Shown one piece after another: positions 1-64,000 of a stretch of 64,000 nt of DNA. Source of the DNA: a phage; assembly GCA_033648345.1 (NCBI GenBank), contig GCA_033648345.1_4121.1, one strand, 5' to 3'. Made by a program: the position numbers and the translations under genes. How positions within the stretch are numbered: the stretch's first letter is position 1; every line of letters starts with the position of its first letter. A model generated the notes under the pieces. The model was given only the letters and a program-made list of their open reading frames with translations. It did no database searches and had not been told where the DNA came from.

Positions 1-405
1 TCCGTCTTTCATTAATATAAATGCTGTATAACCACATAACATTTTTTTAATTTGGGTAACATCTATACCAGTGAAATACACAGCCCAGTCAGTATATCCT
101 TGTTGGAAAGTATTAGAATTCGTGAATGCATATGTTGAACCTGAACCATATATTTTATCACCTTTAATAACAACGGAAAACGATCCTAACCATAAGTCAT
201 CAACTTCAGTTGTGATTTGTTGAACTGCTCCTAACGATACAAACTGTGTACTTAAACCCGCATTATAGTTTGAATCTTCACCGTGTGCATATACAGTGCC
301 ATCTTGCATTAGAAACATTTCAAGAGTGTAACTAACAACACTTTTCTTTATATTATTAACTTCGATTATATTCCCATAATCAAACATTCTAACAAAAGGT
401 AACAT
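1..405 (-). CDS. RCC1-repeat (beta-propeller-like) protein, paralog 1, C-terminus outside window
   Basis: Open frame to window edge; N-terminus MLPFVRMFDYGN shared with the two downstream paralogs; AAGGAGG SD 5 nt upstream. Confidence 0.6.
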   Translation of the reverse strand, partial: MLPFVRMFDYGNIIEVNNIKKSVVSYTLEMFLMQDGTVYAHGEDSNYNAGLSTQFVSLGAVQQITTEVDDLWLGSFSVVIKGDKIYGSGSTYAFTNSNTFQQGYTDWAVYFTGIDVTQIKKMLCGYTAFILMKDG

Positions 406-477
406 AATTCCCTCCTTTATTCATTATACTTTATTTAATACAAATAAGAATTCCTGTATCGAGTACTGGCATTCAAT

Positions 478-1626
478 TTATTGTAAAAAGGACATATCTA
501 CTTCTGTATAACTAAGAATGTTTTGACCAGCAATTCCACCCATTACTACTATTGCATACCCACAATAATATAATTTCCCAGTGTCCGTAAGTATAAGTGA
601 ACCAGAAGGTGTTCTTACCAAATTACACGAACTATTAAAAGAAGTATACGAAGGAGTATAGGAGTACTGATTAATATTATTACCAACACCTAATTGACCA
701 CCCCTATTCGAACCAGATGCATAAAGTACTTCATCTGCTTTGACAATATGTGATGCCATGTTAGCAACACATGCATATACACCATATACCCCTGTACTCA
801 ATAATGTAGGAGTCTTGTATTGAATATCAGTACTAGTAGATGTTCCACCTGTGCCAAATTCATTACCATATTGTGCTCCGTACTGCTTCCCACATGCGTA
901 CAAATTATTATCCGATTTGATAAAAAATGTACTCTGATAACTTACATCAAAATCTATAACATCCGAAGAAATCATCGTTACCCCAGTAATCGAAGTTTGA
1001 TTACCAGTACCCAACTGGTAGTAATAGTTAAAACCACAACCCCATAAAGTATTATCTTCTCGCAAATAAATGTTACCAACAGCCTTTTTAACAGATGTTA
1101 TAGTACTGACCTTCTTGAATGTATTAAATGAATCAATGTTAGTACCATCTCCAAAGGAGGATATGTTCGATGCGTTATTAGCACCACAACAATATAATGT
1201 CCCATCCTTCAGTACTAAATTTACCTTCATATCATTAAAACTGCTCATGTACTCAATATCAGATACACTAATACCACCTGATGTTATCCACGTAGTACAG
1301 TCCGTCCATAACGTCTTCCTATCAGTTACCCCAGTAAATGCCTTCGTGTTACCAGTGATAAACACTTTACCAGTACCCTTTTCTTCATACAATTGACAAT
1401 CACTACTGTTATCTTCCAATAAAACCCTCTGTACATTCTCTGCACAAAGAATAAATTTACTCGATGCTACACCTGTTCCAGTACCCCAATTCGTCGCAGA
1501 AGATGCATACAACTTATGTGTTAGTGTATCATGCAAATACATAGAACCACTAGAATATATTTTAAAACGCCCTTCTTTCTCAGGTATAATATTCCCATAA
1601 TCAAACATTCTAACAAAAGGTAACAT
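478..1626 (-). CDS. RCC1-repeat protein, paralog 2
   Basis: Track ORF 478..1644 trimmed to internal Met (MNKGGN is the SD AAGGAGG); repeated G-x-x-GQLG-x-G motifs typical of RCC1 blades. Confidence 0.65.
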   Translation of the reverse strand: MLPFVRMFDYGNIIPEKEGRFKIYSSGSMYLHDTLTHKLYASSATNWGTGTGVASSKFILCAENVQRVLLEDNSSDCQLYEEKGTGKVFITGNTKAFTGVTDRKTLWTDCTTWITSGGISVSDIEYMSSFNDMKVNLVLKDGTLYCCGANNASNISSFGDGTNIDSFNTFKKVSTITSVKKAVGNIYLREDNTLWGCGFNYYYQLGTGNQTSITGVTMISSDVIDFDVSYQSTFFIKSDNNLYACGKQYGAQYGNEFGTGGTSTSTDIQYKTPTLLSTGVYGVYACVANMASHIVKADEVLYASGSNRGGQLGVGNNINQYSYTPSYTSFNSSCNLVRTPSGSLILTDTGKLYYCGYAIVVMGGIAGQNILSYTEVDMSFLQ

Positions 1627-1654
1627 ATTCCCTCCCTTATTCATTATACTATAT

Positions 1655-1690
1655 TTAATACAAATAAGAAAGCCAGTACAGAGTACTGGC
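1655..1690 (-). terminator. Rho-independent terminator (minus strand)
   Basis: Perfect hairpin GCCAGTAC-nnn-GTACTGGC at 1672-1690 followed on the minus strand by UUUCUUAUUUG, just downstream of the 1698..2864 stop. Confidence 0.5.
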
Positions 1691-1697
1691 CTATCAA

Positions 1698-2864
1698 TTA
1701 CGAAAAACGTGGATCATCAAGAACAAACACTGTACTACTTGGACCACCTTGTGTGGTGACAGCACTAGTACTGTAAAGAAAGTTACCATCCGTCATATAA
1801 GTTCTACGATTCGTACAAATAACTCTTACTTTATTCATATCGATATCAGGATTAGGTAATGGACATGAAGTATACACTGATACATCAGTACTTGTTCCTA
1901 TCCCCAGCGTACCTTCATTTGTGGTTGAACCGCTATTCAACCCACTAGCATATATACCACTGCTTGTAATAACAAAAGTGGCGTAGAATGGAGAACCTTC
2001 ACCTATATTTAATTTAGTTCCAGGTGGTTGTCTTGCCGCAGCAACCGCACCATATGCTTTCCCACCAGATGTGGCAAGATTACCAAGAGCACCATACTGT
2101 TGTTGTCCACCATTATACACTGTGTTAGTGCCATCACTGTTAGTGTGGATACCAATAGAATTATAGTTACTGTTGCTATATACTAACGCGGTATTCGAAG
2201 TAACTGTATTTCGTGTATATACTTTATATTGTTGGGTAAAATTACCACTAGTGGACGTACCCTGTACAGTTCCAGTGTAGTATATATATCCGTCTGTACC
2301 AATGAATGAGTGCATAACACTACCTGCAAAAATTTTTTCGGGAGTAACACCTGACGGTATTGTTGATTGTACAAATCTACCCACTACATTTGTTGTTGTA
2401 TTATTTCCCAATTGACCGGAGTCACCATAACCACTTGACCATATGGTATTGTTCTCAAGAAGAACACTAATTGATAATCTTGATAAAGCTATTTCTTTAA
2501 CATCACTTTCTAATGTATCAAAAAATGAAGTACAATTTGTCCAAGTGTTCACTACGCTAGAACTAACACCAATTTGTTTATTATCACCAGAACTATAATA
2601 ATTCCCATCATATGTTTGTATAAGTATAACAGAACTACCAACCCATACTTTATCAACTGAACCAAACGTTCTTGTCCATGTGGTAACTATATCCCCGCTA
2701 TTATTACCCAATCCAAAGCAACCACTACTATCTACACCTCGTACATATAAATCTCCTGAAGTCATCAGAACTGCACAGAATGATTGTGCACCTTTAACAT
2801 CTTTAATTGGCTCTGGTTCAGGTGCAACATTCCCATAATCAAACATTCTAACAAAAGGTAACAT
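1698..2864 (-). CDS. RCC1-repeat protein, paralog 3
   Basis: Track ORF 1698..2882 trimmed to Met after SD; SGYGDSGQLGNN and GGQQQYGALGN RCC1-like blades. Confidence 0.65.
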   Translation of the reverse strand: MLPFVRMFDYGNVAPEPEPIKDVKGAQSFCAVLMTSGDLYVRGVDSSGCFGLGNNSGDIVTTWTRTFGSVDKVWVGSSVILIQTYDGNYYSSGDNKQIGVSSSVVNTWTNCTSFFDTLESDVKEIALSRLSISVLLENNTIWSSGYGDSGQLGNNTTTNVVGRFVQSTIPSGVTPEKIFAGSVMHSFIGTDGYIYYTGTVQGTSTSGNFTQQYKVYTRNTVTSNTALVYSNSNYNSIGIHTNSDGTNTVYNGGQQQYGALGNLATSGGKAYGAVAAARQPPGTKLNIGEGSPFYATFVITSSGIYASGLNSGSTTNEGTLGIGTSTDVSVYTSCPLPNPDIDMNKVRVICTNRRTYMTDGNFLYSTSAVTTQGGPSSTVFVLDDPRFS

Positions 2865-2912
2865 ATTTCCTCCTTTATTCATTATATCATATTTACCCCA
2901 TAAACAAAACCC

Positions 2913-2941
2913 TTGACAACCTTCCAGTACTGATGTACTAT
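2913..2941 (+). promoter_or_regulatory. sigma70-type promoter driving the FamA array
   Basis: TTGACA-17-TACTAT in the divergent intergenic region. Confidence 0.5.
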
Positions 2942-2966
2942 AGAAGGAATATAAGGAGAACTACAC

Positions 2967-3194
2967 ATGACAAATACTCTTAAGTACTACCTCAATACTC
3001 TAAATGAACTAGAGTACGCGAAGTTTCTCGCGGATAGTTCGTGGCTAATTGAGCTAAAAACACATAACAGTACTGGATGTAACCTTATGCTGAACAATGC
3101 ACTTGATACCCTTGTAGTGAGTATTTTACACAGCACCATCTGCGGGGATAGCAATAAACAATTATCAAAAATCTTAGTACTGGTAGCTCTATGA
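2967..3194 (+). CDS. FamA-like small protein (divergent first member)
   Basis: 75 aa ORF with SD AAGGAG; LKYYLNTL N-terminus. Confidence 0.5.
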   Translation: MTNTLKYYLNTLNELEYAKFLADSSWLIELKTHNSTGCNLMLNNALDTLVVSILHSTICGDSNKQLSKILVLVAL

Positions 3195-3403
3195 ACACTA
3201 TGAACATTGAACAGTACTACATTGATGCACTACCAACAAAAGGTCTACGAGAAAGCCTACTGTATACACAAAATAATTATATAAACCTCAAACATTGTCC
3301 TAAACTCTTGAACTCGTACAGGAATAATAAAATAAGAAATGCTGTACAAGGGGTAGAAAGTATGCAATACTATTACATCCTAACCCTTTTAATCGAGCAC
3401 TAA
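3191..3403 (+). CDS. FamA small paralog
   Basis: ATGA overlap with upstream gene; EQYYID N-term motif. Confidence 0.6.
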   Translation: MNTMNIEQYYIDALPTKGLRESLLYTQNNYINLKHCPKLLNSYRNNKIRNAVQGVESMQYYYILTLLIEH

Positions 3404-3404
3404 T

Positions 3405-3590
3405 ATGTATAAAGAATTCTACTGTAGTAAGCTGCACAAACAATACAGAGATTCATTTCCCAATGAACCTATGGATATGAATAGTCCCTTTTATAAATTT
3501 GACTTCAGACTGGAGACACGTTATGCAATAGAACATCAATTTCCTGAAACTAAGTACTTATCTATCATGAACCTCATCTTTAAGTTCTAA
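3405..3590 (+). CDS. FamA small paralog
   Basis: MYKEFY N-term, LIFKF C-term; TAATATG junction. Confidence 0.6.
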   Translation: MYKEFYCSKLHKQYRDSFPNEPMDMNSPFYKFDFRLETRYAIEHQFPETKYLSIMNLIFKF

Positions 3591-3601
3591 AAGAGTACTA
3601 T

Positions 3602-3814
3602 ATGAAAACTATGAACATACACCAGTACTACTTAGATATTCTCCCTAAAGATGTACAGTTCATCCTTAAACAAGAATACAGTACTTTAAAAAACCTTAAA
3701 AGAACCGCACCGAATGTATTAATCCTGCACCAAGAAAATGTAGTTGATAATATTCTACAAGGTGTACCAGGGACCGAGTACTTTAACATAATAAGGCTAA
3801 TTACATTACCATGA
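3602..3814 (+). CDS. FamA small paralog
   Basis: Near-duplicate architecture of 3191..3403 (MxTMNIxQYY...LQGV). Confidence 0.6.
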   Translation: MKTMNIHQYYLDILPKDVQFILKQEYSTLKNLKRTAPNVLILHQENVVDNILQGVPGTEYFNIIRLITLP

Positions 3815-3996
3815 ATCATATATTATACTATTACCAAAATCTATCCGACAGGGACAAGTACACCCACAACTCCAATGTATGGTACTACAAACGCGGTAGT
3901 ATAAGAGACAAACAACATTACTTCTGTATTGCTATAAAAGAAGCACTAACAACTAAGTACACGTACAGAGCAGTACTGAAACTTATTGATATGTAA
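3811..3996 (+). CDS. FamA small paralog
   Basis: ATGA overlap; C-term VLKLIDM. Confidence 0.55.
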   Translation: MNHILYYYQNLSDRDKYTHNSNVWYYKRGSIRDKQHYFCIAIKEALTTKYTYRAVLKLIDM

Positions 3997-4006
3997 AGAG
4001 AATACT

Positions 4007-4192
4007 ATGAATACATTTGAGTACTATACAAATAAACTATCTATGCCAGAAAGATCTCATCTCTATGTGTGGAGAAATGCGTATAAAAGCGGCAATAAAC
4101 TTATACAAAGAAATTCCCTTACAGTGTGTACAAATTTAATTAAAGCAGAGTACCGCACATATATTGAAGTACTCAAACTGATAGCAATATAA
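4007..4192 (+). CDS. FamA small paralog
   Basis: Start moved to MNTFEYY after upstream stop; C-term VLKLIAI. Confidence 0.55.
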   Translation: MNTFEYYTNKLSMPERSHLYVWRNAYKSGNKLIQRNSLTVCTNLIKAEYRTYIEVLKLIAI

Positions 4193-4200
4193 GGTACTCT

Positions 4201-4380
4201 ATGCAAGAATTCTATATCTATAACCTCCAGCACAAAGATAGATACAACTATAATAAATTCCAAAGGTACTACACAGTCGGAAACAAAAGAGATAAAAAAC
4301 GATACTTTCTATCATGTACAGTAGAAGCACAAAACGAAAAGTACAGGTACAGAGAAGTACTTAAACTAATCTCTATGTAA
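4201..4380 (+). CDS. FamA small paralog (59 aa, absent from ORF track)
   Basis: MQEFYIYNL...VLKLISM by manual translation. Confidence 0.5.
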   Translation: MQEFYIYNLQHKDRYNYNKFQRYYTVGNKRDKKRYFLSCTVEAQNEKYRYREVLKLISM

Positions 4381-4388
4381 GGAATAAT

Positions 4389-4568
4389 ATGCAAGAATAC
4401 TATATAGAACACATAAACATTAAAGACCGTTTCATGTACGACACCTTCGTGAAGTACTACAACCTGGCAACTAACAGTACTAAAAATATTAATCTCAATA
4501 GCTGCATTCATCACGCACTAACAAAAGATAATCCCTTCAGGGAAATCCTCGCACTCGCATCTGTATAA
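4389..4568 (+). CDS. FamA small paralog (59 aa, absent from ORF track)
   Basis: MQEYYIEHI... by manual translation. Confidence 0.5.
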   Translation: MQEYYIEHINIKDRFMYDTFVKYYNLATNSTKNINLNSCIHHALTKDNPFREILALASV

Positions 4569-4578
4569 AGGAAACCAA

Positions 4579-5238
4579 ATGAAACTTAATGCACACAGCA
4601 AACAATACCTTAAGCACTTTAAGTACCTCAACAGTATTCAAGCAGAATCTTTTACACCAGCATATACGTATCACCCAAATGTACTAAAGAAACGAAATAA
4701 AAAGAAAAAATCCAGAAATGTTCTCGTATCTAAGAACCTCAAATCGTACTTGAAGAAAAATAATATAGCTCTTGCTTTTATTAATATCTATCATACTGAT
4801 TTAAAAGTATTGAGTACTAATACCAGCACAAAAGCACTAAAGAATGCATCTATCTATATACACATGGATAATATCCCGTGCACTATAATTCTATCTTTCG
4901 GGAATGTATACTTCTTCGGGAATTGTAATAGCACCCATGATATCAGTACTGCACAATTCCAAATCGGAGATATGTACTGCATGGGTTCAGAAAAAATACA
5001 CGATAACATGCACTTCTTCCAAAAGCAACGTACTAACGAAACTGATACAGTACTGCAATTCCTCAAAGAACTACAAAACAAAGAATTAACACCAGAAGAA
5101 GAATTCATGTACAGTACTGTAATCGATAATCCAGAACTCTATAAAAACGCGTACAAACTAACAAAACATGTACAGGAACTTATCAGTACTGATAAGAAAT
5201 TTCATAACCTCATTACGTATATTACAAACTATGTATAA
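4579..5238 (+). CDS. 219-aa protein with FamC-like motif inside the FamA array
   Basis: Contains LTPEEEFMYSTVID, resembling the FamC EE-x-F-FQ-x-S-T-V motif. Confidence 0.55.
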   Translation: MKLNAHSKQYLKHFKYLNSIQAESFTPAYTYHPNVLKKRNKKKKSRNVLVSKNLKSYLKKNNIALAFINIYHTDLKVLSTNTSTKALKNASIYIHMDNIPCTIILSFGNVYFFGNCNSTHDISTAQFQIGDMYCMGSEKIHDNMHFFQKQRTNETDTVLQFLKELQNKELTPEEEFMYSTVIDNPELYKNAYKLTKHVQELISTDKKFHNLITYITNYV

Positions 5239-5413
5239 AGAATACTACAAAGATAAAATCCCAATGCATCTACAACACCATATACCAAACGTTGCATTGG
5301 GTATCAAAGATCACGCAAAGATAATGTTCCAACAATGTACTAAGTACACGCTCATATACGATGATAATCCATATATGCTGTACTACGTAGTAATGCTAAC
5401 ATTCAGGTACTAA
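5231..5413 (+). CDS. FamA small paralog
   Basis: Start moved to MYKEYY; C-term MLTFRY. Confidence 0.6.
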   Translation: MYKEYYKDKIPMHLQHHIPNVALGIKDHAKIMFQQCTKYTLIYDDNPYMLYYVVMLTFRY

Positions 5414-5415
5414 TA

Positions 5416-5613
5416 ATGAATATAAAAGAATACTACGTAAGTAAACTTGCAATTAATTACCAAATGCTTATTCCCCGCAATCCTGTAGATTTCAAAGATA
5501 AGAGCAAAACAATATACTACCGCCAGCATATAATGCATACAATAGAAGAAGATGATTATGATGATGATATGTATAACCTGTACAAAGTACTAACACTTAT
5601 ATTCAGGTACTAA
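5416..5613 (+). CDS. FamA small paralog
   Basis: MNIKEYY...LTLIFRY. Confidence 0.65.
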   Translation: MNIKEYYVSKLAINYQMLIPRNPVDFKDKSKTIYYRQHIMHTIEEDDYDDDMYNLYKVLTLIFRY

Positions 5614-5614
5614 T

Positions 5615-5800
5615 ATGTATAAAGAATACTACATAGAGAAACTCCCAATGTATCTCCAACACCTTGTACCAACAGAACCATTGGGTATAGAAAAAGACTA
5701 CGAAAAAGACTACTTCGTTAAGTGCACTAAATCCTCAATAGATATTGAGGACTATAATCGAGTACTGTATCACATCCTTTTACTAATATATAAGTACTAA
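5615..5800 (+). CDS. FamA small paralog
   Basis: MYKEYY...LLLIYKY. Confidence 0.65.
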   Translation: MYKEYYIEKLPMYLQHLVPTEPLGIEKDYEKDYFVKCTKSSIDIEDYNRVLYHILLLIYKY

Positions 5801-5801
5801 T

Positions 5802-5990
5802 ATGAATAACCACAAAGAATACTACACACAATTTCTCCCCAGCATTTTTGAACACTACGCCAGATATAAAGTCCCCCTGGATAACGATTTGGCAGTACTG
5901 GGATTCAATAACTGCATAGAACGAAGTATAGAAAATAGTAGTACTTATGACCAATTATATAACATCATACTACTCATATACAGGTACTAA
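5802..5990 (+). CDS. FamA small paralog
   Basis: MNNHKEYY...FNNCIERS...ILLIYRY. Confidence 0.65.
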   Translation: MNNHKEYYTQFLPSIFEHYARYKVPLDNDLAVLGFNNCIERSIENSSTYDQLYNIILLIYRY

Positions 5991-5991
5991 T

Positions 5992-6180
5992 ATGCATAAA
6001 GAATACTACACAAAATATTTCCCAATGTACCTCAGTACTAATCTATTAGATAAACCTCGCGGTATCAATGCTCAAAACGATAAAGTGTACTTTACTATGT
6101 GCACTAAAGCATGTATACTAGATTTTGATAGCTATCATCGAGTACTGTATCATACCCTGTACCTAGCTTTCGTGTACTAA
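5992..6180 (+). CDS. FamA small paralog
   Basis: Start moved to MHKEYY; C-term YLAFVY. Confidence 0.6.
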   Translation: MHKEYYTKYFPMYLSTNLLDKPRGINAQNDKVYFTMCTKACILDFDSYHRVLYHTLYLAFVY

Positions 6181-6190
6181 AGAGGCCAAT

Positions 6191-6397
6191 ATGAACGAAC
6201 AGAAAGAATTCTACACCAAATACCTCAGTGCATCAGAACAAATGTTTCTAAGGAGTGTATCACCTTTACGTTTAGATACACCACACGCCAGAGATTGTTT
6301 TAATAATTGTATACGTATTACTCTAGAAGCTTTAGAAAACAATAACAAAAATATTCAGTACTCAGGCGTAATGGGACTAATATTCTTCTATGAATAA
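6191..6397 (+). CDS. FamA small paralog
   Basis: MNEQKEFY...FNNCIRIT...LIFFYE. Confidence 0.65.
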   Translation: MNEQKEFYTKYLSASEQMFLRSVSPLRLDTPHARDCFNNCIRITLEALENNNKNIQYSGVMGLIFFYE

Positions 6398-6578
6398 CAA
6401 AGAATTCTACATAAACCATCTGGAACTAAACTCCCAAATGCTTATACCACTAAACCCAATAGATATCAAGGATAAGAAAAATACCAAACAATTCCACTAC
6501 CACACACTATGTGCTATCAACCCTGATTATAATACATATAAACTGTACTACATTCTCGCCCTAATATATAGGTACTGA
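6390..6578 (+). CDS. FamA small paralog
   Basis: MNNKEFY...LALIYRY. Confidence 0.65.
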   Translation: MNNKEFYINHLELNSQMLIPLNPIDIKDKKNTKQFHYHTLCAINPDYNTYKLYYILALIYRY

Positions 6579-6579
6579 T

Positions 6580-6765
6580 ATGCATAGAGAATACTATATA
6601 CAATTTGTTAAAGGGAACTACAAACACGCCGTCCCCGTAAACCCCTTAAATTCTAATGACCCAAGTACTATATTCTTGTTCCATGACGCAATACGTACAG
6701 TACTCAATACTAAAGATGAACAGGTGCAGTACGTATTCTTACTATTACTTATATACAGACACTAA
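6580..6765 (+). CDS. FamA small paralog
   Basis: MHREYY...LLLIYRH. Confidence 0.65.
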   Translation: MHREYYIQFVKGNYKHAVPVNPLNSNDPSTIFLFHDAIRTVLNTKDEQVQYVFLLLLIYRH

Positions 6766-6782
6766 AGCACTAAGGTACTAAC

Positions 6783-6986
6783 ATGTATAAAGACTTCTAC
6801 ATAAATCATCTTAGTCCCGCAAAACAATCATTCTATAAAGCAAAACCAATGAAAATGAAATTACAAAATAATTTCACAAAAATATGCTATAATAACTGTA
6901 TACGTAGTACTATACAAGCACTGCAAGAAAATGACAACAATAAACTATACTCCAACATAATGGCACTCCTATATATCTATGAATAA
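6783..6986 (+). CDS. FamA small paralog
   Basis: MYKDFY...YNNCIRST...LLYIYE. Confidence 0.65.
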   Translation: MYKDFYINHLSPAKQSFYKAKPMKMKLQNNFTKICYNNCIRSTIQALQENDNNKLYSNIMALLYIYE

Positions 6987-7188
6987 TGAACATAAAGAAT
7001 TCTACTCCAAACACCTCAGCCCCTCAGAACAAATGTTTCTAAGGACTACAGCACCTTTAAATACTGATACATATTTCGGCAGATTATGCTACAATAATTG
7101 TATTCAAATGACTTTAAACGCAAACGACAATAATAACAGTACTAACATGTACTCAGGCATCATAGGTATACTATTCCTATATGAATAA
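6979..7188 (+). CDS. FamA small paralog
   Basis: MNNEHKEFY...YNNCIQMT...LFLYE. Confidence 0.65.
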   Translation: MNNEHKEFYSKHLSPSEQMFLRTTAPLNTDTYFGRLCYNNCIQMTLNANDNNNSTNMYSGIIGILFLYE

Positions 7189-7369
7189 TTACAAAGACTT
7201 CTATTTGAATACACTACCTACTGTACTTTCTCTAAGTGCTCAATGTAAAATCCCGCTGGATAATCCTTACGCCAGATATAACTATTCCATAACTGTTAAT
7301 CGATGTATAGAGAATCATTGCAGTACTAACCAGTACTATAACATAATCCTACTTATATTCAGGTACTAA
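7181..7369 (+). CDS. FamA small paralog
   Basis: MNNYKDFY...ILLIFRY. Confidence 0.65.
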   Translation: MNNYKDFYLNTLPTVLSLSAQCKIPLDNPYARYNYSITVNRCIENHCSTNQYYNIILLIFRY

Positions 7370-7370
7370 T

Positions 7371-7550
7371 ATGAACGAACACAAAGACTTCTATATAAGA
7401 AAACTAACATTCGTCCCCGTAAAAATATATAAAGAATGCGACCCAAGATTATACCTATGGCACTTCAATGAGTGCATAAAAGATTCTATATACCCTAAGA
7501 ACTATAAAGAACAATTGTGCTCAGTACTAACACTAGTACTATCATATTAA
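7371..7550 (+). CDS. FamA small paralog (59 aa, absent from ORF track)
   Basis: MNEHKDFYIRKL... by manual translation. Confidence 0.5.
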   Translation: MNEHKDFYIRKLTFVPVKIYKECDPRLYLWHFNECIKDSIYPKNYKEQLCSVLTLVLSY

Positions 7551-7563
7551 TAGAGATAATACT

Positions 7564-7755
7564 ATGCATAAAGACTATAAAGAGTACTATATAAGTAAAC
7601 TCAAAGAGAATGAACAAGCATGGGTTAACAATTTAATCCCCCTGGCAATGACTCAATACGAATTTAATATGTGTACAAAGATTGTTTTAACTAGTAATGA
7701 TATCTCTAATACGTACTACTTCCTATTAAGAGTACTATATGGTACTTTGAAATAA
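7564..7755 (+). CDS. FamA small paralog
   Basis: MHKDYKEYYISKL... Confidence 0.6.
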   Translation: MHKDYKEYYISKLKENEQAWVNNLIPLAMTQYEFNMCTKIVLTSNDISNTYYFLLRVLYGTLK

Positions 7756-7766
7756 TAAGGTATACT

Positions 7767-7973
7767 ATGCAGAACATAAAAAACTATAAAGAGTACTATA
7801 TAAGTAAACTACCACCGACTGACCAAGCATGGATTAGATCTATAATAGTACTGGCATTTAATAGATATGCATTTAACAGATGTACCGAGATTGCTATAGA
7901 CCCTTATAATATTAAAGAGAATGTACAGCATAATCAGTACTACTATATGTTAATGCTTATATATAGGAAGTAA
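7767..7973 (+). CDS. FamA small paralog
   Basis: MQNIKNYKEYYISKL...LMLIYRK. Confidence 0.6.
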   Translation: MQNIKNYKEYYISKLPPTDQAWIRSIIVLAFNRYAFNRCTEIAIDPYNIKENVQHNQYYYMLMLIYRK

Positions 7974-8320
7974 TTCAACATATAGACAGGGGAAGCTCCG
8001 CAGGGAAAGCATTGGACAGGCTTTAACATATGTTATATATGTTAAAATTCAGCCTGCTCGACGTCTGAATTGTTAAAATTCAGCCTGGACAAATGCGATC
8101 ACTAGGATTCTCCCCAGGCTAAACCCCGTAATCATATGTAGTCATAAGTAATCATATATAAACATTTATGTAATCATTTATAATCATTGTAGTGATTAGT
8201 ATTGAGTACTAGAGTGTAATAGAGTGTAATAGAGTACAGGAATGTGCACGTTTAATCAAGAACGTAGCAGTACTGCCCCAAAAGTATTCAGTACTGAAGG
8301 TGTCGATATCCCACTAAGTA

Positions 8321-8346
8321 GGCAGAGGAAGTCTGCCGTACTTTTT
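8321..8346 (+). terminator. Terminator-like hairpin
   Basis: GGCAGA-GGAAG-TCTGCC followed by GTACTTTTT. Confidence 0.4.
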
Positions 8347-8681
8347 AGTTTCCAAGCTCCTTTTCCATTTTGCAAATTACATCAAATGTAATCAAAAGTA
8401 ATCACGCAATGATTAGTACTGAATTATTACTTTCACCTTAATTTCAATTACCCCTTTACCCTTCGGGGTAAAATTCCATTACCCCTTGAGGCTCCAGCAA
8501 AAAGTTGGTTAGTACTCCATCCTAAATCTCGATCCTAAAAATTTTGGAGTACCTATGAAATAAAAGTTGGATCTTCGAAAGTTGAAATTTACGTTGGGAC
8601 GTTTGTGATTTGTGGGATATAATGATGTTTGTAGTCGGGTAGTTCTCAAGAATATCAGTACTGAATGGTGAAAGAAAGTTA

Positions 8682-8709
8682 TTGACATTATGATTCAGTA
8701 CTGTATAAT
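8682..8709 (+). promoter_or_regulatory. Orphan sigma70-type promoter in non-coding region
   Basis: TTGACA-16-TATAAT followed by GTTTTACAT; no long ORF downstream. Confidence 0.45.
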
Positions 8710-9096
8710 GTTTTACATAGAGAGATGAGTTGCCGCAAACAATTCATTCACTCTACTTCCTGTCGTGAGACAGTACAGAAAGATAGTTCCTCCTATGGGT
8801 GGTACATCTTTTAGAACCTCTTTTTTCGTAATATGAACAGTACTGATATTAACAGAATGGTGTCAATACTGATTTTAATCTAAAGCATTATGCCACCAGC
8901 TTGTGCTGGTGGATTCCCTCTAACAGTATTCAGTACTACATGATAGTCTTCATCCTCCTAGGGTAACATAGTGAGGGCTATGATGGCAGTACTGAATACT
9001 CCTTTCACAAGATAGATCTATGGTATAGTACTGACGTATTTTGGGCGTAGTTACCCTGGATGGATTTTGGACGTAGATATGTCTAGCCCTCCAGAA

Positions 9097-9240
9097 GTCT
9101 GGAAGTAAATATGGCTATCCATCTAGACGGCTAAACGGCTAGATTTCTGGATGGCTGGGTGGCTGGGTGGCTGGGTGGCTAGACGTTTGGACGGCTAAAC
9201 GGCTAGATGGTTACACGTCTGGAAGTATAGACGGCTAAAT
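9097..9240. repeat. Iteron cluster with near-symmetric architecture
   Basis: (GGCTGGGT)x3.5 tandem at 9153-9180 flanked by two copies of TAGACGGCTAAACGGCTAGAT and outer GTCTGGAAGTA repeats. Confidence 0.65.
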
Positions 9241-9998
9241 CAAAATTTTATTTTGTTTTTTCCAATAGTTCCCCTACCGCGTGGGGATAGTTTCCCCGCA
9301 GTATCTGGAGTTAGATTTTTCTGAATCTGGAATCATTATCTTATAAACTGGGGGCAATGTCAACAGCCTGGACGGATATTTTTAAAAATTTTTTCAGTAC
9401 TGAATTTTGGGCGTAACTATGCACCCGGTGGGCTTGAGTCTTTCTCGACTTGATGGAACTATTATACAGTACTGGAAAAATAAAGCAATACCCTGGAAGC
9501 AAAAAAGTTTTAATTAATTTGCTTGCTATCCTGGGCCGGACTATGGTACTATATTTCAGTACTGAGAAAGTGCGTTTACCTGCTAGGGTGCGGGAGTGTA
9601 TCCTTTTTTTATATCTTGAATTTTGGGCGTAATTCCGCACCCTCTGGGGTTTCCGCTTTCTCGCGTCTATGTAGTAATTATACGCTTTTTCAGGATCAAG
9701 TCAATACCTAAAAACAAAATAATTGAAAATAATTTAACGCGTTTAAACGGCCAGTAAAGCCCTGGAATGATTGGAATGGTGCAAATGTATAGCTTAGGTG
9801 TATTAATGCGTTAGAATGCGTCTGAGGCCGTTTTATGGGGTATAGGGATGATTTGGTGGATTGATTCAGTACTGAATAATAGTACTACTATATAGAAAGA
9901 TAGTTCCCCTGGATGGTTGCAGTACTGAATGATAGTACTGAATAATAGTTCCCCTATATAGAAAGAAAACTATTTTAAAAAGTATTTGTAGAAAGTAC

Positions 9999-10026
9999 TT
10001 GCAAACTAAGTTTAACGGCGTATAAT
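9999..10026 (+). promoter_or_regulatory. Class-I early promoter
   Basis: AAAGTACTTGCAA-16-TATAAT-GTTTTACATC consensus. Confidence 0.6.
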
Positions 10027-10081
10027 GTTTTACATCGAGAGCGGGAACACTTCCCGCTACATATTACGAGAGATTAAAACG

Positions 10082-10444
10082 ATGGCGACTCAAATCACTA
10101 AAATTATTGCTAACCTGGTTAACTTCCGCGACGAGATGAAAGGTCTTCCGGCTGAAACGGTAAAAATTCACATCGCAGCTTATCGGGAACTTATTGCAAT
10201 GTTGCCGCTTAAGCGTGAACAATACGCCGCGACCGTGATGCTTGATGCGATGATCCATAAGATGATCGCCAGTGATTTGACGATGGCGTATCAGTATATG
10301 GGTGAATTGTTCGCGGTGTATAGTAAACCAGTACCAGGAATGGAAAGTACAGAAGTATTACACGGTTTAAATTTAAAACAAGATGCATGGGATAATATGC
10401 CTCGTTTCCTGGTATGGGCTGACAGTGGCAAGATTTACGAATAA
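10082..10444 (+). CDS. Hypothetical early protein (120 aa)
   Basis: Start moved from track ORF 10025 to Met after the 5'UTR hairpin GCGGGAACACTTCCCGC. Confidence 0.65.
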   Translation: MATQITKIIANLVNFRDEMKGLPAETVKIHIAAYRELIAMLPLKREQYAATVMLDAMIHKMIASDLTMAYQYMGELFAVYSKPVPGMESTEVLHGLNLKQDAWDNMPRFLVWADSGKIYE

Positions 10445-10458
10445 GTTTTAGAAAGTAC

Positions 10459-10486
10459 TTGCAAACTAAGTTTAAAAGCGTATAAT
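10459..10486 (+). promoter_or_regulatory. Class-I early promoter
   Basis: TTGCAA-16-TATAAT. Confidence 0.6.
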
Positions 10487-10536
10487 GTTTTACATCAGGT
10501 GGGGAATAGTTCCCCACTATATAAGAGGATTAAAAA

Positions 10537-10776
10537 ATGGCTAAATCAAAAATGTTCTTAGGTCACAAAAACAAAACTCATTGGAATGTAAGCCTTTGGA
10601 TTAATAACGATGAGTCATTGTACCGGTTGGCCCTGGACTTTATTGCCGCCAATACTAATCGCAATGATGCGGCCCGTCATATGATGTTATTTTTAGAACA
10701 GACTGGACAAGATAAAACACCGGACGGATTCAAATATAGCACTACTGCGATCCGTGCGGCGATGGTTGGAATGTAA
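10537..10776 (+). CDS. Hypothetical early protein; paralog of 12576..12815
   Basis: Shared GHKNKTxWNVSLWINN...TPDGFKYSTTAIRAAMVGM; SD AAGAGGA. Confidence 0.7.
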   Translation: MAKSKMFLGHKNKTHWNVSLWINNDESLYRLALDFIAANTNRNDAARHMMLFLEQTGQDKTPDGFKYSTTAIRAAMVGM

Positions 10777-10861
10777 TAGAATTTATTTAAAGTACTATCG
10801 CAAAAAATGATAGTACTTTATAATAGTGTTTTATTCATACACCAACGATAAGGGCAACAGC

Positions 10862-11128
10862 ATGAATATTAAGTATTTTGCGACGCGTGAACAAGCTCGG
10901 ATCGCCGCACGCCAGGACGGGGCAACGTTTAAAGATATGGGCGTACAATCGGAACGTGGTAAACGTTGGGCCATTATAAAGCGTAGTACCGCCAGATCAT
11001 TACAGTACTGGTTAGCGGCGTTAAAAAGTCCCGATAGTGTATCGCGTCGAGTGGTAGAAATAAAGCTCGACCGAAAGGGCAACCGCGTGACCGTGTACCG
11101 TACTAAAAAGATTGCAGTACTTGAATAA
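10862..11128 (+). CDS. Hypothetical early protein; paralog of 23885..24280
   Basis: Shared KYFATREQARIAARQDGATFKDMG and DRKGNRVTVY motifs; start moved to MNIKYF. Confidence 0.65.
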   Translation: MNIKYFATREQARIAARQDGATFKDMGVQSERGKRWAIIKRSTARSLQYWLAALKSPDSVSRRVVEIKLDRKGNRVTVYRTKKIAVLE

Positions 11129-11135
11129 AAAGTAC

Positions 11136-11163
11136 TTGCAAACTATGTTTAATGGCGTATAAT
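11136..11163 (+). promoter_or_regulatory. Class-I early promoter
   Basis: TTGCAA-16-TATAAT. Confidence 0.6.
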
Positions 11164-11215
11164 GTTTTACATCGAGAGCGGGAACACTTCCCGCCTATAA
11201 CCTGGAGTAATAAAA

Positions 11216-11446
11216 ATGACTAATATGTATATGACTGAAGTTAAAACCGTAAAAGATACTACCACGAATAAAACTACTTACTTACAGCGGATCTGCGGTG
11301 TATGGCAACGTATCAGCAAATCAAAGTACTTTAAATTAACATCATATGCAAACCGTTCGGATTCATTCAGTACTGAAATAAAAGGTAATAAAGTACACCA
11401 ATACGGCACTTATTATTATTATAGCCTGGACGCGATTGCAGTATAA
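11216..11446 (+). CDS. Hypothetical early protein (76 aa)
   Basis: ORF after promoter, hairpin and SD GGAGT. Confidence 0.6.
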   Translation: MTNMYMTEVKTVKDTTTNKTTYLQRICGVWQRISKSKYFKLTSYANRSDSFSTEIKGNKVHQYGTYYYYSLDAIAV

Positions 11447-11476
11447 GCAGTTTACAAATCTTTACAATTGCCGGTA

Positions 11477-11505
11477 TTGACTTATTTTGTCAGTACTGGC
11501 ATAAT
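11477..11505 (+). promoter_or_regulatory. Promoter of convergent pair (candidate small-RNA promoter)
   Basis: TTGACT-17-CATAAT; no ORF downstream, followed by the conserved CCCA-GGGTGC leader motif. Confidence 0.5.
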
Positions 11506-11620
11506 GTATTCATTGGCAGATAAGCCGTAGCCCATAGGGTGCGGGAGTGTATCTATAGAAAAAGTAGTTTATTACAGTTACAATTGTGCACCCGGTGGGT
11601 TAGCTGTTGTCATGGGGTAT

Positions 11621-11649
11621 ATTATGCCAGTACTTGATAATGCTGTCAA
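11621..11649 (-). promoter_or_regulatory. Convergent minus-strand promoter
   Basis: Reverse complement reads TTGACA-17-CATAAT and faces the promoter at 11477. Confidence 0.5.
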
Positions 11650-11695
11650 TACTTTTTTTTACTATTCAGTACTGAAAACTATTTTTAAAAAGTAC

Positions 11696-11723
11696 TTGCA
11701 AACTATGTTTAAAGGCGTATAAT
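11696..11723 (+). promoter_or_regulatory. Class-I early promoter (P1 of tandem pair)
   Basis: TTGCAA-16-TATAAT followed by structured leader ACATCAGGACGGGGAACG... Confidence 0.55.
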
Positions 11724-11813
11724 GTTTTACATCAGGACGGGGAACGAAATAAGTAACTCCCCGTTAAGTAGCCCAGGAGTAAGGCACACGAAAAACTCCC
11801 CTGATAAAATAGT

Positions 11814-11841
11814 TTGACAAATGTTTTTAAAAGCGTATAAT
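11814..11841 (+). promoter_or_regulatory. Promoter P2 of tandem pair
   Basis: TTGACA-16-TATAAT. Confidence 0.55.
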
Positions 11842-11873
11842 ACTTACATCAACTACTGAATGAGGGTTACAAA

Positions 11874-12485
11874 ATGAAAACTATCACTACTACTACTTTC
11901 GTTATGGATTTTTCTGAATTGAACGCAGAACAAAAAACGTCAGCTATCGAACTGGTTCGGGAACGTGAAAAAAACTCAAACGACAATTATTTTTCTGAAA
12001 GTGAAATTGAATACTATAAAGAAACAGTACTACCGGAATATGGCATTAATGACGCTGAAATACAATTCAGTGGTTTTTGGTCCCAGGGTGACGGTGCATC
12101 AATCAGTACTGACCACGTTGACGGTGTGAAGTTTTTACGCAAGGTAAGAGCATTAACTAAGTATCGCTCAATCCGTCACTTGCTGAATGAAGATGATTTG
12201 GCGATGAGTGTAAAGCGTTCTCATTCTTTGTACTTGCATGAGAATACTGTAAGCGGGTACATTGAATCGGCTTACACTGATTTAACCGCAAAACAAGAAA
12301 CGTTAGTTAATGAGCTTGAGGAACTACTCACTGAAACTATTCGTGAATTATCCCGCAAGTTGTACCGTGATTTAGAGAATGCATATGAGGATCAATTCAC
12401 TACTGAAAACATCGTATCACTGATTGAGGGTAACGAATATCAATTCAATGTTATTGATGGCGTAGTAGAATCAATCGAATATTAA
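11874..12485 (+). CDS. Hypothetical acidic early protein (203 aa)
   Basis: ORF with upstream tandem promoters; SD GAGGG. Confidence 0.7.
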   Translation: MKTITTTTFVMDFSELNAEQKTSAIELVREREKNSNDNYFSESEIEYYKETVLPEYGINDAEIQFSGFWSQGDGASISTDHVDGVKFLRKVRALTKYRSIRHLLNEDDLAMSVKRSHSLYLHENTVSGYIESAYTDLTAKQETLVNELEELLTETIRELSRKLYRDLENAYEDQFTTENIVSLIEGNEYQFNVIDGVVESIEY

Positions 12486-12497
12486 TTCAAAAAGTAC

Positions 12498-12525
12498 TTG
12501 CAAACTAAGTTTAAAAGCGTATAAT
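12498..12525 (+). promoter_or_regulatory. Class-I early promoter
   Basis: TTGCAA-16-TATAAT. Confidence 0.6.
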
Positions 12526-12575
12526 ACTTTATATCGAGGCGGGGAGTGGTTCCCCGCTCAAACGAGGATTTAAAA

Positions 12576-12815
12576 ATGGCTAGTACTAAAACTTATAACG
12601 GACACAAAAACAAAACTCAATGGAATGTAAGCCTTTGGATTAATAACGGTGAGTCATTGTATCGGCTTGCACAAAGTTGTATCGCACAAAGTAGAACTAA
12701 AGATATTGCAGCGGAATGCATGTACCGCAGATTAAAAGCCAACGGTACTACTACAACGCCGGACGGCTTTAAGTATAGCACTACTGCGATCCGTGCTGCA
12801 ATGGTTGGAATGTAA
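12576..12815 (+). CDS. Hypothetical early protein; paralog of 10537..10776
   Basis: Start moved to MASTKTYNGHK after hairpin GGCGGGGAGTGGTTCCCCGC. Confidence 0.7.
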   Translation: MASTKTYNGHKNKTQWNVSLWINNGESLYRLAQSCIAQSRTKDIAAECMYRRLKANGTTTTPDGFKYSTTAIRAAMVGM

Positions 12816-12873
12816 TATTCAGTACTGTAACAATGGCGGGGAATGGTTCCCGCCTTTATTGAGGGTTTATCTA

Positions 12874-13134
12874 ATGAGTAAAGTAATTAACTATACAGTA
12901 CTAAGCAAGTCATTGTCTATCAGTGAATGCACCGATGGTTTTTGGCTTTATGATGAAACGCGTGGAATGAATTTAGCTATGCGTGTAAAAACTGCTGAGG
13001 CGGCGTATCTTGAGGCACTGGAATACTACCAGGAACGTTTAACGGAAGTAGAAGAAGATTATAAAAGCCTCAAAGCGAAAGTAGATCATTTCGTCGGTCA
13101 ATTCATCGAGGAAGACGACGATAAACAATACTGA
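12874..13134 (+). CDS. Hypothetical early protein (86 aa)
   Basis: Start moved to MSKVINY after hairpin GGCGGGGAATGGTTCCCGCC and SD GAGGG. Confidence 0.6.
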   Translation: MSKVINYTVLSKSLSISECTDGFWLYDETRGMNLAMRVKTAEAAYLEALEYYQERLTEVEEDYKSLKAKVDHFVGQFIEEDDDKQY

Positions 13135-13222
13135 AAAAAAGTACTTGCAATTAGTTTTCAGTACTGTATAATAGTTTACATCAAGTGGAGAAATGGTTCT
13201 CCCTGGTAATGAGGAAAATAAA

Positions 13223-13444
13223 ATGGCTAATATCACTACTCTTTCCCAACTGGAAGCACTGGTTAAATCTATGCGGGAACATGCCGACAAAATCGGCGTA
13301 CAAGATCCAGCCGTTTGCTTCTGCGACGAATTGAATGATGATACCCTTGTAATAGCAGAAGTCCAGGACGTTTCTAACTATTCCTCGCGTTACACTGGCG
13401 GCGTAGCAAATAAAGGCGACTTCTGTTTATACCTTACAAAATAA
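13223..13444 (+). CDS. Hypothetical early protein (73 aa)
   Basis: Start moved to MANITT after hairpin and SD. Confidence 0.6.
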   Translation: MANITTLSQLEALVKSMREHADKIGVQDPAVCFCDELNDDTLVIAEVQDVSNYSSRYTGGVANKGDFCLYLTK

Positions 13445-13449
13445 CAACG

Positions 13450-13480
13450 CGGGGAGATAATAACTCCCCGTTACTTTTTC
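13450..13480 (+). terminator. Rho-independent terminator
   Basis: CGGGGAGATAATAACTCCCCG followed by TTACTTTTT. Confidence 0.6.
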
Positions 13481-13550
13481 AGTACTGAATCATTTAATAG
13501 ACGGATCTATGCACCCGGTGGGTTAGTGACTGTTTCGTCTTGATGTAGTA

Positions 13551-13579
13551 ATTATGCCAGTACTGGATGCAGTTGTCAA
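13551..13579 (-). promoter_or_regulatory. Minus-strand promoter with conserved leader (candidate small RNA)
   Basis: Reverse complement TTGACA-17-CATAAT followed by ACATCAAGACG...CCCACCGGGTGCAT; no ORF. Confidence 0.45.
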
Positions 13580-13612
13580 CAACTATTTTTCAAATACTTT
13601 TTATTAAAATAC

Positions 13613-13640
13613 TTGCAATTAGTTTTTAAACGCGTATAAT
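13613..13640 (+). promoter_or_regulatory. Class-I early promoter
   Basis: TTGCAA-16-TATAAT. Confidence 0.55.
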
Positions 13641-13687
13641 GTTTTGCATAGGGGGAGCGGTTCCCCTGGTAACTAAGGAATAATAAA

Positions 13688-13924
13688 ATGCTTGAACAAA
13701 TCAAATCAACGTCTGCGAATGTAACGGGAACGGTAGCACACTTTACTAGTGATGAATCGCGGGGCGTTCCCTATTGTGCTGTACATGTAAACACTGATGG
13801 CAACTACTGGTTTACGGTTTACGGATCATATTCATTTGGACGGCCTGGGCATCAAAAAATTCTGGATAAAGTACAACCAACGGGTAAAAATATCACTGCC
13901 GAAATGTTTTATAAAAAATCATAA
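13688..13924 (+). CDS. Hypothetical early protein (78 aa)
   Basis: Hairpin GGGGGAGCGGTTCCCC then SD AAGGAA. Confidence 0.65.
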   Translation: MLEQIKSTSANVTGTVAHFTSDESRGVPYCAVHVNTDGNYWFTVYGSYSFGRPGHQKILDKVQPTGKNITAEMFYKKS

Positions 13925-13929
13925 AGTAC

Positions 13930-13957
13930 TTGATAATAGTTTTTAGTACTGTATAAT
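13930..13957 (+). promoter_or_regulatory. Early promoter
   Basis: TTGATA-16-TATAAT. Confidence 0.5.
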
Positions 13958-14008
13958 ATTTTACATCGCAAGGGGGAGCGGTTCCCCCTAGTAACTAAGG
14001 ATAATCAA

Positions 14009-14308
14009 ATGAAAATTGCAATCATCGCCCTGGCTTTATCTGTTTCCTCTTTCGCTGTTAATGCGTCATTAGATGTAAGTAGTGAAAAATTCATTCAGTG
14101 CACTGTTGCAATGACCGATGAAAGAACTGGCGAGATTGTATTAAAGGATTTAGAGATCCAGCCGGAAGCATTTAAAAACGGCCCGTTCCATGAAGAAGAC
14201 GAAAACGGTAGCACAACAATTTATTATGATGCCAGTACTAAACGCGGTTCGGTCACTGTAATGGATACTGAGAAAGTAACTCATACTGGCGTTATTAATT
14301 GCCGTTGA
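14009..14308 (+). CDS. Small secreted/periplasmic protein
   Basis: N-terminal signal-peptide-like MKIAIIALALSVSSFAVNA. Confidence 0.65.
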   Translation: MKIAIIALALSVSSFAVNASLDVSSEKFIQCTVAMTDERTGEIVLKDLEIQPEAFKNGPFHEEDENGSTTIYYDASTKRGSVTVMDTEKVTHTGVINCR

Positions 14309-14329
14309 TAGATACTACGGGGTAACATC

Positions 14330-14560
14330 ATGACTAAGCGAATTGTTTTACTTAACGAAAGCAGTACTACACAACTACTTAACGCCGTGCATTATGATAT
14401 TGAAACGAGCGTTAATCTTATCAGTACTGTAGTACTGTTGGACACTGGAAAGGTCGCCAATGATAAAGCGATTGCAGGTATATTAACGGATCTTGAGCCT
14501 GGTAGCAGTGCACCAATAACGTTAAATGGTAAAGTGTTTAATATTTTACTCACTGATTAA
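14330..14560 (+). CDS. Hypothetical protein (76 aa)
   Basis: ORF closely following upstream gene. Confidence 0.55.
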   Translation: MTKRIVLLNESSTTQLLNAVHYDIETSVNLISTVVLLDTGKVANDKAIAGILTDLEPGSSAPITLNGKVFNILLTD

Positions 14561-14566
14561 GTACAT

Positions 14567-14594
14567 AGCCCACCTGGTGGGCTTTTTTGTTTTT
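14567..14594 (+). terminator. Rho-independent terminator
   Basis: AGCCCACC-TGGTGGGCT followed by TTTTTTGTTTTTG. Confidence 0.75.
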
Positions 14595-14642
14595 GTAGTA
14601 TCGTAGTACTGAGATACTTTGAAAATAGTTTTAAAAAAGTAG

Positions 14643-14670
14643 TTGACATTACCGCAGAAAAGCGTAGAAT
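14643..14670 (+). promoter_or_regulatory. Early promoter
   Basis: TTGACA-16-TAGAAT followed by conserved leader ACATCAAGACGGGGAGC. Confidence 0.5.
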
Positions 14671-14793
14671 GTATTACATCAAGACGGGGAGCACTAAGTA
14701 GACCGCCAGTAAGTCGAACGAAAAACTGGACACGTCGAGAAAACTTTGATACACTAATAAACGTAAACTAAACTTTAATTGAGGATTTATAAA

Positions 14794-15276
14794 ATGGCTA
14801 ATGTAAAATCATTCATCAAAGCACTGGTAGCAAATGAAACTAACGTCGCGGCAGAGATCCTGGCTGAACTGGATAACGATACCATGAAAGCGGTACGCAA
14901 TAATTTTAACATCGCGTACAGTACTGCGAAAGAACTACAAGCAAATAAAGCAGCAGAGATCGAGGCAGCAAAGGCGGCCCGTGAAGCAGAACTACAAGCA
15001 ACAATTGAAAGTATTCAGGCGGCAGTAGTTGGATTGGATCTGGAAGTAGTTACAGAGATGGCACAAAAAGCCCTGGCGAAAAAGTACGGGGAAGACAAGC
15101 CAGAAGTAAAAGCCAAAAAATGGATTCAAGAACGTGTAGCGGTAGTACTTGATAATGGGGAAGAATATCTGATTCCGGTGCGTGGTAACTGCATTGCTGT
15201 AGTACTGGATGCGATTAACTCCAGCGGTATGACTCGCGAGGAATGGATCGAAGCTCATCGCAAAGTGGAAGCATAA
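14794..15276 (+). CDS. Hypothetical protein with Ala/Glu-rich helical segment (160 aa)
   Basis: Start moved to MANVKSF after SD GAGGA. Confidence 0.65.
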   Translation: MANVKSFIKALVANETNVAAEILAELDNDTMKAVRNNFNIAYSTAKELQANKAAEIEAAKAAREAELQATIESIQAAVVGLDLEVVTEMAQKALAKKYGEDKPEVKAKKWIQERVAVVLDNGEEYLIPVRGNCIAVVLDAINSSGMTREEWIEAHRKVEA

Positions 15277-15297
15277 CAATTAAAGTACTGAATCACT

Positions 15298-15325
15298 AGC
15301 CCACTGTATAAGTGGGCTTTTTTGT
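15298..15325 (+). terminator. Rho-independent terminator
   Basis: AGCCCAC-TGTATAA-GTGGGCT followed by TTTTTTG. Confidence 0.75.
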
Positions 15326-15477
15326 GTTTATCGTTTACCAGGCCACCAGCACCGCCTAGAATCGATTCTAACGCATTAAACTGATTATCTGATGCATCGC
15401 CCTAGCTGGTGGAGTTAAGGCCGTTAGAATGCGATTTAGAGCGTTTAAAGTATTTTGCAAAAAGTAATAAAAAGTAC

Positions 15478-15505
15478 TTGCACGATTCAGAGATTAGCGT
15501 ATAAT
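15478..15505 (+). promoter_or_regulatory. Class-I early promoter
   Basis: TTGCAC-16-TATAAT. Confidence 0.5.
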
Positions 15506-15550
15506 GTTTTACATCAAGGCGAAACACCTTAACTAACTGAGGATATAAAG

Positions 15551-15703
15551 ATGAATACTTATGAACTGGATTGTTTCACTATGCAAGTAATGTTAGTATG
15601 CAGTAAAAAAGAATGGTCATCAAAGGAATTTAAAGCAGTTATTGCGTGTGCAAAACACGGCAAGACTATCAATGAAACGGCATCAATCATTGATAAACTT
15701 TAA
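15551..15703 (+). CDS. Small hypothetical protein (50 aa, absent from ORF track)
   Basis: Manual translation MNTYELDCFTMQ... with SD GAGGA. Confidence 0.45.
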   Translation: MNTYELDCFTMQVMLVCSKKEWSSKEFKAVIACAKHGKTINETASIIDKL

Positions 15704-15711
15704 AAAATAGT

Positions 15712-15740
15712 TTGACAATAGTTTTAAGTACTGACATAAT
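15712..15740 (+). promoter_or_regulatory. Class-II early promoter
   Basis: TTGACA-17-CATAAT with AGTACTG before the -10. Confidence 0.6.
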
Positions 15741-15773
15741 ACATACATCAACTACTGAATAGGAATCAAAACA

Positions 15774-16001
15774 ATGGCTATCGTAATCACTCGCGTATCT
15801 GGTACTACTGGCAATTCTTCTACTGTTGCTGTAATTACTAATAAGAAAGGTGCGGAATTACATTTTGCAATGAATACCTGGGCGGTGAATGAGTTCGGTC
15901 AGTGGGCTAGTGTAGAATACATTGAAACCTATCAAGTGCCAACCATTAGCTTAACGGATCTCGGCGTAGATCGTATCTTATGCCTGGATGAATTAAATTA
16001 A
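15774..16001 (+). CDS. Hypothetical early protein (75 aa)
   Basis: ORF after promoter; SD AGGAA. Confidence 0.65.
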   Translation: MAIVITRVSGTTGNSSTVAVITNKKGAELHFAMNTWAVNEFGQWASVEYIETYQVPTISLTDLGVDRILCLDELN

Positions 16002-16008
16002 AAAAGTA

Positions 16009-16037
16009 CTTGCAAAGTAAATCAAATAAAGTATAAT
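16009..16037 (+). promoter_or_regulatory. Class-I early promoter
   Basis: TTGCAA-17-TATAAT; hairpin GGGGAGAAATGGTTCTCCCC at 16050-16069. Confidence 0.6.
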
Positions 16038-16086
16038 ACATTACATCAAGGGGAGAAATGGTTCTCCCCACTACAAGGAAACTAAA

Positions 16087-16230
16087 ATGAAAACTTGTCA
16101 ATGTGGTCAGAAATCTATTACGGGTTTAAAGCGGGGCGTTGCTCTTTGCCAGTACCATTATAATTTACAAGTATGGGGTAAAGAATGGGCCGACCAGGTG
16201 GAAGCAGCAAAGAAAGCAAAAAGTAAGTAA
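16087..16230 (+). CDS. Small Cys-containing (zinc-ribbon-like) protein (47 aa, absent from ORF track)
   Basis: Manual translation MKTCQCGQKS...CQYH with SD AAGGAA. Confidence 0.5.
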   Translation: MKTCQCGQKSITGLKRGVALCQYHYNLQVWGKEWADQVEAAKKAKSK

Positions 16231-16311
16231 AAATATTATCACAGTACTATTGACATAGTTTGATAGTACTGGCATAATAGATTTTATCAAGACAACTAAG
16301 AGGAAACAATA
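16221..16311 (+). repeat. Duplicated ~91-bp promoter cassette (copy 1)
   Basis: Near-identical to 16515..16605; contains TTGACA-17-CATAAT and SD AAGAGGAAA. Confidence 0.8.
16250..16278 (+). promoter_or_regulatory. Class-II early promoter
   Basis: TTGACA-17-CATAAT. Confidence 0.6.
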
Positions 16312-16524
16312 ATGGCTATCATCACAAAAATCAAAGTAAACAAATCACTGGTTAAGCTGGAAGAAGTGAAAGAAGGTTATAAAGTATCGTGGTGCGGCAT
16401 GTATCGGATTTTTACAGATGTTGACGATGCAATCAATTACTACACTGACACGGTAAAAAACTTTGTTCGTGCTGATGTGGTTATGGCAGTGGCAACACAC
16501 AAAGCATCGAAAGAAAGTAAGTAA
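16312..16524 (+). CDS. Hypothetical early protein (70 aa)
   Basis: ORF downstream of duplicated promoter cassette. Confidence 0.65.
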   Translation: MAIITKIKVNKSLVKLEEVKEGYKVSWCGMYRIFTDVDDAINYYTDTVKNFVRADVVMAVATHKASKESK

Positions 16525-16605
16525 AAATATTATCACAGTACTATTGACATAGTTTGATAGTACTGGCATAATAGATTTTATCAAGACAACTAAGAGGAAA
16601 TTAAA
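16515..16605 (+). repeat. Duplicated ~91-bp promoter cassette (copy 2)
   Basis: Near-identical to 16221..16311. Confidence 0.8.
16544..16572 (+). promoter_or_regulatory. Class-II early promoter
   Basis: TTGACA-17-CATAAT. Confidence 0.6.
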
Positions 16606-16950
16606 ATGGCTAACATCAACACTATCGCAGCACAAAATATCAACCTGTCTTCTGTTGAAGTTGTACATATTGCCGCTCGGCGTTGGTTCCAGGCTTCATA
16701 TGGTAACACTTATTTCTCTTTAAGTGTAGACGTAGAAATTGATGGTAATTTTATTGAAGTAGTAAACGTGCCGTTCCAATATGGATACGGGGATCATTTT
16801 GACACTGTAGCAATGGAAGAATTTAGCAAGGTTATTAATATGGAAGGTAAAGAGTTTTTACGCGGTTCTTATCTTTCACGTTTTTGCCGTGATAATAATA
16901 TCACTGTTTACAGTTCGGTAACTGATGTTAAACGCAAAAAAGATCTTTAA
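16606..16950 (+). CDS. Hypothetical early protein; paralog of 23466..23789
   Basis: Shared GNTY...F.YGYG...DVKRKKD motifs. Confidence 0.7.
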   Translation: MANINTIAAQNINLSSVEVVHIAARRWFQASYGNTYFSLSVDVEIDGNFIEVVNVPFQYGYGDHFDTVAMEEFSKVINMEGKEFLRGSYLSRFCRDNNITVYSSVTDVKRKKDL

Positions 16951-17030
16951 TTAGCTTTACTTTATGCAGATACTTTGATATAGTGTCTGCATAGGGGAAA
17001 GAAATTAAATTAACTTAAGAGGATAGTATA

Positions 17031-17300
17031 ATGAAAAATATCAGTACTTTAATTGATGCAGGTACACATGTTCGGCGGTCTATGGTTGCAACCAGTACTA
17101 CAAAACAAGTAGCAAGCGGTTATCTTGTATTTGTGCACGATGGAAAACTCCTGGAACGTTCAATCAATTTTGATGTTAAAAACAATTGCCGTTTTATTAT
17201 TTTTAAGCGTGAACAATATAAAATTGATTTACCAGCGAAGCCCATTAGCGGGGCGTATAACGTCTATTCATTGTTTGAGCGTCAACCATACACCTATTAA
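17031..17300 (+). CDS. Hypothetical protein (89 aa)
   Basis: SD AAGAGGA; upstream inverted repeat TGCAGA...TCTGCA. Confidence 0.6.
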   Translation: MKNISTLIDAGTHVRRSMVATSTTKQVASGYLVFVHDGKLLERSINFDVKNNCRFIIFKREQYKIDLPAKPISGAYNVYSLFERQPYTY

Positions 17301-17351
17301 TCAAAACATCGTTAGCGGTCGATTTAGGCCGCTTATATTGGGGATTATACC

Positions 17352-17624
17352 ATGAACGTTAATCAAGTACTGAATGAGATCGAAAGCATCATTAAACCAA
17401 TGAAACGCATTGATGCTATGTTAACACCGGAAGAATGCCGCCTTTATGAGCGTTACAGCGTCGAACAAGTCCAGGCAATGGCTATGGCTACCCCAGCCGT
17501 TAAACAGCCTGAGAACGCGTTACAGGACGTTACAGGGGATTATATCATCAATCCAGTACTAGGGAAGATGGCGGCAATCACCGAAGATCAACAAGACTAC
17601 TTAAGCCAGTACTTAAAAGGTTAA
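17352..17624 (+). CDS. Hypothetical protein (90 aa)
   Basis: ORF with SD GGGGA. Confidence 0.6.
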   Translation: MNVNQVLNEIESIIKPMKRIDAMLTPEECRLYERYSVEQVQAMAMATPAVKQPENALQDVTGDYIINPVLGKMAAITEDQQDYLSQYLKG

Positions 17625-17629
17625 TTAAT

Positions 17630-17839
17630 ATGCTTACTGTACAGGATAAGATCGACATCTTAAAGGTTAATATGTATGTGATTGATGCCGTACCTGGTAA
17701 AGTATTTGCATACGATGACACTACTGTAAGCGATTTCTACTATAGCCAGGCCGTGGGGGATCTTTCTGTACAGTCGGTTATTGAAAACGTAGTTAATGCA
17801 GCGTATGAGCATTTACTTTCAAATAGTACTTGCAATTAG
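17630..17839 (+). CDS. Hypothetical protein (69 aa)
   Basis: ORF whose 3' end overlaps the next promoter. Confidence 0.55.
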   Translation: MLTVQDKIDILKVNMYVIDAVPGKVFAYDDTTVSDFYYSQAVGDLSVQSVIENVVNAAYEHLLSNSTCN

Positions 17840-17857
17840 TTTTTAAACGCGTATAAT
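17830..17857 (+). promoter_or_regulatory. Class-I early promoter
   Basis: TTGCAA-16-TATAAT; hairpin GGGGAGAAATGATTCTCCCC follows. Confidence 0.6.
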
Positions 17858-17908
17858 GTTTTACATGAAGGGGAGAAATGATTCTCCCCACTAATTAAGG
17901 AATATGAA

Positions 17909-18055
17909 ATGAAAGCATCAAAAAAGAGTAATACTAAGAAAGCACGTTCACCTTTCGCTGGGGTATTCCCTTTACGTTTCGTTGATGAAGTGGTTTCCTA
18001 CCCGCCGGGCCTTACTCCTGAGATGGTAGAAAGTTTGCGTAAATCTAAAAAATAG
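17909..18055 (+). CDS. Small basic protein (48 aa, absent from ORF track)
   Basis: Manual translation MKASKKSNTKKARSPFAG... with SD AAGGAA. Confidence 0.5.
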   Translation: MKASKKSNTKKARSPFAGVFPLRFVDEVVSYPPGLTPEMVESLRKSKK

Positions 18056-18058
18056 TAC

Positions 18059-18086
18059 TTGCAATTAGTTTTTAAACGCGTATAAT
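18059..18086 (+). promoter_or_regulatory. Class-I early promoter
   Basis: TTGCAA-16-TATAAT; hairpin at 18099-18118. Confidence 0.6.
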
Positions 18087-18136
18087 GTTTTACATAGAGG
18101 GGAGAAATGGTTCTCCCCAATAACAGGAGAATCAAA

Positions 18137-18289
18137 ATGAAACAATACAATGCTCGGTTTGATGTTACTATCGGCAACGGCAAAGGTCAATTTTCTTTCA
18201 GTACTCGCCGCAGTTATACAGAAAACTTCCTGCGTAATTGTGCACTGACCGCCGCACAAATTAAACATTACTTCCAGGCTAAAAAATGA
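18137..18289 (+). CDS. Small hypothetical protein (50 aa)
   Basis: Start moved to MKQYNARF after SD AGGAGAA. Confidence 0.6.
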   Translation: MKQYNARFDVTIGNGKGQFSFSTRRSYTENFLRNCALTAAQIKHYFQAKK

Positions 18290-18375
18290 AATCATTAGCT
18301 TATTACAGTTCAGCGGTGATCGGTGCATTGATCGCGGCATTGTTAGTAACCTATCTATTCTTTATGGTGATTTAA
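18286..18375 (+). CDS. Tiny hydrophobic membrane peptide (29 aa)
   Basis: ATGA-coupled ORF MKSLAYYSSAVIGALIAALLVTYLFFMVI; a single TM-length hydrophobic stretch. Confidence 0.45.
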   Translation: MKSLAYYSSAVIGALIAALLVTYLFFMVI

Positions 18376-18510
18376 ATGAATCCTAACGGTTTAATTTACA
18401 GTACTCCTAAAACGAAAGCAGATAAAGCGAAAGCACGTAAAGCGAAAGTAAAGGAGTACATTAAGCAAGGCATGACGCGAAAGGCGGCAGTACTGAAAGC
18501 TAAAAAATAA
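18376..18510 (+). CDS. Small Lys-rich basic protein (44 aa)
   Basis: Manual translation MNPNGLIYSTPKTKADKAKARKAKVKEY... Confidence 0.45.
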   Translation: MNPNGLIYSTPKTKADKAKARKAKVKEYIKQGMTRKAAVLKAKK

Positions 18511-18520
18511 ATGAAAAAAG

Positions 18521-18550
18521 TGGTTGACTTCGGTCAGCCATTTTGCTATT
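18521..18550 (+). terminator. Rho-independent terminator
   Basis: TGGTTGAC-TTCG-GTCAGCCA followed by TTTTGCTATTAT. Confidence 0.7.
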
Positions 18551-18645
18551 ATATATTCATTGAGAGATAGCTCACTAGCCCACCGGGTGCATAAGTGTAT
18601 CTATTATATAAGTATTGAGTACTGAAAACTATTTTTAAAAAGTAC

Positions 18646-18673
18646 TTGCAAACTATCTCAATAAGCGTATAAT
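18646..18673 (+). promoter_or_regulatory. Class-I early promoter
   Basis: TTGCAA-16-TATAAT. Confidence 0.6.
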
Positions 18674-18724
18674 GTTTTACATCGAAAGGGGAAACGGTTT
18701 CCCCTGGTAATAAGGAAACAAATC

Positions 18725-19066
18725 ATGACTATTGCAATTGCTCAATCTAACTTTGAAAATGAAATCATCGCCCAGGCACTGCGTTTAAATGATGGTCGGG
18801 CCGAAATTAATTACGGTTTCAATTCAGGCGGTTGTGAAAAATATCAGTACTTTGTAACTGCTGATGGCGGTGTCCTGGGCATCAATACCGTTATTGTAAA
18901 CATTCAGAAAATTAATTTCAATGATCCAGACGATAGCCAGTTTTACATTGTAGGCGTAGACGTGAACTATGAGGATGACTCACTAACTGATGATCACACT
19001 GGCGAGCGGTTAGAAAGTGCATACGGTGAAGATGATTATCAGTCCGGTCCAGAAGATTTCGAATAA
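18725..19066 (+). CDS. Hypothetical acidic protein (113 aa)
   Basis: ORF after promoter, hairpin GGGGAAACGGTTTCCCC and SD AAGGAA. Confidence 0.7.
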   Translation: MTIAIAQSNFENEIIAQALRLNDGRAEINYGFNSGGCEKYQYFVTADGGVLGINTVIVNIQKINFNDPDDSQFYIVGVDVNYEDDSLTDDHTGERLESAYGEDDYQSGPEDFE

Positions 19067-19079
19067 TATAAAAAATAGT

Positions 19080-19107
19080 TTGACAATAGATTATAGTACT
19101 GTATAAT
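19080..19107 (+). promoter_or_regulatory. Class-II early promoter
   Basis: TTGACA-16-TATAAT. Confidence 0.6.
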
Positions 19108-19157
19108 TAATTACATCAAGGGGAGAATAGTTCTCCCCAACTAAGAGGAAAAAGAAA

Positions 19158-19340
19158 ATGGCTGAATTAATCGCTCGGAATACAATTGCAGGCGTTGAAG
19201 ATGTAACATTATCATATGATTCAGATAAACAAGTTTACGTCGTTCGTTATGGTCTGATTGGTGTTAACGTTGATTATATTGATGAAGCCTTTGAAAAATA
19301 CTTTGAATTTATTAATATGGCTTATAATGATTATCGTTAA
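19158..19340 (+). CDS. Hypothetical early protein (60 aa)
   Basis: Promoter, hairpin GGGGAGAATAGTTCTCCCC, SD AAGAGGA. Confidence 0.65.
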   Translation: MAELIARNTIAGVEDVTLSYDSDKQVYVVRYGLIGVNVDYIDEAFEKYFEFINMAYNDYR

Positions 19341-19348
19341 AAAATAGT

Positions 19349-19376
19349 TTGACAATAGATTATAGTACTGTATAAT
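19349..19376 (+). promoter_or_regulatory. Class-II early promoter
   Basis: TTGACA-16-TATAAT. Confidence 0.6.
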
Positions 19377-19430
19377 AGTTTACATCAAGGGGAGAAAAAC
19401 TTCTCCCCACTAACAGAGAGAGAAAACAAA

Positions 19431-19643
19431 ATGGCTAATATCTGCACTGTACTGAAAAATGCAAAACAAGTTTTATTTTCTGATCACGATCATTTAAACA
19501 AGGATATTACGGGCGTTCGGAATATCAAAGATGTAAAAAGTGTTATGGGTATCTATTGCAATATGAAACGTGTCGGCACGTTCGGCGATAAAGTACTATA
19601 CCAGGCAGGGGATTATAACTTCACATTAACCATCATCAATTAA
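19431..19643 (+). CDS. Hypothetical early protein (70 aa)
   Basis: Promoter, hairpin GGGGAGAAAAACTTCTCCCC, SD. Confidence 0.65.
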   Translation: MANICTVLKNAKQVLFSDHDHLNKDITGVRNIKDVKSVMGIYCNMKRVGTFGDKVLYQAGDYNFTLTIIN

Positions 19644-19733
19644 AATATATTACCAGTACTATTGACAACGTTTGATAGTACTGTATAATAAGTTTTATAA
19701 ACAGTAGTTAACTTAACCTAAGAGAGAAACAAA

Positions 19734-19877
19734 ATGATCGCACTGGATTCATTCATCGACGCAGTACTGGCAAAAACTGGCGAGGATCTGACCGCAGAAC
19801 AATACGCGATGATCGAGCAATGTCAGCAAAACGGTAAATCGGTGAAAGATACTGTTAAGATTATCCGCAAGATGTAA
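19734..19877 (+). CDS. Small hypothetical protein (47 aa, absent from ORF track)
   Basis: Manual translation MIALDSFIDAVLAKTGEDL... after class-II promoter near 19663. Confidence 0.5.
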   Translation: MIALDSFIDAVLAKTGEDLTAEQYAMIEQCQQNGKSVKDTVKIIRKM

Positions 19878-19883
19878 TATTAT

Positions 19884-19912
19884 AGCCCACTGGTTAACGC
19901 TGGTGGGCTTTA
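19884..19912 (+). terminator. Terminator-like hairpin
   Basis: AGCCCAC-12 nt-GTGGGCT followed by TTTAATCATTT. Confidence 0.5.
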
Positions 19913-19976
19913 ATCATTTACCCTATACAATGCCAGTACTCAACCGTTTATCTCGTTAGAATGCGTTACAGGACGT

Positions 19977-20180
19977 TTGACAATGATTAGCATGAAATCA
20001 GTACAAAAACAAATAGAAACATTATCAAAAATTAAACGTAAACAATACTCCTTAGAATATACAATCAATGGTAACTATCATCTAATGAAAGAAAATAATT
20101 TTATAGTCATTGATGAATCATTGCAAATTATTAGTATAGTACTGAAAGCATTAATCAATGACAGAAAAAAATTAAAATAA
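19977..20180 (+). CDS. Hypothetical AT-rich ORF (67 aa)
   Basis: Track ORF; weak SD, so low confidence. Confidence 0.35.
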   Translation: MTMISMKSVQKQIETLSKIKRKQYSLEYTINGNYHLMKENNFIVIDESLQIISIVLKALINDRKKLK

Positions 20181-20183
20181 TTG

Positions 20184-20212
20184 TTGACATACAATGCCAG
20201 TACTGGCATAAT
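20184..20212 (+). promoter_or_regulatory. Promoter with conserved leader (candidate small RNA)
   Basis: TTGACA-17-CATAAT followed by ACATCAAGACGAGAACGTCACTAACCCATAGGGTGCACAAATGTAACTAT; no ORF for ~300 bp. Confidence 0.5.
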
Positions 20213-20274
20213 ACTTACATCAAGACGAGAACGTCACTAACCCATAGGGTGCACAAATGTAACTATATAATATC

Positions 20275-20347
20275 GATCAATAAATGATCAAAAAAGTACT
20301 GGATCAATTTAGCATAAGGAGTATAATTCTGATCAATTCTTGATCAA
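20275..20347. repeat. Cluster of five GATCAA sites including palindrome TTGATCAA
   Basis: GATCAA at 20275, 20286, 20302, 20331, 20342 upstream of the TraR-like gene. Confidence 0.7.
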
Positions 20348-20508
20348 AGGCAATATACGCAGTTGAATTTATATAGACAGTACAAAGGCGTTACTATCCG
20401 TGGTAATGCTGGTGGATATGTAGTATCATATGGTTTGAATAAGATTAGCACTAGTAGTATTATTGTAGCATTACAGTACTATAGTATTTTTATAATGAGG
20501 TTAAAATA

Positions 20509-20766
20509 ATGGCTGTTGGATTCGCGAAGGACGGGGCCGAGCAAGACGAGATTAACGCAGTGATTCAGGCCGCTGTAAACCACGCTAGAAAGCAAATTAA
20601 CGCACAAAGAGAATCACTGGTACATTGCCTCGACTGCGGCGATAAAATCCCTGAGAATCGACGCCAGGCCGTTATAGGGTGCATGTATTGTATTACTTGC
20701 CAGGAGGATCATGATAGTACTTTTAAAAGAGATCCGCGTAATTGTTGGCATAGATCTATGAGATAA
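20509..20766 (+). CDS. TraR/DksA-family C4 zinc-finger protein
   Basis: RKQINA...HCLDCGDKIPENRR...CMYCITCQ fits the TraR pattern C-x2-CG-x-IPE-x-RR ... C-x2-CQ. Confidence 0.8.
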   Translation: MAVGFAKDGAEQDEINAVIQAAVNHARKQINAQRESLVHCLDCGDKIPENRRQAVIGCMYCITCQEDHDSTFKRDPRNCWHRSMR

Positions 20767-20773
20767 AAAGTAA

Positions 20774-20801
20774 TTGACAGTACTGAAAGATAGTGTATAA
20801 T
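20774..20801 (+). promoter_or_regulatory. Early promoter with extended -10
   Basis: TTGACA-16-TGTATAAT. Confidence 0.6.
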
Positions 20802-20830
20802 GTTTTATATCTTAACTGAGGATTGAAATC

Positions 20831-21187
20831 ATGGGTATTCAACACATCACGCGTACTACTGACAATGGCGAGATCACTGGTTATCAGGTACAGGGCAAAG
20901 TAGCACAATTGCAGTACTGGTTTGTTAAACGTGGAATCATTGCACCGGATCTTGATTATGACCGTGTAGCGTTTATTGATTCTCTTTATGTTGATCCTGA
21001 TAGTCGGGGCAATGGTGAAGGTAACGAATTAATGAATGCCTTTATTGATGCCGCCGATGATTCAGATTGTATCATCTTAGAATGCGATACGGGAGAAGAT
21101 AACGCCTTTAATCTTAAAGAATGGTACGAAGGCTTCGGATTCGAGGTATTGATAGATAGTGAATATCCTATCATGATTTTATCATAG
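20831..21187 (+). CDS. Putative GNAT-like acetyltransferase (weak)
   Basis: VDPDSRGNGEGNELMNAF resembles the GNAT acetyl-CoA-binding motif; 118 aa. Confidence 0.45.
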   Translation: MGIQHITRTTDNGEITGYQVQGKVAQLQYWFVKRGIIAPDLDYDRVAFIDSLYVDPDSRGNGEGNELMNAFIDAADDSDCIILECDTGEDNAFNLKEWYEGFGFEVLIDSEYPIMILS

Positions 21188-21190
21188 TAC

Positions 21191-21219
21191 TTGCATTTAG
21201 TTTTCAGTACTGTTATAGT
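21191..21219 (+). promoter_or_regulatory. Early promoter
   Basis: TTGCAT-17-TATAGT; hairpin GGGGAAACATCTTCCCC follows. Confidence 0.5.
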
Positions 21220-21266
21220 ACTTGCATCAAGGGGAAACATCTTCCCCTACTAAGAGGAAATAAAAA

Positions 21267-21455
21267 ATGGAAAACTTATCAAGTATTTTAGTACAAGATG
21301 ATTTCGGTAATCCTGGAAGTGCTATCATTGTTCGGGGCAATAAAGCAACGTTTGTTATTGCTGGTGGACCCGTACAGCGTAGCATTAAAAATAATGCTGT
21401 TACCATTAATAATGTACGCTATCGCTTAGATAAAGAATTAATTCATAAACTGTAA
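21267..21455 (+). CDS. Hypothetical early protein (62 aa)
   Basis: ORF with SD AAGAGGAAA. Confidence 0.6.
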   Translation: MENLSSILVQDDFGNPGSAIIVRGNKATFVIAGGPVQRSIKNNAVTINNVRYRLDKELIHKL

Positions 21456-21482
21456 TATTAATTTAATAGAGGATAACAATAA

Positions 21483-21806
21483 ATGTACATTCATACTACT
21501 ATCACAAAGGAAGTCCGTTGCCAGTTCGAAAGTATTCCGGGCGTATGTTTCATCACTGGTACGTTTTCCCCTGGTGATCGTGATAATCCAGTACTGTTAC
21601 AATTACGCCATCCATCATGGGATAAAGCATTTGATCTACCGTTGAATGAATTCGCAACTACTGCTGAAAAGTACATTAAAAATATTCGCGAGAATGATCG
21701 ACTATTCATTAATGCTTTTAGTGATTCCGCGTTAAGCGAGATCCACGGCGTATTGGTTGCAATCATGGAATCAATGCAGAAAACTAAATTCAAACAAGGT
21801 GAATAA
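21483..21806 (+). CDS. Hypothetical protein (107 aa)
   Basis: ORF with SD AGAGGA. Confidence 0.6.
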   Translation: MYIHTTITKEVRCQFESIPGVCFITGTFSPGDRDNPVLLQLRHPSWDKAFDLPLNEFATTAEKYIKNIRENDRLFINAFSDSALSEIHGVLVAIMESMQKTKFKQGE

Positions 21807-21812
21807 AAACTA

Positions 21813-21840
21813 TTGACAATGCAATCCAGTACTGTATAAT
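21813..21840 (+). promoter_or_regulatory. Class-II early promoter
   Basis: TTGACA-16-TATAAT; hairpin GGGGAGAAATGATTCTCCCC follows. Confidence 0.6.
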
Positions 21841-21889
21841 AGTTTACATGAAGGGGAGAAATGATTCTCCCCACTAAGAGGAAAGAAAA

Positions 21890-22102
21890 ATGCAAGGTCA
21901 ACTAATCGTTCGTAAATGGTCTGATACTAACGAAAAACCGTGGGATGTACAATACATCGCCCCAAATGGTGAATCCAGATATCAACCAGGTGTAACGCAT
22001 AGTACTGAGCAATTCGCCGCCGCTCATCGCGAACGTCTGTTACAATCAATGCAGCAAGGTTCCGGTGAAAAATTCATTCAGGATCATTGGCTGAAAGATT
22101 AA
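21890..22102 (+). CDS. Hypothetical early protein (70 aa)
   Basis: ORF with SD AAGAGGAAA. Confidence 0.65.
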   Translation: MQGQLIVRKWSDTNEKPWDVQYIAPNGESRYQPGVTHSTEQFAAAHRERLLQSMQQGSGEKFIQDHWLKD

Positions 22103-22108
22103 AAAGTA

Positions 22109-22137
22109 CTTGCACTGTACTGAATAAAGTGTATAAT
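22109..22137 (+). promoter_or_regulatory. Class-I early promoter
   Basis: TTGCAC-17-TATAAT. Confidence 0.55.
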
Positions 22138-22188
22138 GTTTTATATCGGAAGGGGAATAGTTCCCCTCCGAACAAAGAGGAAAGTATA

Positions 22189-22362
22189 ATGGTCCAGGTA
22201 GAATTAACAGTACTGAAAGATCTGTTTTATCGGATTGGTACTACTGGCGAATATCCGAAGGGTGATAATGCAAAACTTTACGTATCACTCGACTTATGGC
22301 AACGCGAACAATTAGCAACGGCCTGGCGTAAAGGCAAAGCAGATCGAGAGGTGAAAGCATGA
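22189..22362 (+). CDS. Hypothetical early protein (57 aa)
   Basis: Start moved to MVQVEL after hairpin GGAAGGGGAATAGTTCCCCTCC and SD. Confidence 0.55.
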   Translation: MVQVELTVLKDLFYRIGTTGEYPKGDNAKLYVSLDLWQREQLATAWRKGKADREVKA

Positions 22363-22508
22363 AAGAATTCTTATTTGAAGTAGTGTTTCAAGGTGTCGGC
22401 AATAACCAACTGATTCGATCAAGTGGTTATAATGTTAACCAGGCATGGAATAACATTAAACAAATGTACCCGAACGCTATCACATATCGCAACCCGAAAG
22501 AAGTTTAA
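22359..22508 (+). CDS. Small hypothetical protein (49 aa, absent from ORF track)
   Basis: ATGA-coupled ORF MKEFLFEVVFQGVGNN... Confidence 0.45.
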   Translation: MKEFLFEVVFQGVGNNQLIRSSGYNVNQAWNNIKQMYPNAITYRNPKEV

Positions 22509-22518
22509 AAATAATTGA

Positions 22519-22555
22519 AAAAGGGATTGACTCCGGTCAGTCCCTTTGCTATTAT
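22519..22555 (+). terminator. Terminator hairpin with embedded promoter-like TTGACT
   Basis: AAGGGATTGAC-TCCG-GTCAGTCCCTT followed by TGCTATTATAT. Confidence 0.7.
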
Positions 22556-22655
22556 ATACGCATAGAAACAAATTAGCCCACCGGGTGCATAAATGTATCT
22601 ATTGTTTGCTGGTGGCTAGTACTATCAAGTACTGAAAACTATTTTTAAAAAGTAC

Positions 22656-22683
22656 TTGCAAAGTATCACGATAAGCGTATAAT
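22656..22683 (+). promoter_or_regulatory. Class-I promoter P1 with structured leader
   Basis: TTGCAA-16-TATAAT followed by ACATCAGGACGGGGAACGAAACAAGTAACCCCG... Confidence 0.55.
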
Positions 22684-22771
22684 GTTTTACATCAGGACGG
22701 GGAACGAAACAAGTAACCCCGTTAAGTAGTCCAGGAGTAAGACATACGAAAAACTCCCCTGATAAAATAGT

Positions 22772-22799
22772 TTGACAATAGAAAGTAAACGAGTATAAT
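22772..22799 (+). promoter_or_regulatory. Promoter P2
   Basis: TTGACA-16-TATAAT. Confidence 0.55.
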
Positions 22800-22832
22800 A
22801 CTTACATCAACCACTGATAAGGAAACATTAAA

Positions 22833-23108
22833 ATGCGGATTCTACTGACAGCTAACGAAATCGAACAAGTACTGACTACTAACCTGGAAGACTGGAAACG
22901 TGAAGCAGATATCCAGGCGGTTCAATGGCTTAACGATAAGTTAACGCCGGATGACTTAAGCAAGATTGTAGATCCTCAATTCTACGAAGATATTCACGAC
23001 ACCGCGTTAAGCGTCGAGGATGTACTTGATAAGCACTACATTGATACTGATTTACATGTTTACGGTCGTAAAAACTTTATCACTATTCACGACATTTACA
23101 ATACTTAA
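22833..23108 (+). CDS. Hypothetical acidic early protein (91 aa)
   Basis: ORF after tandem promoters; SD AAGGAAA. Confidence 0.7.
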   Translation: MRILLTANEIEQVLTTNLEDWKREADIQAVQWLNDKLTPDDLSKIVDPQFYEDIHDTALSVEDVLDKHYIDTDLHVYGRKNFITIHDIYNT

Positions 23109-23111
23109 GTA

Positions 23112-23139
23112 TTGACAAAGTATCTTAGTACTGTATAAT
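23112..23139 (+). promoter_or_regulatory. Class-II promoter (duplicated cassette, copy 1)
   Basis: TTGACA-16-TGTATAAT; whole ~90-bp cassette repeated at 23377..23468. Confidence 0.6.
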
Positions 23140-23196
23140 AGTTTACATCAAGTGAGGGGAAACGGTTCCCCTCCTAACAAAGAGAGAGAAATAAAA

Positions 23197-23379
23197 ATGG
23201 CTAAGTGCACTATCTGCAAGAAAGAAATAGTATTAGTTCCAAGTGCCCGTGAACGTGCCGCTCGGTTTGGTGGCAAAGCGTCAGACTATACAAAAATGTT
23301 TACTGCCCATACAGCTTGCCAGGTAGCAAAACGTTCACAAGAAAGCGTAGAATTAATGCGTAAACTTTCCAAAAAATAA
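23197..23379 (+). CDS. Small CxxC protein (60 aa)
   Basis: Start moved to MAKCTICKKE; second Cys pair near the C-terminus. Confidence 0.6.
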   Translation: MAKCTICKKEIVLVPSARERAARFGGKASDYTKMFTAHTACQVAKRSQESVELMRKLSKK

Positions 23380-23381
23380 GT

Positions 23382-23409
23382 ATTGACAAAGTATCTTAGT
23401 ACTGTATAA
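23382..23409 (+). promoter_or_regulatory. Class-II promoter (duplicated cassette, copy 2)
   Basis: Identical to the promoter at 23112. Confidence 0.6.
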
Positions 23410-23465
23410 TAGTTTACATCAAGTGAGGGGAAACGGTTCCCCTCCTAACAGAGAGAGAAATAAAA

Positions 23466-23789
23466 ATGGCTATGATCCTTACCCAGAAAGTGGAATTGAA
23501 AATTGTAACCTCCTTTGACATTAAAGTTAATCGGTGGACTGATTCACACGGCAATACTTACCACTCTTGCTACGTGTCTGCGTTAATTGGCGACCGCTGG
23601 GAAGACCTGGGACACGAAACCTTTACATACGGTTACGGTACGCAAGGCGAATACACTGGTTTGGAGATCATTAAAGAAACCGTTATAGGTTTCAACCCGA
23701 AAGAAAAAGTTATTCACCGCATCGAAAAAGAGATTAACAAAGAAATAACAGTTCGCTACTACGATGTAAAACGTAAGAAAGACATGTAA
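23466..23789 (+). CDS. Hypothetical early protein; paralog of 16606..16950
   Basis: Shared GNTY...YGYG...DVKRKKD motifs. Confidence 0.7.
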   Translation: MAMILTQKVELKIVTSFDIKVNRWTDSHGNTYHSCYVSALIGDRWEDLGHETFTYGYGTQGEYTGLEIIKETVIGFNPKEKVIHRIEKEINKEITVRYYDVKRKKDM

Positions 23790-23811
23790 TAGAATCCATT
23801 TAAAGTACTAT

Positions 23812-23840
23812 TTGACATTGCCCAGATAGTACTTTATAAT
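23812..23840 (+). promoter_or_regulatory. Class-II early promoter
   Basis: TTGACA-17-TATAAT. Confidence 0.6.
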
Positions 23841-23884
23841 AGACTCTAACTTGTAGTACTAACTCAACTAATAGGATGTATACC

Positions 23885-24280
23885 ATGATTACTAAATTCT
23901 ACGCTACCCGTGAAGCTGCCCGTATTGTTGCACGCGAGGAAGGAGCAGCATTTAAAGACATGGGAACGACAGCACCGAAAGGTCAACGCTGGGCCGTACA
24001 GTTCAAAGAAATCTCTGATATTGTGAATTCACCTGAGCCAGTACTGACAGCAGCAGAACTAAAACGAGCGGATATGCTGGCGGCAATACTTGACGCACAA
24101 GATGAGTTTATCGCTGATTCTGATATCAAAGTACAGGTAAACCACACCGCATGGACTCACGCGGATCACCTGGCAAACCTTAAGCGTCCAAGTGAACTGA
24201 TTCGCAACCAGAAAGAGATCCGACATGATCGTAAGGGTAATCGTGTAACAGTATACAGTAAACGCCGCCAGGTTATCTAA
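23885..24280 (+). CDS. Hypothetical protein; paralog of 10862..11128
   Basis: Start moved to MITKFYATREAARIVAREEG. Confidence 0.65.
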   Translation: MITKFYATREAARIVAREEGAAFKDMGTTAPKGQRWAVQFKEISDIVNSPEPVLTAAELKRADMLAAILDAQDEFIADSDIKVQVNHTAWTHADHLANLKRPSELIRNQKEIRHDRKGNRVTVYSKRRQVI

Positions 24281-24302
24281 TAACTTGCAGTACTAACAAC
24301 AC

Positions 24303-24328
24303 GGCGGGATCAGTTCCCGCCTTTTTTA
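24303..24328 (+). terminator. Rho-independent terminator
   Basis: GGCGGGATCAGTTCCCGCC followed by TTTTTT. Confidence 0.75.
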
Positions 24329-24341
24329 TAGGACAAACAAA

Positions 24342-24596
24342 ATGATTAAGGTTCAACTATATAAAGATAACATCTTACGGGTACACTATAAAGCACCGAA
24401 GAGAATCATCACAAAGGCCGTACAGCTTGCTAATGAGTTTATTAATGGTAACCTATTACCGAGGAAGTTAAGCAACGGGAAACTGCGTGTAATCGACGTG
24501 GACACTAACAACAGGATAGTAATCGAGAACACAGGAAAGATAAACCTTTATGAGCATCAACAATACAATAAGAAAATAAAACTAATATCACGTTGA
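24342..24596 (+). CDS. Hypothetical protein (84 aa)
   Basis: ORF with SD GGACAAACAAA. Confidence 0.55.
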   Translation: MIKVQLYKDNILRVHYKAPKRIITKAVQLANEFINGNLLPRKLSNGKLRVIDVDTNNRIVIENTGKINLYEHQQYNKKIKLISR

Positions 24597-24621
24597 CAGT
24601 ACTCAATTGTTTTAGTATTAT
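24593..24621 (+). promoter_or_regulatory. Promoter (duplicated cassette, copy 1)
   Basis: TTGACA-17-TATTAT; cassette repeated at 24869. Confidence 0.5.
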
Positions 24622-24649
24622 GTACACATACCAACACGGGAGAAACAAA

Positions 24650-24868
24650 ATGAAATTATCTAAAATCGAAAAGAAAACTATTGATGAAGCAGTTAAGCAC
24701 GGTTATACCTTTCGTAATGATTCACATTTTACCAATTATCAACAAGGGTATCGTACTATTAAAAAACTTATTGACAAAGGTTTATTAGTTGAAGTCAATA
24801 ACGGCAATGGCATTGAGTATCAACCAACACAGGACGCATTTTATTTTAAGAAATATAATATTATCTAA
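24650..24868 (+). CDS. Hypothetical protein (72 aa)
   Basis: Start moved to MKLSKIEKK after SD GGGAGAAA. Confidence 0.6.
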   Translation: MKLSKIEKKTIDEAVKHGYTFRNDSHFTNYQQGYRTIKKLIDKGLLVEVNNGNGIEYQPTQDAFYFKKYNII

Positions 24869-24898
24869 TTGACAGTACTCAAATGTTTTAGTACTATA
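24869..24898 (+). promoter_or_regulatory. Promoter (duplicated cassette, copy 2)
   Basis: TTGACA-18-TACTAT. Confidence 0.45.
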
Positions 24899-24926
24899 TG
24901 TACATACCAACACGGGGGAAAACAAA

Positions 24927-25169
24927 ATGATTACTTTAGAAAAACGTATCAAAGAAACTACATCGCTGGTGGAATTGTTAACAGTACTCAAATGTAAAAC
25001 AACACCATTCAGCACGCCGGACTTTATTAATATGGTTGATGTTAACGGTCGTTATCGCATTGCAGTAGAACATGGAACAGCGAAAGTATTCAGTACTAAA
25101 AACACTAAGGAAGTGATTCACGCGGTTAGTGTGAAAAAAGTGGTTGCCATTGATAGTAAAGTACTGTAA
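24927..25169 (+). CDS. Hypothetical protein (80 aa)
   Basis: ORF after duplicated promoter cassette. Confidence 0.6.
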   Translation: MITLEKRIKETTSLVELLTVLKCKTTPFSTPDFINMVDVNGRYRIAVEHGTAKVFSTKNTKEVIHAVSVKKVVAIDSKVL

Positions 25170-25200
25170 TATAGTTTCATTAACTCAAGGAGTAAATGCA

Positions 25201-25785
25201 ATGCGTAATTATACTAAATTCATCCGTACACTGTCAGAAATGGAAACCAACAAAGAGATCCTTTCAGCTTGTCGGTTAGCTGGCCTGGAGATCATCGGTG
25301 CTGGTTCTTCCCGTATAGTATTCGCTTTAAATGATCGGTTAGTGATTAAGGTCGCGAATTGTGATGCGGGTGTAGAACAAAATGAAACTGAATGTAAGGT
25401 ATGGAATTTTTTAGACTATGACCGCCCTCAGTTGAAACAGTACTTTGCAAAGGTGCATATGCATTTATGCGATCCTGATAATATGTTTATCGTTATGGAT
25501 CGGTTGAGTACTGCAAGCAAAGGCAGTGTGAAGCACGTTAACGCGTGCAATGAATTAAAGTACAATATTAAACGTAATGCAATCGAACGCCAGCACCGCT
25601 TTGCTGATGCACTACAACACGTTGATGATACATTATCAACACTAACGATAAGAGATATCAGAAAACAGAATATCGGCCAGGATCGTAATGGCCTTATTAA
25701 AGTACTTGATTACGGTTTAACCAGCAATATCTGGAATCAGTACTATAAAAAGCGTGATGTGGCAGCAAGTAAAGTAACACGATAA
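25201..25785 (+). CDS. Protein-kinase-like protein (Ser/Thr kinase fold motifs)
   Basis: Gly-rich loop IGAGSSRIV plus Lys VIKVA; catalytic-loop-like RDIRKQNIG; DYG in place of DFG. Start moved to MRNYTKF after SD AAGGAG. Confidence 0.5.
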   Translation: MRNYTKFIRTLSEMETNKEILSACRLAGLEIIGAGSSRIVFALNDRLVIKVANCDAGVEQNETECKVWNFLDYDRPQLKQYFAKVHMHLCDPDNMFIVMDRLSTASKGSVKHVNACNELKYNIKRNAIERQHRFADALQHVDDTLSTLTIRDIRKQNIGQDRNGLIKVLDYGLTSNIWNQYYKKRDVAASKVTR

Positions 25786-25796
25786 AAAAAGATTAA

Positions 25797-25833
25797 AAAA
25801 GGGATTGACTCCGGTCAGTCCCTTTGCTATTAT
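25797..25833 (+). terminator. Terminator hairpin with embedded promoter-like TTGACT
   Basis: Same element as 22519. Confidence 0.7.
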
Positions 25834-25925
25834 ATATTCATTGAGAGATAACTCACTGACCCATAGGGTGCGGAAGTGTATCTATTATATAAGCATTCAG
25901 TACTGAAAACTATTTTAAAAAAGTA

Positions 25926-25954
25926 CTTGCATTGTACTTAGAATCAAGTATAAT
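25926..25954 (+). promoter_or_regulatory. Class-I early promoter
   Basis: TTGCAT-17-TATAAT. Confidence 0.6.
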
Positions 25955-26008
25955 GTTTTATATCGAGAGGGGGAAATGGTTCTCCCTGGTACATTAAGGA
26001 ATAAAATC

Positions 26009-26416
26009 ATGACTACTACTAATCAAGCTCGGTCCATCGCCAACGATAAAAATCATGCTGCAATGGTCGCTGGTTACATTGAAGCTATGCAATTCAGTAC
26101 TGTACACAATGAGAACGGCGAATACCTGGAAGATTATGAATTATCAGAGCAAGCCCATCAAGCGGCAGTGATTGCATGTTCACGTTTCCTTGCTGTACAT
26201 GGTGAAGATATGGAAACAGTACAAAAACACCATAATCCTGATTATACTTATAGTCATGCAGGTCATGATCTCTTTCTTACTCGCGAAGGTCACGGCACTG
26301 GTTTTTGGGATCGTGATATCGGTCACTATGATGATATATTCACTAAGTACTGCGAAGAAATCAACGTTTGCGATCCCTATGTAGGCGATGATAATCTAAT
26401 CTATATGGGCGAATAA
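26009..26416 (+). CDS. Hypothetical His-rich protein (135 aa)
   Basis: Start moved to MTTTNQ after hairpin and SD AAGGAA. Confidence 0.65.
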   Translation: MTTTNQARSIANDKNHAAMVAGYIEAMQFSTVHNENGEYLEDYELSEQAHQAAVIACSRFLAVHGEDMETVQKHHNPDYTYSHAGHDLFLTREGHGTGFWDRDIGHYDDIFTKYCEEINVCDPYVGDDNLIYMGE

Positions 26417-26422
26417 AAGTAT

Positions 26423-26450
26423 TTGACAAAGTATATCAGTACTGTATAAT
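26423..26450 (+). promoter_or_regulatory. Class-II early promoter
   Basis: TTGACA-16-TATAAT. Confidence 0.6.
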
Positions 26451-26504
26451 AGTTTACATCAAGGGGAGAATAGTTCTCCCCCACCAATAAAAGGAAACAA
26501 AATT

Positions 26505-26777
26505 ATGTCCAGCTACTCCGCTACTATGATCATTAAAGATATGAACGGTAATCCTACTTCTGCTGGTGGATCATTTGGAAACATTAATTTAGATGGTCGG
26601 TTATCCATGCAATCAGCCATCGATGCAGCGAAAGAAGTTTTTAAGAATGAATGTACTGTAAGTAAGCTGGATTATATGGGATTCGCTATCGAAAAAACTA
26701 ATCGTTTTGTGAACTACAAAAATCCACTGATGATCGATACTAACCTGAAAGCAAACGAAGTGGGGTACTTATTATGA
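26505..26777 (+). CDS. Hypothetical protein (90 aa)
   Basis: ORF after hairpin GGGGAGAATAGTTCTCCCCC. Confidence 0.65.
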   Translation: MSSYSATMIIKDMNGNPTSAGGSFGNINLDGRLSMQSAIDAAKEVFKNECTVSKLDYMGFAIEKTNRFVNYKNPLMIDTNLKANEVGYLL

Positions 26778-26965
26778 CAGTTGAAGAAGTTAAAAAAGTA
26801 CTGGCAGTACTACGCTATCATAATCATTGCAAGGTGAAGAATGATCCTGATTATCTCGATTCATCCCTGGAAGAGGATACACTACAAGCAATAAGCCATA
26901 TGCAAAAAATGCTTAAGCGTATGACCGAAAAGAATAGGCCGGACTATATCGGAAATAAAATTTAA
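26774..26965 (+). CDS. Hypothetical protein (63 aa)
   Basis: ATGA-coupled ORF. Confidence 0.55.
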   Translation: MTVEEVKKVLAVLRYHNHCKVKNDPDYLDSSLEEDTLQAISHMQKMLKRMTEKNRPDYIGNKI

Positions 26966-26972
26966 AAAGTAC

Positions 26973-27000
26973 TTGCATTGTAGTTAGATTAACGTATAAT
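26973..27000 (+). promoter_or_regulatory. Class-I early promoter
   Basis: TTGCAT-16-TATAAT. Confidence 0.6.
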
Positions 27001-27052
27001 GTTTTATATCGAGAGGGGGAAATGGTTTCCCCTCAAGTCCAGGAGATACACC

Positions 27053-27316
27053 ATGAACACTATCGAAATCACTATCAATGCACACGTATACGACAACGTA
27101 GTACTGCAAACTACTATGACCGCTAATGATACCAGTACTTTGCGGAATACTGTTATTAGTGCCGTATGTGCTGCAATCGGTGATGTATCCCTGGAAAATG
27201 CAGAACATATCAACAACGGTTTCACTATGTGCAAGCGTGATAACGCAAAACATATCATCGTGGAAGGTTACGGCGGTGTAGAATTTAATGTTTATATGAA
27301 AAAAGTACTTGCATAA
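27053..27316 (+). CDS. Hypothetical protein (87 aa)
   Basis: Start moved to MNTIEIT after hairpin GAGGGGGAAATGGTTTCCCCTC and SD AGGAGA. Confidence 0.65.
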   Translation: MNTIEITINAHVYDNVVLQTTMTANDTSTLRNTVISAVCAAIGDVSLENAEHINNGFTMCKRDNAKHIIVEGYGGVEFNVYMKKVLA

Positions 27317-27335
27317 TAACTAAAACAAAGTATAA
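27308..27335 (+). promoter_or_regulatory. Class-I early promoter
   Basis: TTGCAT-16-TATAAT. Confidence 0.55.
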
Positions 27336-27383
27336 TGTTTTGCATAGGGGGAGATATCCTCCCCCACTAAAAGGAGTAATAAA

Positions 27384-27608
27384 ATGGCTAACTTTGATGA
27401 ACTGATGCGGGAAGTAGCTAACCTGGCAGAAGAGAAGAAATCATTCGATTCTATCTATAACACCGCTCACCGTGATTCAGTACTGGCATGTAACCAGGAT
27501 CAAAAAGATGAACTAATCGCCACCTATCATGAAGCATGGAAGTACTACCGACAATGGGAGAAAGAAGAAAGTGAGTCTACCATTGACGGCCTCAATAATC
27601 TAATCTAA
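27384..27608 (+). CDS. Hypothetical acidic protein (74 aa)
   Basis: ORF after hairpin GGGGGAGATATCCTCCCCC and SD AAGGAG. Confidence 0.65.
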   Translation: MANFDELMREVANLAEEKKSFDSIYNTAHRDSVLACNQDQKDELIATYHEAWKYYRQWEKEESESTIDGLNNLI

Positions 27609-27684
27609 AAGTTTTATTTCAGTACTATTGACATAGCTTGATAGTACTGATGTAATAACTTTACTAACTACAAGGGGAAACATA

Positions 27685-27942
27685 ATGGAACAGTTCACAC
27701 AATATCGGGTAAATCCACAAGCTATGGCCTACGTAGAAGACCATAAAACGTTACCAGTACTGCAACCAGTTAAAGGCCGTATCTATCGTGGCCTTGCCTG
27801 GGATACGGCCCAGGATGGATATAAAACCGTCGCCGTGGGGATGTATTGCGGGAATGGTGAATGGTTTGATCCTAGCAATCCGATTGCACTTGACAGTACT
27901 GAAAAAATGAAATGGGCCGACTACATCGAAGATATTTCATAA
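27685..27942 (+). CDS. Hypothetical protein (85 aa)
   Basis: ORF with upstream TTGACA promoter-like element. Confidence 0.6.
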   Translation: MEQFTQYRVNPQAMAYVEDHKTLPVLQPVKGRIYRGLAWDTAQDGYKTVAVGMYCGNGEWFDPSNPIALDSTEKMKWADYIEDIS

Positions 27943-27949
27943 AAACTAT

Positions 27950-27977
27950 TTGACAGTACTAACCAGTAATGTATAAT
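27950..27977 (+). promoter_or_regulatory. Class-II early promoter
   Basis: TTGACA-16-TATAAT. Confidence 0.6.
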
Positions 27978-28032
27978 GTTTTACATAGAGCGGGGGAATA
28001 GTTCTCCCGCCAATAGTTTGGAGTTAAACATT

Positions 28033-28233
28033 ATGTCTATCGCTATCGCCCTGGTTGAAGTACTGAAAGAAGCTAAAGCCAACCAGATCGACGTAAAGAT
28101 CCAGGAACTACAAAACGGCTTAATCGGCTGTACTTGTACCGCTGGTGGAGCGGCAGACTATCGAGAACACGAATCACTCGAATCACTGGTTCGGTATCTT
28201 ACCATGATCGTTGATGATTGGAGAATCATCTAA
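28033..28233 (+). CDS. Hypothetical protein (66 aa)
   Basis: Start moved to MSIAIALVEV after hairpin GCGGGGGAATAGTTCTCCCGC and SD GGAG. Confidence 0.6.
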   Translation: MSIAIALVEVLKEAKANQIDVKIQELQNGLIGCTCTAGGAADYREHESLESLVRYLTMIVDDWRII

Positions 28234-28247
28234 CAAAAAAAGAATAA

Positions 28248-28284
28248 AAAAGGGATTGACTCCGGTCAGTCCCTTTGCTATTAT
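28248..28284 (+). terminator. Terminator hairpin with embedded promoter-like TTGACT
   Basis: Same element as 22519. Confidence 0.7.
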
Positions 28285-28480
28285 ATACGCATAGACAAAA
28301 ACTAGCCCACAGGGTGCATAGGTGTATCTAAAATATATAGTTAATAACGGTGAGTAACTATCTGCTGGTGGAGTGAAAACTATTAATAAAAAAAACTATT
28401 GACAAAGTATATCAGTACTGCAATAATGTATCTCGTAGGGCGGCAATGGTGCGACGGCCCACAAAGTTAGGAGATTCAAA

Positions 28481-28813
28481 ATGAGTACTTCAATCGCTAT
28501 CGTTAAAGCTTTCATCCGTACCAATGTTTCATCTGTATTCATCGACGGTCTGGATCGGGAAGTAGAATACTCAATCATTATCGCACAGACTGCAAACGGT
28601 GCTCGGTATATCCTTAATAATAGTGAAGCAAATCACTACTACTTCACTAAAGCTACTGGCTTTAAACGCATCGATGCTGACGTAGTATACACTAAGATGA
28701 ATAAGCTGGTAGACAAGATTAACGCGAAAGGTACTATCGATTTACAGTACTGGACCGAAACCGATCCAGAATATGGATCTCACCGCTACCTGAATCCAGG
28801 TATTAAAATGTAA
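28481..28813 (+). CDS. Hypothetical protein (110 aa)
   Basis: ORF with SD AGGAGA. Confidence 0.65.
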   Translation: MSTSIAIVKAFIRTNVSSVFIDGLDREVEYSIIIAQTANGARYILNNSEANHYYFTKATGFKRIDADVVYTKMNKLVDKINAKGTIDLQYWTETDPEYGSHRYLNPGIKM

Positions 28814-28820
28814 AAAGTAC

Positions 28821-28848
28821 TTGCATAGTACTTAGATTCATGTATAAT
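28821..28848 (+). promoter_or_regulatory. Class-I early promoter
   Basis: TTGCAT-16-TATAAT. Confidence 0.6.
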
Positions 28849-28902
28849 GTTTTACATAGAGAGGGGGAAATGGTTCTCCCTCCTAAATTAAGGAGTTTTA
28901 TC

Positions 28903-29304
28903 ATGACCTTCTCAATCACTTCCTTCGCTGACGTTTTAGTACTGGCTCGGACTTTTGGTAAAGCTGGCCTTGAGCACGCTGTAAGTAATGGTCATATGCA
29001 CCCTGAATATTGCCGCATCATTGGAAGCTGTAAACGTTGGGCTGTGTCCCGTAACATTGAGATTGAAAACTTCAATGACGGTAACAACGAATATACAGTT
29101 GATGCAGTATTCGAAGTCGTTGATCTCGGCGGTATCTATAACACTAACCTGAATGATGTGCGTATCGTTCGCACGGGGTTCGGTGCTTATGATGTATCTA
29201 TCCGTGAAGCTATGGACAAGGGATACATTAGCAAGGACCAGTTAGCTTACATCATGCAGCAAACTAAGGAACGTAACGAAGCACGCACTATCTTAGGACT
29301 GTAA
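28903..29304 (+). CDS. Hypothetical protein (133 aa)
   Basis: Start moved to MTFSITSF after hairpin and SD AAGGAG. Confidence 0.65.
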   Translation: MTFSITSFADVLVLARTFGKAGLEHAVSNGHMHPEYCRIIGSCKRWAVSRNIEIENFNDGNNEYTVDAVFEVVDLGGIYNTNLNDVRIVRTGFGAYDVSIREAMDKGYISKDQLAYIMQQTKERNEARTILGL

Positions 29305-29372
29305 GCGTTACACATCACCAAACATCATAGGCCGCCTTGTAGCGGCCTTAACTATATCAGGAGGGCATACAT

Positions 29373-29582
29373 ATGTTCTATACAGTATACAGCGTTCTAG
29401 GTACTATTGCAGGCGTACATGATAACGTCAATGATGCTATGCGTACAGTACTGCAACAGGTTCCACTAAAGCCTAAGACCATTAAGCAGATGACAGCACG
29501 ACTAACCAGGGCGACGGCTGGCGTGGAAGTATGGCAGGACTATGGGGATACACAGATAATCGTAAGCGTAACGAAGGATTAA
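29373..29582 (+). CDS. Hypothetical protein (69 aa)
   Basis: ORF with SD AGGAGGG. Confidence 0.6.
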   Translation: MFYTVYSVLGTIAGVHDNVNDAMRTVLQQVPLKPKTIKQMTARLTRATAGVEVWQDYGDTQIIVSVTKD

Positions 29583-29865
29583 TGCGTAAAAGGATTTAGT
29601 ACTGAATCATAAAAAAGTCAAGGCATTTTTAAACTTCAGCGTTAAAAAAATGCATAGGTAATCCCTTGACTTTTATGAATAAAAAGGGATTGGACTATGG
29701 CAAAATGCGTAGGGGGCTTAACTGCGGGTAACCTTAGCGACTTCGAAAAAAGGAGTGATAGGGGCTTGACTTTTTATATAATTCTGATAATATATAGTCT
29801 ATATTATATTTCATTCATATTTTATATGTTAGTTACATTAACTCAACATTAGAGGTCACAGAACT

Positions 29866-30231
29866 ATGAATCCATCATCTAATAAATGTGGTACTTCCTT
29901 TAATGTAGAATGGTTATTTTTTAAACCCACATCTACTATAAAATCATTCATTGCTGATATCACTGAAGCACCTGACACCCTTGTATCAGTTGTTAACAAC
30001 AATAACGAAATGGTATTTTCTATTGATGAAAATCAATATGCAGATATCTATTCATTGAGTCGTATAAAAAACTTAGTTGTACTGTCCGAGAAAGCGTTCG
30101 CAAAAGAAGCGAAGAAATGGGATTTTAAACTTCCTATTGAATTGGTACGTGAAATACAAAAATTGGGATGTACTACTATTGAGAATTGTAAAGACTCACG
30201 TGCTACTGGGAATATTTCATTTGAAGTATAA
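29866..30231 (+). CDS. Hypothetical AT-rich protein (121 aa)
   Basis: Track ORF; SD AGAGG; first gene of the AT-rich right-hand zone. Confidence 0.55.
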   Translation: MNPSSNKCGTSFNVEWLFFKPTSTIKSFIADITEAPDTLVSVVNNNNEMVFSIDENQYADIYSLSRIKNLVVLSEKAFAKEAKKWDFKLPIELVREIQKLGCTTIENCKDSRATGNISFEV

Positions 30232-30317
30232 TGCATTTATATGAACAAAACATCTTGACATCATGCCTCACATGGGGTATGATGTTTTTTCACATATGAA
30301 CCTATGGATTTTATCCT

Positions 30318-30515
30318 ATGCGTATTTTAACTAAAGAACAGCACCACGAAAGACTTATCAATAACATGGCTATGATAATGTATAAGTCCCATGACCGTGG
30401 TATTGCATATAAGCGTGAATTGGTTATGGCACTATTCATTGGAACTAACTTTCAGGAAAGGTATGTCAAGGATTGGATTTGGTATTTAATTGAAGATATA
30501 ACGAGTAAACTATGA
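30318..30515 (+). CDS. FamB small paralog
   Basis: C-terminal IGTNFQERYVKDWIWYLIEDI. Confidence 0.65.
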   Translation: MRILTKEQHHERLINNMAMIMYKSHDRGIAYKRELVMALFIGTNFQERYVKDWIWYLIEDITSKL

Positions 30516-30712
30516 AAATGCGTATTTTAAATAAAGAAGAATATCAATCACTGTTACGTAAAAACTACGTAAAGATTTACAACACAGACACACACGTAGA
30601 ACGAATGGAGTTATACCTTTTGATTACATTGGGAACAAACTATCAGGGTAGATGGGTGTGGCAATATATGGATACATTGAAAAATAAAATATTGTCCACG
30701 AGGAAACAATGA
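30512..30712 (+). CDS. FamB small paralog
   Basis: LGTNYQGRWV; ATGA overlap. Confidence 0.65.
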   Translation: MKMRILNKEEYQSLLRKNYVKIYNTDTHVERMELYLLITLGTNYQGRWVWQYMDTLKNKILSTRKQ

Positions 30713-30918
30713 AAACTATAACACGAACCCAATCATTAGGTCTTATCTTGAAATACATGGACTTAATGTTGGATATCAGCAAAGACCTTCCTAAAACTGA
30801 AATCCAAGTTGCAAGAGCAGAGATCCGCATGTTAGCTGTACTGAACACAAACCATCAGGAAGAGTATGTTGACGATTGGATTCGATTTTTAATAGAAGAT
30901 ATTAAGAGTAAACTATGA
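30709..30918 (+). CDS. FamB small paralog
   Basis: LNTNHQEEYVDDWIRFLIEDI. Confidence 0.65.
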   Translation: MKTITRTQSLGLILKYMDLMLDISKDLPKTEIQVARAEIRMLAVLNTNHQEEYVDDWIRFLIEDIKSKL

Positions 30919-31130
30919 ATATCATTACAAACTCAAATCAATATACCGAACGCGTCGCTGCCAGACAACTTGAAATTCTCATAGTATATGAAGAGACTGA
31001 TGATTTGAACTTAGCATTAGTATTGGAAAATGATATACTATTGGGTGCATTCCTCGGCACAGATTATCAGGAGCACTTCTTGAATGAGTATATAATTGCA
31101 CTCCAGAAATACATTAAGAGCAAACTATGA
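30915..31130 (+). CDS. FamB small paralog
   Basis: LGTDYQEHFL. Confidence 0.65.
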   Translation: MNIITNSNQYTERVAARQLEILIVYEETDDLNLALVLENDILLGAFLGTDYQEHFLNEYIIALQKYIKSKL

Positions 31131-31345
31131 AACATTTAAGTAACTCCGAGAAGAATAAAATTATCATTGCTGCAATAAACAAATATTTTACACTTCCTCA
31201 CACAGAAGGTTTATGTGTAAGGGAACACAGGATAAACACCACCGATATACGCATGATGGCTGTACTGGGGACGAACTTTCAGGAAGAGTATGTTGTTGCA
31301 CACATAGTTGCCCTCACTGATCTAATAAGGGACAAATGCAAATGA
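31127..31345 (+). CDS. FamB small paralog
   Basis: LGTNFQEEYV. Confidence 0.65.
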   Translation: MKHLSNSEKNKIIIAAINKYFTLPHTEGLCVREHRINTTDIRMMAVLGTNFQEEYVVAHIVALTDLIRDKCK

Positions 31346-31560
31346 AAGACATAAACACTCAAGAATATCTTAAACGATTAGAACAAGGGAAGAACTTTAG
31401 ACTTCAAGTTTACGATGATGAATCACTAACATCCAATGAAAAGTATGTTATACTAACAGACTCAACATTAATACCATTTGTAGGAACAAACTATCAGGAG
31501 GTTATGGTAGACAACCACATCACGGCCTTAAAATGTCATGTCAGGGATTTAGGTAAATGA
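31336..31560 (+). CDS. FamB small paralog
   Basis: VGTNYQEVMV. Confidence 0.65.
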   Translation: MQMKDINTQEYLKRLEQGKNFRLQVYDDESLTSNEKYVILTDSTLIPFVGTNYQEVMVDNHITALKCHVRDLGK

Positions 31561-31814
31561 GACGCTTAACACAAGATGAATATGAAACTATAGTTCGTAA
31601 ACTAACCCCCGTCGCCAGTATAGTCTACGATGACCCCAGCCTTACATGGAACCAAATGCGAGCTAAAGTTAATGAGCTATGGTTGCTGTACTTTATGGGG
31701 ACTCAATATCAAGATAAGTTTTGCACAGAATATGTCGAACAATTAATGAATGTTATACAGGATAAACTAGATGATTATTGGCTCACAAAACATGAAGACT
31801 TTATCAGGAGTTGA
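31557..31814 (+). CDS. FamB small paralog
   Basis: MGTQYQDKFC. Confidence 0.65.
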   Translation: MRRLTQDEYETIVRKLTPVASIVYDDPSLTWNQMRAKVNELWLLYFMGTQYQDKFCTEYVEQLMNVIQDKLDDYWLTKHEDFIRS

Positions 31815-32043
31815 GTATCAAACTGCCCTATTCTCTTTAATCCATACCCTTAGAAAAAACAATGCCTTACATGGTGCACCTGAAGTGGATGTTATCAACG
31901 GTGAACTTTATCTTATGAAATTCATTGGAACAAACTATCAAGATCTGTTCATTCAACGATACTTGGCAGCATTAAGAAACCAAATCCAATATAAAACCCA
32001 GAGAGCCAAAAAAGAATGGAATAAACAATGCGACAAAGAATGA
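31792..32043 (+). CDS. FamB small paralog
   Basis: IGTNYQDLFI; start uncertain (track 31771). Confidence 0.55.
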   Translation: MKTLSGVEYQTALFSLIHTLRKNNALHGAPEVDVINGELYLMKFIGTNYQDLFIQRYLAALRNQIQYKTQRAKKEWNKQCDKE

Positions 32044-32279
32044 ACCACAAAATGTATTGTAAACTATTGCAGACACTGGCACAGAAACACTATGACACGG
32101 TATCTGAAATATTACCCTATGATATCATGCGTTTACTTCACTGTGAGGCCGAGATGCTTGTACTGATGACAGGCACTGATAAAAAAGCAATTGCCAAATC
32201 AATAGATATGTTCATCGAAGCACAATGTCAACACATTAGAACCGAGATATGGAGACGAGAGAATGATAACACTAAATGA
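32028..32279 (+). CDS. FamB-like small paralog (divergent)
   Basis: TGTDKKAIAKSIDMFIE variant of the motif. Confidence 0.5.
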   Translation: MRQRMNHKMYCKLLQTLAQKHYDTVSEILPYDIMRLLHCEAEMLVLMTGTDKKAIAKSIDMFIEAQCQHIRTEIWRRENDNTK

Positions 32280-32478
32280 GTTTCAGTATCATTGGAGGTT
32301 ACAAGCTATAAGAAGGAAAGTTGTTAGTATTTCTTTAGACAAGTCTATTGCACAAGAGGACAAATGTGTTATAATAGCTGAAATGAAGTTGGGTGTATTC
32401 GTAGGAACAAACTATCAAAACATCTACACTGACGTATTGTTAAGTGCCTTACGTAACAAGGTGATATCAAAAGAATGA
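32263..32478 (+). CDS. FamB small paralog
   Basis: VGTNYQNIYT. Confidence 0.65.
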   Translation: MITLNEFQYHWRLQAIRRKVVSISLDKSIAQEDKCVIIAEMKLGVFVGTNYQNIYTDVLLSALRNKVISKE

Positions 32479-32693
32479 GAAAATTAATAGGTTACGAATA
32501 TGTTAAGCTTCTGAAAACATGTGCCAACAGAAGAGTAAAGATTCAATCTGATAAGAGCATCCCTGCCAACCTAAAACATGCAATGGTAGCTGAACTCTAT
32601 GCAGGGGCACTCATAGGAACAAACTATCAACAAATGTATATAGACATGTGGGTTGATGCATTAGTCAAGGTGATCCAAAGTAAATGCAAATGA
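32475..32693 (+). CDS. FamB small paralog
   Basis: IGTNYQQMYI. Confidence 0.65.
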   Translation: MRKLIGYEYVKLLKTCANRRVKIQSDKSIPANLKHAMVAELYAGALIGTNYQQMYIDMWVDALVKVIQSKCK

Positions 32694-32932
32694 TTAATTT
32701 AAGTAAATCTGAATATAAAGAACGCCAAGCAAAAATCTTACCTAAACTTAATGAAATCCATTTCGGTGAAGTAAACAAACACGAAAATAAGATGATTATG
32801 AAGCGTGAGACAAAGCTATGTGCATTCTTAGGAACTAACTATCAGGAGTATTATGTAGAGGAATATATAATTACACTTAAGAAATACATTGGGAGTAAAC
32901 TAAGTAAATGTACGAGAAATGCAAATGATTAA
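32684..32932 (+). CDS. FamB small paralog
   Basis: LGTNYQEYYV; MQMINLSK N-terminus. Confidence 0.65.
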   Translation: MQMINLSKSEYKERQAKILPKLNEIHFGEVNKHENKMIMKRETKLCAFLGTNYQEYYVEEYIITLKKYIGSKLSKCTRNAND

Positions 32933-33137
32933 TTTAAGTAAAGATGAATATTATGATCGTCTTGCAAAAACTTATCCAGCACGTAACGCCGTTTATAATA
33001 GTAACATTATTGAACGCTCAAAGAAGTTGATTGTAGTAAATGAGATTAAGATGCTTTCAGTCTTAGGAACAAACTATCAAGAGAATGCTGTACTGTTGTT
33101 AATTGATGCCCTCAAGAGAGAGATACAAAGTAAATGA
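32919..33137 (+). CDS. FamB small paralog
   Basis: LGTNYQENAV; MQMINLSK N-terminus. Confidence 0.65.
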   Translation: MQMINLSKDEYYDRLAKTYPARNAVYNSNIIERSKKLIVVNEIKMLSVLGTNYQENAVLLLIDALKREIQSK

Positions 33138-33358
33138 TTAATTTATCTTTCCATGAATATCAAAAACGTTTAAATGCATCCAGAGATATAAGGATTCAAA
33201 TATTCAATAACAAAAGATTGAAGCCTGATATCAGAAAAATCAAAATTATAGAAGCAGAGTTATGCAACTTTCTAGGGACCAACTATCAGGCAGGTAAGGT
33301 AAAAAACTATCTTAGAGAACTAATGAATAGTATTGAAAATAAATGCGAGGGTAATTAA
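33134..33358 (+). CDS. FamB small paralog
   Basis: LGTNYQAGKV. Confidence 0.65.
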   Translation: MINLSFHEYQKRLNASRDIRIQIFNNKRLKPDIRKIKIIEAELCNFLGTNYQAGKVKNYLRELMNSIENKCEGN

Positions 33359-33359
33359 C

Positions 33360-33623
33360 ATGAAAATGATTAATTTAAGTAAAGATGAATATACCGAGCG
33401 TATGACAAAAATTACGCACAAACGTAATACAATCTATCACAACCCAGAAATTCAACACAGTAAGAAGATGATTATGATGCGTGAGTTAAAGATGGGTGTA
33501 TTCTTAGGAACAAACTATCAAGATACAGAAGTAAATCGCTTAATCGCGGAGTTACTACTGGAAATCAAAGGTAAGCTGTACTTTTATCAAATGACCCGTC
33601 CACTAAGGTGTACTGATCGATGA
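33360..33623 (+). CDS. FamB small paralog
   Basis: LGTNYQDTEV; start moved to MKMINLSK. Confidence 0.6.
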   Translation: MKMINLSKDEYTERMTKITHKRNTIYHNPEIQHSKKMIMMRELKMGVFLGTNYQDTEVNRLIAELLLEIKGKLYFYQMTRPLRCTDR

Positions 33624-33862
33624 ATATTGTGAATAACATCAGAATAGCAGAAAGATTTGATAGAATTGGGGAAGCTCTGAGAAGATACGATAAAGAATAT
33701 GGTCATTTAAGCTTTTCTATAGAAAAGAGATATGAACTTGAAGCAGAGTTTAAAATGCAGTTCCTCTTAGGTACACAGTATCAAAACCAATATGTAGAAA
33801 AATGGATTTCACTTTTAATCCAGACAATTTACGTAAGGAACATTAAATGCAAAATGAAATGA
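33620..33862 (+). CDS. FamB small paralog
   Basis: LGTQYQNQYV. Confidence 0.65.
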   Translation: MNIVNNIRIAERFDRIGEALRRYDKEYGHLSFSIEKRYELEAEFKMQFLLGTQYQNQYVEKWISLLIQTIYVRNIKCKMK

Positions 33863-34107
33863 TATACTTAACACATGATGAGTTAACAGAAAGACTAGAT
33901 AAATCCAAAAAACTTACAAATAAACTTCCTCACAACACAAACCAAACCCCAGCGGAAAGGAGTGCAGAAGTTTTATTCCAAACATTACCATACCTTCTTG
34001 GAACTGATAGGCAAGAGTATCACATTGAACGTATAATTAAATATCTCAAAATTACTATTAAGGAAAAAGTAAATGCAAATGCAAATGAAATACTTAACAG
34101 ACGATGA
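33847..34107 (+). CDS. FamB small paralog
   Basis: LGTDRQEYHI. Confidence 0.65.
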   Translation: MQNEMIYLTHDELTERLDKSKKLTNKLPHNTNQTPAERSAEVLFQTLPYLLGTDRQEYHIERIIKYLKITIKEKVNANANEILNRR

Positions 34108-34330
34108 GTTAAAAGAACGATTAATTAAATCCAGAAAACTTACAAATCAACTTCCAATCGACACAAACAAGTCACATGCCGAAAGGAGTGCAGAAGTTTT
34201 ATACATTCAACTCCTGTACTTTCTTGGAACTGACAGACAAGAGTATTACATTGAAAGTATGCTTCGATATCTTAAATTCTCTATAAAGGAAAAGATACAT
34301 GCTCAAGAATTTAAAAATCCTAACAGTTAA
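34073..34330 (+). CDS. FamB small paralog
   Basis: LGTDRQEYYI; near-duplicate of 33847..34107. Confidence 0.65.
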   Translation: MQMQMKYLTDDELKERLIKSRKLTNQLPIDTNKSHAERSAEVLYIQLLYFLGTDRQEYYIESMLRYLKFSIKEKIHAQEFKNPNS

Positions 34331-34556
34331 TGAATATCATAAGATTGTAATGAAAACTAATAGTGCAATTTCTAAAAAATCAAACCCAAAGTACATACTG
34401 GAACACACATTCGAAGAACGCCAATTAGCTCTAGTTGAAGCAAAACTTCTTGCACTCCTAGGAACAAACTATCAGGAAGAATACATTAGAAAACTAATAT
34501 ACCTTTTAACTAAACACATCAGGAAAAGAAAAAAGCATGAAGCACTTGACAGATGA
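34299..34556 (+). CDS. FamB small paralog
   Basis: LGTNYQEEYI. Confidence 0.65.
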   Translation: MLKNLKILTVNEYHKIVMKTNSAISKKSNPKYILEHTFEERQLALVEAKLLALLGTNYQEEYIRKLIYLLTKHIRKRKKHEALDR

Positions 34557-34767
34557 TGAACATGGGCTTATAGTAATGGATGTAATCAACATCGAATACA
34601 AAAAGTTGATACGCTACCGTTGTTATGAAGATAAGCAACTCGTTCTAGCAGAACAGAAGTTGTTTCGACTCTTAAACACAAACTTCCAAGCACAATACGA
34701 AGAATCGTATTTGTACCTACTGTCGAGGAAAGCAAAAAGAGATTATGAAAATTTTAAGCCACAGTGA
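34537..34767 (+). CDS. FamB small paralog
   Basis: LNTNFQAQYE. Confidence 0.6.
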   Translation: MKHLTDDEHGLIVMDVINIEYKKLIRYRCYEDKQLVLAEQKLFRLLNTNFQAQYEESYLYLLSRKAKRDYENFKPQ

Positions 34768-34960
34768 ACAAACAGAATTGTTAATCTTTAATACAAGTAA
34801 ATTCTTAAACATAACATTGTCTGATATAGATGATGATGAAAAAGAGTTACTTAGAGCAGATTTAAGAGTTCTTTTATATATTGGAACTAACTTCCAAGAG
34901 CAATTCGTTGAGGACTACATCGATGAACTTAAAGAATCTGTACTGAGAACATGCAAATGA
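34745..34960 (+). CDS. FamB small paralog
   Basis: IGTNFQEQFV. Confidence 0.65.
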   Translation: MKILSHSEQTELLIFNTSKFLNITLSDIDDDEKELLRADLRVLLYIGTNFQEQFVEDYIDELKESVLRTCK

Positions 34961-35184
34961 AAATCCTTTCACCAAGTGAATACCACGAACTATTAAGTAG
35001 TTTAATTCTAAAATTGTATATAGCAAAGACCACAGATTTACCTGATGAAGAAAAAAATATTCTAATGAGTGAAATCTATGTTAATTCTACCCTAGGGACT
35101 AACTATCAAGAATGTAATATTAATGATTACATCAAAGAACTAAAAAGGTTTATCCAATGCAAATGCGAATCATTACCGAAGTAG
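34951..35184 (+). CDS. FamB small paralog
   Basis: LGTNYQECNI. Confidence 0.65.
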   Translation: MQMKILSPSEYHELLSSLILKLYIAKTTDLPDEEKNILMSEIYVNSTLGTNYQECNINDYIKELKRFIQCKCESLPK

Positions 35185-35408
35185 AATACCTAACAATCAT
35201 AAATGGACTGTTTTCGAAGTTATTTGCCATTAACACATCAAAACTTCCAGATACTGATAAAATTATTAAGTTAAATGAAATCTACGTTCAAGCTACTCTA
35301 GGAACAAACTATCAAGAAGCCAATGTGTATAATTACATTAATACACTCAAAAGGGTAATAAAATTAAAATGCACAGACAGCACAAACAGCCAATACACAA
35401 ACCCCTAG
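35157..35408 (+). CDS. FamB small paralog
   Basis: LGTNYQEANV. Confidence 0.65.
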   Translation: MQMRIITEVEYLTIINGLFSKLFAINTSKLPDTDKIIKLNEIYVQATLGTNYQEANVYNYINTLKRVIKLKCTDSTNSQYTNP

Positions 35409-35608
35409 GAACAGCAGAATACATTGAACTAATGGCTGCAAACTTCTCATCCTTTAAGAAACTGATGCAAGAATCAAATAATGATTTAGAATATCATATC
35501 AAAAGTTCAGATTTAAGAATGCTTCTCACCCTAGACACAGATTCCCAAGAGCGATTTGTCAATGAGCATATTAGAGCACTTTTAAATGGCATCAGGGATA
35601 AACTATGA
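35369..35608 (+). CDS. FamB small paralog
   Basis: LDTDSQERFV. Confidence 0.6.
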   Translation: MHRQHKQPIHKPLGTAEYIELMAANFSSFKKLMQESNNDLEYHIKSSDLRMLLTLDTDSQERFVNEHIRALLNGIRDKL

Positions 35609-35820
35609 AGGAAATATCAAATCAAGAGTACTTGGCACTATTCAGGAAGAATAATCACAAATATATGGCACTTGATTCAAGAACTGATATAAGTGAACTT
35701 GAAAAAAATCTTTTGCGTTCAGAGATGATAGTACTGACACTCTTAGGAACACAGCATCAAGAGAGAACTGTTAATTCACACATAGAGATTCTTATGCAGA
35801 TAGTACAGGAAAAGATATGA
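35605..35820 (+). CDS. FamB small paralog
   Basis: LGTQHQERTV. Confidence 0.65.
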   Translation: MKEISNQEYLALFRKNNHKYMALDSRTDISELEKNLLRSEMIVLTLLGTQHQERTVNSHIEILMQIVQEKI

Positions 35821-36038
35821 GAATCATAACACAACAAGATATGCTTAAGTTCGCAAGGGTTCATGCATCTGAATTTGATGCTATATTATCAAAAAGTTAC
35901 AACAACCCTTATACACAAGATGTACATTACAGTGAATTATGGATGTATATACTTTTAGGTACAGATCATCAAGAGCAAGCAGTACAGAAGTATTTGACAG
36001 CTTTACGTGATGCTACAGCTAATGGAGTACGTGTTTAA
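35817..36038 (+). CDS. FamB small paralog
   Basis: LGTDHQEQAV. Confidence 0.65.
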   Translation: MRIITQQDMLKFARVHASEFDAILSKSYNNPYTQDVHYSELWMYILLGTDHQEQAVQKYLTALRDATANGVRV

Positions 36039-36039
36039 T

Positions 36040-36282
36040 ATGAAAGTACTGACAGAACTAGAAATGTATCATAGATTTAATAAGTACTATCATTTACTTA
36101 AGCCTATACAGAGGATTAAATGTCCATTTGAAGAGAAACAGGTTTTAATCTATGAGCACAAGTTCTTTGTATCATTAGGTACAGATCAACAAGAGTACTA
36201 TTTGACGTTGTACTTGATTACATTAATAGATTTCATTCACTATAAAACCACACAATCTAATAAAGAGAAATATGAAAACTAA
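36040..36282 (+). CDS. FamB small paralog
   Basis: LGTDQQEYYL; start moved to MKVLTELEMY. Confidence 0.6.
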   Translation: MKVLTELEMYHRFNKYYHLLKPIQRIKCPFEEKQVLIYEHKFFVSLGTDQQEYYLTLYLITLIDFIHYKTTQSNKEKYEN

Positions 36283-36616
36283 TATACAACTCAAGGTATA
36301 TAAATCCTATGAACATATATATATCAAAAGTAGTCTATGTAGAGATGTAATGGACTACAAGGGTAAGCCATTCACAATTACGTATGATTCTTATATTAAT
36401 GATTTATATATATCATTTGTTAATTACGAAAATAAAATATACAAGCACGTTGATATTAAAGATTTAAGTACTTTATCACCAGAGGAATACTTTCAAGAAT
36501 CATTAGTATGGGATTTAGAATTTCCTATGCCATTAGTACATAAAATGATAGTACTAATGAAAGAAGCTAAACAGGAGCCTAATGGTGATTATGAAGAACA
36601 CATTATTGAGTACTGA
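36272..36616 (+). CDS. FamC paralog (short form) at the FamB/FamC border
   Basis: SPEEYFQESLVWD motif. Confidence 0.65.
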   Translation: MKTNIQLKVYKSYEHIYIKSSLCRDVMDYKGKPFTITYDSYINDLYISFVNYENKIYKHVDIKDLSTLSPEEYFQESLVWDLEFPMPLVHKMIVLMKEAKQEPNGDYEEHIIEY

Positions 36617-36619
36617 ACA

Positions 36620-36835
36620 ATGAAAAGATTATCATACAAAGATTACACCAATCTTATCAGGACTTTACAACCAGAAATTAGAAGAATTAATTCTCTTCCT
36701 ATATCTAATGAAGAATGTTCAGTACTGAAAGATGAGTTAATCTTAAAACACACAGTAGGAACAAACTATCAAGCTGATAGTGTTCGATATTTAATTTGGG
36801 GGTTGATGTGTCAAATAAAGTCCAGACAAGCTTGA
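36620..36835 (+). CDS. FamB small paralog
   Basis: VGTNYQADSV. Confidence 0.65.
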   Translation: MKRLSYKDYTNLIRTLQPEIRRINSLPISNEECSVLKDELILKHTVGTNYQADSVRYLIWGLMCQIKSRQA

Positions 36836-36860
36836 CAGTACTCTTCATTACTGCTATAGT
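36832..36860 (+). promoter_or_regulatory. sigma70-type promoter
   Basis: TTGACA-17-TATAGT. Confidence 0.5.
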
Positions 36861-36890
36861 ACACTAACGTTAATCATTAGGGTAAAAATT

Positions 36891-37136
36891 ATGTTAAATT
36901 TTTTAAATTTCCTTATCGTCTTGTGTATTGTTCTTGGGATTGCACCATTTGTATTGTATTTCATGGATTCAGATGAAATGCAGAAGATGAATTGCACAAA
37001 GACAGGACAGAGTAGAGTAGAGACGATTCTTATGCCTGTTACCGTTATTGTTAATAATATGCCCATTACAAACATGGTCCCTACCCTAACGACAACGTAC
37101 CAGTACTCTTGTACAGACGGAGAGAGGTGGAGATAA
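36891..37136 (+). CDS. Small membrane protein (N-terminal TM helix)
   Basis: MLNFLNFLIVLCIVLGIAPFVLYF hydrophobic N-terminus. Confidence 0.55.
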   Translation: MLNFLNFLIVLCIVLGIAPFVLYFMDSDEMQKMNCTKTGQSRVETILMPVTVIVNNMPITNMVPTLTTTYQYSCTDGERWR

Positions 37137-37459
37137 TGCGTAAGTTCAATTGTATTGTACGTAAGAATTCATGTTACATTGTAGTAGCTGATTTTAATAC
37201 AGGTTCTGGGTTGAAGATATTTGAGTACAGAAAATGCAATAATTCTTTTCATTGGAAATTGGGTGCAAGAAAAGCAAAAACAATTTCAGTACCGAATTTA
37301 TGTTCTATCTCTGAAGAAGAAGAGTTTCAGTACTTGTTAGTACATGATGATTCTTTAGGATTTACATTCGAAGATATGAAGGAAGTACAAAAGCAGATGA
37401 TTGCACATTGTCATCTTCCAAAGAATTTTGTTCAACGCGTATGTGAATTCTACATATAA
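37136..37459 (+). CDS. FamC paralog (short form)
   Basis: SEEEEFQYLLVHDD; start moved to MRKFNC. Confidence 0.6.
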   Translation: MRKFNCIVRKNSCYIVVADFNTGSGLKIFEYRKCNNSFHWKLGARKAKTISVPNLCSISEEEEFQYLLVHDDSLGFTFEDMKEVQKQMIAHCHLPKNFVQRVCEFYI

Positions 37460-37468
37460 GAGAAGAAT

Positions 37469-37780
37469 ATGAAATTTAATATAGCAAAAACATCGAGTAT
37501 ATGTATTTTTGGTTATGCAGAAGAGTTAGGTGATATTGACATTCTTTTGTACAAAAAGGATGGTGTTATGCATTTCAAGTACCAGGATGAAGAGGCAGAC
37601 AATTATCTTTTACCTAATTTAGTACACATGCAGGAAGAGGAATTATTCCAGTACAGCCTTGTGTACGACATTGATATTTGCACGATGCCAGTATTAATTA
37701 GTATTCAAAAAGTGATGCTCGATATGTATGATAAGCTAATACAAGGTATGTCAGGGAGGATCATTGAAATTGATATATAA
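37469..37780 (+). CDS. FamC paralog (short form)
   Basis: QEEELFQYSLVYD. Confidence 0.65.
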   Translation: MKFNIAKTSSICIFGYAEELGDIDILLYKKDGVMHFKYQDEEADNYLLPNLVHMQEEELFQYSLVYDIDICTMPVLISIQKVMLDMYDKLIQGMSGRIIEIDI

Positions 37781-37808
37781 GAATTTACCTAAAGGAGATG
37801 CAATATAA

Positions 37809-38060
37809 ATGTACAAAAAAATAAACCGTTATTTGTATGCATCAAAGTACAGGGATTTTTGTTTACAAGGGGGAGATGACGATTTTGCTCTGAGGTTATC
37901 GGAATTTAATATGTTATTTTATCTTGGTACATCAGTACAAGAAGAAATGGTACAGAAATTTCTCAATCACCTTGGACGAAAAATTAATATACAAATTTTG
38001 ATGCTTAAGTTACAGAATGAGATAAATGAATATGAATCCAGAAATAGTTCAGGATCTTAA
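37809..38060 (+). CDS. FamB-like gene embedded in the FamC array
   Basis: YLGTSVQEEMVQKFLNHL. Confidence 0.55.
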   Translation: MYKKINRYLYASKYRDFCLQGGDDDFALRLSEFNMLFYLGTSVQEEMVQKFLNHLGRKINIQILMLKLQNEINEYESRNSSGS

Positions 38061-38436
38061 AAAAGTAATATTTCTTTTGAATACAAGAAGCTCTTTATAT
38101 AAGGAGTTCAAGGATATTAAAACATCGTGTAATATAGATTTTTTTGAAACCATACATGCGGAGTTTCGTGATTTAATTGCAGATGCATTGTTTGAATTTT
38201 CCGAGAAATATCAAGGTACAGTCTTCGGTGTTAAGAATGTTCTTCGTCCAAGTACAGGTACAAGGAAGATTGAGTTATCACATTTTACAATTGGTAACAA
38301 CGATTTATTCAGTTATAACCCCAGTACATCTTTATATTTTATTCCTGTTTCAGACAAAAATCATCCTATTCATTACGGATGGATTATATCTTATACAATA
38401 AATGGGACGGAGTATCCTATTAAATGGCACGATTAG
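38026..38436 (+). CDS. Hypothetical protein (136 aa), no family motif
   Basis: Track ORF. Confidence 0.5.
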   Translation: MNMNPEIVQDLKKVIFLLNTRSSLYKEFKDIKTSCNIDFFETIHAEFRDLIADALFEFSEKYQGTVFGVKNVLRPSTGTRKIELSHFTIGNNDLFSYNPSTSLYFIPVSDKNHPIHYGWIISYTINGTEYPIKWHD

Positions 38437-38453
38437 GGTGTGAAGATTATAAT

Positions 38454-38576
38454 ATGAATATATTATTAAGAAATATTAATGCAGATTATTGTGTATGGGT
38501 TAAGAATAGAGATATGATGTATTATGATTTTTATTTAGATTGTGCCATTAAGCGTTTTTTAAGAGAAGAACATTAA
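38454..38576 (+). CDS. Small hypothetical ORF (40 aa)
   Basis: Manual translation; overlaps the next start; low confidence. Confidence 0.3.
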   Translation: MNILLRNINADYCVWVKNRDMMYYDFYLDCAIKRFLREEH

Positions 38577-38758
38577 TGAAAACCGTTAATACAAAAGCAA
38601 TAAATGATTTAAATGATTCTTTATTAGTAAGTATCAAGATGTATTACAATATACATTTAAAGGGTGGTATAGATAATTACAATTATTATCTTTCATTAGT
38701 TACAATAGAACATTTAAATTATATAGATCAGTTATTACATCCAAATCCACCAAATTAA
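38576..38758 (+). CDS. Small hypothetical protein (60 aa)
   Basis: Track ORF. Confidence 0.45.
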   Translation: MKTVNTKAINDLNDSLLVSIKMYYNIHLKGGIDNYNYYLSLVTIEHLNYIDQLLHPNPPN

Positions 38759-38769
38759 GGAATACCAAT

Positions 38770-39330
38770 ATGAATGATATTGAGTTATTGGTACATAAGA
38801 TTTGCACAATATCGTTTGTGCTGAACAATTCGAATACAGTACAGAGTTCCCTTTTAAGAATTAATAAAGTTGGGAGTAGTTTATATTTGGAAGTAAAAGC
38901 TGGTTTTGCAGGACAGTACAATGATAAAATCAAAGAAGAAGTTAAGGGAAGTGAAGATGCTTACATTGAGGTTTGTGCAACAGTTGGTTCAAATCCAATT
39001 TCAGTATCACCGTTAATGCGAAATGAAAATTCAGAATTTGATTCCAGTTTTGAAGGTTATTTGTGGTACAATTATGGTGATGATTATTTTATATATCAAA
39101 ATTCCAAAACGGATTATAGTGAAGAAGGTATAAAATTCATTGATCCTTACAATGAAGCAGAAGTATTTCAGACATCCCTAATATACAATACAAATCAAAT
39201 GAAGTATCTTATGTTGTTTAGTACAATGCATTTGAATCCATTGAAAGATAATTTAAAATTTTTCATTCGTTTAGAATTAGTTGATATTGCTTATGATCTT
39301 TTAATGCAAGGATATAGTTATGAAGTATAA
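38770..39330 (+). CDS. FamC paralog (long form)
   Basis: NEAEVFQTSLIYN. Confidence 0.65.
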   Translation: MNDIELLVHKICTISFVLNNSNTVQSSLLRINKVGSSLYLEVKAGFAGQYNDKIKEEVKGSEDAYIEVCATVGSNPISVSPLMRNENSEFDSSFEGYLWYNYGDDYFIYQNSKTDYSEEGIKFIDPYNEAEVFQTSLIYNTNQMKYLMLFSTMHLNPLKDNLKFFIRLELVDIAYDLLMQGYSYEV

Positions 39331-39631
39331 AATGCTGTATACATTAACATTAATATATGTAGAATTAGAATCCGATTCAGATGCATGGAATTTGGTTAAA
39401 GAGGTCGATACCAATCAATGGTACATGGCAAATTTAGACGAACATGTTGTTACGGATTATTTTATAGATTTTAATACATTATCTGAAGAAGAATTTTTCC
39501 AAATGCAATTGGTGGTTGACATGTACGGACATGACATGGTAACATTAAGAAATATACAGAAAGTAGTTAATGAATTCCAAAGCAAGAAAGATTATGAGGT
39601 AGGAGCGTATTATGACATCGACGTACAGTGA
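39320..39631 (+). CDS. FamC paralog (short form)
   Basis: LSEEEFFQMQLVVD. Confidence 0.65.
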   Translation: MKYKMLYTLTLIYVELESDSDAWNLVKEVDTNQWYMANLDEHVVTDYFIDFNTLSEEEFFQMQLVVDMYGHDMVTLRNIQKVVNEFQSKKDYEVGAYYDIDVQ

Positions 39632-39978
39632 AAGCAATGAGTACAATAGTTATGATATATAAAATGCTTTATACAGTATCGGGGATATATGTAGAATTAG
39701 AACCCGATTATCCAGATGGATGGAATTTTATTAAACGCTCCGAAAGAAATACATGGCACATGGCACATTTGGATAATGACGTAATATTAGACAATTTTGT
39801 GGATTTTAATACATTATCAGAAGAAGAATTCTTCCAAATGCAATGTGTGCTTGACACAAAAGGATTTGATGTGCTATTATTAAAGAATATACAAAAAGCT
39901 GTTAACGAATTAATATCCAATGACGAGTTAGGCAAAGTGAGGCTGTTCCATGATCTCGAAGTACCGTACCAGCAATGA
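39628..39978 (+). CDS. FamC paralog (short form)
   Basis: LSEEEFFQMQCVLD; near-duplicate of 39320..39631. Confidence 0.65.
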   Translation: MKAMSTIVMIYKMLYTVSGIYVELEPDYPDGWNFIKRSERNTWHMAHLDNDVILDNFVDFNTLSEEEFFQMQCVLDTKGFDVLLLKNIQKAVNELISNDELGKVRLFHDLEVPYQQ

Positions 39979-40519
39979 AATTCAGTACACCTACGCTAAT
40001 GCCATTCTTATGGGACAAAAGTTAGCTTGTATTGTTGCAGCCTTATATAATGTACAGAAAGCAGCACATAATAAAAAACCATATACAAGAATCATTAACG
40101 CATTCATGGGGTTTAAACCATCTGATTTTGATTCACATATTGCGTGCACAAGTTATTTTGACAAACGATTCAATACACCTGATACCCCAAATGCCCGTAG
40201 TGTTATTAGTCTTTTACAGTTTAATCCAACACCAGTTATATCAAAGAATGATTTGGATTACACATGGTACAATTCAAATCAAGATTCATTTTATTCTAAT
40301 GATCAATCGATTGAATATAATAAAATTAAATCAGAGGAAGCATTTTTTCAGGAATCATTATTTACACATGAACGTTCTTTGTTTTATAGTGTTATGTTGA
40401 GTACAGTATACAATAGTCCATTACACAAGAATAACAAAATTAATTTCAGTTTTTGTGCTTATGCGATTGATGGTGTTTATGAGTGCTTAATGGAGGTATT
40501 GAGTTATGAAGCTGAATAA
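39950..40519 (+). CDS. FamC paralog (long form)
   Basis: SEEAFFQESLFTHE. Confidence 0.6.
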   Translation: MISKYRTSNEIQYTYANAILMGQKLACIVAALYNVQKAAHNKKPYTRIINAFMGFKPSDFDSHIACTSYFDKRFNTPDTPNARSVISLLQFNPTPVISKNDLDYTWYNSNQDSFYSNDQSIEYNKIKSEEAFFQESLFTHERSLFYSVMLSTVYNSPLHKNNKINFSFCAYAIDGVYECLMEVLSYEAE

Positions 40520-40847
40520 TACATTTGATATTAAGAAGTTAAGAGAATGGTTTTATAGTATTGAAATTGAAGCCATTCCTTATCATACATATGAACAAAG
40601 TGATTTACAAAGTATTGATATCAGAGAGTTGTACAAATATTATCAGAGTGCATTAGAGATGCATAAGTTATTTTTGAGTACAAATTTCATTCTAAATTAC
40701 AATTTTGAGGAATTTAATAATTATAATTTAGTACAGAAATATGTAGTAGCAAAGTACATGTACAATCAAGGTATCAAAGGTTGCCTCGAATTCAATACCG
40801 TTCTTATTTTAGTTGAGGTAATTTTATGCACCGCATGTCTGATTTAG
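40506..40847 (+). CDS. Hypothetical protein (degenerate FamC-like)
   Basis: Track ORF; motif not evident. Confidence 0.45.
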   Translation: MKLNNTFDIKKLREWFYSIEIEAIPYHTYEQSDLQSIDIRELYKYYQSALEMHKLFLSTNFILNYNFEEFNNYNLVQKYVVAKYMYNQGIKGCLEFNTVLILVEVILCTACLI

Positions 40848-41323
40848 AGTTCAGTTTAGATGCAGCCTTTAAATTTGTTCACAAAATAGAAACAATATAT
40901 CGTACATTATGTGCAATAACATCAGTATCAAAAGAGTTTGATGTTGGTGAAAGGTATCAGGTGTGGAATAATTCATTTTATAATAAAGAACATTCTGCGA
41001 CGGCATTTTATATTTTAGCATTTAATCCCAGCAATTGTTACCCTGAGAAGCATGAACGTTATCCAAATGACGACATGTGGTTTGAGTACAAAGAAGATGC
41101 TGATATGTCGTCAATTGTAGTTCCTGATGATTTTAATGCACAAGATTTAACAGAAGAGTGGTGGTTCCAGCAGAATTTAGTACATGATGATATTGATTTA
41201 TTTTTCTATATTGCATTTAAAATGCTTTATCACAACAATATAGTTAAAGAAAGTTTATCGTTTTCATGTCTATATATTGATGATTTGTACAATGAAATTC
41301 AAATAAACATGCCTGTATCGTAA
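40826..41323 (+). CDS. FamC paralog (long form)
   Basis: TEEWWFQQNLVHDD. Confidence 0.65.
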   Translation: MHRMSDLEFSLDAAFKFVHKIETIYRTLCAITSVSKEFDVGERYQVWNNSFYNKEHSATAFYILAFNPSNCYPEKHERYPNDDMWFEYKEDADMSSIVVPDDFNAQDLTEEWWFQQNLVHDDIDLFFYIAFKMLYHNNIVKESLSFSCLYIDDLYNEIQINMPVS

Positions 41324-41341
41324 GATATGGGCTTTTTTTGT

Positions 41342-41370
41342 TTGACACGAGTACAAATGCATGGTACAAT
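41342..41370 (+). promoter_or_regulatory. sigma70-type promoter inside the FamC array
   Basis: TTGACA-17-TACAAT. Confidence 0.5.
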
Positions 41371-41396
41371 GTGTAATCATTTTTAAGGAGATACCT

Positions 41397-41972
41397 ATGG
41401 AAAATTTTAAAATACCAGATGATTTCAATTCAGTACAAGAGATTGTACACAAGGTTCATTATATTTTTAATGAATTAATTATTGCCAATTCATCCGGTAT
41501 GCAAATTGAGTTAAAGGATATTGATAGAGAAGAAGTTTTTTTGGGTTCCCCAAATTCAATCATTCCTTTTTATGGACAAGATCGTTTATGGTTCATGAGA
41601 GATACCCCAATTGACAAATACAAAATACAAACAAAATCAGAGTTTTATTCTATTTTTGAATATCTTAATATTACATTACAAACACAAGATATAAATGCAA
41701 TGAGTGCCATGAGTGCAGAGGATTATTTTCAGTACAGTACAGTGTATAGTCCAGAAGAAATCTTTGTTGTTATGCTCGTTGCAAAATTGAGTACAGTTGA
41801 TTTTGGGACGTACCCAAATAAATCATTCAAGATTATTATTCCTGCATTCGTCGATCTTTATGATTTCATTGTGCACAAGAAAGAAAGTACAGTGTACGAT
41901 ATGTATCGTTCAAATATCAGTTTATTTGCATCAAGTGCAGTAAATGCAGTGATTACAGGGGAATTAAAATGA
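41397..41972 (+). CDS. FamC paralog (long form)
   Basis: SAEDYFQYSTVYSPEE; start moved to MENFKIPDDF after SD AAGGAG. Confidence 0.65.
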   Translation: MENFKIPDDFNSVQEIVHKVHYIFNELIIANSSGMQIELKDIDREEVFLGSPNSIIPFYGQDRLWFMRDTPIDKYKIQTKSEFYSIFEYLNITLQTQDINAMSAMSAEDYFQYSTVYSPEEIFVVMLVAKLSTVDFGTYPNKSFKIIIPAFVDLYDFIVHKKESTVYDMYRSNISLFASSAVNAVITGELK

Positions 41973-42577
41973 ACATAGACCAATTAATGAAGTACAGTAC
42001 AAATACAATTCCAGTGCTAAGTAAAGCATTAGATGCATTCAATGCTAAGTACCCTGAAGGTTCAGAGTTAAATATTCCTTTTACCACAGAAGGAATTGTT
42101 GATACGTACATTGTAAACATCAGTAGTACAGGTATTGTTTTGAAGCAAAAGTACGGCGAAAGTGAATATTATGGATTGAAGCTGGATAATATTTCAGGAG
42201 AGAAGACACCTTATGAGTTTTGGGTTCCGAATAACATTGAGTCATGGAAAACAAATATTAATAAGAGAGACGAAAGAAATTTACCTCTTGTACAAAATAA
42301 TGAAAAAAGAATTGACGTATTTTATTATTACAGTACAGCCCAGTTTCCAGAAGAGATTTATTTAAATTCAGAGGTGCATGAAGATATTGAATCATTTTTC
42401 TTTCAGTTATCATTGGTACAGGATATCATGCCTGTGCAAATGTTCAGGGATGAAATAAATTTAGCGAAAGAGATTTCGGATATGTTACCTGAATTTAGTG
42501 TTCTTTATGGTAGTAGAGCTTTACCTGAAAATGTATACAAAGAATTTATTTCCATTGTTAAAGGGTTGAATATATAA
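41969..42577 (+). CDS. FamC paralog (long form)
   Basis: ESFFFQLSLVQD. Confidence 0.65.
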   Translation: MNIDQLMKYSTNTIPVLSKALDAFNAKYPEGSELNIPFTTEGIVDTYIVNISSTGIVLKQKYGESEYYGLKLDNISGEKTPYEFWVPNNIESWKTNINKRDERNLPLVQNNEKRIDVFYYYSTAQFPEEIYLNSEVHEDIESFFFQLSLVQDIMPVQMFRDEINLAKEISDMLPEFSVLYGSRALPENVYKEFISIVKGLNI

Positions 42578-42578
42578 T

Positions 42579-42773
42579 ATGACCGCCTATGATATCAAAC
42601 AAAGGCATACGAAGTTTGATTTGTTCACATACCAATTCCACAATGATATAGTGAATTTTAACATCAATGCGTCATTGCATCCTACATCACAAGATGATTT
42701 TGACAACAGAGTGCTTAACATCGTGGTGCTTTTGTGTTATAATCATTTCAGTGAATATTTTAACACAAGATAA
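42579..42773 (+). CDS. Small hypothetical protein (64 aa)
   Basis: Track ORF. Confidence 0.45.
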   Translation: MTAYDIKQRHTKFDLFTYQFHNDIVNFNINASLHPTSQDDFDNRVLNIVVLLCYNHFSEYFNTR

Positions 42774-42786
42774 GGTTGAGGCACAC

Positions 42787-43305
42787 ATGTATCAGGCCAA
42801 GTACAATACATCATATGCATTTGCACACAACATTTTGAAGATCATCAAAGCGTTAGAGGGTGGATTGCTTAGTCATAAGTACACCAAAGTAGGTGACAAT
42901 TGGTTCAGAAATGATGATGAGTTCAGAAGTCATAAGATTGTTTACAGCAATAATTACAGTGCCAATTACCTTCAGGATGTTGCTATGTGCTTCGAATACG
43001 TGTTACAGTTCAGGGGTTCCATCAGTCCAGAGCTAAGAGAACACATGTACATTCGATACCTACCAATGCTTAAGGATGAGAAAACAATATTCAATTCAGT
43101 ACACCACAGAGTACGAGAGAGAACATTCAGGGATATTTTAGAAGATGAAGCTGCATATTTCCAGCAATCATTGATTGATGCTCCTGATGTGTTACAGATG
43201 CAGAATTTGTATAATGTATTAGATGCGAACATCGATACGGATATCTTTTTTTCCTTAAGTGATTATGAAACATTTTTGGAAGATTTAAAGGAAATAGGAT
43301 TATGA
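42787..43305 (+). CDS. FamC paralog (long form)
   Basis: DEAAYFQQSLIDAPD; start moved to MYQAKYNT. Confidence 0.6.
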   Translation: MYQAKYNTSYAFAHNILKIIKALEGGLLSHKYTKVGDNWFRNDDEFRSHKIVYSNNYSANYLQDVAMCFEYVLQFRGSISPELREHMYIRYLPMLKDEKTIFNSVHHRVRERTFRDILEDEAAYFQQSLIDAPDVLQMQNLYNVLDANIDTDIFFSLSDYETFLEDLKEIGL

Positions 43306-43646
43306 GTAGATTTTCAGTTTATATAGTAAACGTCAGTAAAGATGGTAGTTTAATTGAATTTGATGTAGTTGATGACAATGATAATTCATATTGTATTAAG
43401 GTACAGGACAATGATGTACAGTTCAGTACAAGGACAAATTTTGAAAATCCAGTCCAAGTTCCGAATTTCATAGAAGATGAAGCTGCACGATTCCAATACG
43501 AAACGGCCTTTGATAATTTAGCGATGCATATTATTATGCAACAGAGTTTAGTTCAATTGCTTCAGGTATTCAGACAAAATATATATGTACACGAAGTGTC
43601 GATTAATGGCATTCAAAGTTCCGTTTTGTTCAGTACAAATATGTAA
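43302..43646 (+). CDS. FamC paralog (short form)
   Basis: DEAARFQYETAFD. Confidence 0.6.
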   Translation: MSRFSVYIVNVSKDGSLIEFDVVDDNDNSYCIKVQDNDVQFSTRTNFENPVQVPNFIEDEAARFQYETAFDNLAMHIIMQQSLVQLLQVFRQNIYVHEVSINGIQSSVLFSTNM

Positions 43647-43656
43647 GGAAAGTACA

Positions 43657-44211
43657 ATGAGTTCAATGAGTTTATTAGATACATTAGAAAAAGACAGAAG
43701 TGCCATTAAGAGATTAAAAAATCTTGTCCAGAGCATTGCGAACAACGCTGAGAAGTTCAGTGACAATCTTAGTATAGGTGATATAACCAGTACAGGAATA
43801 AAATCCCTGAAGTCAGATTTATTAATTCATAAGGAAGATAAATTATTATTTGTATTGAGTTCAGATTTAATGGTTGCAAGTAATGGTTTCAATTCGATAT
43901 CAACACAAGATGGTAGCACAGGATTATATCTATCACAGGGTGTCCAGACGAACGAACAAAAGTGTTTTAGTTCAGGAGTACAGAATCCCTTTAAGTTCAG
44001 TACAGAACAAGCTACAGAGCTTTTAGATGCTTCAGAAGAGATGTTATTTCAGTACAAAACGGTTCATACAGATTTTGAATTACGATGCATGTACGCTGTT
44101 AAGCATTATGTTCAGGAGTTCGAGAATTTAAGTTATCTTTTAGTTCGAACGAATACAAAGAACATTGGTGCATTAGAAGATTACATTTCAAAAGTTGTTA
44201 AAGGGTGCTAA
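43657..44211 (+). CDS. FamC paralog (long form)
   Basis: SEEMLFQYKTVHTD; start moved to MSSMSLL. Confidence 0.6.
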   Translation: MSSMSLLDTLEKDRSAIKRLKNLVQSIANNAEKFSDNLSIGDITSTGIKSLKSDLLIHKEDKLLFVLSSDLMVASNGFNSISTQDGSTGLYLSQGVQTNEQKCFSSGVQNPFKFSTEQATELLDASEEMLFQYKTVHTDFELRCMYAVKHYVQEFENLSYLLVRTNTKNIGALEDYISKVVKGC

Positions 44212-44220
44212 AGGGTGCTG

Positions 44221-44382
44221 ATGAAAGAGTTATTTGAAGAACAGTTCGATACATATGTGGATAATATTCTTTATTCCAGTCGTGCTAGTCAACGAGGAAA
44301 TCGTGCTTACAACATAGATTACCTATTAACGGTGCTGAGTTCACAGTACACCTACGCTGTGCAGAGGACATATTATGGATAA
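44221..44382 (+). CDS. Small hypothetical protein (53 aa)
   Basis: Manual translation MKELFEEQFD... Confidence 0.4.
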   Translation: MKELFEEQFDTYVDNILYSSRASQRGNRAYNIDYLLTVLSSQYTYAVQRTYYG

Positions 44383-44578
44383 TTTTAGAGATGTTGCTAA
44401 GGAGAAGTTCAAGTGCAGTTTAGATTACGGTTTAAATGATTTTCTTACATGCACAATGTACAGGAATGATGATTATGAGCAATCCGTAATTTCGTTGCAC
44501 AGATATTTCGAAATAATTTACGCAAGATATCTTAGAAGGTTAGATGGGATAGGGGATTGGAATTATGATTACGTTTGA
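44375..44578 (+). CDS. Small hypothetical protein (67 aa)
   Basis: Track ORF. Confidence 0.5.
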   Translation: MDNFRDVAKEKFKCSLDYGLNDFLTCTMYRNDDYEQSVISLHRYFEIIYARYLRRLDGIGDWNYDYV

Positions 44579-44789
44579 AGAGCCGGAAGTAGTATATTGC
44601 TATAGTGTGAAAGGTTTTGAATACATGATGGATTCGATTTTGAAGGATACATATTTGGTTCAGATTGCAGTTACAGATAATACAGATAATGCATTACAGC
44701 GAGTATTGAATATATACGAGAGGACGAGTCGAAGGCTTTGTGCATTGAAAAGGATTGAAGAAATCAAGCTTTCTAGGCTGAATAAATAG
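44565..44789 (+). CDS. Small hypothetical protein (74 aa)
   Basis: Track ORF. Confidence 0.5.
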   Translation: MITFEEPEVVYCYSVKGFEYMMDSILKDTYLVQIAVTDNTDNALQRVLNIYERTSRRLCALKRIEEIKLSRLNK

Positions 44790-44986
44790 AGACGTTTCGT
44801 TTTCACAGGCCGCAGGGGGGGGTCAAAAAAAATTTTCGCTGAAAAACATGTTAAGGTATATGTTTAATATAAAGTTTTAAAATGTGTTCACAGAGTACAG
44901 TTCATGTTTCCTGAAACAAAAAATACCCCGCCGCGAACGTTCTCCTTATATTGGAGTTTACCTTATTAATTACAGTTGAGATTAAG

Positions 44987-45364
44987 ATGGAAATAAAATA
45001 TAATGATTTTTGTGCAAGGACATGGATGTACACTGGTGAGTTAGTTACGCACTCTAACTTATACAAGGGTGATTTAAACTACGCAAGGGACAAGATTTTA
45101 AAGTACTGGAATTCTGACTTTTATTTGATGGATTTTAGTACTGGGTTTAGGGGTAAAGCAACCGAGATGTTGGACTATACAGTACTTGATGATGCGGCAC
45201 TGTTTCAGGAGGCATTAGTATTTGATAAGAAGTACATCTGTACATTAGAAGAGATGATTGAAATCCAGCGTAGAATTAAATGTATTCACAGAGAATGTAT
45301 AGACATCTGGTGCAGTACTGGTGAGGCTGATTTCTGGAAATTTTTTAATCTAGGGGAAGAGTGA
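44987..45364 (+). CDS. FamC paralog (short form)
   Basis: DAALFQEALVFDKKYICTLEE; start moved to MEIKYNDF. Confidence 0.6.
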   Translation: MEIKYNDFCARTWMYTGELVTHSNLYKGDLNYARDKILKYWNSDFYLMDFSTGFRGKATEMLDYTVLDDAALFQEALVFDKKYICTLEEMIEIQRRIKCIHRECIDIWCSTGEADFWKFFNLGEE

Positions 45365-45720
45365 TGGAATTTGATTTTGTAATATCAGTACATTCTTTTA
45401 AGAACAGTTTTCAGTACTTTTGTAATTTAAACAAAGGTGATTTAATGCACAGTGCAAATGAGTATATTCATTACACTCAGGGTAAATTTACATTCATTGA
45501 TTACAGTTCATTACAGTATCCGCATCAGGATATGCCGGATTATACAGTACTTGATGAGGCTGAACTATTTCAGGAGTCATTAGTATTTGATAAGAAGTAC
45601 TTGTGTACATTTGAAGAAGTAATTGCAATACAAAATGAAATGAAAGAGTATGACTCTTTGAATAAAGGCAATGTCAGTATTAATCAAGAATACAAATTCA
45701 ATATAGGAATTCCAGAATGA
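45361..45720 (+). CDS. FamC paralog (short form)
   Basis: EAELFQESLVFDKKYLCTFEE. Confidence 0.7.
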   Translation: MMEFDFVISVHSFKNSFQYFCNLNKGDLMHSANEYIHYTQGKFTFIDYSSLQYPHQDMPDYTVLDEAELFQESLVFDKKYLCTFEEVIAIQNEMKEYDSLNKGNVSINQEYKFNIGIPE

Positions 45721-46061
45721 CATTTGATTTTTCTATGTTTATACCTAAGATTAGTACTTCACTGGAAGTGTATTGCAATCTTAACAAAGGTGATTATGAA
45801 CACAAAATGGATCAGTACATTAAATTTAATGGTTCTTACTTTAGCTTCATTGATTATCAGGCCAAAGGAACAGTTGTAGAAAATATGAAAGACTATGCAA
45901 CTGTACATGGTGAGGCTGAAATATTTCAAGAGTCATTAATATTTGACAAGAAGTACTTGTGTACACTAGAGGAAGTTATTGAACTCCAACAGAAGATGAA
46001 AGAATATAGAAGAATCTGCATAGAGACTGATTCCAAAGATAGGTATTGTTTTAAGCTATGA
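45717..46061 (+). CDS. FamC paralog (short form)
   Basis: EAEIFQESLIFDKKYLCTLEE. Confidence 0.7.
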   Translation: MTFDFSMFIPKISTSLEVYCNLNKGDYEHKMDQYIKFNGSYFSFIDYQAKGTVVENMKDYATVHGEAEIFQESLIFDKKYLCTLEEVIELQQKMKEYRRICIETDSKDRYCFKL

Positions 46062-46243
46062 ATAAAAAAGAACAAATGGAATCATTCATGAATACAATAC
46101 TTCGACGATTCGTAATTGATATTAGACATAACAACAGCATTAGGAATGATATGTACTTCGGTACATATGATATTAGTGAATTGTATATAGCTAATATTCA
46201 CATGGTTTACCGAGATTATATCAAGACACAACACAGGAGTTGA
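46058..46243 (+). CDS. Small hypothetical protein (61 aa)
   Basis: Track ORF. Confidence 0.45.
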   Translation: MNKKEQMESFMNTILRRFVIDIRHNNSIRNDMYFGTYDISELYIANIHMVYRDYIKTQHRS

Positions 46244-46244
46244 T

Positions 46245-46715
46245 ATGAGTTTTGCAAGAGCATTAGAAATTGCTAAGTTAATTGATTTATGTAAAAAGGA
46301 AATAGTACTCAATCGTCTCAATGGGTATCTATTCAAGGAAGGTAAAGCTTATTGTCGAATGATATACGATGACAGTAGTGAGTACATTCACATGTACGAA
46401 GAAAACTTAGATTCTTCTGAAACAACACTCACTGGGTGTGATGTTAATCTGGAAGATAATTACATGTACTTCTGTCGTGATGCTGATATTTTAATACAAT
46501 ATACTGACATTATAACTGGTACAGCAGAAAAACATCTTCCGTATTCAGTACTGGATAATGACTGGGGAAGTGAAGAGTTCTACTTCCAGCAGAATACTAT
46601 CTACGAGGAAGATGTGCTTGACAAGCTTGTCATTCTGTGGTACTTTAATAATACCGATTGTCCTAGCTTCTATCTGGACTTGGATCTACTACGAGTTATT
46701 AAAGAGGATATATGA
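46245..46715 (+). CDS. FamC paralog (long form)
   Basis: SEEFYFQQNTIYEEDVLDKLVILWYF. Confidence 0.7.
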   Translation: MSFARALEIAKLIDLCKKEIVLNRLNGYLFKEGKAYCRMIYDDSSEYIHMYEENLDSSETTLTGCDVNLEDNYMYFCRDADILIQYTDIITGTAEKHLPYSVLDNDWGSEEFYFQQNTIYEEDVLDKLVILWYFNNTDCPSFYLDLDLLRVIKEDI

Positions 46716-47152
46716 GTTTAGCAAGTGCACTTAAACTGGCACACAAAATACATCACTTCCACGATAACATAAAAAGTGGTTTCTATGGTGATAAAGTAAG
46801 TGCATTTGGTAATGAGTATTATCTATCAGGTATAAAGACATACTCTGATGATATTTTACTTATGGGCCATGATAAAGACAATACTATACAGTACTCTTCA
46901 TGTAGTCAATATACTAGTTTTTTTGTATATATTCCAGGTACTAAGATTACTTTTGACACATCAAATACACCTGTTGACTTCGGGGTACTTGATGGGCCGT
47001 GGGGTACTGAAGAGTATTACTTCCAACAGAGTCTTATTTTTAACCAAGAAATGCTTGATTCCTTGGTTGTTTTGTGGTACTTTAAGGAATTGAATTTTGA
47101 ACCCTTCTTCCTTGACTGGGGAGCATGTGAATATTTAAGTACAGGGGATTAG
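46712..47152 (+). CDS. FamC paralog (long form)
   Basis: TEEYYFQQSLIFNQEMLDSLVVLWYF. Confidence 0.7.
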   Translation: MSLASALKLAHKIHHFHDNIKSGFYGDKVSAFGNEYYLSGIKTYSDDILLMGHDKDNTIQYSSCSQYTSFFVYIPGTKITFDTSNTPVDFGVLDGPWGTEEYYFQQSLIFNQEMLDSLVVLWYFKELNFEPFFLDWGACEYLSTGD

Positions 47153-47154
47153 TA

Positions 47155-47643
47155 ATGTCATTACAAAGTGCATTGAAAGAAGCAAAGAAGATTCATGAGT
47201 ACATGATTATGGTACAAGAAGGTTCAGTTCCTGGGGTGTATAAAACATCTGATACTGAATTTTTTGTAAAAGACCGCGACGATTATGATGAGTCAGAGAT
47301 ACATGCAGAAACGTTAGTACTACACACTGATACGGGTGATACTGATGACTGTGAATATCATATGTACAATCAATACATTAGTTATTGTAGAGATGAAGAT
47401 ATTATAATTTACAGCCCTGATTACGATGATTATGACACAATTATTCCGTATTCAGTACTGGATGGTCCGTGGGACAGTGAGGAATATTACTTCCAGAACA
47501 GTACTGTGTACAATGAAGAAGAATTAGATGTTATTGTAATTATGTGGTACTTTAAAAGTATTGGTTCTGGTAGTTTCTATTTCGATTATGAATACGTAGA
47601 GAATACTGTAGGGGAAGATAATGTCATTACGAAGTGCTCTTGA
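47155..47643 (+). CDS. FamC paralog (long form)
   Basis: SEEYYFQNSTVYNEEELDVIVIMWYF. Confidence 0.7.
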   Translation: MSLQSALKEAKKIHEYMIMVQEGSVPGVYKTSDTEFFVKDRDDYDESEIHAETLVLHTDTGDTDDCEYHMYNQYISYCRDEDIIIYSPDYDDYDTIIPYSVLDGPWDSEEYYFQNSTVYNEEELDVIVIMWYFKSIGSGSFYFDYEYVENTVGEDNVITKCS

Positions 47644-48064
47644 TAAAGCAAAAGAACTACAGGCATATATTGAAGATATTAAGGCTGGGAAGTTCGAAGA
47701 AGTATACAAAGCCGAGAATGGTAACTACTACAAGGATTGTGATTTTGCTACAACTACAGTTATTCTTGGGTTGAATTCCAAAAGTCCCGCAGATTTTTCA
47801 CAATACAATCCAGATGCAGAATTTATCAGTTATGCTTATGGTGGTGAAATCCGTTTTTATAATCGCAGCAGACCTTTAAAATTGAACTTTGAAGTACTGA
47901 AAGGTCCGTGGGATAGTGAAGAGTATTACTTCCAGAATAGTACTTTGTATGATGATGAAGTACTAGATACTTTAGTTATTATGTGGTACTTTAAAAGTAT
48001 TGATAGTACAAGATTTTATTTGGATTATGAATATGTACGTGAAGCATATAAGGGCAAACGATGA
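47621..48064 (+). CDS. FamC paralog (long form)
   Basis: SEEYYFQNSTLYDDEVLDTLVIMWYF. Confidence 0.7.
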   Translation: MSLRSALDKAKELQAYIEDIKAGKFEEVYKAENGNYYKDCDFATTTVILGLNSKSPADFSQYNPDAEFISYAYGGEIRFYNRSRPLKLNFEVLKGPWDSEEYYFQNSTLYDDEVLDTLVIMWYFKSIDSTRFYLDYEYVREAYKGKR

Positions 48065-48375
48065 AATTCTTATACAGTATTCAGTACATTCCAGGTACAA
48101 TTAGTTTAATGTATTTCTTCGATCATGATAATTTCCAGCAACTTGCCGTTAGAAGATGTAATGAATCTTTAATGATTGAATATCTTCACGATTGTGATTA
48201 TATTCCCGACTTTCTTGAATGCGATTACAGTGATGATCATGAAACATTTCTTTTTCAGGAATCACTTATATGGGATAAGAGAATTAATTTTCATGCCTTA
48301 ATTGAGATACAAAAACAAGTGAAGTACTACTGGGATTACTTAATTACCCAAAAATATATAGAGATTGAAATATAA
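48061..48375 (+). CDS. FamC paralog (short form)
   Basis: HETFLFQESLIWDKR. Confidence 0.65.
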   Translation: MKFLYSIQYIPGTISLMYFFDHDNFQQLAVRRCNESLMIEYLHDCDYIPDFLECDYSDDHETFLFQESLIWDKRINFHALIEIQKQVKYYWDYLITQKYIEIEI

Positions 48376-48818
48376 TGTACGAAAGTGATCTTAAGCACGC
48401 TGAGGAATTAGTTAATATAGTAAAGTTCTTTCAAAATAATGTAAAGTACTTAGACGACAAAGGGGCATATATTAGTACTATAAGTGTTGGTACAGATATT
48501 CTAGGATTAGGTAATGAATATAAGTACGAGTCCCATGATTATGATTTGGAATTCAAGTACTTCGAATGGAATTCTGGGACTTTCTATTCAATCGATGAAA
48601 GTGGGGGATACATTGAATTCACAGAAGAAGAAGTACTATTCTTAAATTCAGAATATGCTTACTTCCAGTACAGTACTATATACCCAAGTAGTGCATTAAG
48701 AGCTTTAGTAGTTTTTAATGCATTTCTGAAAGAGAACTTTAATAATTCTATATTCATTGATTTAAATTATGTATATGAACTAAATCAGGTGATATATATG
48801 GAGTCCAGAAAAAAATGA
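48375..48818 (+). CDS. FamC paralog (long form)
   Basis: SEYAYFQYSTIY. Confidence 0.65.
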   Translation: MYESDLKHAEELVNIVKFFQNNVKYLDDKGAYISTISVGTDILGLGNEYKYESHDYDLEFKYFEWNSGTFYSIDESGGYIEFTEEEVLFLNSEYAYFQYSTIYPSSALRALVVFNAFLKENFNNSIFIDLNYVYELNQVIYMESRKK

Positions 48819-49270
48819 GTTACGAAAGTGCAATCAAGAAAGCAAATGATATTCTAAAAGTTGTTAAGTTCTTCAAAGAAAATCCTGAATACGTAGATGA
48901 TGAACGAAGAGAAGTTTCTAATGGCACGAAGATTACAATTGATTCTTTATTTGACACTAGCAACAACAACTGTAGTACTATTGAATTAGCATACGATTAT
49001 ATTTCATTGAACAGAAAATATGATGAAGTTACGATAGAGCGTCATGAGAATGAAGAATCTTTTAAAATTTCTGATATTTTATCTCTGAGTACAGAAGAAG
49101 GGTACTTTCAGGGAAGTACTGTTTATAATGAAGGAACACTTGACAATCTATGTACATTTAGTGTACTATATCAGAAGTCAGTACTGGATATATTTTATCT
49201 AGACACTGAAAAACTTGATAGGTTAGTTGATTTCGTTACTATAGAAGAGGCATCCTTTGAGAAAAATTAA
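48815..49270 (+). CDS. FamC paralog (long form)
   Basis: TEEGYFQGSTVY. Confidence 0.65.
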   Translation: MSYESAIKKANDILKVVKFFKENPEYVDDERREVSNGTKITIDSLFDTSNNNCSTIELAYDYISLNRKYDEVTIERHENEESFKISDILSLSTEEGYFQGSTVYNEGTLDNLCTFSVLYQKSVLDIFYLDTEKLDRLVDFVTIEEASFEKN

Positions 49271-49793
49271 TATTAATGATTATGATGCATTACAAGATTT
49301 ATCAAAAAAGATTCGCACTATCGTACCAGTACTGAAAAAATGCAGTACTGGATTAATCGATCCTAGTACTGTTGTTAATGAGAAGTACAATTTTCATTAT
49401 GTATTACAGGGTACTGGGGCATTCCAGAAGTGTGAGGTGCGTGAGAAACACGTAATTGATACATCATTGTTTTCTATTGGTGCACCTATGTCGAATAATA
49501 CTATTTTCCTGGATGACGCAGGAAATATTCAACAATTAACATTTAAGAAAAGGAAAAAGAACAATAACATTGGTGTGTACGCGATGAAGTGGGGTCAACC
49601 TGATTTGAAGCGTGAAATTCACATCCCTAAGTACAATTACAATTCATTTGAAGAACAGTGCTTTCAACTATCTTGTACTGATCCTGACTATGCTATTATT
49701 CAGTTCTATATGGAATTGCAGATTGCATTTAACAGTAATTTGTATATTAACTTATTGGCGATGAACATCGATGAAGTATTCAAAAACATTTAA
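49257..49793 (+). CDS. FamC paralog (long form)
   Basis: FEEQCFQLSCTD. Confidence 0.6.
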   Translation: MRKININDYDALQDLSKKIRTIVPVLKKCSTGLIDPSTVVNEKYNFHYVLQGTGAFQKCEVREKHVIDTSLFSIGAPMSNNTIFLDDAGNIQQLTFKKRKKNNNIGVYAMKWGQPDLKREIHIPKYNYNSFEEQCFQLSCTDPDYAIIQFYMELQIAFNSNLYINLLAMNIDEVFKNI

Positions 49794-49989
49794 TCGAATT
49801 GAATACATGAGAACTGTGAGTGCAGTGTGGGACATATGGTTCACTACTAAACCAAAAATGGATTACCATGACTTTAAGCTATTGTTCTTCGTTGGTTCTA
49901 ATAAACAGGACGTTGCAATGAAGGGTTATATTGAGCACTTACAGGAACTAATACAGAAGAGGATTTATGAAAATAATAGACCAAAGTGA
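49771..49989 (+). CDS. FamB-like gene embedded in the FamC array
   Basis: FFVGSNKQDVAMKGYIEHLQELI; start uncertain. Confidence 0.5.
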   Translation: MKYSKTFNRIEYMRTVSAVWDIWFTTKPKMDYHDFKLLFFVGSNKQDVAMKGYIEHLQELIQKRIYENNRPK

Positions 49990-50161
49990 CATTGATAAAC
50001 TCTTCGGTATATACTCTAAAAGAATGATGCAAATATCAGACTCATTTAGTACTGAATTCAAAGAATTAAAAGTACTGATGTATTTGGGCACACAGTATCA
50101 GGAACAAGTTGTTAAAGAATATATTGATTCTTTACAGAAGGATATCCGTTATGTACAATGA
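49967..50161 (+). CDS. FamB-like gene embedded in the FamC array
   Basis: YLGTQYQEQVVKEYIDSL. Confidence 0.6.
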   Translation: MKIIDQSDIDKLFGIYSKRMMQISDSFSTEFKELKVLMYLGTQYQEQVVKEYIDSLQKDIRYVQ

Positions 50162-50705
50162 ACTTGACTTGACATTTGAGCGTGTAAAAATCTTCATTGA
50201 AACTTATCTTATGCATGAAACTATACTGAAAACAAAAGGAATATGGTTCACTGATAAATTTCTTACTCTAGCTATGAGAGGTGGAATGAAACATCTGTAC
50301 TGCACAGATAATGCAAGAATTTCAGTACTGAATTATGATGAAAGTGTAGCATCCAGTACCAGTTTAATTTCTACATACAATGATAATGTTATTAGTATTA
50401 TGTGCAATATGAATGTCCCATCTATTTCTGTATATAAAAACTGTGATAGTTCATTGGGGTACAAGATTGAGCAGTACTTATATCCTAACACAGAAGAAAA
50501 CATCTTTCAAAATAGTCTTATGTGGGATGATACATCTACTAAGTGCATATATCTTTATAATAAATTAAAAGAGTACATTGTTGATAGTTCAATTAGTACT
50601 GCTGTATTCAGTGTTACTGTTTTTAATGATAATCGTGAAGATATGAGTTATTACAGAGACATTGTAAGAATACATGCAATGTATAAGGATCTACTATGTT
50701 ATTAA
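50151..50705 (+). CDS. FamC paralog (long form)
   Basis: TEENIFQNSLMWDD; start moved to MYNELDL. Confidence 0.6.
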   Translation: MYNELDLTFERVKIFIETYLMHETILKTKGIWFTDKFLTLAMRGGMKHLYCTDNARISVLNYDESVASSTSLISTYNDNVISIMCNMNVPSISVYKNCDSSLGYKIEQYLYPNTEENIFQNSLMWDDTSTKCIYLYNKLKEYIVDSSISTAVFSVTVFNDNREDMSYYRDIVRIHAMYKDLLCY

Positions 50706-51298
50706 ATGCAAATAAATGTTGTAGTACTGAGGTTCATTTGTATTTTAAGAAATTAGTAAATGATATTATCTATATGCAAGAAATCATTTATCACAAAAGA
50801 ATGGACTTAGAAAAAGCATTAGTTCAGTTCTCTTTTAATCTCGATGGTGATATATCGTTAGATGGTGATGGATTGCGTATAGCATTTGACGGTAATACAA
50901 ATAGGGTTTTCTTTTGGATAGATAATAAATTATGTTCATCAATATGTCGTACTTTTTATAACCCTATTTCGGACTTATATCAATTGGTGTATTCTAAAGG
51001 TGCAGTTGAAGCATCATACGGTGATAGCTTTGCACTAGGAAAGAGTATCCCATATATGCAATCATTTGATATTGAATTAGTCAGTACTGATGAAGATGCA
51101 ATGTTCACAAATGATATAACAATGCAGCGTGAATCTGCAATGAGATATATTACAAATTCTATGCATACATTCTTCGAAAGAACAGAATTTGATAATGTGT
51201 ATATAGCAAATGTAAATATTTTTACTGACCTTTGTCAGTTCTTGAGAAGTATTTTTGATTTCGATGAAAGCTATTGTAAGCTTTATACTGAGGTTTAA
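50696..51298 (+). CDS. FamC-like protein (degenerate motif)
   Basis: 200 aa; TDEDAMFTNDITMQ in motif position. Confidence 0.5.
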   Translation: MLLNANKCCSTEVHLYFKKLVNDIIYMQEIIYHKRMDLEKALVQFSFNLDGDISLDGDGLRIAFDGNTNRVFFWIDNKLCSSICRTFYNPISDLYQLVYSKGAVEASYGDSFALGKSIPYMQSFDIELVSTDEDAMFTNDITMQRESAMRYITNSMHTFFERTEFDNVYIANVNIFTDLCQFLRSIFDFDESYCKLYTEV

Positions 51299-51303
51299 AT
51301 GCC

Positions 51304-51663
51304 ATGAATACCATTAGTATTACGTACTACACAACGAAAAAATACGTTTGTTGTTTACTTTCGTTAAAGACAAATGATGATATGTTTGAAATGGCGGCAT
51401 ATACATTAGAATTGTCAGAAGATGGATTTCAATGTCATGAAGCGTACTCAAATACACGTGAAGATACAATTGATACTACGCTAATGCAAGAAGATGAGTT
51501 ATTTCAAGAAAGTTTAGTATGGGATAAAAAATACTATTGTGATTTTGATTTTCTTTGTTTAATCCAGAAAGAAATGAAAAGGATCTTCGACAATTATCCG
51601 GTGAAGAGATTGAGTACTAAGCCGGAGCAGTACAGGAGAATTTTATTCCGTTATGAAGACTGA
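51304..51663 (+). CDS. FamC paralog (short form)
   Basis: QEDELFQESLVWDKKYYCDF. Confidence 0.7.
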   Translation: MNTISITYYTTKKYVCCLLSLKTNDDMFEMAAYTLELSEDGFQCHEAYSNTREDTIDTTLMQEDELFQESLVWDKKYYCDFDFLCLIQKEMKRIFDNYPVKRLSTKPEQYRRILFRYED

Positions 51664-51991
51664 ATTAGTAAAAATAATGTACGCAACTCACACTAAGTTA
51701 TTATTGGTTAAAATGGATTATAACAGAAAACATAATGAATTCTGTACATTAATCCGAAATGAGGAATCATTTACATTGCGTACCAATGATAAGCCAATGC
51801 TAACTATAAATGATTTTTCATGTTTAGATACAGGTGAATTGTTCCAGGAGTCATTAGTACTGGATAGTAGTATACATTTGGAAATTGAAGTACTACAACA
51901 GTACCAGATACTTTTGAATCGTATTATGGAAAATTATCCATGTGAAGTTGGTGGACCAATGCAATTCAAATCAAAGATGTATGAATTATGA
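51653..51991 (+). CDS. FamC paralog (short form)
   Basis: DTGELFQESLVLDSS. Confidence 0.65.
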   Translation: MKTELVKIMYATHTKLLLVKMDYNRKHNEFCTLIRNEESFTLRTNDKPMLTINDFSCLDTGELFQESLVLDSSIHLEIEVLQQYQILLNRIMENYPCEVGGPMQFKSKMYEL

Positions 51992-51998
51992 GGTTAGT

Positions 51999-52532
51999 AT
52001 GTTAGATAAAATAAAGAACAAGGGTACACAATACAATCATCTTAAGTTGGATACGTTCGAGGCAGCAATCAGTACTGCACAAGATATAATTGATATTATC
52101 AAGTACATTAAAGAAAATAAGTTAAAATGTGTGAAAACGCCAGAACGTACAATGTACAAAGATGACGACCTTCACGTATCAGTTGTTAAGCCAAAAGATA
52201 AGGATGGTAATAGAGATTTCTATAATAACAGTGGACAGTATGAATGTGAATATGATCCCGAATTTAGAGGTGGATTCATGTGCTTCAGTAAAACAGATAC
52301 TTCACATGTTGAGATACGTACATTAAAAGGTCTAGGTAGATTTGAGTTCATGGATATAGAACTAAATGAAGAAAACTACTTCCAACAATCATTACTTAAT
52401 ACTGAATACAATTTAGGTGTACTATTCATGTACAAGTACTTATATGAGCACTTAAATGAAGACTTCTATCTGGACTTAGAAGATTACCATTTAGTATGGA
52501 AAGAAATGGTAGAACTTCGTGAGAACTCTTGA
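51999..52532 (+). CDS. FamC paralog (long form)
   Basis: NEENYFQQSLLNTE; start moved to MLDKIKNK. Confidence 0.6.
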   Translation: MLDKIKNKGTQYNHLKLDTFEAAISTAQDIIDIIKYIKENKLKCVKTPERTMYKDDDLHVSVVKPKDKDGNRDFYNNSGQYECEYDPEFRGGFMCFSKTDTSHVEIRTLKGLGRFEFMDIELNEENYFQQSLLNTEYNLGVLFMYKYLYEHLNEDFYLDLEDYHLVWKEMVELRENS

Positions 52533-52591
52533 CACCCTCCAAATCTTTGTGATATAATCTCTTTATATTAATTGTAAAGGGTTATATCACA

Positions 52592-53071
52592 ATGTCCAAA
52601 GACCTATCATTTAGCAATGCACAAAAAATCGCACAAAATATCATTAAACTTCATAAGTTCCTTTTAACAGTTAAAGAGAATATAATTCTCCCACGATGCA
52701 CACTTTATGCGTACAAAAATTATTTGTCAATGAATAGCAATTTGTTGCATACTACAGATGAGAATTTCTGTGGTATTCGTGTACTTGACGATGCACCATC
52801 AGGGGATTTTATCTCATATTGTTTCCATACATCTGATAGTTTTAAGTACTATCATCCTAGATCTGATGATGATGATGAATATGACACATTTAATGTTAGA
52901 TCAGAAGAAGAATTCTTCCAGTACAGTACTTTGTACAATGAGAGAATCGTGTTTAGTTCTACAATTTTTACAGTACTTAAAGATGAACTCAATGACGCAA
53001 ATGATAGATTCTATATGGATTTAAACTTCGTAGATGAAATCATTGAGTACATGGAGAAAAATGGTCTATGA
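52592..53071 (+). CDS. FamC paralog (long form)
   Basis: SEEEFFQYSTLYNE; SD AAAGGG. Confidence 0.65.
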   Translation: MSKDLSFSNAQKIAQNIIKLHKFLLTVKENIILPRCTLYAYKNYLSMNSNLLHTTDENFCGIRVLDDAPSGDFISYCFHTSDSFKYYHPRSDDDDEYDTFNVRSEEEFFQYSTLYNERIVFSSTIFTVLKDELNDANDRFYMDLNFVDEIIEYMEKNGL

Positions 53072-53550
53072 TTACAACAGAATATGATTACGATGGTGTT
53101 TTAGAATTTGCATCTAACATTCATCGCATTGCAAAGGAGTTCAGAAGTCCCCAACCTTTCGGTGGAATGCCTTTTGGTGGAATGTTCCAATATGACCAAT
53201 TCAGTTCAACCAAAGGAAGACTTGCCTTTAAAAATAATAGGGACAATCAAGTATATGCTGAGTACTTTGACGATAATGACTTTCATTACAGAGGTGAATA
53301 TATTTCATATTGCCAAGGGTCCGATTTGAAGATTAACATTGATACATTTAGAGATTCAGTGTTTATCCCTTATAGTGAGTTAGTTTTCATGACAGAAGAA
53401 ATGTACTTCCAAGAGTCTTGTATTCATGATGCAAAAGTACTTAATGCTATATTACTTTATGGTGCACTACTTCATCATTACAAATACAAACAACGATTCT
53501 TTTTAGATTTAGATGTATACCATAAATGCGTGGATTATTTGAATGCATAA
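53068..53550 (+). CDS. FamC paralog (long form)
   Basis: TEEMYFQESCIHD. Confidence 0.65.
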   Translation: MITTEYDYDGVLEFASNIHRIAKEFRSPQPFGGMPFGGMFQYDQFSSTKGRLAFKNNRDNQVYAEYFDDNDFHYRGEYISYCQGSDLKINIDTFRDSVFIPYSELVFMTEEMYFQESCIHDAKVLNAILLYGALLHHYKYKQRFFLDLDVYHKCVDYLNA

Positions 53551-53905
53551 TACAACAACAATTCAGTACATGACGGATGGCAATGATTGCTTTGCTTCAA
53601 GATATGAATTCATCAAGAACCATTTCGTAACCTATATCCCTGAATATAATCAGTTTTATCTACAGATTTACCAAAATGATTCATATATGAATGAGATATA
53701 TTCTGAAATAAAAATCCCTGATTATAGTACTTTATCAGAAGAGGAATTGTTTCAGGAGAGCACTGTCAATACTGAAGATGTGTACGAACTAATGGAATAC
53801 CAGAAGGTACTTAAATATTTCCATGAAGTTCAGGATATACAAATGGATAGTGTTAAAACGTGGAATTATAACACATACGAGGTAAATTATGTTCGAAATG
53901 ATTAA
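53543..53905 (+). CDS. FamC paralog (short form)
   Basis: SEEELFQESTVNTED. Confidence 0.65.
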   Translation: MHNTTTIQYMTDGNDCFASRYEFIKNHFVTYIPEYNQFYLQIYQNDSYMNEIYSEIKIPDYSTLSEEELFQESTVNTEDVYELMEYQKVLKYFHEVQDIQMDSVKTWNYNTYEVNYVRND

Positions 53906-54302
53906 AATTATGCAACGATGCATTGTTGACCAACATGGAATATATGGATATAGTTTAAGTGCAGCTATTGACAAAAACAAAACAACCTATGTAAGCTATA
54001 ATGCAGTACTTGGATTTGATATATTCATTAATGCCAACAATAAAATCAAACAAGCCAAAGATGTATCTATAATGACCCCTGATGAGCTATTTCAGTACAG
54101 CTTAGTTCTGCCGGGCTGTATTGATTTACAACGCCTAGGAGCTATACAGAAGGTTTTACGCGAACATAAAGTACAACCAAATAAAATTACACACATTCCA
54201 GAAACATTCTACAAACCCATAGAAGTAGAAACACCTGATTATATGTTAAGTGATGATGAGTTCTACAAGAAACACTTCCCTGGTAAAGTTTGGAGAGACT
54301 AA
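53889..54302 (+). CDS. FamC paralog
   Basis: TPDELFQYSLVLPG. Confidence 0.65.
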   Translation: MFEMIKIMQRCIVDQHGIYGYSLSAAIDKNKTTYVSYNAVLGFDIFINANNKIKQAKDVSIMTPDELFQYSLVLPGCIDLQRLGAIQKVLREHKVQPNKITHIPETFYKPIEVETPDYMLSDDEFYKKHFPGKVWRD

Positions 54303-54784
54303 TGAACCGAAAGTACAGAGAAACTATGAAGTTCGCTAAGGAGTGTTTAGAGACAGTTGATTTCATTTTCGATAACAAAGACTCACTGGGTCATCACTTC
54401 GTAATTACAAAGAAAGAAGATAAGAGATACAAGTGTCAAAGATTAGGATACAGTATTGAGTTCTCCTTAATGATTGATGGAATGATAAACTCCTTATATG
54501 AATGTGGTAAGACTGATTACCTTTCATTTAGATCATGGAGTGAAGGTATCATGTTCTTGAGAACAAATGGAGTTTTATATCCGTTTCTTGATGATTTATC
54601 AGAAGAAAGTTACTTTCAAAATAGTTTAATTTACACAGAAAAAGAACTCAAGATGCTATTCATTATGTCGTACTTTAAAAAGTACTGCAATTTTAAATCA
54701 TTATCTTTTGAGATCTCTGCAATGAAAGTATTCATTAAAAATGTAAAAGAATTAAAGAGGATTTACGATGTACATAGAAAATGA
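54290..54784 (+). CDS. FamC paralog (long form)
   Basis: SEESYFQNSLIYTEKELKMLFIMSYF. Confidence 0.65.
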   Translation: MERLMNRKYRETMKFAKECLETVDFIFDNKDSLGHHFVITKKEDKRYKCQRLGYSIEFSLMIDGMINSLYECGKTDYLSFRSWSEGIMFLRTNGVLYPFLDDLSEESYFQNSLIYTEKELKMLFIMSYFKKYCNFKSLSFEISAMKVFIKNVKELKRIYDVHRK

Positions 54785-55310
54785 TAATGTAAAATGCATT
54801 GCCGACATTTGTATAAAATTAATGAAAATTTTCATTAACCCAAAATACAAGACTCGTTCTTTACGTCATAATATTGATGATCATTGTGTAATTACTATTC
54901 TAGGTAGTATGCTTGATGTAAAGTACGATGGTAAATTGTTATTCGGTATACGAGAAGAGAAGATAGATGATGTCTTCTTTTCTCCTAAAGATAAGTTTGA
55001 ACCTTCTGATTATAAAGTAATTATTCGTGATGATAGTATCTACATTAGTAGTGACTATTCAAATTACGTCGAACAGATATACACTGAAAATGTTGACTAC
55101 AACCATGAACTACTAGATTTACCAACATCAGACATAGATATGGAGAGAATCAAATTTTCATTATCAAATAATGAGTACTTAGGTATACAAACATATTATG
55201 CACTTCAGGGAAAGATTCCACCTGCGATGTATATAAGAATTGAGATTGGTAATGTATTCAGTGATACGGTTATATCAATTGCTGATAAAATATTGAAGGT
55301 ACAATTATGA
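54768..55310 (+). CDS. FamC-like protein (degenerate motif)
   Basis: 180 aa track ORF in array context. Confidence 0.5.
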   Translation: MYIENDNVKCIADICIKLMKIFINPKYKTRSLRHNIDDHCVITILGSMLDVKYDGKLLFGIREEKIDDVFFSPKDKFEPSDYKVIIRDDSIYISSDYSNYVEQIYTENVDYNHELLDLPTSDIDMERIKFSLSNNEYLGIQTYYALQGKIPPAMYIRIEIGNVFSDTVISIADKILKVQL

Positions 55311-55864
55311 ATTTTACTAATTATAATTTACATAGACTTGAATTACGTCATTGTATTGCATTTGCAAAAACATTAATGTGCATCATTGATACACTATCAT
55401 CTAAAACTTTTCGAAAGGATAATGATTTATGCCTTAAAAAAGGTAAAGTACAAAAATACGATTATACAGATGAAACGTATTTTGATATCTTTTTGGGAAC
55501 AAATGATAGTACAAGAGTAGGATGTTTGGGAACAGTTGGGACACATTGCTTTACATGGAATCCAAATTCAAGTACAGTACGAATTGACACCAACGATACA
55601 TGTTATGCTGACCTTAGTACTGAATCTGATTTAGAATCAGTTATGTTCCAACACATGTTAATCCATAAACCAAATGAAATTCTTTATCTTGTTGCTTTTA
55701 GTTATCTCTTACAAAATTATAAATCAGGTTTTACTATTGAAACTGATATCGATGAGATTATGGATGAGATTCCTAGTTTAAAAGATATTCTTGAAGAAAA
55801 AGATTTCTATCAGGACTTTAGAGATTTATACAACATGCACAGGGAGTTATCTGATAATGAATAA
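55307..55864 (+). CDS. FamC paralog (long form)
   Basis: TESDLESVMFQHMLIHK. Confidence 0.6.
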   Translation: MNFTNYNLHRLELRHCIAFAKTLMCIIDTLSSKTFRKDNDLCLKKGKVQKYDYTDETYFDIFLGTNDSTRVGCLGTVGTHCFTWNPNSSTVRIDTNDTCYADLSTESDLESVMFQHMLIHKPNEILYLVAFSYLLQNYKSGFTIETDIDEIMDEIPSLKDILEEKDFYQDFRDLYNMHRELSDNE

Positions 55865-56375
55865 AGATGATATTCTAATCAGACTAATCAACAGTCTGTT
55901 AAAATTCGTGAATAGTGATAGTGATACACACAATGTAGGTGACATTGAATTCAAATCATTTGGAATGTACGGTGAGGACAAAACATATTATGCATCAATG
56001 AAATTCCAAGATTATTATGAAATGTTAATTGCGTTAACATACGAAGATGTGGACCCAAGATGGAGTTCCAGTATTTCTCTGTCGAGAATGGTAATTCGTA
56101 GTAAACATCGTTACATTTCGTCAAAGAATACTCCTAATTTGTTTGATATTGTTTTGAATGAAAATACCAACCCCCCATCTAAACATGATATCGTACCTTT
56201 AACTGATGAAGTACAGTTTCAATTGAGTACCATTTGTGATGAAGATGTGATATCATGTATGAAAATTTACGAGAAGATTGGTAGTGATATCCCTAAGAAC
56301 TATTACATAACAATAGATGGAACGTACCTCCGAGATGAGGCTCTAGCGTACATTGACAGCGTTTTACCAAAATAA
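55857..56375 (+). CDS. FamC paralog (long form)
   Basis: TDEVQFQLSTICDED; start moved to MNKDDIL. Confidence 0.6.
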   Translation: MNKDDILIRLINSLLKFVNSDSDTHNVGDIEFKSFGMYGEDKTYYASMKFQDYYEMLIALTYEDVDPRWSSSISLSRMVIRSKHRYISSKNTPNLFDIVLNENTNPPSKHDIVPLTDEVQFQLSTICDEDVISCMKIYEKIGSDIPKNYYITIDGTYLRDEALAYIDSVLPK

Positions 56376-56400
56376 AGACCCTTATGGGTCTTTTTGTGTT
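56375..56400 (+). terminator. Rho-independent terminator
   Basis: AAGACCC-TTAT-GGGTCTT followed by TTTTGTGTTT. Confidence 0.7.
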
Positions 56401-56406
56401 TAGTGC

Positions 56407-56435
56407 TTTACATGAGCATTCAGGTGTGTTATAAT
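56407..56435 (+). promoter_or_regulatory. sigma70-type promoter with extended -10
   Basis: TTTACA-17-TGTTATAAT. Confidence 0.55.
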
Positions 56436-56462
56436 CGCTTTTAACAGAGTACAGGAGAAGAT

Positions 56463-57026
56463 ATGAGTACTGAATTAATTAAAGAAATCACATTGTTGGT
56501 AAAGCATTGTTTTAAGTTCATTGATGATAATGGTTCACGCCAGTACATTAAAGTTAATGAGAAATATAACATTAACGTCCTAAAGAATGAAACCGTTAAC
56601 AGTTATGCAAACATTGAGTTAGATGTTGAGGACAAATACACAGCATTACACATCATTTCGTCCGGCGATAGAAAACAAGATTATCGTTCTACATTTTATG
56701 ATGATAGTGTTACTGTTGGTTATAAATTTCATAAAAATAAAATTGCCTATAAGAATACATACACACATGAAGTAATTGAAGAGTACAATTATAAAATTAA
56801 AAAAGACGAGTACGATGTACTTTTATTCAATGCGAACCTCATACACAACGCTGGTACTGTTCGCAATCTTATGTTAGCATATGAAATTCCAAAGATTATA
56901 GAAAGAAATGAATTGATAATCTTTAAAACTATATTAAAATTCAGTACAGAAGAATTAGAAGATCTAGTACTGGCTCTTAAGACGTTCATCAATGAACATG
57001 TACCTGTTAAATTAGAGGACTTATAA
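56463..57026 (+). CDS. FamC-like protein (degenerate motif)
   Basis: 187 aa ORF after promoter and SD AGGAGAAG. Confidence 0.55.
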   Translation: MSTELIKEITLLVKHCFKFIDDNGSRQYIKVNEKYNINVLKNETVNSYANIELDVEDKYTALHIISSGDRKQDYRSTFYDDSVTVGYKFHKNKIAYKNTYTHEVIEEYNYKIKKDEYDVLLFNANLIHNAGTVRNLMLAYEIPKIIERNELIIFKTILKFSTEELEDLVLALKTFINEHVPVKLEDL

Positions 57027-57610
57027 TGCAAGCTGAACACATTCAAATTATGAAATTGATGCATGACATTGCAGAACTATCTGAAAAGCACAACATTACT
57101 GAACATGAGCCTATTGGAAATTATCGTCTTAAAGTTGAATGCAAATCACCATATCGTTTTGGTTCAGTAGTACTGGAGTCTTATAAAGTTTACGATTATG
57201 GAACGACGAAAAAAGGTTCATGGGATACTATGGCAATGTATATCCGAACATCAAGGCATAGTGAGCAAATCGGTTCCATTACTCCAAACATGATATTTGT
57301 CAATGCTTTACACGAAGATATTAATCGAATTGTTGAATCTAATTTTGATGACGTAGAGAATGATACATATTTGGAAATTCCACCAGAACTAGATCAATGT
57401 GAAGACATTCGCGAAGGATACATTTTTCAGAGATCAGTACTTGACAACTTCAAGGAATTTGAGTACATGATGCTTTGCTATGAAACTGCAAAAGCTATTG
57501 ACACTGGTGAATTGGTAATGTATAGTAAGTTCATTAACTGTGAATCCGATACATTAAAAGAGCTACACACGGCAATCAAAAACATCAAGGATACATATGA
57601 ACGCTTATAG
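57026..57610 (+). CDS. FamC paralog (long form)
   Basis: REGYIFQRSVLDNF. Confidence 0.65.
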   Translation: MQAEHIQIMKLMHDIAELSEKHNITEHEPIGNYRLKVECKSPYRFGSVVLESYKVYDYGTTKKGSWDTMAMYIRTSRHSEQIGSITPNMIFVNALHEDINRIVESNFDDVENDTYLEIPPELDQCEDIREGYIFQRSVLDNFKEFEYMMLCYETAKAIDTGELVMYSKFINCESDTLKELHTAIKNIKDTYERL

Positions 57611-58175
57611 TTATATGACAGCCCGACACCAACAGCTATATGATATCAGTACAAAAATGTTATCAATTGTTAGTAGTGCAAAAGAAATTGAAAAACAATA
57701 CCTCATCCGTGATGTAGCAATTTCATCTAAATGTTGGTCCAATGAATATTACGATCACGGTATTCTTACTATTTCTGGGGCTAGAAATATTTGTATTGTA
57801 AAAAATAAAAATAAAAGTAATGAAGAGTGTGAGATTAGAACCGATATACAAATTAAGGATGATGGAAGTTTTTCACACCACCCATTCCATATTAGTACTA
57901 TTGGTGTTTTATATAATATTAAAGTACTATTCGGTGATGAAGAGTATGTGTTAAAAGCTATCAATCCAGATTCAAGTACAGTTGAAGAAGAACTGTTCCA
58001 GATGAGCACTGTTATACCTGAAGAGGTTCTTAGTACTGTTATTTTTTGTAGTTTAATTTATCACACATACAAAAAGTACCAGTTCGATTTCCACATTTTA
58101 GGAACGTACATCTTCAATACTTTGAATGTTGATCGTTTAAAAGCATTAAATGCAGCAATGGATAAGGTGCTATAA
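57597..58175 (+). CDS. FamC paralog (long form)
   Basis: VEEELFQMSTVIPEE. Confidence 0.65.
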   Translation: MNAYSYMTARHQQLYDISTKMLSIVSSAKEIEKQYLIRDVAISSKCWSNEYYDHGILTISGARNICIVKNKNKSNEECEIRTDIQIKDDGSFSHHPFHISTIGVLYNIKVLFGDEEYVLKAINPDSSTVEEELFQMSTVIPEEVLSTVIFCSLIYHTYKKYQFDFHILGTYIFNTLNVDRLKALNAAMDKVL

Positions 58176-58603
58176 TGACAAGAGATGAATGCTTATACAT
58201 ATGGGATATAATTGAAACTACACTTTCAAATCCAGAAAATTATAAAACAAAAAAAAGACAACGACACAAAATATGGATAGATTTGTTCGTTGAGGGCATA
58301 CACGCAGTGACTATTTGGGATTCACCGAGGGCATCATCATCTACTCTGTTGGACAATGAATGCATTGATTGCATTAATTCCACTTTTCATCTCCACGGTA
58401 CTACATATTTCGGCACATTTCTGGATATTGAAAGTAAAGATGATATTGATTCACTTGCTTTACAATACGGAGTACTGTATGATACTAAATTAATTTACGA
58501 TTTAGTACTAGCTTCTTATGTGTATAAATTAATGATGAAATATAATCATATTTCAGTTTCAGTTTATACTAAGGATATTCTTTCATTAAGAGACAAAACA
58601 TGA
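58175..58603 (+). CDS. FamC-like protein (degenerate motif)
   Basis: SLALQYGVLYD in motif position. Confidence 0.5.
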   Translation: MTRDECLYIWDIIETTLSNPENYKTKKRQRHKIWIDLFVEGIHAVTIWDSPRASSSTLLDNECIDCINSTFHLHGTTYFGTFLDIESKDDIDSLALQYGVLYDTKLIYDLVLASYVYKLMMKYNHISVSVYTKDILSLRDKT

Positions 58604-59106
58604 GTTTATTAAATGCACGAGAATTAGTTGAGATGTATGAGATCTTATCTTCATATAAAAATTCTCCAAAAGATGTAATTCTCAACAAAAAGTTCCATGT
58701 CAATGTTGATCATATGAAAAATATAGATATGATTTCTTTAGTGGAAAGTCGTAAATCGGGTCTTGAGCGTGATATCATGCGTTTGATTTATATTACCAAA
58801 CCATCATATACTAATGATAGTTCAATTAGTAATGAGACGTTTTTGTACACTCCTTATACTGATTGTACTTTAGTTTCAATGTCTAATCAGAAACAAGATA
58901 CTATCCAATTCATCAATACCAGTACTGATAACATTGAAGAAAATGAATTCCAAAACAATACATTAAGTTCATGTAGTAGTGTTATAACCTTTATGTCATA
59001 TCTGTGGTCAATCAAATCAAATGCAATTGTATATAGTTCTAATTACACACAAGATAGTATTGTTGAATCATTTAAAGTTCTAAAGGAATACTATGAAAAT
59101 AACTAA
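58600..59106 (+). CDS. FamC paralog (long form)
   Basis: IEENEFQNNTLSS. Confidence 0.6.
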   Translation: MSLLNARELVEMYEILSSYKNSPKDVILNKKFHVNVDHMKNIDMISLVESRKSGLERDIMRLIYITKPSYTNDSSISNETFLYTPYTDCTLVSMSNQKQDTIQFINTSTDNIEENEFQNNTLSSCSSVITFMSYLWSIKSNAIVYSSNYTQDSIVESFKVLKEYYENN

Positions 59107-59674
59107 TGATTTTATTAGAAGCTTAGTGCACCCTATGCTTGGTGTTATGAAAAAACTACAGACTCTACCTGAAGACAACGATTACAAGTTTAATCGTTTT
59201 GATTCGGATGTGTTTTGTATTGAAATGGAAATTAATAACAATCGTTATTTTCATTTAAAATTCAAAGAATCGTCGAGTTCGCACTACAACTTTGACATGA
59301 ATTTTAAAATAAGCAATGATATTGAAGAAAACGCAATATCAAATCATATTAGCAGAAATGGTTTCATGCATAGAACTAATATGTTCAATAATAAAAACAG
59401 TATTATATCTAAATGGAATCATCAATTCACTAAAATTTGTGATATTGATTGCAGTACATTTGGTGAAGAACAATACTTTCAGTTAAGTACAATACATGAA
59501 CTTCCACCATATGATTGTGTAAAAACATGGTTTGATATTCATAATATAATTGATGATGCAATCGTACTTCCATTTGGGTTGTCAATATCATATACTGCAC
59601 CTAAAACGTTTGTTTTTACTGAAGATATGATTATGAAAAAGATATGGGCGATGATCCCACTTATGCTTGATTAA
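59093..59674 (+). CDS. FamC paralog (long form)
   Basis: GEEQYFQLSTIHEL. Confidence 0.65.
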   Translation: MKITNDFIRSLVHPMLGVMKKLQTLPEDNDYKFNRFDSDVFCIEMEINNNRYFHLKFKESSSSHYNFDMNFKISNDIEENAISNHISRNGFMHRTNMFNNKNSIISKWNHQFTKICDIDCSTFGEEQYFQLSTIHELPPYDCVKTWFDIHNIIDDAIVLPFGLSISYTAPKTFVFTEDMIMKKIWAMIPLMLD

Positions 59675-59685
59675 CGGAGAACTAC

Positions 59686-60237
59686 ATGAATCAAAGTCAT
59701 GATCTTTTTAAATTATGTGCATCCAAAGATGTGGAAGGATGGGCAGATAAAATCAATACAATTATTAACCGTTATCTTGGCTTCTGTGCACGATCACGAA
59801 GTGAAGGTTCAATGCGTTTCCAAATAACCATGACAATCGATGGTGTTACGATTTATGTCAACGAAGAACGTCTTGGTATTAATCTCTATGATAGTTGTGT
59901 CTTTGCTATTCACCAGAAAATGGGGGCAGGTTGGGGTTGTAATAATATGAACACCAATGCATTTTTCTGGGTAGGTCATAGCAACACAGTACTTGATCCT
60001 TCAAAGAAATCAAACCTTTTAGATGATAATTTGGTATATGATTTAGCTTACTCTGAAGAACAACATTTCCAGTTAAGTACATTGCATAATTTAGTCAAAT
60101 ATGAAGATTGTATCAAAGCATTAGAATTATGCCATTCACTTGAACTTAAAGAAAAATTGATACAAATTTACCCATTGTTCTTCCATGAAGAAGTACAATG
60201 CACACTAGATCATATTTTATATGGGTACGACAAATGA
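59686..60237 (+). CDS. FamC paralog (long form)
   Basis: SEEQHFQLSTLHNL. Confidence 0.65.
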   Translation: MNQSHDLFKLCASKDVEGWADKINTIINRYLGFCARSRSEGSMRFQITMTIDGVTIYVNEERLGINLYDSCVFAIHQKMGAGWGCNNMNTNAFFWVGHSNTVLDPSKKSNLLDDNLVYDLAYSEEQHFQLSTLHNLVKYEDCIKALELCHSLELKEKLIQIYPLFFHEEVQCTLDHILYGYDK

Positions 60238-60836
60238 GAAAAAGTTATCAAGAAGCTATTGACCTAATTCGAGAAGTTATTAAGGCGGCTCCAGGTGCGA
60301 TAGCATTCAAGAAGTCCCTATATAAAAAGTATGGTCCCATGTCAAGTATGTGCTGTCAAAAGAAACGTAGTAAATTTACTACGCAGTACTGGCATGATTC
60401 TATTATCCTGAGTAATGAACATCAGCGTATTTTAACAATCGAATCAGTAGATAATCAATATGGTGAAGGAATGATTTGTGTTCCTGACTATGATGAAATT
60501 AATTTCAATTGTGGAGATTATGAGACAACATTATTATTACACGAGGGTTACCCTGAAGGTGATGTAATGGCAGAGTATAATCCAAAAACCAAAATACTGA
60601 AACGTGGTATGCAGTTCAAAATCAATAACAAAGATGATGTGGAAGCAGCACTAATGCAACTTAGTACTAGTGAACCTATCACTATTGATGTAGAAGAGTT
60701 ATGGGGCATCATTTCAGTACTTAATGAGTGTTATAAAATTAAATCATTACATAAGTACTCTATCATTTTACATACTAATTGTGCAATGATAAAATGCAAG
60801 AACATACAAGAGATGGTGGTTCCAGATGAACTTTAA
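60234..60836 (+). CDS. FamC paralog (long form, divergent motif)
   Basis: VEAALMQLSTSEP; start moved to MRKSYQ. Confidence 0.55.
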   Translation: MRKSYQEAIDLIREVIKAAPGAIAFKKSLYKKYGPMSSMCCQKKRSKFTTQYWHDSIILSNEHQRILTIESVDNQYGEGMICVPDYDEINFNCGDYETTLLLHEGYPEGDVMAEYNPKTKILKRGMQFKINNKDDVEAALMQLSTSEPITIDVEELWGIISVLNECYKIKSLHKYSIILHTNCAMIKCKNIQEMVVPDEL

Positions 60837-61410
60837 AGAAATAGAAAGTAAAATTAAGTACTTCAAAGATATTAAAAAACTTTGGGAAAAGTATAAAATT
60901 GATTATCAGTTCCAAGATGATGATACTGTTCAAAGCATTGATATTAATATTCGTGTGAAGTTTAAGAATGGCAATTATGGCGAAGTTAAATTGAATGCTA
61001 TTGGTGTATTCCTTAAGGATTATGATGGTTCTTCACTCGCTCAATTCGATTTCACACCTGATCCTGATGATATGTTATTGAGTGAAGTCAATGCATATGA
61101 CCTTGAGATGTTTAATGGTAAACCTTTACTATTCCGCTTATCAGATGAATGGGATGAGGTTTACTACACATACAAAGATGGTGTGATTCGAGACGTAAAT
61201 GATGAAGTAGTAAATGATATGGAAGAACGTCTATTTCAAGAATCATGTGTGTCATCGGAGTCATATACATATCAATATCTACTTGACATGTTCGATTTGT
61301 ATAGTAAAATAGATTCAGAAATGAGTACATTGGGTATTCATTATCTTACAATCAACGACTTTGCACAACTTGAAACAGCGGTTAAAGCACTGGTCAAAGT
61401 ACTGAAATAG
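60826..61410 (+). CDS. FamC paralog (long form)
   Basis: MEERLFQESCVSSE. Confidence 0.65.
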   Translation: MNFKEIESKIKYFKDIKKLWEKYKIDYQFQDDDTVQSIDINIRVKFKNGNYGEVKLNAIGVFLKDYDGSSLAQFDFTPDPDDMLLSEVNAYDLEMFNGKPLLFRLSDEWDEVYYTYKDGVIRDVNDEVVNDMEERLFQESCVSSESYTYQYLLDMFDLYSKIDSEMSTLGIHYLTINDFAQLETAVKALVKVLK

Positions 61411-61419
61411 GAATGAATA

Positions 61420-61833
61420 ATGAAACTGTATCATGCGAGTACTGTAAAAATTGATAACTTTTATATCCCGTATGGTGGCCTTCATATGGGAGGTAAACAC
61501 AGTGCTTTAGAAGCTGCATTACGCAAACTGAGAAGCCCACTAAACGTCGTTGACGCTGATACAGTATACTTGCATACCTTAGAAGTTGATGTTGATAACG
61601 TGCTTCTATGGACGGATATGGGCAGTGATGATGAATGGCGTGGAGTGATTGAGTACTGCGAAATTAACGGCTATGATGCAGTTCAGTACCAAAACGATTA
61701 CGAACCAGATACAGTTCCTAGCTATATGATTTGGGATACGTCTAAGGTTCGCATTATTGAAGTTGATGCGATGCATATGGATGAAGCTGAAATGATCATC
61801 GAAGATTTCCTTGATGAATATGAAGGTGTATAA
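61420..61833 (+). CDS. Hypothetical protein (137 aa), no family motif
   Basis: Track ORF; locally higher GC than neighbours. Confidence 0.55.
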   Translation: MKLYHASTVKIDNFYIPYGGLHMGGKHSALEAALRKLRSPLNVVDADTVYLHTLEVDVDNVLLWTDMGSDDEWRGVIEYCEINGYDAVQYQNDYEPDTVPSYMIWDTSKVRIIEVDAMHMDEAEMIIEDFLDEYEGV

Positions 61834-62351
61834 TGATTGAACCTATGACAGTACTAGCACGTACTAAATTATTATTGAAGATTGGTGAGATATTCACTGA
61901 TATTTTGTACAGTGGGATTGATATACATGAATTAGGCATTAAGCAACCGTGGGAAATAACCAAGTTCTCTGCGTTCTATCGTTTATCATATAAAGGGGAA
62001 ACGGTTCTGGACTGGAACCCCAAAGCCAAATTCATGGAATATGCGGCGTTATATGGAAGCAATGGTGGTATAACAAATAATTTTAAAGAAATTAAAGTCC
62101 TAATTGGGTCAAAGGAATTTAATGATCTACTATATCCAGAATTTAAGTTAACAGAAGAATTAATATTTCAGTACTCTTTGATTTTAAAAGATCTTAATGA
62201 TTTAGAGTACTACAAAGAGTTAGTAGATATTTTTATTAATACTCGACTTTCAAAAGATATTGTGATATTCTGGTATGTTGAGTATGTTACAGAGGAATTG
62301 CTTGAAGAATTTCTTCTAAATATGACAGCAATCAAGGAGAAGTTATGTTAG
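61833..62351 (+). CDS. FamC paralog (long form)
   Basis: TEELIFQYSLILKD. Confidence 0.65.
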   Translation: MIEPMTVLARTKLLLKIGEIFTDILYSGIDIHELGIKQPWEITKFSAFYRLSYKGETVLDWNPKAKFMEYAALYGSNGGITNNFKEIKVLIGSKEFNDLLYPEFKLTEELIFQYSLILKDLNDLEYYKELVDIFINTRLSKDIVIFWYVEYVTEELLEEFLLNMTAIKEKLC

Positions 62352-62818
62352 ACATTTTAGGAAACATCGATACAGCAAATTATTTTATTCAAGATGCACT
62401 GTTCAATACAGTACAGAAAGGGTTGGATGTACGATGTAATATCCATCAGGGAGATGGGTATTTTGTTGATATCACAGAAACACGCAAGAACGTGTTCAAT
62501 TTAAACATTACCACATTAGCACGTCAGAACATTGCACGCATTCTGGTTAATAAAGATGAAATAGTTCTTCGTTATAATTCCAAATTCTTATTCACATACA
62601 AGAAGAAGACTGACATGTTCAGTACTAATTTGTTTGATGAACCCTTCAATCTGGAAGACTTAGAAGCAACTTTCTTTACACAGAACACTATGCTGAAATT
62701 CAATGATGTTGAATTTTCATCAGAAGTAATGTCTGAAACACTACAAATGGTTAAGGTAGTATTCTATGCTTTTCAACAGTTTAACGAAGAACGAAACAAG
62801 GTTAACAACAACAGATGA
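62345..62818 (+). CDS. FamC paralog (divergent motif)
   Basis: LEATFFTQNTMLKF. Confidence 0.55.
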   Translation: MLDILGNIDTANYFIQDALFNTVQKGLDVRCNIHQGDGYFVDITETRKNVFNLNITTLARQNIARILVNKDEIVLRYNSKFLFTYKKKTDMFSTNLFDEPFNLEDLEATFFTQNTMLKFNDVEFSSEVMSETLQMVKVVFYAFQQFNEERNKVNNNR

Positions 62819-63179
62819 ACTAATCGCGGCGATGGGAGCCAATGAGAAATACTTCAATGGGATTCATTTTTTTAAAACAGATCTTAGTGAAAGTAAAGTA
62901 CTATATGTGTATGGTTCCCAGTACTGCATTGTCACAAAGCACCCAGATTCGATTTCACTAAAATTTAACACTTATTCAAAAAACTTCTTGACGATTAATA
63001 AAAGCAATGTTACTATGTCTGGTATAGGGAATCAGGTTGTTGAGATTCCTTTGGACTCAATTGATTCTATTGAGTTCTTTCAATACGAGTGCTTAGGTGT
63101 TGATTTTGGTACTGTCAGTACTGAATCTATGCGAACATTAATTAATTTACTTAAAGGTAAAGTTCATGCTTTTAACTAA
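62766..63179 (+). CDS. FamC paralog
   Basis: DSIEFFQYECLGVD; start uncertain (52-nt overlap with upstream gene). Confidence 0.5.
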   Translation: MLFNSLTKNETRLTTTDELIAAMGANEKYFNGIHFFKTDLSESKVLYVYGSQYCIVTKHPDSISLKFNTYSKNFLTINKSNVTMSGIGNQVVEIPLDSIDSIEFFQYECLGVDFGTVSTESMRTLINLLKGKVHAFN

Positions 63180-63666
63180 TTCGATGAAGAATTCATTTAA
63201 AATTATCAAAGAAATACTAAATGGGTCTAAAACTTCTAGTGGGTCTTCCTTTACTAGTGACCAGATCCAACACAGTACAAAGGATTGTACTGTAATCTTT
63301 GGGTTACATAGTCTGCGTTTGACAATAGTAAATAATATTGATAACACAGCAATTGTAATCACCCCATGTCATATTCAGAATGAAACAGGTGCATACTTAC
63401 ACCACATGGGGACTGTATTCTACATCTTCAATACTGAAGAAAACATTGTTAAAGAATACAACACACTCAATGTTGATGCAGGTGAGTTATTCCAATTGAG
63501 TACTGTCAATGATTGTAACTTCAGTGACAATGCAGAAGTACTTCCATTGTTTCTAAGTCTTCTCAATAACATGGAAAAACTAACCATTGCATACAACAAA
63601 AGTGACGTACCGCAAGCAGTATTGAATATCACCGAAGCAATGGAGAAATACAAAGCTGTGACCTAA
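63166..63666 (+). CDS. FamC paralog
   Basis: DAGELFQLSTVNDCN. Confidence 0.65.
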   Translation: MLLTNSMKNSFKIIKEILNGSKTSSGSSFTSDQIQHSTKDCTVIFGLHSLRLTIVNNIDNTAIVITPCHIQNETGAYLHHMGTVFYIFNTEENIVKEYNTLNVDAGELFQLSTVNDCNFSDNAEVLPLFLSLLNNMEKLTIAYNKSDVPQAVLNITEAMEKYKAVT

Positions 63667-63708
63667 TATATGTGCACATGGAGTGCCTTTGAAGATCAAG
63701 GATAGATC

Positions 63709-64000
63709 ATGGAGATTAAAACTGTTGAGAATGGAAAGATAGATGACATTTTAGAGTTGGACGCATTCAAAGTTCATGATATAATGTTCAATGTAAAGGA
63801 CATAATTCAGTGCTTGTTTTTATGCAGTAAAACTATGCACGACTTCTTTCACAATCCAAATACTAATGTTTTCATACTAACAATCAGTACTAGCAATTCG
63901 TTTATCATGGGTATGCCTATGAGTACAAATGACGAGTACATTGATTGTGTTATTCGTAACAATGATAATATTACCCCACAATCTGAAGTACGTAAGAAAA
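63709..64000 (+). CDS. Hypothetical protein, 3' end outside window
   Basis: Open frame from ATG 63709 to window edge by manual translation. Confidence 0.45.
   Translation, partial: MEIKTVENGKIDDILELDAFKVHDIMFNVKDIIQCLFLCSKTMHDFFHNPNTNVFILTISTSNSFIMGMPMSTNDEYIDCVIRNNDNITPQSEVRKK

What the first reader, a model, noticed from the sequence alone, without database searches (positions are those of the whole stretch)
10537..24280. Dispersed paralog pairs within the early block
Three pairs of non-adjacent paralogs exist: 10537/12576 (GHKNKTxWNVSLWINN...TPDGFKYSTTAIRAAMVGM), 10862/23885 (KYFATREQARIAARQDG...DRKGNRVTVY, the second with a ~45-aa insertion), and 16606/23466 (GNTY..YGYG..DVKRKKD). Dispersed rather than tandem duplicates in a compact genome suggest selection for dosage or for diverged specificity.
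Basis: seen in the sequence. Interest (0 to 1): 0.4.

Follow-up and report, generated by a model that had tools for sequence, protein, structure and literature searches.

The report
Shuffled early-gene cassettes, jumbo coliphage
The three pairs of related small genes are real, but they lie in the ~21-kb terminal repeat of a ~350-kb E. coli jumbo phage, where single-gene promoter-hairpin cassettes are swapped within the genome and with other coliphage groups, so they look like products of cassette exchange and old duplication rather than dosage copies in a compact genome.

Summary
All three paralog pairs are confirmed: A 10537/12576 at 65% identity, B 10862/23885 at 35%, C 16606/23466 at 31%. 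Alignment scores lie 17-55 SD above shuffles, and these are the only paralogs in 10-30 kb. The window is an Asteriusvirus jumbo coliphage, not a compact genome. The block matches the ~21-kb direct terminal repeat of close relatives. Nearly every gene there has its own sigma70-like promoter, GC hairpin and SD cassette, resembling the PeSLs of T4-type phages. The pairs have different origins. B1/B2 is an old duplication fixed in the genus, and B1 has lost 45 aa. A2 is an optional cassette, absent or replaced in G17, 121Q and A4. Its ORF shares a 213-nt perfectly identical run with a Phapecoctavirus gene whose flanks are unrelated. C1 is an allele swapped in at a locus where other Asteriusviruses carry a 33%-identical version, and its nearest relatives outside the few Asteriusviruses that share it (A4, SP27) are Stephanstirmvirinae/Vequintavirinae genes. 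Synonymous sites are saturated or nearly so, which argues against dosage. Discrete conserved "types" of family A fit diverged specificity. Function is unknown for all three families (DUF7249, phrog_8127, phrog_6246), and an early accessory role is inferred. Moderately interesting: a new member of a known kind.

The parts
8317..29725 (+). Equivalent of the ~21-kb direct terminal repeat (DTR) of Asteriusvirus. It is a block of about 44 small + strand genes, most with their own promoter cassette.
   Evidence: Collinear at 95-97% identity with positions 1-21525 of vB_Ec-M-J, annotated there as Direct Terminal Repeats. A DTR of 20,993 bp in fEgEco12 was confirmed by restriction digests (PMC13070987). 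25 of 26 strict cassette motifs in the window lie in 8704-30227, all on the + strand.
10537..10776 (+). A1, 79 aa, DUF7249 / phrog_871. This is the 'core' copy of family A.
   Evidence: Present at 95-99% aa identity in EcMJ, G17, 121Q and A4. 96% aa and 85% DNA identity to Phapecoctavirus tuntematon.
12576..12815 (+). A2, 79 aa, DUF7249. This is an optional cassette of a second allelic type.
   Evidence: Absent from G17, 121Q and A4, and present in EcMJ. The ORF alone is 90-91% identical in DNA to Phapecoctavirus 3A1 and 87% to Vequintavirinae A7_1.
10862..11128 (+). B1, 88 aa, phrog_8127. This is the short form, with the central 45 aa deleted.
   Evidence: Present in all four Asteriusvirus loci at 89-100%.
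23885..24280 (+). B2, 131 aa, phrog_8127. This is the long form, which is the ancestral architecture.
   Evidence: Two copies per DTR in every Asteriusvirus, one copy in RaK2/K64-1/Muenster-type relatives.
16606..16950 (+). C1, 114 aa, phrog_6246. This allele is shared with Stephanstirmvirinae and Vequintavirinae.
   Evidence: At least 95% identity in only about 7 records (A4 100%, SP27 97%) but 80-86% in about 118 Phapecoctavirus/Justusliebigvirus records. EcMJ, G17 and 121Q carry a 33%-identical allele at the same locus.
23466..23789 (+). C2, 107 aa, phrog_6246. This is the conserved resident copy, directly upstream of B2.
   Evidence: 96-98% identical in EcMJ, G17, 121Q and A4.
10452..10536 (+). 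Promoter-hairpin-SD cassette of A1 (AAAGTACTTGCAA-N16-TATAAT-GTTTTACATC-GC hairpin-SD).
   Evidence: Repeat families D1, D2 and D11. Promoter scan. Hairpin -14.2 kcal/mol, z = -3.6.
12491..12575 (+). Promoter-hairpin-SD cassette of A2. It is 76-79% identical to the A1 cassette and continuous with the ORF homology.
   Evidence: D11 pairs 10447-10631 with 12486-12670 at 79%. blastn gives 332 nt at 76%. Hairpin -15.6 kcal/mol.
12835..12854 (+). Second copy of the GC hairpin (GGCGGGGAATGGTTCCCGCC) immediately after A2. It marks the right-hand junction of the A2 insertion/deletion.
   Evidence: Alignment of five genomes at this locus; terminator-like scan.
10777..10861 (+). Family-specific upstream region of B1 (TAATAGAATnnATTTAAAGTACTAT...GATAGTACTTTATAATAG, no hairpin), starting at the stop codon of A1.
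   Evidence: Sequence read. DNA homology of 10771-10941 with 23784-23964 at 67%.
23790..23884 (+). Matching upstream region of B2, with a consensus TTGACA-N17-TATAAT promoter, starting at the stop codon of C2.
16522..16605 (+). Promoter cassette of C1 (TTGACA-N17-CATAAT with TG). Its first 68 nt are 100% identical to 16228-16295 upstream of gene 16312.
   Evidence: Repeat family D9.
23366..23465 (+). Promoter-hairpin cassette of C2, 92-94% identical to the cassette at 23095-23195 in front of gene 23197.
   Evidence: Repeat family D10.

Best explanation
The six genes belong to three small families of early accessory proteins in the region that matches the ~21-kb direct terminal repeat of an Asteriusvirus jumbo coliphage. 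The region is built from autonomous one-gene cassettes. Each cassette has a near-consensus sigma70 promoter, a 7-9 bp GC hairpin at the start of the transcript, a Shine-Dalgarno site and a short ORF. These repeated regulatory cassettes provide homology for recombination within the genome and with co-infecting coliphages of other groups (Stephanstirmvirinae, Vequintavirinae) that use the same cassette architecture. The highly conserved coding ends of the families provide further homology. Recombination inserts, deletes and replaces ORFs with gene-level precision, which scatters family members along the block. The three pairs therefore differ in history. (i) B1/B2 is an ancient duplication of promoter plus ORF, fixed in the genus, and B1 later lost 45 central residues. 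(ii) A1 is core, while A2 is an optional cassette of a second allelic 'type' that circulates among at least three phage groups. (iii) C2 is core, while C1 is one of two very different alleles that replace each other at one locus. Shown here: the homology, the distribution, the breakpoints and the promoter and hairpin sequence features. Inferred: early expression by host RNA polymerase, recombination as the mechanism, and a function in host takeover or counter-defence in which different types have different targets.
For: Identity and context. The window shows mosaic 92-96% identity to Asteriusvirus genomes. The block is collinear with the annotated DTR of vB_Ec-M-J, and DTRs of about 21 kb have been shown experimentally or with PhageTerm (PMC13070987; PMC11895373).

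Cassettes. A 68-95 nt repeat occurs at least 22 times in 8-30 kb. There are 101 promoter-like sites against 58 expected, including 10 perfect TTGACA-N16/17-TATAAT sites. The strict motif is confined to the DTR and to the + strand. All 23 hairpins tested fold at -9 to -16 kcal/mol, with mean z = -3.8, and their stem sequences differ.

A2 locus. Here the ORF is flanked by two hairpin copies. A4 has a single promoter plus hairpin and no ORF. G17 and 121Q carry unrelated ORFs between the same elements.

C1 locus. The allele swap is bounded by the shared promoter and first codons (ATGGCTAA) and by the conserved 3' coding end GATGTTAAACGCAAAAAAGATCTTTAA, which is also present in Phapecoctavirus.

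Breakpoints overall. 19 of 45 homology breakpoints against four relatives fall in cassette intervals that cover 16.5% of the block (p = 4e-5). Among the intergenic breakpoints the count is 15 of 29 against 30% expected (p = 0.011).

Exchange between groups. A1 is 96% identical to tuntematon, A2 is 92% identical to 3A1, and a third type occurs in ukendt. Vequintavirinae A7_1 carries both types. EcMJ A2 and Phapecoctavirus 3A1 share 213 consecutive identical nucleotides while their flanks are unrelated. Intragenic A1/A2 mosaics exist (P0057, 3A1). 11 of 44 DTR genes have homologues within 10 kb of A7_1, and several other loci show allele replacement.

Age. dS is saturated for B and C, and is 0.95 for A.

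Family B. There are two copies in every Asteriusvirus and one in RaK2-like relatives, and all outgroups have the long form.

Early role of family A. In Autographiviridae phage Tola the homologue lies between the left terminal repeat and the phage RNA polymerase gene.
Against: No expression data were available, so 'early' rests on promoter consensus and position. The function of all three families is unknown. There are no significant matches in PDB by sequence or fold, none in NCBIfam, and BFVD returns only uncharacterised homologues.

Breakpoints in intergenic cassettes are also what selection against disrupted ORFs would leave, so the enrichment is consistent with cassette-mediated recombination but does not prove it.

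Some junctions have no flanking homology. The 3' end of the A2/3A1 identity stops at the stop codon, so illegitimate or microhomology-based events must also occur.

The direction of transfer between phage groups is not resolved. Only four Asteriusvirus loci and five short loci from other groups were compared base by base. DTR boundaries in the window's own phage are inferred by homology.
Confidence: 0.72

Rival explanations
1. All three pairs arose by duplication inside the Asteriusvirus genome. They are kept because the copies have sub- or neo-functionalised, with no role for exchange with other phages.
For: B1 and B2 fit this well. Both are present in every Asteriusvirus examined, only one copy occurs in RaK2-like relatives, and their family-specific promoter was duplicated together with the ORF. 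The homology between A1 and A2 includes the promoter cassette (76-79% over about 330 nt), as expected for duplication of a whole cassette.
Against: A2 is missing or replaced in G17, 121Q, slurp01 and A4. A2 and A1 each have closer relatives in Phapecoctavirus (92% and 96%) than each other (65%). EcMJ A2 shares 213 identical nucleotides with a Phapecoctavirus gene. C1 is 80-86% identical to Stephanstirmvirinae genes but only 31-33% identical to either Asteriusvirus C allele.
Confidence: 0.2
2. The duplicates are kept for gene dosage, meaning more of the same protein early in infection.
For: Strong consensus promoters in front of each copy. Location in a terminal repeat that itself doubles the copy number.
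Against: Protein identity is only 31-65%. Synonymous sites are saturated for B and C, and dS is 0.95 for A. B1 lacks a third of B2. The variable middle of A differs at more than half of its non-synonymous sites between copies while being conserved within each type. The second A copy is dispensable in natural relatives.
Confidence: 0.04
3. The three families are parts of one functional module, which is why they travel as neighbours. The 'pairs' would be two partly decayed copies of an ancestral C-A-B segment, with A1-B1 left at 10.5 kb and C2-B2 at 23.5 kb, plus later xenologous additions (A2, C1).
For: B1 directly follows A1 and B2 directly follows C2, and the shared B upstream region begins at the preceding stop codon. 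In Phapecoctavirus, phi92 and relatives the C gene is directly followed by the A gene. The chance that both B genes directly follow an A or C gene among 44 genes is 0.0065, a post-hoc figure.
Against: No genome with a C-A-B triplet was found. Family B was not detected in any Stephanstirmvirinae or Vequintavirinae record among the 58 records matched. The adjacency test was devised after seeing the data. There is no evidence of physical or functional interaction.
Confidence: 0.2
4. The similarities are chance matches between short, compositionally biased ORFs, or artefacts of ORF calling.
For: None beyond the small size of the proteins.
Against: z = 17-55 against shuffles, with cross-family controls at noise level. 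Each pair belongs to one PHROG family at E = 1e-26 to 1e-43. There are hundreds of homologues with invariant motifs. The AlphaFold models are confident, with pLDDT 87.6 and 86.6.
Confidence: 0.01

Closest known systems
PeSL (promoter-early stem-loop) regulatory cassettes and modular shuffling in the hyperplastic regions of T4-type phages (Arbiol et al. 2010, PMC2839356; Comeau et al. 2014, PMC4122927)
   Same: Repeated intergenic cassettes made of a strong sigma70-like promoter, a G/C-rich stem-loop, an SD and a start codon. They are concentrated in a region of small non-essential ORFans. Insertions, deletions and replacements between close relatives are bounded by the cassettes. One published PeSL subclass has the stem-loop just downstream of the -10, as here. 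A second repeat family in the window (18503-18650, 22507-22601, 25785-25879, 28236-28330) has the -35 inside a hairpin, like other PeSL subclasses.
   Different: The phage lineage differs (Asteriusvirus jumbo phage, not Tevenvirinae relatives). There is no sequence homology to T4-type PeSLs. The cassettes fill a 21-kb terminal repeat rather than internal hyperplastic regions. The hairpins lack a U-tract, so they probably act in the 5' UTR rather than as terminators. The same architecture, and in places the same hairpin sequence, is shared with Stephanstirmvirinae and Vequintavirinae, and ORFs are exchanged across these groups. Promoter and terminator activity and mini-circles were shown experimentally for PeSLs and not here.
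Pre-early genes in the long terminal repeat of phage T5 (first-step-transfer DNA); this comparison rests on my own knowledge
   Same: A large direct terminal repeat filled with small genes that have host-type promoters and mostly unknown or host-takeover functions, so each gene is present twice per virion DNA.
   Different: No homology to T5 genes was seen. Two-step DNA entry is not known for Asteriusvirus. Here the repeat is about 21 kb with about 44 genes, and it was not shown that this end enters first.
Pfam DUF7249 (PF23907) / phrog_871; phrog_8127; phrog_6246
   Same: A1 and A2 score above the Pfam gathering threshold for DUF7249 (42 and 51 bits against 27). All six proteins match their PHROG over the full length.
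   Different: These families carry no functional annotation, so membership names the proteins but does not explain them.
Phage 'morons' (autonomous promoter-gene-terminator units in lambdoid prophages); this comparison rests on my own knowledge
   Same: Single accessory genes with their own promoter, variably present between otherwise collinear relatives.
   Different: Morons are typically expressed from prophages and differ in base composition from their surroundings. Here the units make up the entire early block of a virulent phage and share one regulatory design.

Membership tests
PeSL-type regulatory cassette (T4-type phages) | Sigma70-like early promoter (-35 and -10 near consensus) with an A/T-rich upstream tract | tested here: met
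   Sequence level only. There are 10 perfect TTGACA-N16/17-TATAAT sites and many TTGCAA-N16-TATAAT sites on the + strand. The AAAAAGTACTTG upstream tract is conserved. Activity was not measured.
PeSL-type regulatory cassette (T4-type phages) | A stable stem-loop forms part of the repeated unit | tested here: met
   23 of 23 cassettes fold into 7-9 bp GC hairpins of -8.9 to -16.4 kcal/mol, with mean z = -3.8 against shuffles. The stems differ in sequence but keep their pairing. RNAalifold on the unregistered alignment was uninformative.
PeSL-type regulatory cassette (T4-type phages) | Concentrated in a hyperplastic region of small, variable ORFs | tested here: met
   25 of 26 strict motifs lie in 8704-30227. 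Gene content there is mosaic between relatives.
PeSL-type regulatory cassette (T4-type phages) | Indels and replacements between close relatives are bounded by the cassettes | tested here: met
   The A2 locus is bounded by promoter and hairpin copies. 19 of 45 breakpoints fall in cassettes that cover 16.5% of the block, p = 4e-5. At the C1 locus one boundary lies in the cassette and first codons, and the other in the conserved 3' coding end.
PeSL-type regulatory cassette (T4-type phages) | The stem-loop acts as a transcription terminator or attenuator; the cassettes form encapsidated mini-circles | not testable with these tools
   This needs reporter assays and PCR on phage DNA. The hairpins here lack a following U-run, which argues against classic intrinsic termination.
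PeSL-type regulatory cassette (T4-type phages) | Sequence homology to the RB49/phi1 PeSLs, or membership of the T4 superfamily | not tested
   The host phage is an Asteriusvirus. The resemblance is one of architecture, and no alignment to T4-type PeSLs was made.
Pfam DUF7249 (family A) | Score above the curated gathering threshold over most of the model | tested here: met
   A1 scores 42.1 bits and A2 50.9 bits against a cut-off of 27, covering model positions 2-77 of 93. The precomputed Pfam hit is PF23907 for all listed homologues.
T5-like pre-early terminal-repeat block | Genes lie within a long direct terminal repeat | tested here: met
   By homology only. Window 8317-29725 is collinear with the annotated DTR (1-21525) of vB_Ec-M-J. 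The DTR has been verified in fEgEco12.
T5-like pre-early terminal-repeat block | Two-step DNA entry, with the repeat expressed before the rest of the genome enters | not testable with these tools
   No data.
RNase H-like fold (considered for family C) | Significant structural match and a conserved acidic catalytic set | tested here: not met
   The best PDB Foldseek match has E = 0.05 and TM 0.24-0.39, although RNase H-like folds dominate the weak hits. BFVD gives only uncharacterised homologues at E < 1e-3. No DEDD-like pattern is evident among the invariant residues.

The most novel reading that the evidence does not exclude
The ~21-kb terminal repeat of Asteriusvirus jumbo phages may act as an open exchange platform. 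A common promoter-hairpin cassette design, shared with unrelated large coliphages (Stephanstirmvirinae, Vequintavirinae), would let single early ORFs and even sub-gene 'type' segments move between phage subfamilies very recently, as the 213 identical nucleotides suggest. In this reading families A, B and C form a linked early toolkit. Their discrete allelic types (A1, A2, ukendt-type; C1, C1', C2) would each neutralise a different host target or defence variant, so carrying two types would broaden the range of hosts the phage can take over.
Probability: 0.3. Interest if true: 0.6.

Novelty: new member of a known kind. Interest (0 to 1): 0.35.

Why it matters
The result replaces a vague idea of 'paralogs for dosage' with a concrete and testable picture. 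The early genes of a jumbo phage would be interchangeable one-gene cassettes drawn from a pool shared with other coliphage subfamilies. If the mechanism holds, PeSL-type modular shuffling extends beyond T4-type phages to jumbo-phage terminal repeats and to exchange between subfamilies. It also identifies DUF7249 as a good candidate for functional study. DUF7249 is a widespread family whose members, in the phages where context was checked, sit among early genes, and it has invariant ends and a type-variable middle. Which early cassettes a phage carries may matter for choosing phages for therapy, because such genes often decide whether infection succeeds in a given strain.

Tried and rejected
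- Rfam at gathering thresholds on the whole window gave 0 hits, and ARAGORN found 0 tRNA or tmRNA genes. The repeated elements are therefore not known RNA families.
- A profile search of family A against PDB sequences found nothing (best E = 0.98).
- Foldseek of the family A model (pLDDT 87.6, four short helices) against PDB found nothing (best E = 5.8).
- Foldseek of the family C model against PDB gave only weak RNase H-like hits (E at least 0.05, TM about 0.3). I do not rely on these. Against BFVD it returned only uncharacterised homologues.
- NCBIfam gave only sub-threshold noise for all six proteins. Apart from DUF7249, Pfam also gave only noise.
- RNAalifold on the 23 cassettes aligned from the -10 was uninformative because loop lengths differ and the stems are out of register. 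I replaced it with folding each element separately.
- A literature search for DUF7249 returned nothing. Papers on Asteriusvirus genomes mention the DTR but not promoters, cassettes or paralogs. The rV5 paper lists sigma70-type promoters but no cassette shuffling.
- Whole-pair dN/dS for B and C cannot be computed because synonymous sites are saturated.
- I considered and rejected the idea that B2 gained an insertion, because the outgroups show that B1 lost the segment.

Full report
OBSERVATION. BLASTP gives 51/79 identities with no gaps for A1 (10537-10776) against A2 (12576-12815), E = 3e-36. It gives 44/124 identities with a single 45-residue gap for B1 (10862-11128) against B2 (23885-24280), E = 1e-19. 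It gives 34/109 identities for C1 (16606-16950) against C2 (23466-23789), E = 4e-11. Against 1000 shuffles the local alignment scores lie 54.5, 25.3 and 16.8 standard deviations above the mean, while cross-family comparisons sit at the noise level. Each pair belongs to one PHROG family: phrog_871 (which is also Pfam DUF7249), phrog_8127 and phrog_6246. An all-against-all search of every ORF in the window finds no other paralogs between 10 and 30 kb.

WHAT THE WINDOW IS. The 15 kb around the finding matches Asteriusvirus jumbo coliphages (G17, 121Q, PBECO4, vB_Ec-M-J and others) at 92-96% identity. No relative covers more than 64% of it, and every match is broken into many pieces. These genomes are 348-386 kb, so 'compact genome' is wrong. 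The same window also holds large tandem paralog arrays at 3-8, 30-37 and 45-55 kb. In vB_Ec-M-J the first 21,525 bp are annotated as the direct terminal repeat (DTR). Window 8317-29725 is collinear with that stretch. A DTR of 20,993 bp was confirmed by restriction mapping in fEgEco12, and one of 20,668 bp was predicted in Sharanji. Genomes deposited with both repeats show four copies of families A and B, and those deposited without show two.

ANATOMY OF THE BLOCK. A 68-95 nt intergenic element is repeated at least 22 times. Its form is AAAGTACTTGCAA (or TTGACA), N16, TATAAT, GTTTTACATC, a GC hairpin, an SD and the ATG. The promoter scan finds 101 sigma70-like sites where 58 are expected, ten of them perfect consensus, and almost all lie on the + strand directly upstream of ORFs. 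A strict version of the motif occurs 26 times in the window, and 25 of those are in 8704-30227, all on the + strand. Each of 23 elements folds into a 7-9 bp hairpin of -9 to -16 kcal/mol (mean z = -3.8). The stem sequences differ between elements but pairing is kept. The hairpin follows the -10 by about ten bases and has no U-tract. It is therefore most likely the 5' end of the mRNA, acting as a stabiliser, processing site or attenuator; this is an inference. A1, A2 and C2 have this cassette. C1 has a hairpin-less variant whose 68-nt core is 100% identical to the one in front of the neighbouring gene 16312. B1 and B2 share a third, family-specific upstream region that begins at the stop codon of the preceding gene.

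HISTORY OF EACH PAIR.

Family B. Both copies occur in every Asteriusvirus examined, at 85-100% identity. The more distant jumbo relatives (RaK2, K64-1, Muenster, Munch, Hallingskeid) have one copy, and none was found outside this lineage. All outgroup proteins have the long architecture, so B1 lost 45 central residues. Synonymous sites are saturated. This is an old duplication of promoter plus ORF that is now fixed.

Family A (DUF7249). This is a large phage family of 340 clusters, with an invariant GHKN..WNVSLWINNDE.LY block, an invariant TPDG.KYS..IRAAMVGM end and a variable middle. A1 is present in all Asteriusviruses. A2 is absent from 121Q, slurp01, G17 and A4.

A base-level alignment of the A2 locus shows the following:
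- In the window and in vB_Ec-M-J, the A2 ORF lies between two copies of the GC hairpin.
- A4 has a single promoter plus hairpin and no ORF.
- G17 and 121Q have unrelated ORFs between the same elements.

A1 and A2 are closer to genes of other phage groups than to each other:
- A1 is 96% identical to Phapecoctavirus tuntematon, A2 is 92% identical to Phapecoctavirus 3A1, and ukendt carries a third type. Each of these phages has one copy.
- Vequintavirinae A7_1 has both types.
- The DNA similarity to these phages is confined to the ORF.
- The A2 gene of vB_Ec-M-J and the gene of Phapecoctavirus 3A1 share 213 consecutive identical nucleotides, from codon 10 to the stop codon. The 100 nt on either side are unrelated, and the first nine codons of 3A1 are of the A1 type.
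- Other intragenic mosaics exist, such as P0057.

Within a type the middle segment is under purifying selection (in the more divergent comparisons pN 0.00-0.12 against pS 0.17-0.70; the closest pairs are uninformative). Between types it differs at 38-56% of non-synonymous sites. The last 19 codons show no amino-acid change between A1 and A2 despite pS of 0.45.

Family C. C2 is conserved at 96-98% in all four relatives. The locus at 16.6 kb holds either C1 (the window, A4, SP27) or a very different allele that is 33% identical to C1 and 39% to C2 (121Q gp282, G17, vB_Ec-M-J). Outside those few Asteriusviruses, C1's nearest relatives are about 118 Phapecoctavirus and Justusliebigvirus genes (phi92 gp231) at 80-86%. 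The swap is bounded on the left by the shared promoter, UTR and first codons. It is bounded on the right by the conserved coding end GATGTTAAACGCAAAAAAGATCTTTAA (DVKRKKDL), a sequence that is also nearly identical in Phapecoctavirus.

GENERALITY. The pairs are not special within the block. 11 of 44 DTR genes have homologues within a single 10-kb stretch of Vequintavirinae A7_1. Several other loci (19158, 19431, 17630, 24927) show the same allele-replacement pattern. The Stephanstirmvirinae and Vequintavirinae loci use the same promoter, TACAT, GC hairpin and SD design, in places with the same hairpin sequence. Of 45 distinct homology breakpoints between the window and four relatives, 19 fall in cassette intervals that cover 16.5% of the block (p = 4e-5). 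Among the intergenic breakpoints, 15 of 29 fall in cassettes that make up 30% of intergenic DNA (p = 0.011). This enrichment is what cassette-mediated recombination predicts. Selection against broken ORFs contributes to it as well, and some junctions show no flanking homology.

MECHANISM (best explanation, confidence about 0.7). The block is a set of autonomous one-gene early cassettes. Recombination between the repeated regulatory elements, and between the conserved ends of family members, inserts, deletes and replaces ORFs. It acts within the genome and during co-infection with other large coliphages. Family members therefore end up dispersed. This is the behaviour described for PeSL cassettes in the hyperplastic regions of T4-type phages, including a subclass with the stem-loop just after the -10. 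In the paper library searched, I found no description of such cassettes in Asteriusvirus or its exchange partners. Early expression and the recombination mechanism are inferences from sequence.

FUNCTION. Function is unknown for all three families. The family A model (pLDDT 87.6) is a small four-helix domain with no PDB match. The family C model (pLDDT 86.6) has a beta-beta-beta-alpha-(beta)-alpha-beta topology. It shows only weak, non-significant resemblance to RNase H-like folds. There were no hits in PDB sequences or NCBIfam. Context supports an early role for family A. In the podophage matches it lies within the first ~2.5 kb of the record, and in Autographiviridae phage Tola it sits between the terminal repeat and the phage RNA polymerase gene. 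I commit to the following reading: these are early accessory proteins for host takeover or counter-defence, and their discrete types differ in target. I rate this at roughly 0.5 and mark it as inference.

A LINK BETWEEN THE FAMILIES. B1 directly follows A1, and B2 directly follows C2. In Stephanstirmvirinae the C gene is directly followed by the A gene. The chance that both B genes follow an A or C gene among 44 genes is 0.0065, but this test was devised after seeing the data. An ancestral C-A-B segment that was duplicated and then differentially reduced would explain this. No such triplet was found, and family B was not detected in Stephanstirmvirinae or Vequintavirinae.

VERDICT. What is there is an ordinary but clear example of modular cassette evolution. 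It is a new member of the PeSL-type kind in a jumbo-phage terminal repeat, with unusually direct evidence of recent ORF-level exchange between phage subfamilies. Interest 0.35.

Noticed in passing
window, whole; densest in 8268-9927 and 8317-29725: The palindrome CAGTACTG occurs 64 times against 0.66 expected. AGTACT occurs 139 times in the DTR equivalent against about 7 expected, and it is also 8-20 times over-represented in the rest of the window. In the cassettes it sits at two fixed positions, 7-8 nt and 27 nt upstream of the -10, but about 100 copies lie elsewhere, including inside ORFs. The Phapecoctavirus and Vequintavirinae versions of the cassette lack it at those positions. It could be an operator for a regulator of early promoters or another DNA-binding site; this is unexplained.
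   Followed up: partly
window 8317-10024: The first ~1.7 kb of the DTR equivalent has no convincing ORF. It holds 11 CAGTACTG copies, several promoter-like sites and short repeats. It probably corresponds to the physical left end of the chromosome.
   Followed up: no
window 18503-18650, 22507-22601, 25785-25879, 28236-28330 (plus motif copies at 9577, 11528, 20238): A second repeat family. It has a 12-bp-stem hairpin, AAAGGGATTGACTCCGGTCAGTCCCTTT, that contains a -35 (TTGACT) and is followed by TATTAT, then a conserved TAGCCCAnnGGGTGCnnAGTGTATCTA motif. It resembles the PeSL subclass in which the stem-loop overlaps the -35. There was no Rfam match.
   Followed up: partly
window 16228-16295 and 16522-16589: Two 68-nt promoter segments are 100% identical, 294 bp apart, and flank gene 16312-16524. 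G17 lacks exactly this unit (16318-16590). The gene and both flanks are 87% identical in DNA to Vequintavirinae A7_1, where the gene sits directly upstream of that phage's A2-type gene.
   Followed up: partly
window 30318-36835: About 30 head-to-tail, often overlapping ORFs of 65-90 aa form one large paralog family immediately after the DTR equivalent, with no promoter cassettes between them. A similar array of 59-81 aa ORFs lies at 3191-7973.
   Followed up: no
window 44987-54784: Several further multi-copy families of 100-185 aa proteins are arranged partly in tandem and partly dispersed, for example 44987/45364/45717/51304 and 46245/46712/47155/47621/53068/54302.
   Followed up: no
window 478-1644 and 1698-2882, minus strand: Two adjacent paralogous genes of about 390 aa, 27% identical over 159 aa. 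By position relative to the 3-8 kb ORF array they probably correspond to the tandem genes annotated as RCC1-like 'regulator of chromosome condensation' in 121Q (gp247/248); they were not aligned to those genes.
   Followed up: no
window 19158-19340, 19431-19643, 17630-17839, 24927-25169: Other DTR loci show the same allele-replacement pattern as C1. For example, gene 19158 is only 39% identical to the gene at that locus in four Asteriusviruses but 65% identical to a Vequintavirinae A7_1 gene. Gene 19431 is 93% identical in 121Q and A4, 69% in EcMJ and G17, and 90% in Phapecoctavirus tuntematon.
   Followed up: partly
phage records matched: Several records labelled 'Campylobacter phage' (B15, A150, A140, A145; about 140-150 kb) and one labelled 'Pseudomonas phage PsgM04F' carry A and C genes 80-86% identical to the coliphage versions. 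They look like Phapecoctavirus- or Vequintavirus-like coliphages with doubtful host labels.
   Followed up: no

What the first reader, a model, noticed from the sequence alone, without database searches (positions are those of the whole stretch)
11477..11649. Convergent promoter pair and a recurrent promoter-plus-leader module with no ORF: candidate small-RNA family
At 11477-11649 two TTGACA-17-CATAAT promoters face each other across ~115 bp with no ORF. Each is followed by a related motif (CCCA[CT][AC]GGGTGC then [AC]AATGTA[TA]CTAT), which recurs downstream of promoters in both orientations: + near 18575, 20213, 22575, 25855, 28300 and - near 9420, 9640, 13500. Related structured leaders (ACATCAGGACGGGGAACGAAA.. 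with two hairpins) precede the tandem-promoter genes at 11874, 14794 and 22833. This looks like a family of short non-coding transcripts or a mobile promoter-leader cassette.
Basis: partly seen in the sequence, partly recalled or inferred. Interest (0 to 1): 0.65.

Follow-up and report, generated by a model that had tools for sequence, protein, structure and literature searches.

The report
Jumbo-phage early non-coding RNA family
A short untranslated unit, made of a strong host-type promoter followed by two small RNA hairpins (one almost invariant), is repeated ten times in the terminal repeat of this giant E. coli phage and in all its enterobacterial relatives; it is an undescribed family of very early phage RNA elements, and its job is still unknown.

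Summary
The window is an Asteriusvirus (PBECO4/121Q-type) jumbo coliphage. Window 8317 to about 29,700 is its ~21-kb direct terminal repeat (DTR), packed with sigma70 promoters and tiny early genes.

CCCAYMGGGTGC occurs 10 times against 0.13 expected. A covariance model finds exactly these 10 copies plus one decayed copy, all in the DTR, and 119 distinct copies across RaK2-, CBB/GAP32-, 7t3- and Yen9-like phages and metagenomic jumbo-phage contigs. It finds none in the bacterial genomes scanned, E. coli, PA5oct or Rfam.

Each copy has a near-consensus sigma70 promoter, a 5' hairpin with compensatory changes, an invariant hairpin R-CCC-(3-4 nt)-GGG-U, then GC, a purine run and UNYRUCYAU. There is no conserved ORF.

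- Copies that run with the genes often have their -35 inside the preceding terminator hairpin, and they read into the next promoter.
- Copies that run against the genes meet a terminator about 50 nt on, giving roughly 105-nt RNAs.
- Convergent pairs such as 11477-11649 recur with a fixed 68-nt spacing.

So this is a conserved, strand-specific, non-coding RNA element. Function is unproven: I favour a promoter-proximal RNA signal acting on RNA polymerase, and a trans-acting small RNA is nearly as likely. The "related leaders" are a separate pseudoknot family.

The parts
11477..11505 (+). Sigma70-type promoter of the rightward copy: TTGACT, 17 nt, TGG-CATAAT (extended -10).
11512..11566 (+). Rightward module RNA. 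The start is inferred at the A of CAT, 7 nt after the -10. It contains the 5' hairpin GGC-AGAUAA-GCC (11515-11526), the invariant hairpin G-CCC-AUA-GGG-U (11530-11540), GC (11541-11542), GGGAG, and UGUAUCUAU (11548-11556).
   Evidence: Model match 11506-11566, 53.6 bits; alignments
11621..11649 (-). Sigma70-type promoter of the leftward copy: TTGACA, 17 nt, TGG-CATAAT.
11564..11614 (-). Leftward module RNA. Its core CCCACCGGGTGC lies at 11599-11588. It is fully complementary to the rightward RNA across the centre of the pair.
   Evidence: Model match 11564-11625, 44.3 bits. Each transcript of the pair folds into a long hairpin: -39.5 and -28.7 kcal/mol, z about -4
9397..9488 (-). Copy about 1.1 kb from the physical left end, pointing towards the end. 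Promoter 9488-9461, core 9432-9421, 3' subtype UUACGCCCAAAAUUCAG.
   Evidence: left end mapped
9613..9704 (-). Second end-proximal leftward copy. Promoter 9704-9677, core 9648-9637, with the tetraloop form A-CCC-CAGA-GGG-U.
9523..9615 (+). Decayed rightward copy (CTGCTAGGGTGCGGGAGTGTATCC followed by T7), convergent with the 9648 copy. Here the GGGUG/UAUCC helix plus the U-run reads as a terminator.
   Evidence: 17.9 bits; terminator scan; sequence
13450..13579 (-). Solo copy running against the gene array: promoter 13579-13551, core 13522-13511, then the bidirectional terminator CGGGGAG-UUAUUAU-CUCCCCG at 13470-13450. This gives a unit of about 105 nt that looks like a small-RNA gene.
18520..18614 (+). 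Copy running with the genes. Its -35 (18524-18529) lies in the stem of the terminator hairpin GGUUGAC-UUCG-GUCAGCC, and the T-tract runs into TGC-TATTAT (-10, 18547-18552). Core 18579-18590. The next gene promoter follows about 67 nt after the core start.
   Evidence: (ARNold terminator annotated at the orthologous site in phage G17)
20184..20276 (+). Copy running with the genes, with a plain promoter (TTGACA, 17 nt, TGG-CATAAT). Core 20241-20252.
22521..22612 (+). Copy running with the genes, with a terminator-embedded promoter (GGAUUGAC-UCCG-GUCAGUCC, then CTTTGC-TATTAT). Core 22577-22588. A Chi site follows at 22608.
25800..25895 (+). Copy running with the genes, with a terminator-embedded promoter. 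Core 25860-25871. This is the best model score in the window (65.8 bits).
28250..28341 (+). Copy running with the genes, with a terminator-embedded promoter. Core 28306-28317. It is the last copy, about 1.4 kb before the right edge of the terminal repeat.
11729..11812 (+). Separate non-coding leader family, copy 1. A closing stem CAGG/CCUG and a hairpin ACGGGGA/UCCCCGU flank a pseudoknot core UAAGUA-GCC-CA-GGAG-UAA-GGC-ACACGAAAAA-CUCC. It lies between promoter 11696-11723 and promoter 11814-11841.
   Evidence: (-22.2 kcal/mol, z -2.8)
14668..14745 (+). Separate leader family, copy 2: closing stem GACG/CGUC, S1 GAC/GUC, S2 CCAG/CUGG. It is directly the 5' UTR of the gene starting at 14794.
22689..22770 (+). 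Separate leader family, copy 3: S1 GUC/GAC, S2 GGAG/CUCC. It lies upstream of a second promoter and the gene at 22833.
   Evidence: (D3, 89% to copy 1)

Best explanation
Each copy is a self-contained immediate-early transcription unit read by host sigma70 RNA polymerase. The RNA starts about 7 nt after the -10 box and is not translated.

Its parts, in order:
- a 5'-terminal hairpin with a 3-5 bp stem that differs between copies and a purine/A-rich loop such as GAGAAA, GCGAAA, AGAACAA or AGAUAA;
- a 3-4 nt linker;
- an almost invariant hairpin R-CCC-(3-4 nt)-GGG-U;
- GC, a purine run, then U-N-Y-R-U-C-Y-A-U.

Proposed mechanism (inferred): the invariant hairpin and its 3' flank are a recognition signal in the nascent RNA that acts on the polymerase making it. 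It would work like the nut and put leaders of lambdoid phages. It probably involves a hairpin-stabilised pause about 10 nt downstream of the hairpin, and it would change how that polymerase behaves at the terminators that bound each early operon.

Consequences of orientation:
- Copies running with the genes restart transcription right at the preceding terminator and read into the next gene promoter.
- Copies running against the genes meet a terminator about 50 nt later and by default give an RNA of about 105 nt.
- The convergent pair at 11477-11649 gives two complementary RNAs, each able to fold into a long hairpin.

Shown: the repeat family, its promoter linkage, strand specificity, hairpin conservation, absence of coding potential, restriction to the terminal repeat, and conservation across the clade. 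Inferred: transcription itself, the start sites, the pause, any protein partner, and the effect on termination.

I put about 0.8 on "functional element at the RNA (single-strand) level" and about 0.35-0.4 on the cis-acting polymerase-signal mechanism specifically.
For: Family and significance. 10 motif hits against 0.13 expected. The model finds 10 strong copies plus 1 decayed copy and nothing else in 64 kb. It finds 101 and then 35 further matches, 119 distinct in all, in RaK2, CBB, GAP32, 7t3, Hallingskeid, Yen9-03/04 and metagenomic jumbo-phage contigs.

Promoter linkage. 83 of 93 distinct copies have at least 10 of 12 consensus matches; 72 have 17-nt spacing and 60 have the extended -10 TG. 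Only 2.4% of random positions in the same loci reach 10 of 12. The C-A-T start motif is conserved.

RNA-level structure, 5' hairpin. All 4 pairs show changes on both sides. The covariation score is 0.396 against 0.151 in shuffles (0 of 500 reach it) and at most 0.074 when the partners are slid. These are also the top mutual-information pairs.

RNA-level structure, invariant hairpin. The closing pair is A-U or G-U in 119 of 119 copies. The loop varies in both sequence and length (16 loop types of 3 or 4 nt), while the stem is constant. Two independent copies changed C-G to U-A on both sides. G-U pairs and a variable loop length fit a single-stranded hairpin on the sense strand, not a duplex protein site.

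Pause geometry. With the hairpin ending at column 47, G is at -10 (92/93), T at -3 (85/93), G at -2 (51/93), a pyrimidine at -1 (93/93) and a purine at +1 (93/93). From established knowledge, this matches the G-10 / Y-1 / G+1 elemental pause and the 10-12 nt hairpin-to-3'-end distance of his-type pauses.

Context. Copies sit between a terminator and the next gene promoter. In 17 of 31 solo copies running with the genes, a strict finder places the -35 inside that terminator's stem, and more are visible by eye. Linkage to orthologous downstream genes is kept across genera. All copies lie in the ~21-kb terminal repeat that holds the early genes (PMC13070987, PMC11895373, PMC5259590).
Against: - There are no transcript data for any phage of this clade.
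- Solo copies are not thermodynamically remarkable: z = +0.3, -0.7, -1.2 and -1.6.
- The invariant stem offers almost no covariation (2 of 119 copies).
- GGGUG can instead pair with the downstream YRUCY. This helix is 94.5% paired against 29-71% when slid and competes with the CCC/GGG hairpin, so the fold is not settled.
- Eight solo copies and ten convergent pairs point away from any gene. That is awkward for a leader signal and fits a stand-alone RNA better.
- No boxA-like sequence was found, and no antiterminator or other partner protein was identified.
- The pause match was noticed after the fact and +1 is G in only a third of copies.
Confidence: 0.38

Rival explanations
1. Stand-alone trans-acting small RNAs. 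Each module is a small-RNA gene. About 10 copies per repeat (20 per packaged genome) are fired from very strong promoters in the first minutes. The RNAs would flood the cell and bind (titrate) a conserved host or phage protein through the invariant hairpin, or pair with a target through the variable 3' part.
For: - Position is independent of orientation, always between a terminator and the next promoter.
- Seven of the 8 solo copies running against the genes (the strict finder missed the eighth) have a GC hairpin starting 48-52 nt after the core start. That gives the usual small-RNA layout of promoter, about 105 nt, then a terminator hairpin with a T-rich tail (for 13440-13548).
- Convergent pairs have no downstream gene.
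- The 3' part falls into discrete subtypes: UGUAUCUAU, UCCGUCUAU and UUACGCCCAAAA.
- A related jumbo phage, PA5oct, does make abundant non-coding RNAs from its terminal repeat (2-5% of phage reads; PMC7318152).
Against: - 31 of about 58 units run with the genes and have no terminator within 158 nt; they read into the next promoter.
- No complementary target was found in the window.
- No related sequence exists in 5,426 E. coli genomes.
- A single partner would have to be conserved across hosts from Escherichia to Yersinia and Pectobacterium, or be phage-encoded.
- The PA5oct RNAs are unrelated.
Confidence: 0.3
2. DNA-level element. CCC-N3-GGG-TGC would be a duplex binding site for an operator, roadblock or insulator protein placed just downstream of early promoters. 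Alternatively, the repeats would serve as homology patches for modular shuffling, like the PeSL cassettes of T4-type phages.
For: - CCC-NNN-GGG is a dyad, and the stem sequence is invariant, as protein-contacted bases are.
- The copies are spaced every 2-3 kb and confined to the terminal repeat.
- Blocks bounded by modules are permuted between genera.
- PeSLs are likewise composite sigma70 promoter plus terminator motifs in regions rich in small orphan genes (PMC2839356, PMC4122927).
Against: - The spacer between the half-sites is 3 or 4 nt, which a duplex-binding dimer rarely tolerates.
- The closing pair alternates A-U and G-U, which is meaningful on one strand only.
- Orientation is locked to the promoter in 118 of 119 copies.
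- The 5' hairpin covaries.
- Indels against vB_Ec-M-J fall at ordinary gene promoters, not at modules, and module-gene linkage is stable.
Confidence: 0.12
3. No function beyond promoter and terminator. The convergent pair would be a bidirectional terminator or insulator made of two inward promoters. The conserved downstream box would be an initial-transcribed or promoter-clearance sequence, or a remnant of an ancestral leader.
For: - The pair transcripts fold into hairpins with 12-17 bp GC stems (z about -4).
- The gene upstream of the pair (11216-11446) has no terminator of its own.
- Leftward promoters behind terminators could knock off read-through polymerases.
- The ordinary early leaders also start with a 5' hairpin (families D1-D2).
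Against: - A 12-mer kept invariant at +27 to +38 across genera whose flanking proteins are only 30-70% identical is far more constraint than promoter clearance needs.
- The 22 or more ordinary early promoters in the same region lack it.
- The pair hairpins are not followed by U-tracts.
Confidence: 0.08
4. Replication priming. Transcripts from these promoters would form persistent RNA-DNA hybrids through the G-rich GGGUGCGGAG segment, next to the AT-rich TATCTATTATATAAG. They would prime leading-strand synthesis, as at the T4 origins ori(uvsY) and ori(34), and convergent pairs would give bidirectional starts.
For: A promoter plus a G-rich segment plus an AT-rich unwinding stretch, with multiple copies in a phage that has a T4-like replisome (PMC5259590). 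GC skew changes sign near the left end of the repeat.
Against: - The hairpin conservation and 5' hairpin covariation are unexplained by this model.
- The skew switch coincides with the switch in gene orientation.
- Ten origins in 21 kb is implausible.
- Nothing was tested directly.
Confidence: 0.05
5. A tiny coding gene or leader peptide. GGGUG would act as the ribosome-binding site for an NUG codon 6 nt downstream (Met-Tyr-Leu...).
For: Seven of ten window copies have ATG, GTG or TTG at the same column, followed by TAT CTA or a stop codon.
Against: The codon is absent in three window copies and in many copies elsewhere (ATC, TTA, GTA and others). The "peptides" are 0-21 residues long with nothing conserved beyond Met-Tyr-Leu. 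Column statistics show purine or pyrimidine constraints rather than codon periodicity.
Confidence: 0.02

Closest known systems
PeSL (promoter-early stem-loop) cassettes of T4-type phages (Arbiol et al. 2010, PMC2839356; Comeau et al. 2014, PMC4122927)
   Same: Repeated composite motifs that join a near-consensus sigma70 early promoter, an AT-rich upstream stretch and a GC stem-loop terminator. They are concentrated in regions full of small orphan early genes. The ordinary gene promoters of this window (repeat families D1-D6) and the terminator/promoter overlap of the modules fit this picture.
   Different: PeSLs sit directly in front of an ORF and carry no conserved transcribed non-coding element. 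Here there is a ~60-nt conserved untranslated RNA part with an invariant hairpin. The -35 lies inside the terminator stem rather than downstream of it. The modules are not at the indel junctions between close relatives.
Lambdoid nut sites (boxA + boxB, bound by N and Nus factors) and HK022 put RNAs
   Same: Short conserved RNA signals with small hairpins, placed just downstream of early promoters, present in operons of both orientations, with no coding role. They act in cis on the transcribing polymerase in genomes whose early operons are bounded by terminators. put also has two hairpins and an associated pause. (This comparison is from my own knowledge.)
   Different: There is no boxA consensus and no sequence similarity. 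The invariant hairpin has a 4-bp stem and a 3-4 nt loop, unlike the 5-bp, GNRA-like pentaloop boxB. There are 10 copies per repeat instead of 2 per genome. Many copies face no gene. No N-like protein was identified, and nothing was tested functionally.
ops element and RfaH recruitment
   Same: A 12-nt invariant element in leaders that contains a tiny hairpin and lies next to a pause. It acts only in one orientation relative to the promoter. (From my own knowledge.)
   Different: The sequence is unrelated (ops is GGCGGTAGNNTG). ops works as non-template DNA in the transcription bubble. The element here also has a conserved 5' RNA hairpin and a 15-nt 3' flank.
Non-coding RNAs ncRNA001 and ncRNA002 in the terminal repeat of Pseudomonas jumbo phage PA5oct (PMC7318152)
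   Same: A related jumbo phage makes abundant untranslated RNAs from its long terminal repeat, as shown by RNA-seq.
   Different: They are 236 and 451 nt long and single-copy, and no promoters were known for them. The model built here finds nothing in the 39-kb PA5oct repeat (best 15.6 bits, E = 0.67).

Membership tests
Any Rfam family (release 15, 4227 models) | Covariance-model score at or above the family's gathering threshold | tested here: not met
   0 matches at gathering score over the whole window. At E up to 10 over 9200-14000 there were only four chance-level hits, none on a module.
tRNA / tmRNA | Cloverleaf detected by ARAGORN | tested here: not met
   0 genes in 64 kb.
PeSL cassette | Near-consensus sigma70 early promoter with an AT-rich upstream region | tested here: met
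   83 of 93 copies have at least 10 of 12 consensus matches, against 2.4% of control positions. A-rich tracts lie upstream of the -35.
PeSL cassette | Adjacent GC-rich stem-loop acting as terminator for upstream transcription | tested here: inconclusive
   Present in 4 of 10 window copies and in 17 of 31 solo copies running with the genes by a strict finder. However, the stem contains the -35 itself, and the copies running against the genes and the paired copies lack it.
PeSL cassette | The motif directly precedes the start codon of a (usually orphan) ORF | tested here: not met
   No conserved ORF or ribosome-binding site follows. The next element is another promoter, a terminator or the partner copy.
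PeSL cassette | Lies at insertion, deletion or replacement junctions between closely related phages | tested here: not met
   All six breakpoints against vB_Ec-M-J (window ~10.45, 15.5-15.8, 16.6-16.9, 19.2-19.6, 21.5-21.8 and 25.9-26.0 kb) fall away from the modules; the two I checked (~10.45 and ~25.95 kb) sit on ordinary gene promoters. This compares with one relative only.
Lambdoid nut site | boxA sequence (CGCUCUUUA-like) upstream of the hairpin | tested here: not met
   No such conserved block in the 93-copy column profile; the linker is only Y-U-R-R.
Lambdoid nut site | boxB: 5-bp stem with a GNRA-like pentaloop | tested here: inconclusive
   The 5' hairpin has covarying 3-5 bp stems and purine-rich 4-8 nt loops such as GAGAAA, GCGAAA and AGAACAA. 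This is a resemblance only. The invariant hairpin has a 3-4 nt loop.
Lambdoid nut site / HK022 put | Confers terminator read-through on the polymerase that transcribes it (with N, or alone) | not testable with these tools
   Needs in vitro or in vivo transcription assays.
ops / RfaH | GGCGGTAGNNTG consensus in the leader | tested here: not met
   The core is CCCANNGGGTGC.
Terminator-ended (Hfq-type) small-RNA gene | Own promoter, 50-250 nt of non-coding RNA, intrinsic terminator with a U-tail | tested here: inconclusive
   Met for the solo copies running against the genes: a hairpin starts 48-52 nt after the core start in 7 of 8 by the strict finder. Not met for 31 solo copies running with the genes or for the pairs.
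Hairpin-stabilised transcriptional pause | Hairpin 10-12 nt upstream of the pause, with the G-10 / Y-1 / G+1 context | tested here: inconclusive
   The sequence fits: G 92/93 at -10, pyrimidine 93/93 at -1, purine 93/93 at +1 (G in 31). Pausing itself was not measured, and the match was found after the fact.
Protein-coding mini-gene | Conserved start codon, reading frame and peptide | tested here: not met
   The start codon is missing in 3 of 10 window copies and many others. Lengths are 0-21 codons and no peptide is conserved.

The most novel reading that the evidence does not exclude
Rak2-like jumbo phages of enterobacteria carry about 20 copies per packaged genome of a dedicated immediate-early RNA signal. 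A phage or host protein would read this signal to reprogramme RNA polymerase at the many terminators of the terminal repeat.

Once the factor accumulates, copies running with the genes would switch on read-through into delayed-early genes. Copies running against the genes and convergent copies would switch from harmless ~100-nt RNAs to antisense or double-stranded RNA that shuts the immediate-early genes off.

This would be a new, multi-copy RNA-based timing circuit, built on promoters fused into terminator hairpins.
Probability: 0.2. Interest if true: 0.8.

Novelty: new variant of a known kind. Interest (0 to 1): 0.55.

Why it matters
Almost nothing is known about how Rak2/PBECO4-type jumbo phages run their first minutes of infection. 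These phages are being developed for therapy against E. coli, Klebsiella and Salmonella.

This element is the most conserved non-coding sequence in their early region. It is kept nearly base-for-base across genera whose neighbouring proteins have diverged to 30-70% identity.

It gives a concrete handle for experiments, whichever reading turns out to be right:
- an RNA bait for finding its binding partner;
- a set of predicted start sites and RNA ends;
- a testable link between promoters, terminators and antisense transcription.

The promoter-inside-terminator design is also a compact part that synthetic biologists could reuse.

Tried and rejected
- tRNA/tmRNA scan: none found.
- Rfam at gathering and at permissive thresholds: nothing.
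- Mini-ORF or leader peptide: rejected because neither the start codon nor the peptide is conserved.
- Host mimicry: no similarity in 5,426 E. coli genomes. No exact match of the commonest 21-specified-base form in 185,579 bacterial and archaeal species genomes.
- Homology to the PA5oct terminal-repeat RNAs: none.
- Long-range pairing or a pseudoknot within the module: mutual information and a stacked-pair scan find only the 5' hairpin, the CCC/GGG hairpin and the competing GGGUG/YRUCY helix. RNAalifold alone recovers only the small invariant hairpin.
- Antisense targets in the window: no complement of the core, and only chance-level matches to UGUAUCUAU.
- Mobility or PeSL-type shuffling at the modules: not seen against vB_Ec-M-J, and synteny is kept.
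- CRISPR-repeat mimicry, CsrA sites and ops: considered from memory and set aside. The motif is identical in phages of hosts with different CRISPR types. GGA is present in only about 40% of copies. The sequence is unlike ops.
- Fur boxes in the window: not enriched.
- A first 16-base pattern scan of IMG/VR also returned short metagenomic contigs with no model hit, which I take as chance matches.
- Literature: no paper in the searchable library contains the motif or describes the element.
Full report
**What the window is.**
The region around the finding is 97-98% identical to Asteriusvirus jumbo coliphages such as PBECO4, G17, Sharanji and vB_Ec-M-J. In vB_Ec-M-J the matching DNA lies in the annotated 21,525-bp direct terminal repeat. 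Aligning the two genomes puts that phage's position 1, its physical left end, at window 8317 and the right edge of the repeat near window 29,700. Repeats of about 20-22 kb have been shown by PhageTerm, restriction mapping or read depth in fEgEco12, Sharanji and CBB (PMC13070987, PMC11895373, PMC5259590).

Inside the repeat the + strand carries about 55 very small genes. Most have their own sigma70-type promoter, a GC hairpin at the start of the 5' UTR and a ribosome-binding site (repeat families D1-D6; ORFs). There are no tRNAs and no Rfam matches.

**Checking the observation.**
The two promoters at 11477-11505 (+) and 11649-11621 (-) are as described, each with a 17-nt spacer and an extended -10. 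They form a 35-nt inverted repeat (I6). Only mechanical ORFs of 20-36 aa lie between them.

Each hit is 25-32 nt downstream of a -10 box on the same strand. A covariance model built from 51 copies was scored without filters over the whole window. It returns those 10 copies (44-66 bits), one decayed copy at 9551-9615 (17.9 bits) that is convergent with the 9648 copy, and nothing else above 12.1 bits. All copies lie in the terminal repeat. The other ~42 kb of the window has none.

**Distribution.**
A 121-nt module finds 68 phage records. Besides Escherichia phages these include Klebsiella (RaK2, K64-1, Muenster), Salmonella (7t3, PHA46), Pectobacterium CBB, Cronobacter GAP32, Erwinia Hallingskeid and Yersinia fHe-Yen9-03. 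Each record has several matching places.

The model finds 101 matches in the fetched loci and 35 more in metagenomic jumbo-phage contigs, 119 distinct sequences in all. It finds nothing in the 39-kb terminal repeat of the more distant Pseudomonas phage PA5oct. There is no similarity in 5,426 E. coli genomes, and the commonest form has no exact match in 185,579 bacterial and archaeal species genomes. No paper in the searchable library contains the motif, and the genome papers on these phages do not mention it. The element is therefore specific to the enterobacterial Rak2-like clade and appears to be undescribed.

**Anatomy.**
The promoter is nearly universal.
- 83 of 93 distinct copies match at least 10 of 12 consensus positions.
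- 72 have a 17-nt spacer, and 60 have the TG of an extended -10.
- Only 2.4% of random positions in the same promoter-rich loci reach 10 of 12.

A conserved C-A-T about 7 nt after the -10 marks the likely start. The transcribed part then has:
1. A hairpin within the first ~20 nt. Its 3-5 bp stem differs from copy to copy (GGC/GCC, AGCA/UGCU, GCC/GGC, GGAG/CUCC, CCAC/GUGG, GACG/CGUC), and its loop is purine/A-rich (GAGAAA, GCGAAA, AGAACAA, AGAUAA).
2. A Y-U-R-R linker.
3. A second hairpin, R-CCC-loop-GGG-U.
4. G-C, five mostly purine positions, then U-N-Y-R-U-C-Y-A-U.

**Evidence that the hairpins matter.**
In the first hairpin all four modelled pairs show changes on both sides. The covariation score is 0.396, against 0.151 in shuffles (0 of 500 reach it) and at most 0.074 when the partners are slid. 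These four pairs are also among the highest mutual-information pairs in the alignment. One caveat: that alignment was fitted to the structure.

The second hairpin is almost invariant, so covariation is scarce, but three observations fit a single-stranded hairpin on the sense strand.
- The closing pair is A-U or G-U in all 119 copies.
- The loop varies in sequence and in length (3 or 4 nt, 16 types) while the stem stays fixed.
- Two independent copies (CBB, L005 near 15740; Yen9-03, L008 near 4632) changed C-G to U-A on both sides.

A duplex site for a dimeric protein would not be expected to tolerate a 3-versus-4 nt spacer, and G-U has no meaning on the other strand.

**What remains unsettled about the fold.**
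GGGUG can alternatively pair with the downstream Y-R-U-C-Y. This helix is paired in 94.5% of cells, against 29-71% when slid, and the partner columns vary only by transitions. It competes with the CCC/GGG hairpin and is the predicted fold in the 9432 copy.

The same columns also fit a hairpin-stabilised pause. With the hairpin ending at -11, G is at -10 (92/93), T at -3 (85/93), a pyrimidine at -1 (93/93) and a purine at +1 (93/93). The pause consensus and geometry are from my own knowledge of the his-type and NET-seq-defined pauses, and I noticed the match after the fact. Solo modules are not unusually stable (z between +0.3 and -1.6), so the case rests on conservation, not on energy.

**Not coding.**
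An NUG codon 6 nt after GGGUG exists in 7 of 10 window copies. It is missing in the others and in many relatives, and the possible peptides (0-21 residues) share nothing beyond Met-Tyr-Leu.

**Three genomic arrangements.**
- Solo copies running with the gene array: 31 in the six oriented loci. The module follows the end of an operon. In 17 of these by a strict finder, and more by eye, the -35 TTGAC lies in the stem of that operon's terminator hairpin and the T-tract runs into TGnTATTAT. The same sites are annotated as ARNold terminators in G17 and GAP32. Only one of the 31 has a terminator-like hairpin within 158 nt, a weak one at +95; in about half, the pattern search found an ordinary gene promoter 49-87 nt after the core start.
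- Solo copies running against the array: 8, plus the end-proximal 9432 copy. These have a plain promoter placed back-to-back with the next gene's promoter. In 7 of the 8 (the strict finder missed the eighth) a GC hairpin, in most cases the bidirectional terminator of the upstream gene, starts 48-52 nt after the core start. The result looks like a small-RNA gene of about 105 nt, for example 13579 to 13450.
- Convergent pairs: 10. The distance from the start of one core to the far end of the other is exactly 68 nt in the window (11531/11599), vB_Ec-M-J, three CBB pairs and one Yen9-03 pair. It is 79-90 nt in the others. Each transcript of the focal pair can fold into a long hairpin through the two inverted cores (-39.5 and -28.7 kcal/mol, z about -4), and the two RNAs are complementary.

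**Mobility.**
Gene order in the repeat is shuffled between genera, yet module-gene linkages persist. A module precedes the rv5-gp180-like gene (window 11874) in RaK2, CBB, 7t3 and Yen9-03. One precedes the 18725 homologue in RaK2 and Yen9-03. One precedes the 28840 homologue in RaK2, 7t3 and Hallingskeid. One follows the 22087 homologue in RaK2, CBB and Yen9-03. The six indels separating this phage from vB_Ec-M-J all fall away from the modules, and the two I checked sit on ordinary gene promoters. The ordinary promoters thus behave like PeSL cassettes (PMC2839356, PMC4122927), while the modules look stably inherited. This comparison used one close relative only.

**Interpretation.**
I am fairly confident (about 0.8) that this is a functional element acting as single-stranded nucleic acid on the sense strand, that is, as RNA made from its own very strong early promoter.

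What it does is not shown. I favour a promoter-proximal signal in the nascent RNA that acts on the transcribing polymerase, for these reasons:
- its fixed place at +27 to +38;
- the pause-like context;
- its position exactly where transcription restarts after each terminator;
- its stable linkage to downstream genes;
- the precedent of nut and put leaders.

A trans-acting, protein-titrating or target-pairing small RNA is nearly as likely, and it explains the copies running against the genes and the convergent copies better. Duplex-DNA site, pure promoter/terminator insulator, R-loop primer and mini-gene readings are less likely for the reasons given under the rivals.

**The other "structured leaders".**
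The leaders at 11729-11812, 14668-14745 and 22689-22770 are real but unrelated to the module. They share UAAGUA-[G-N-C]-NN-[GGAG or CCAG]-UAA-[G-N'-C]-NNACGAAAAN-[CUCC or CUGG].
- N:N' is C:G, U:A or A:U.
- The second stem switches GGAG/CUCC to CCAG/CUGG.
- An outer closing stem also changes: CAGG/CCUG, GACG/CGUC, GCGGC/GUCGC.

This describes an H-type pseudoknot inside a closing helix. Copies were found only in Asteriusvirus and one IMG/VR contig, so the comparative support rests on about three lineages. It has no Rfam match.

Noticed in passing
window 8893-28371 (Chi sites); also L004-L008: The E. coli Chi sequence GCTGGTGG occurs 10 times on the + strand, all inside the terminal repeat, against 0.2 expected. 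CCACCAGC occurs twice. A back-to-back pair CCACCAGC-ttgt-GCTGGTGG lies at 8893-8912, about 580 bp from the physical left end. RaK2, CBB, 7t3, Hallingskeid and Yen9-03 show the same 50-100-fold excess and + strand bias, while Pseudomonas phage PA5oct has none. Chi keeps its + orientation even when it sits in the spacer of a leftward module promoter. This looks like protection of the genome ends from RecBCD.
   Followed up: partly
whole window, e.g. 11367, 11666, 13479, 25897: AGTACT occurs 286 times in 64 kb against about 21 expected. It lies in promoter spacers (CAGTACTGGCATAAT, AGTACTGTATAAT), just before -35 boxes (AAAGTACTTGCA) and as TCAGTACTGA palindromes at gene and module ends. It may be a site for an abundant DNA-binding or DNA-modifying protein. 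Not explained.
   Followed up: partly
window 11729-11812, 14668-14745, 22689-22770: A second non-coding leader family, with a conserved pseudoknot core (UAAGUA-GNC-NN-GGAG/CCAG-UAA-GN'C-NNACGAAAAN-CUCC/CUGG) inside a covarying closing stem. It also occurs in 121Q (L016, L017) and one IMG/VR contig (L030). No Rfam match. It is a candidate cis-regulatory RNA in its own right.
   Followed up: partly
window 18520-18552, 22521-22555, 25800-25833, 28250-28284: Intrinsic-terminator hairpins whose stem contains the -35 hexamer TTGAC and whose T-tract runs straight into TGC-TATTAT (extended -10). This is a terminator and a promoter in the same ~35 bp. The design recurs in RaK2, CBB, 7t3, Hallingskeid and Yen9-03.
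   Followed up: partly
window 8317-10024: The first ~1.7 kb after the physical left end has no plausible gene. It carries a tandem GGCTGGGT x3 (about 9147-9175), repeats of GGACGGCTAAACGGCTAGAT, a perfect-consensus rightward promoter at 8682-8709 and three module copies. It may hold packaging, ejection or end-protection signals.
   Followed up: no
L004 7156, 7674, 8508; L006 7713, 12680; L008 344: Fur-box-like palindromes, matching 16-17 of 19 positions of GATAATGATAATCATTATC in RaK2 and 7t3 and 14 of 19 in Yen9-03. Those at L004 8508, L006 12680 and L008 344 lie between the two cores of wider-spaced (79-90 nt) convergent module pairs. They are not enriched in this window.
   Followed up: partly
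window 20253-20330 and L007 about 12070-12110: Repeated TGATCAA(N)AAATGATCAA motifs (each with a GATC site) follow the 20241 module and its Hallingskeid counterpart, upstream of the DksA-like zinc-finger gene region.
   Followed up: no
window 30500-36200 and 43900-54700: Outside the terminal repeat there are arrays of diverged paralogous small genes, seen as repeat families D5, D7-D13 and D19 with 200-450 bp spacing.
   Followed up: no
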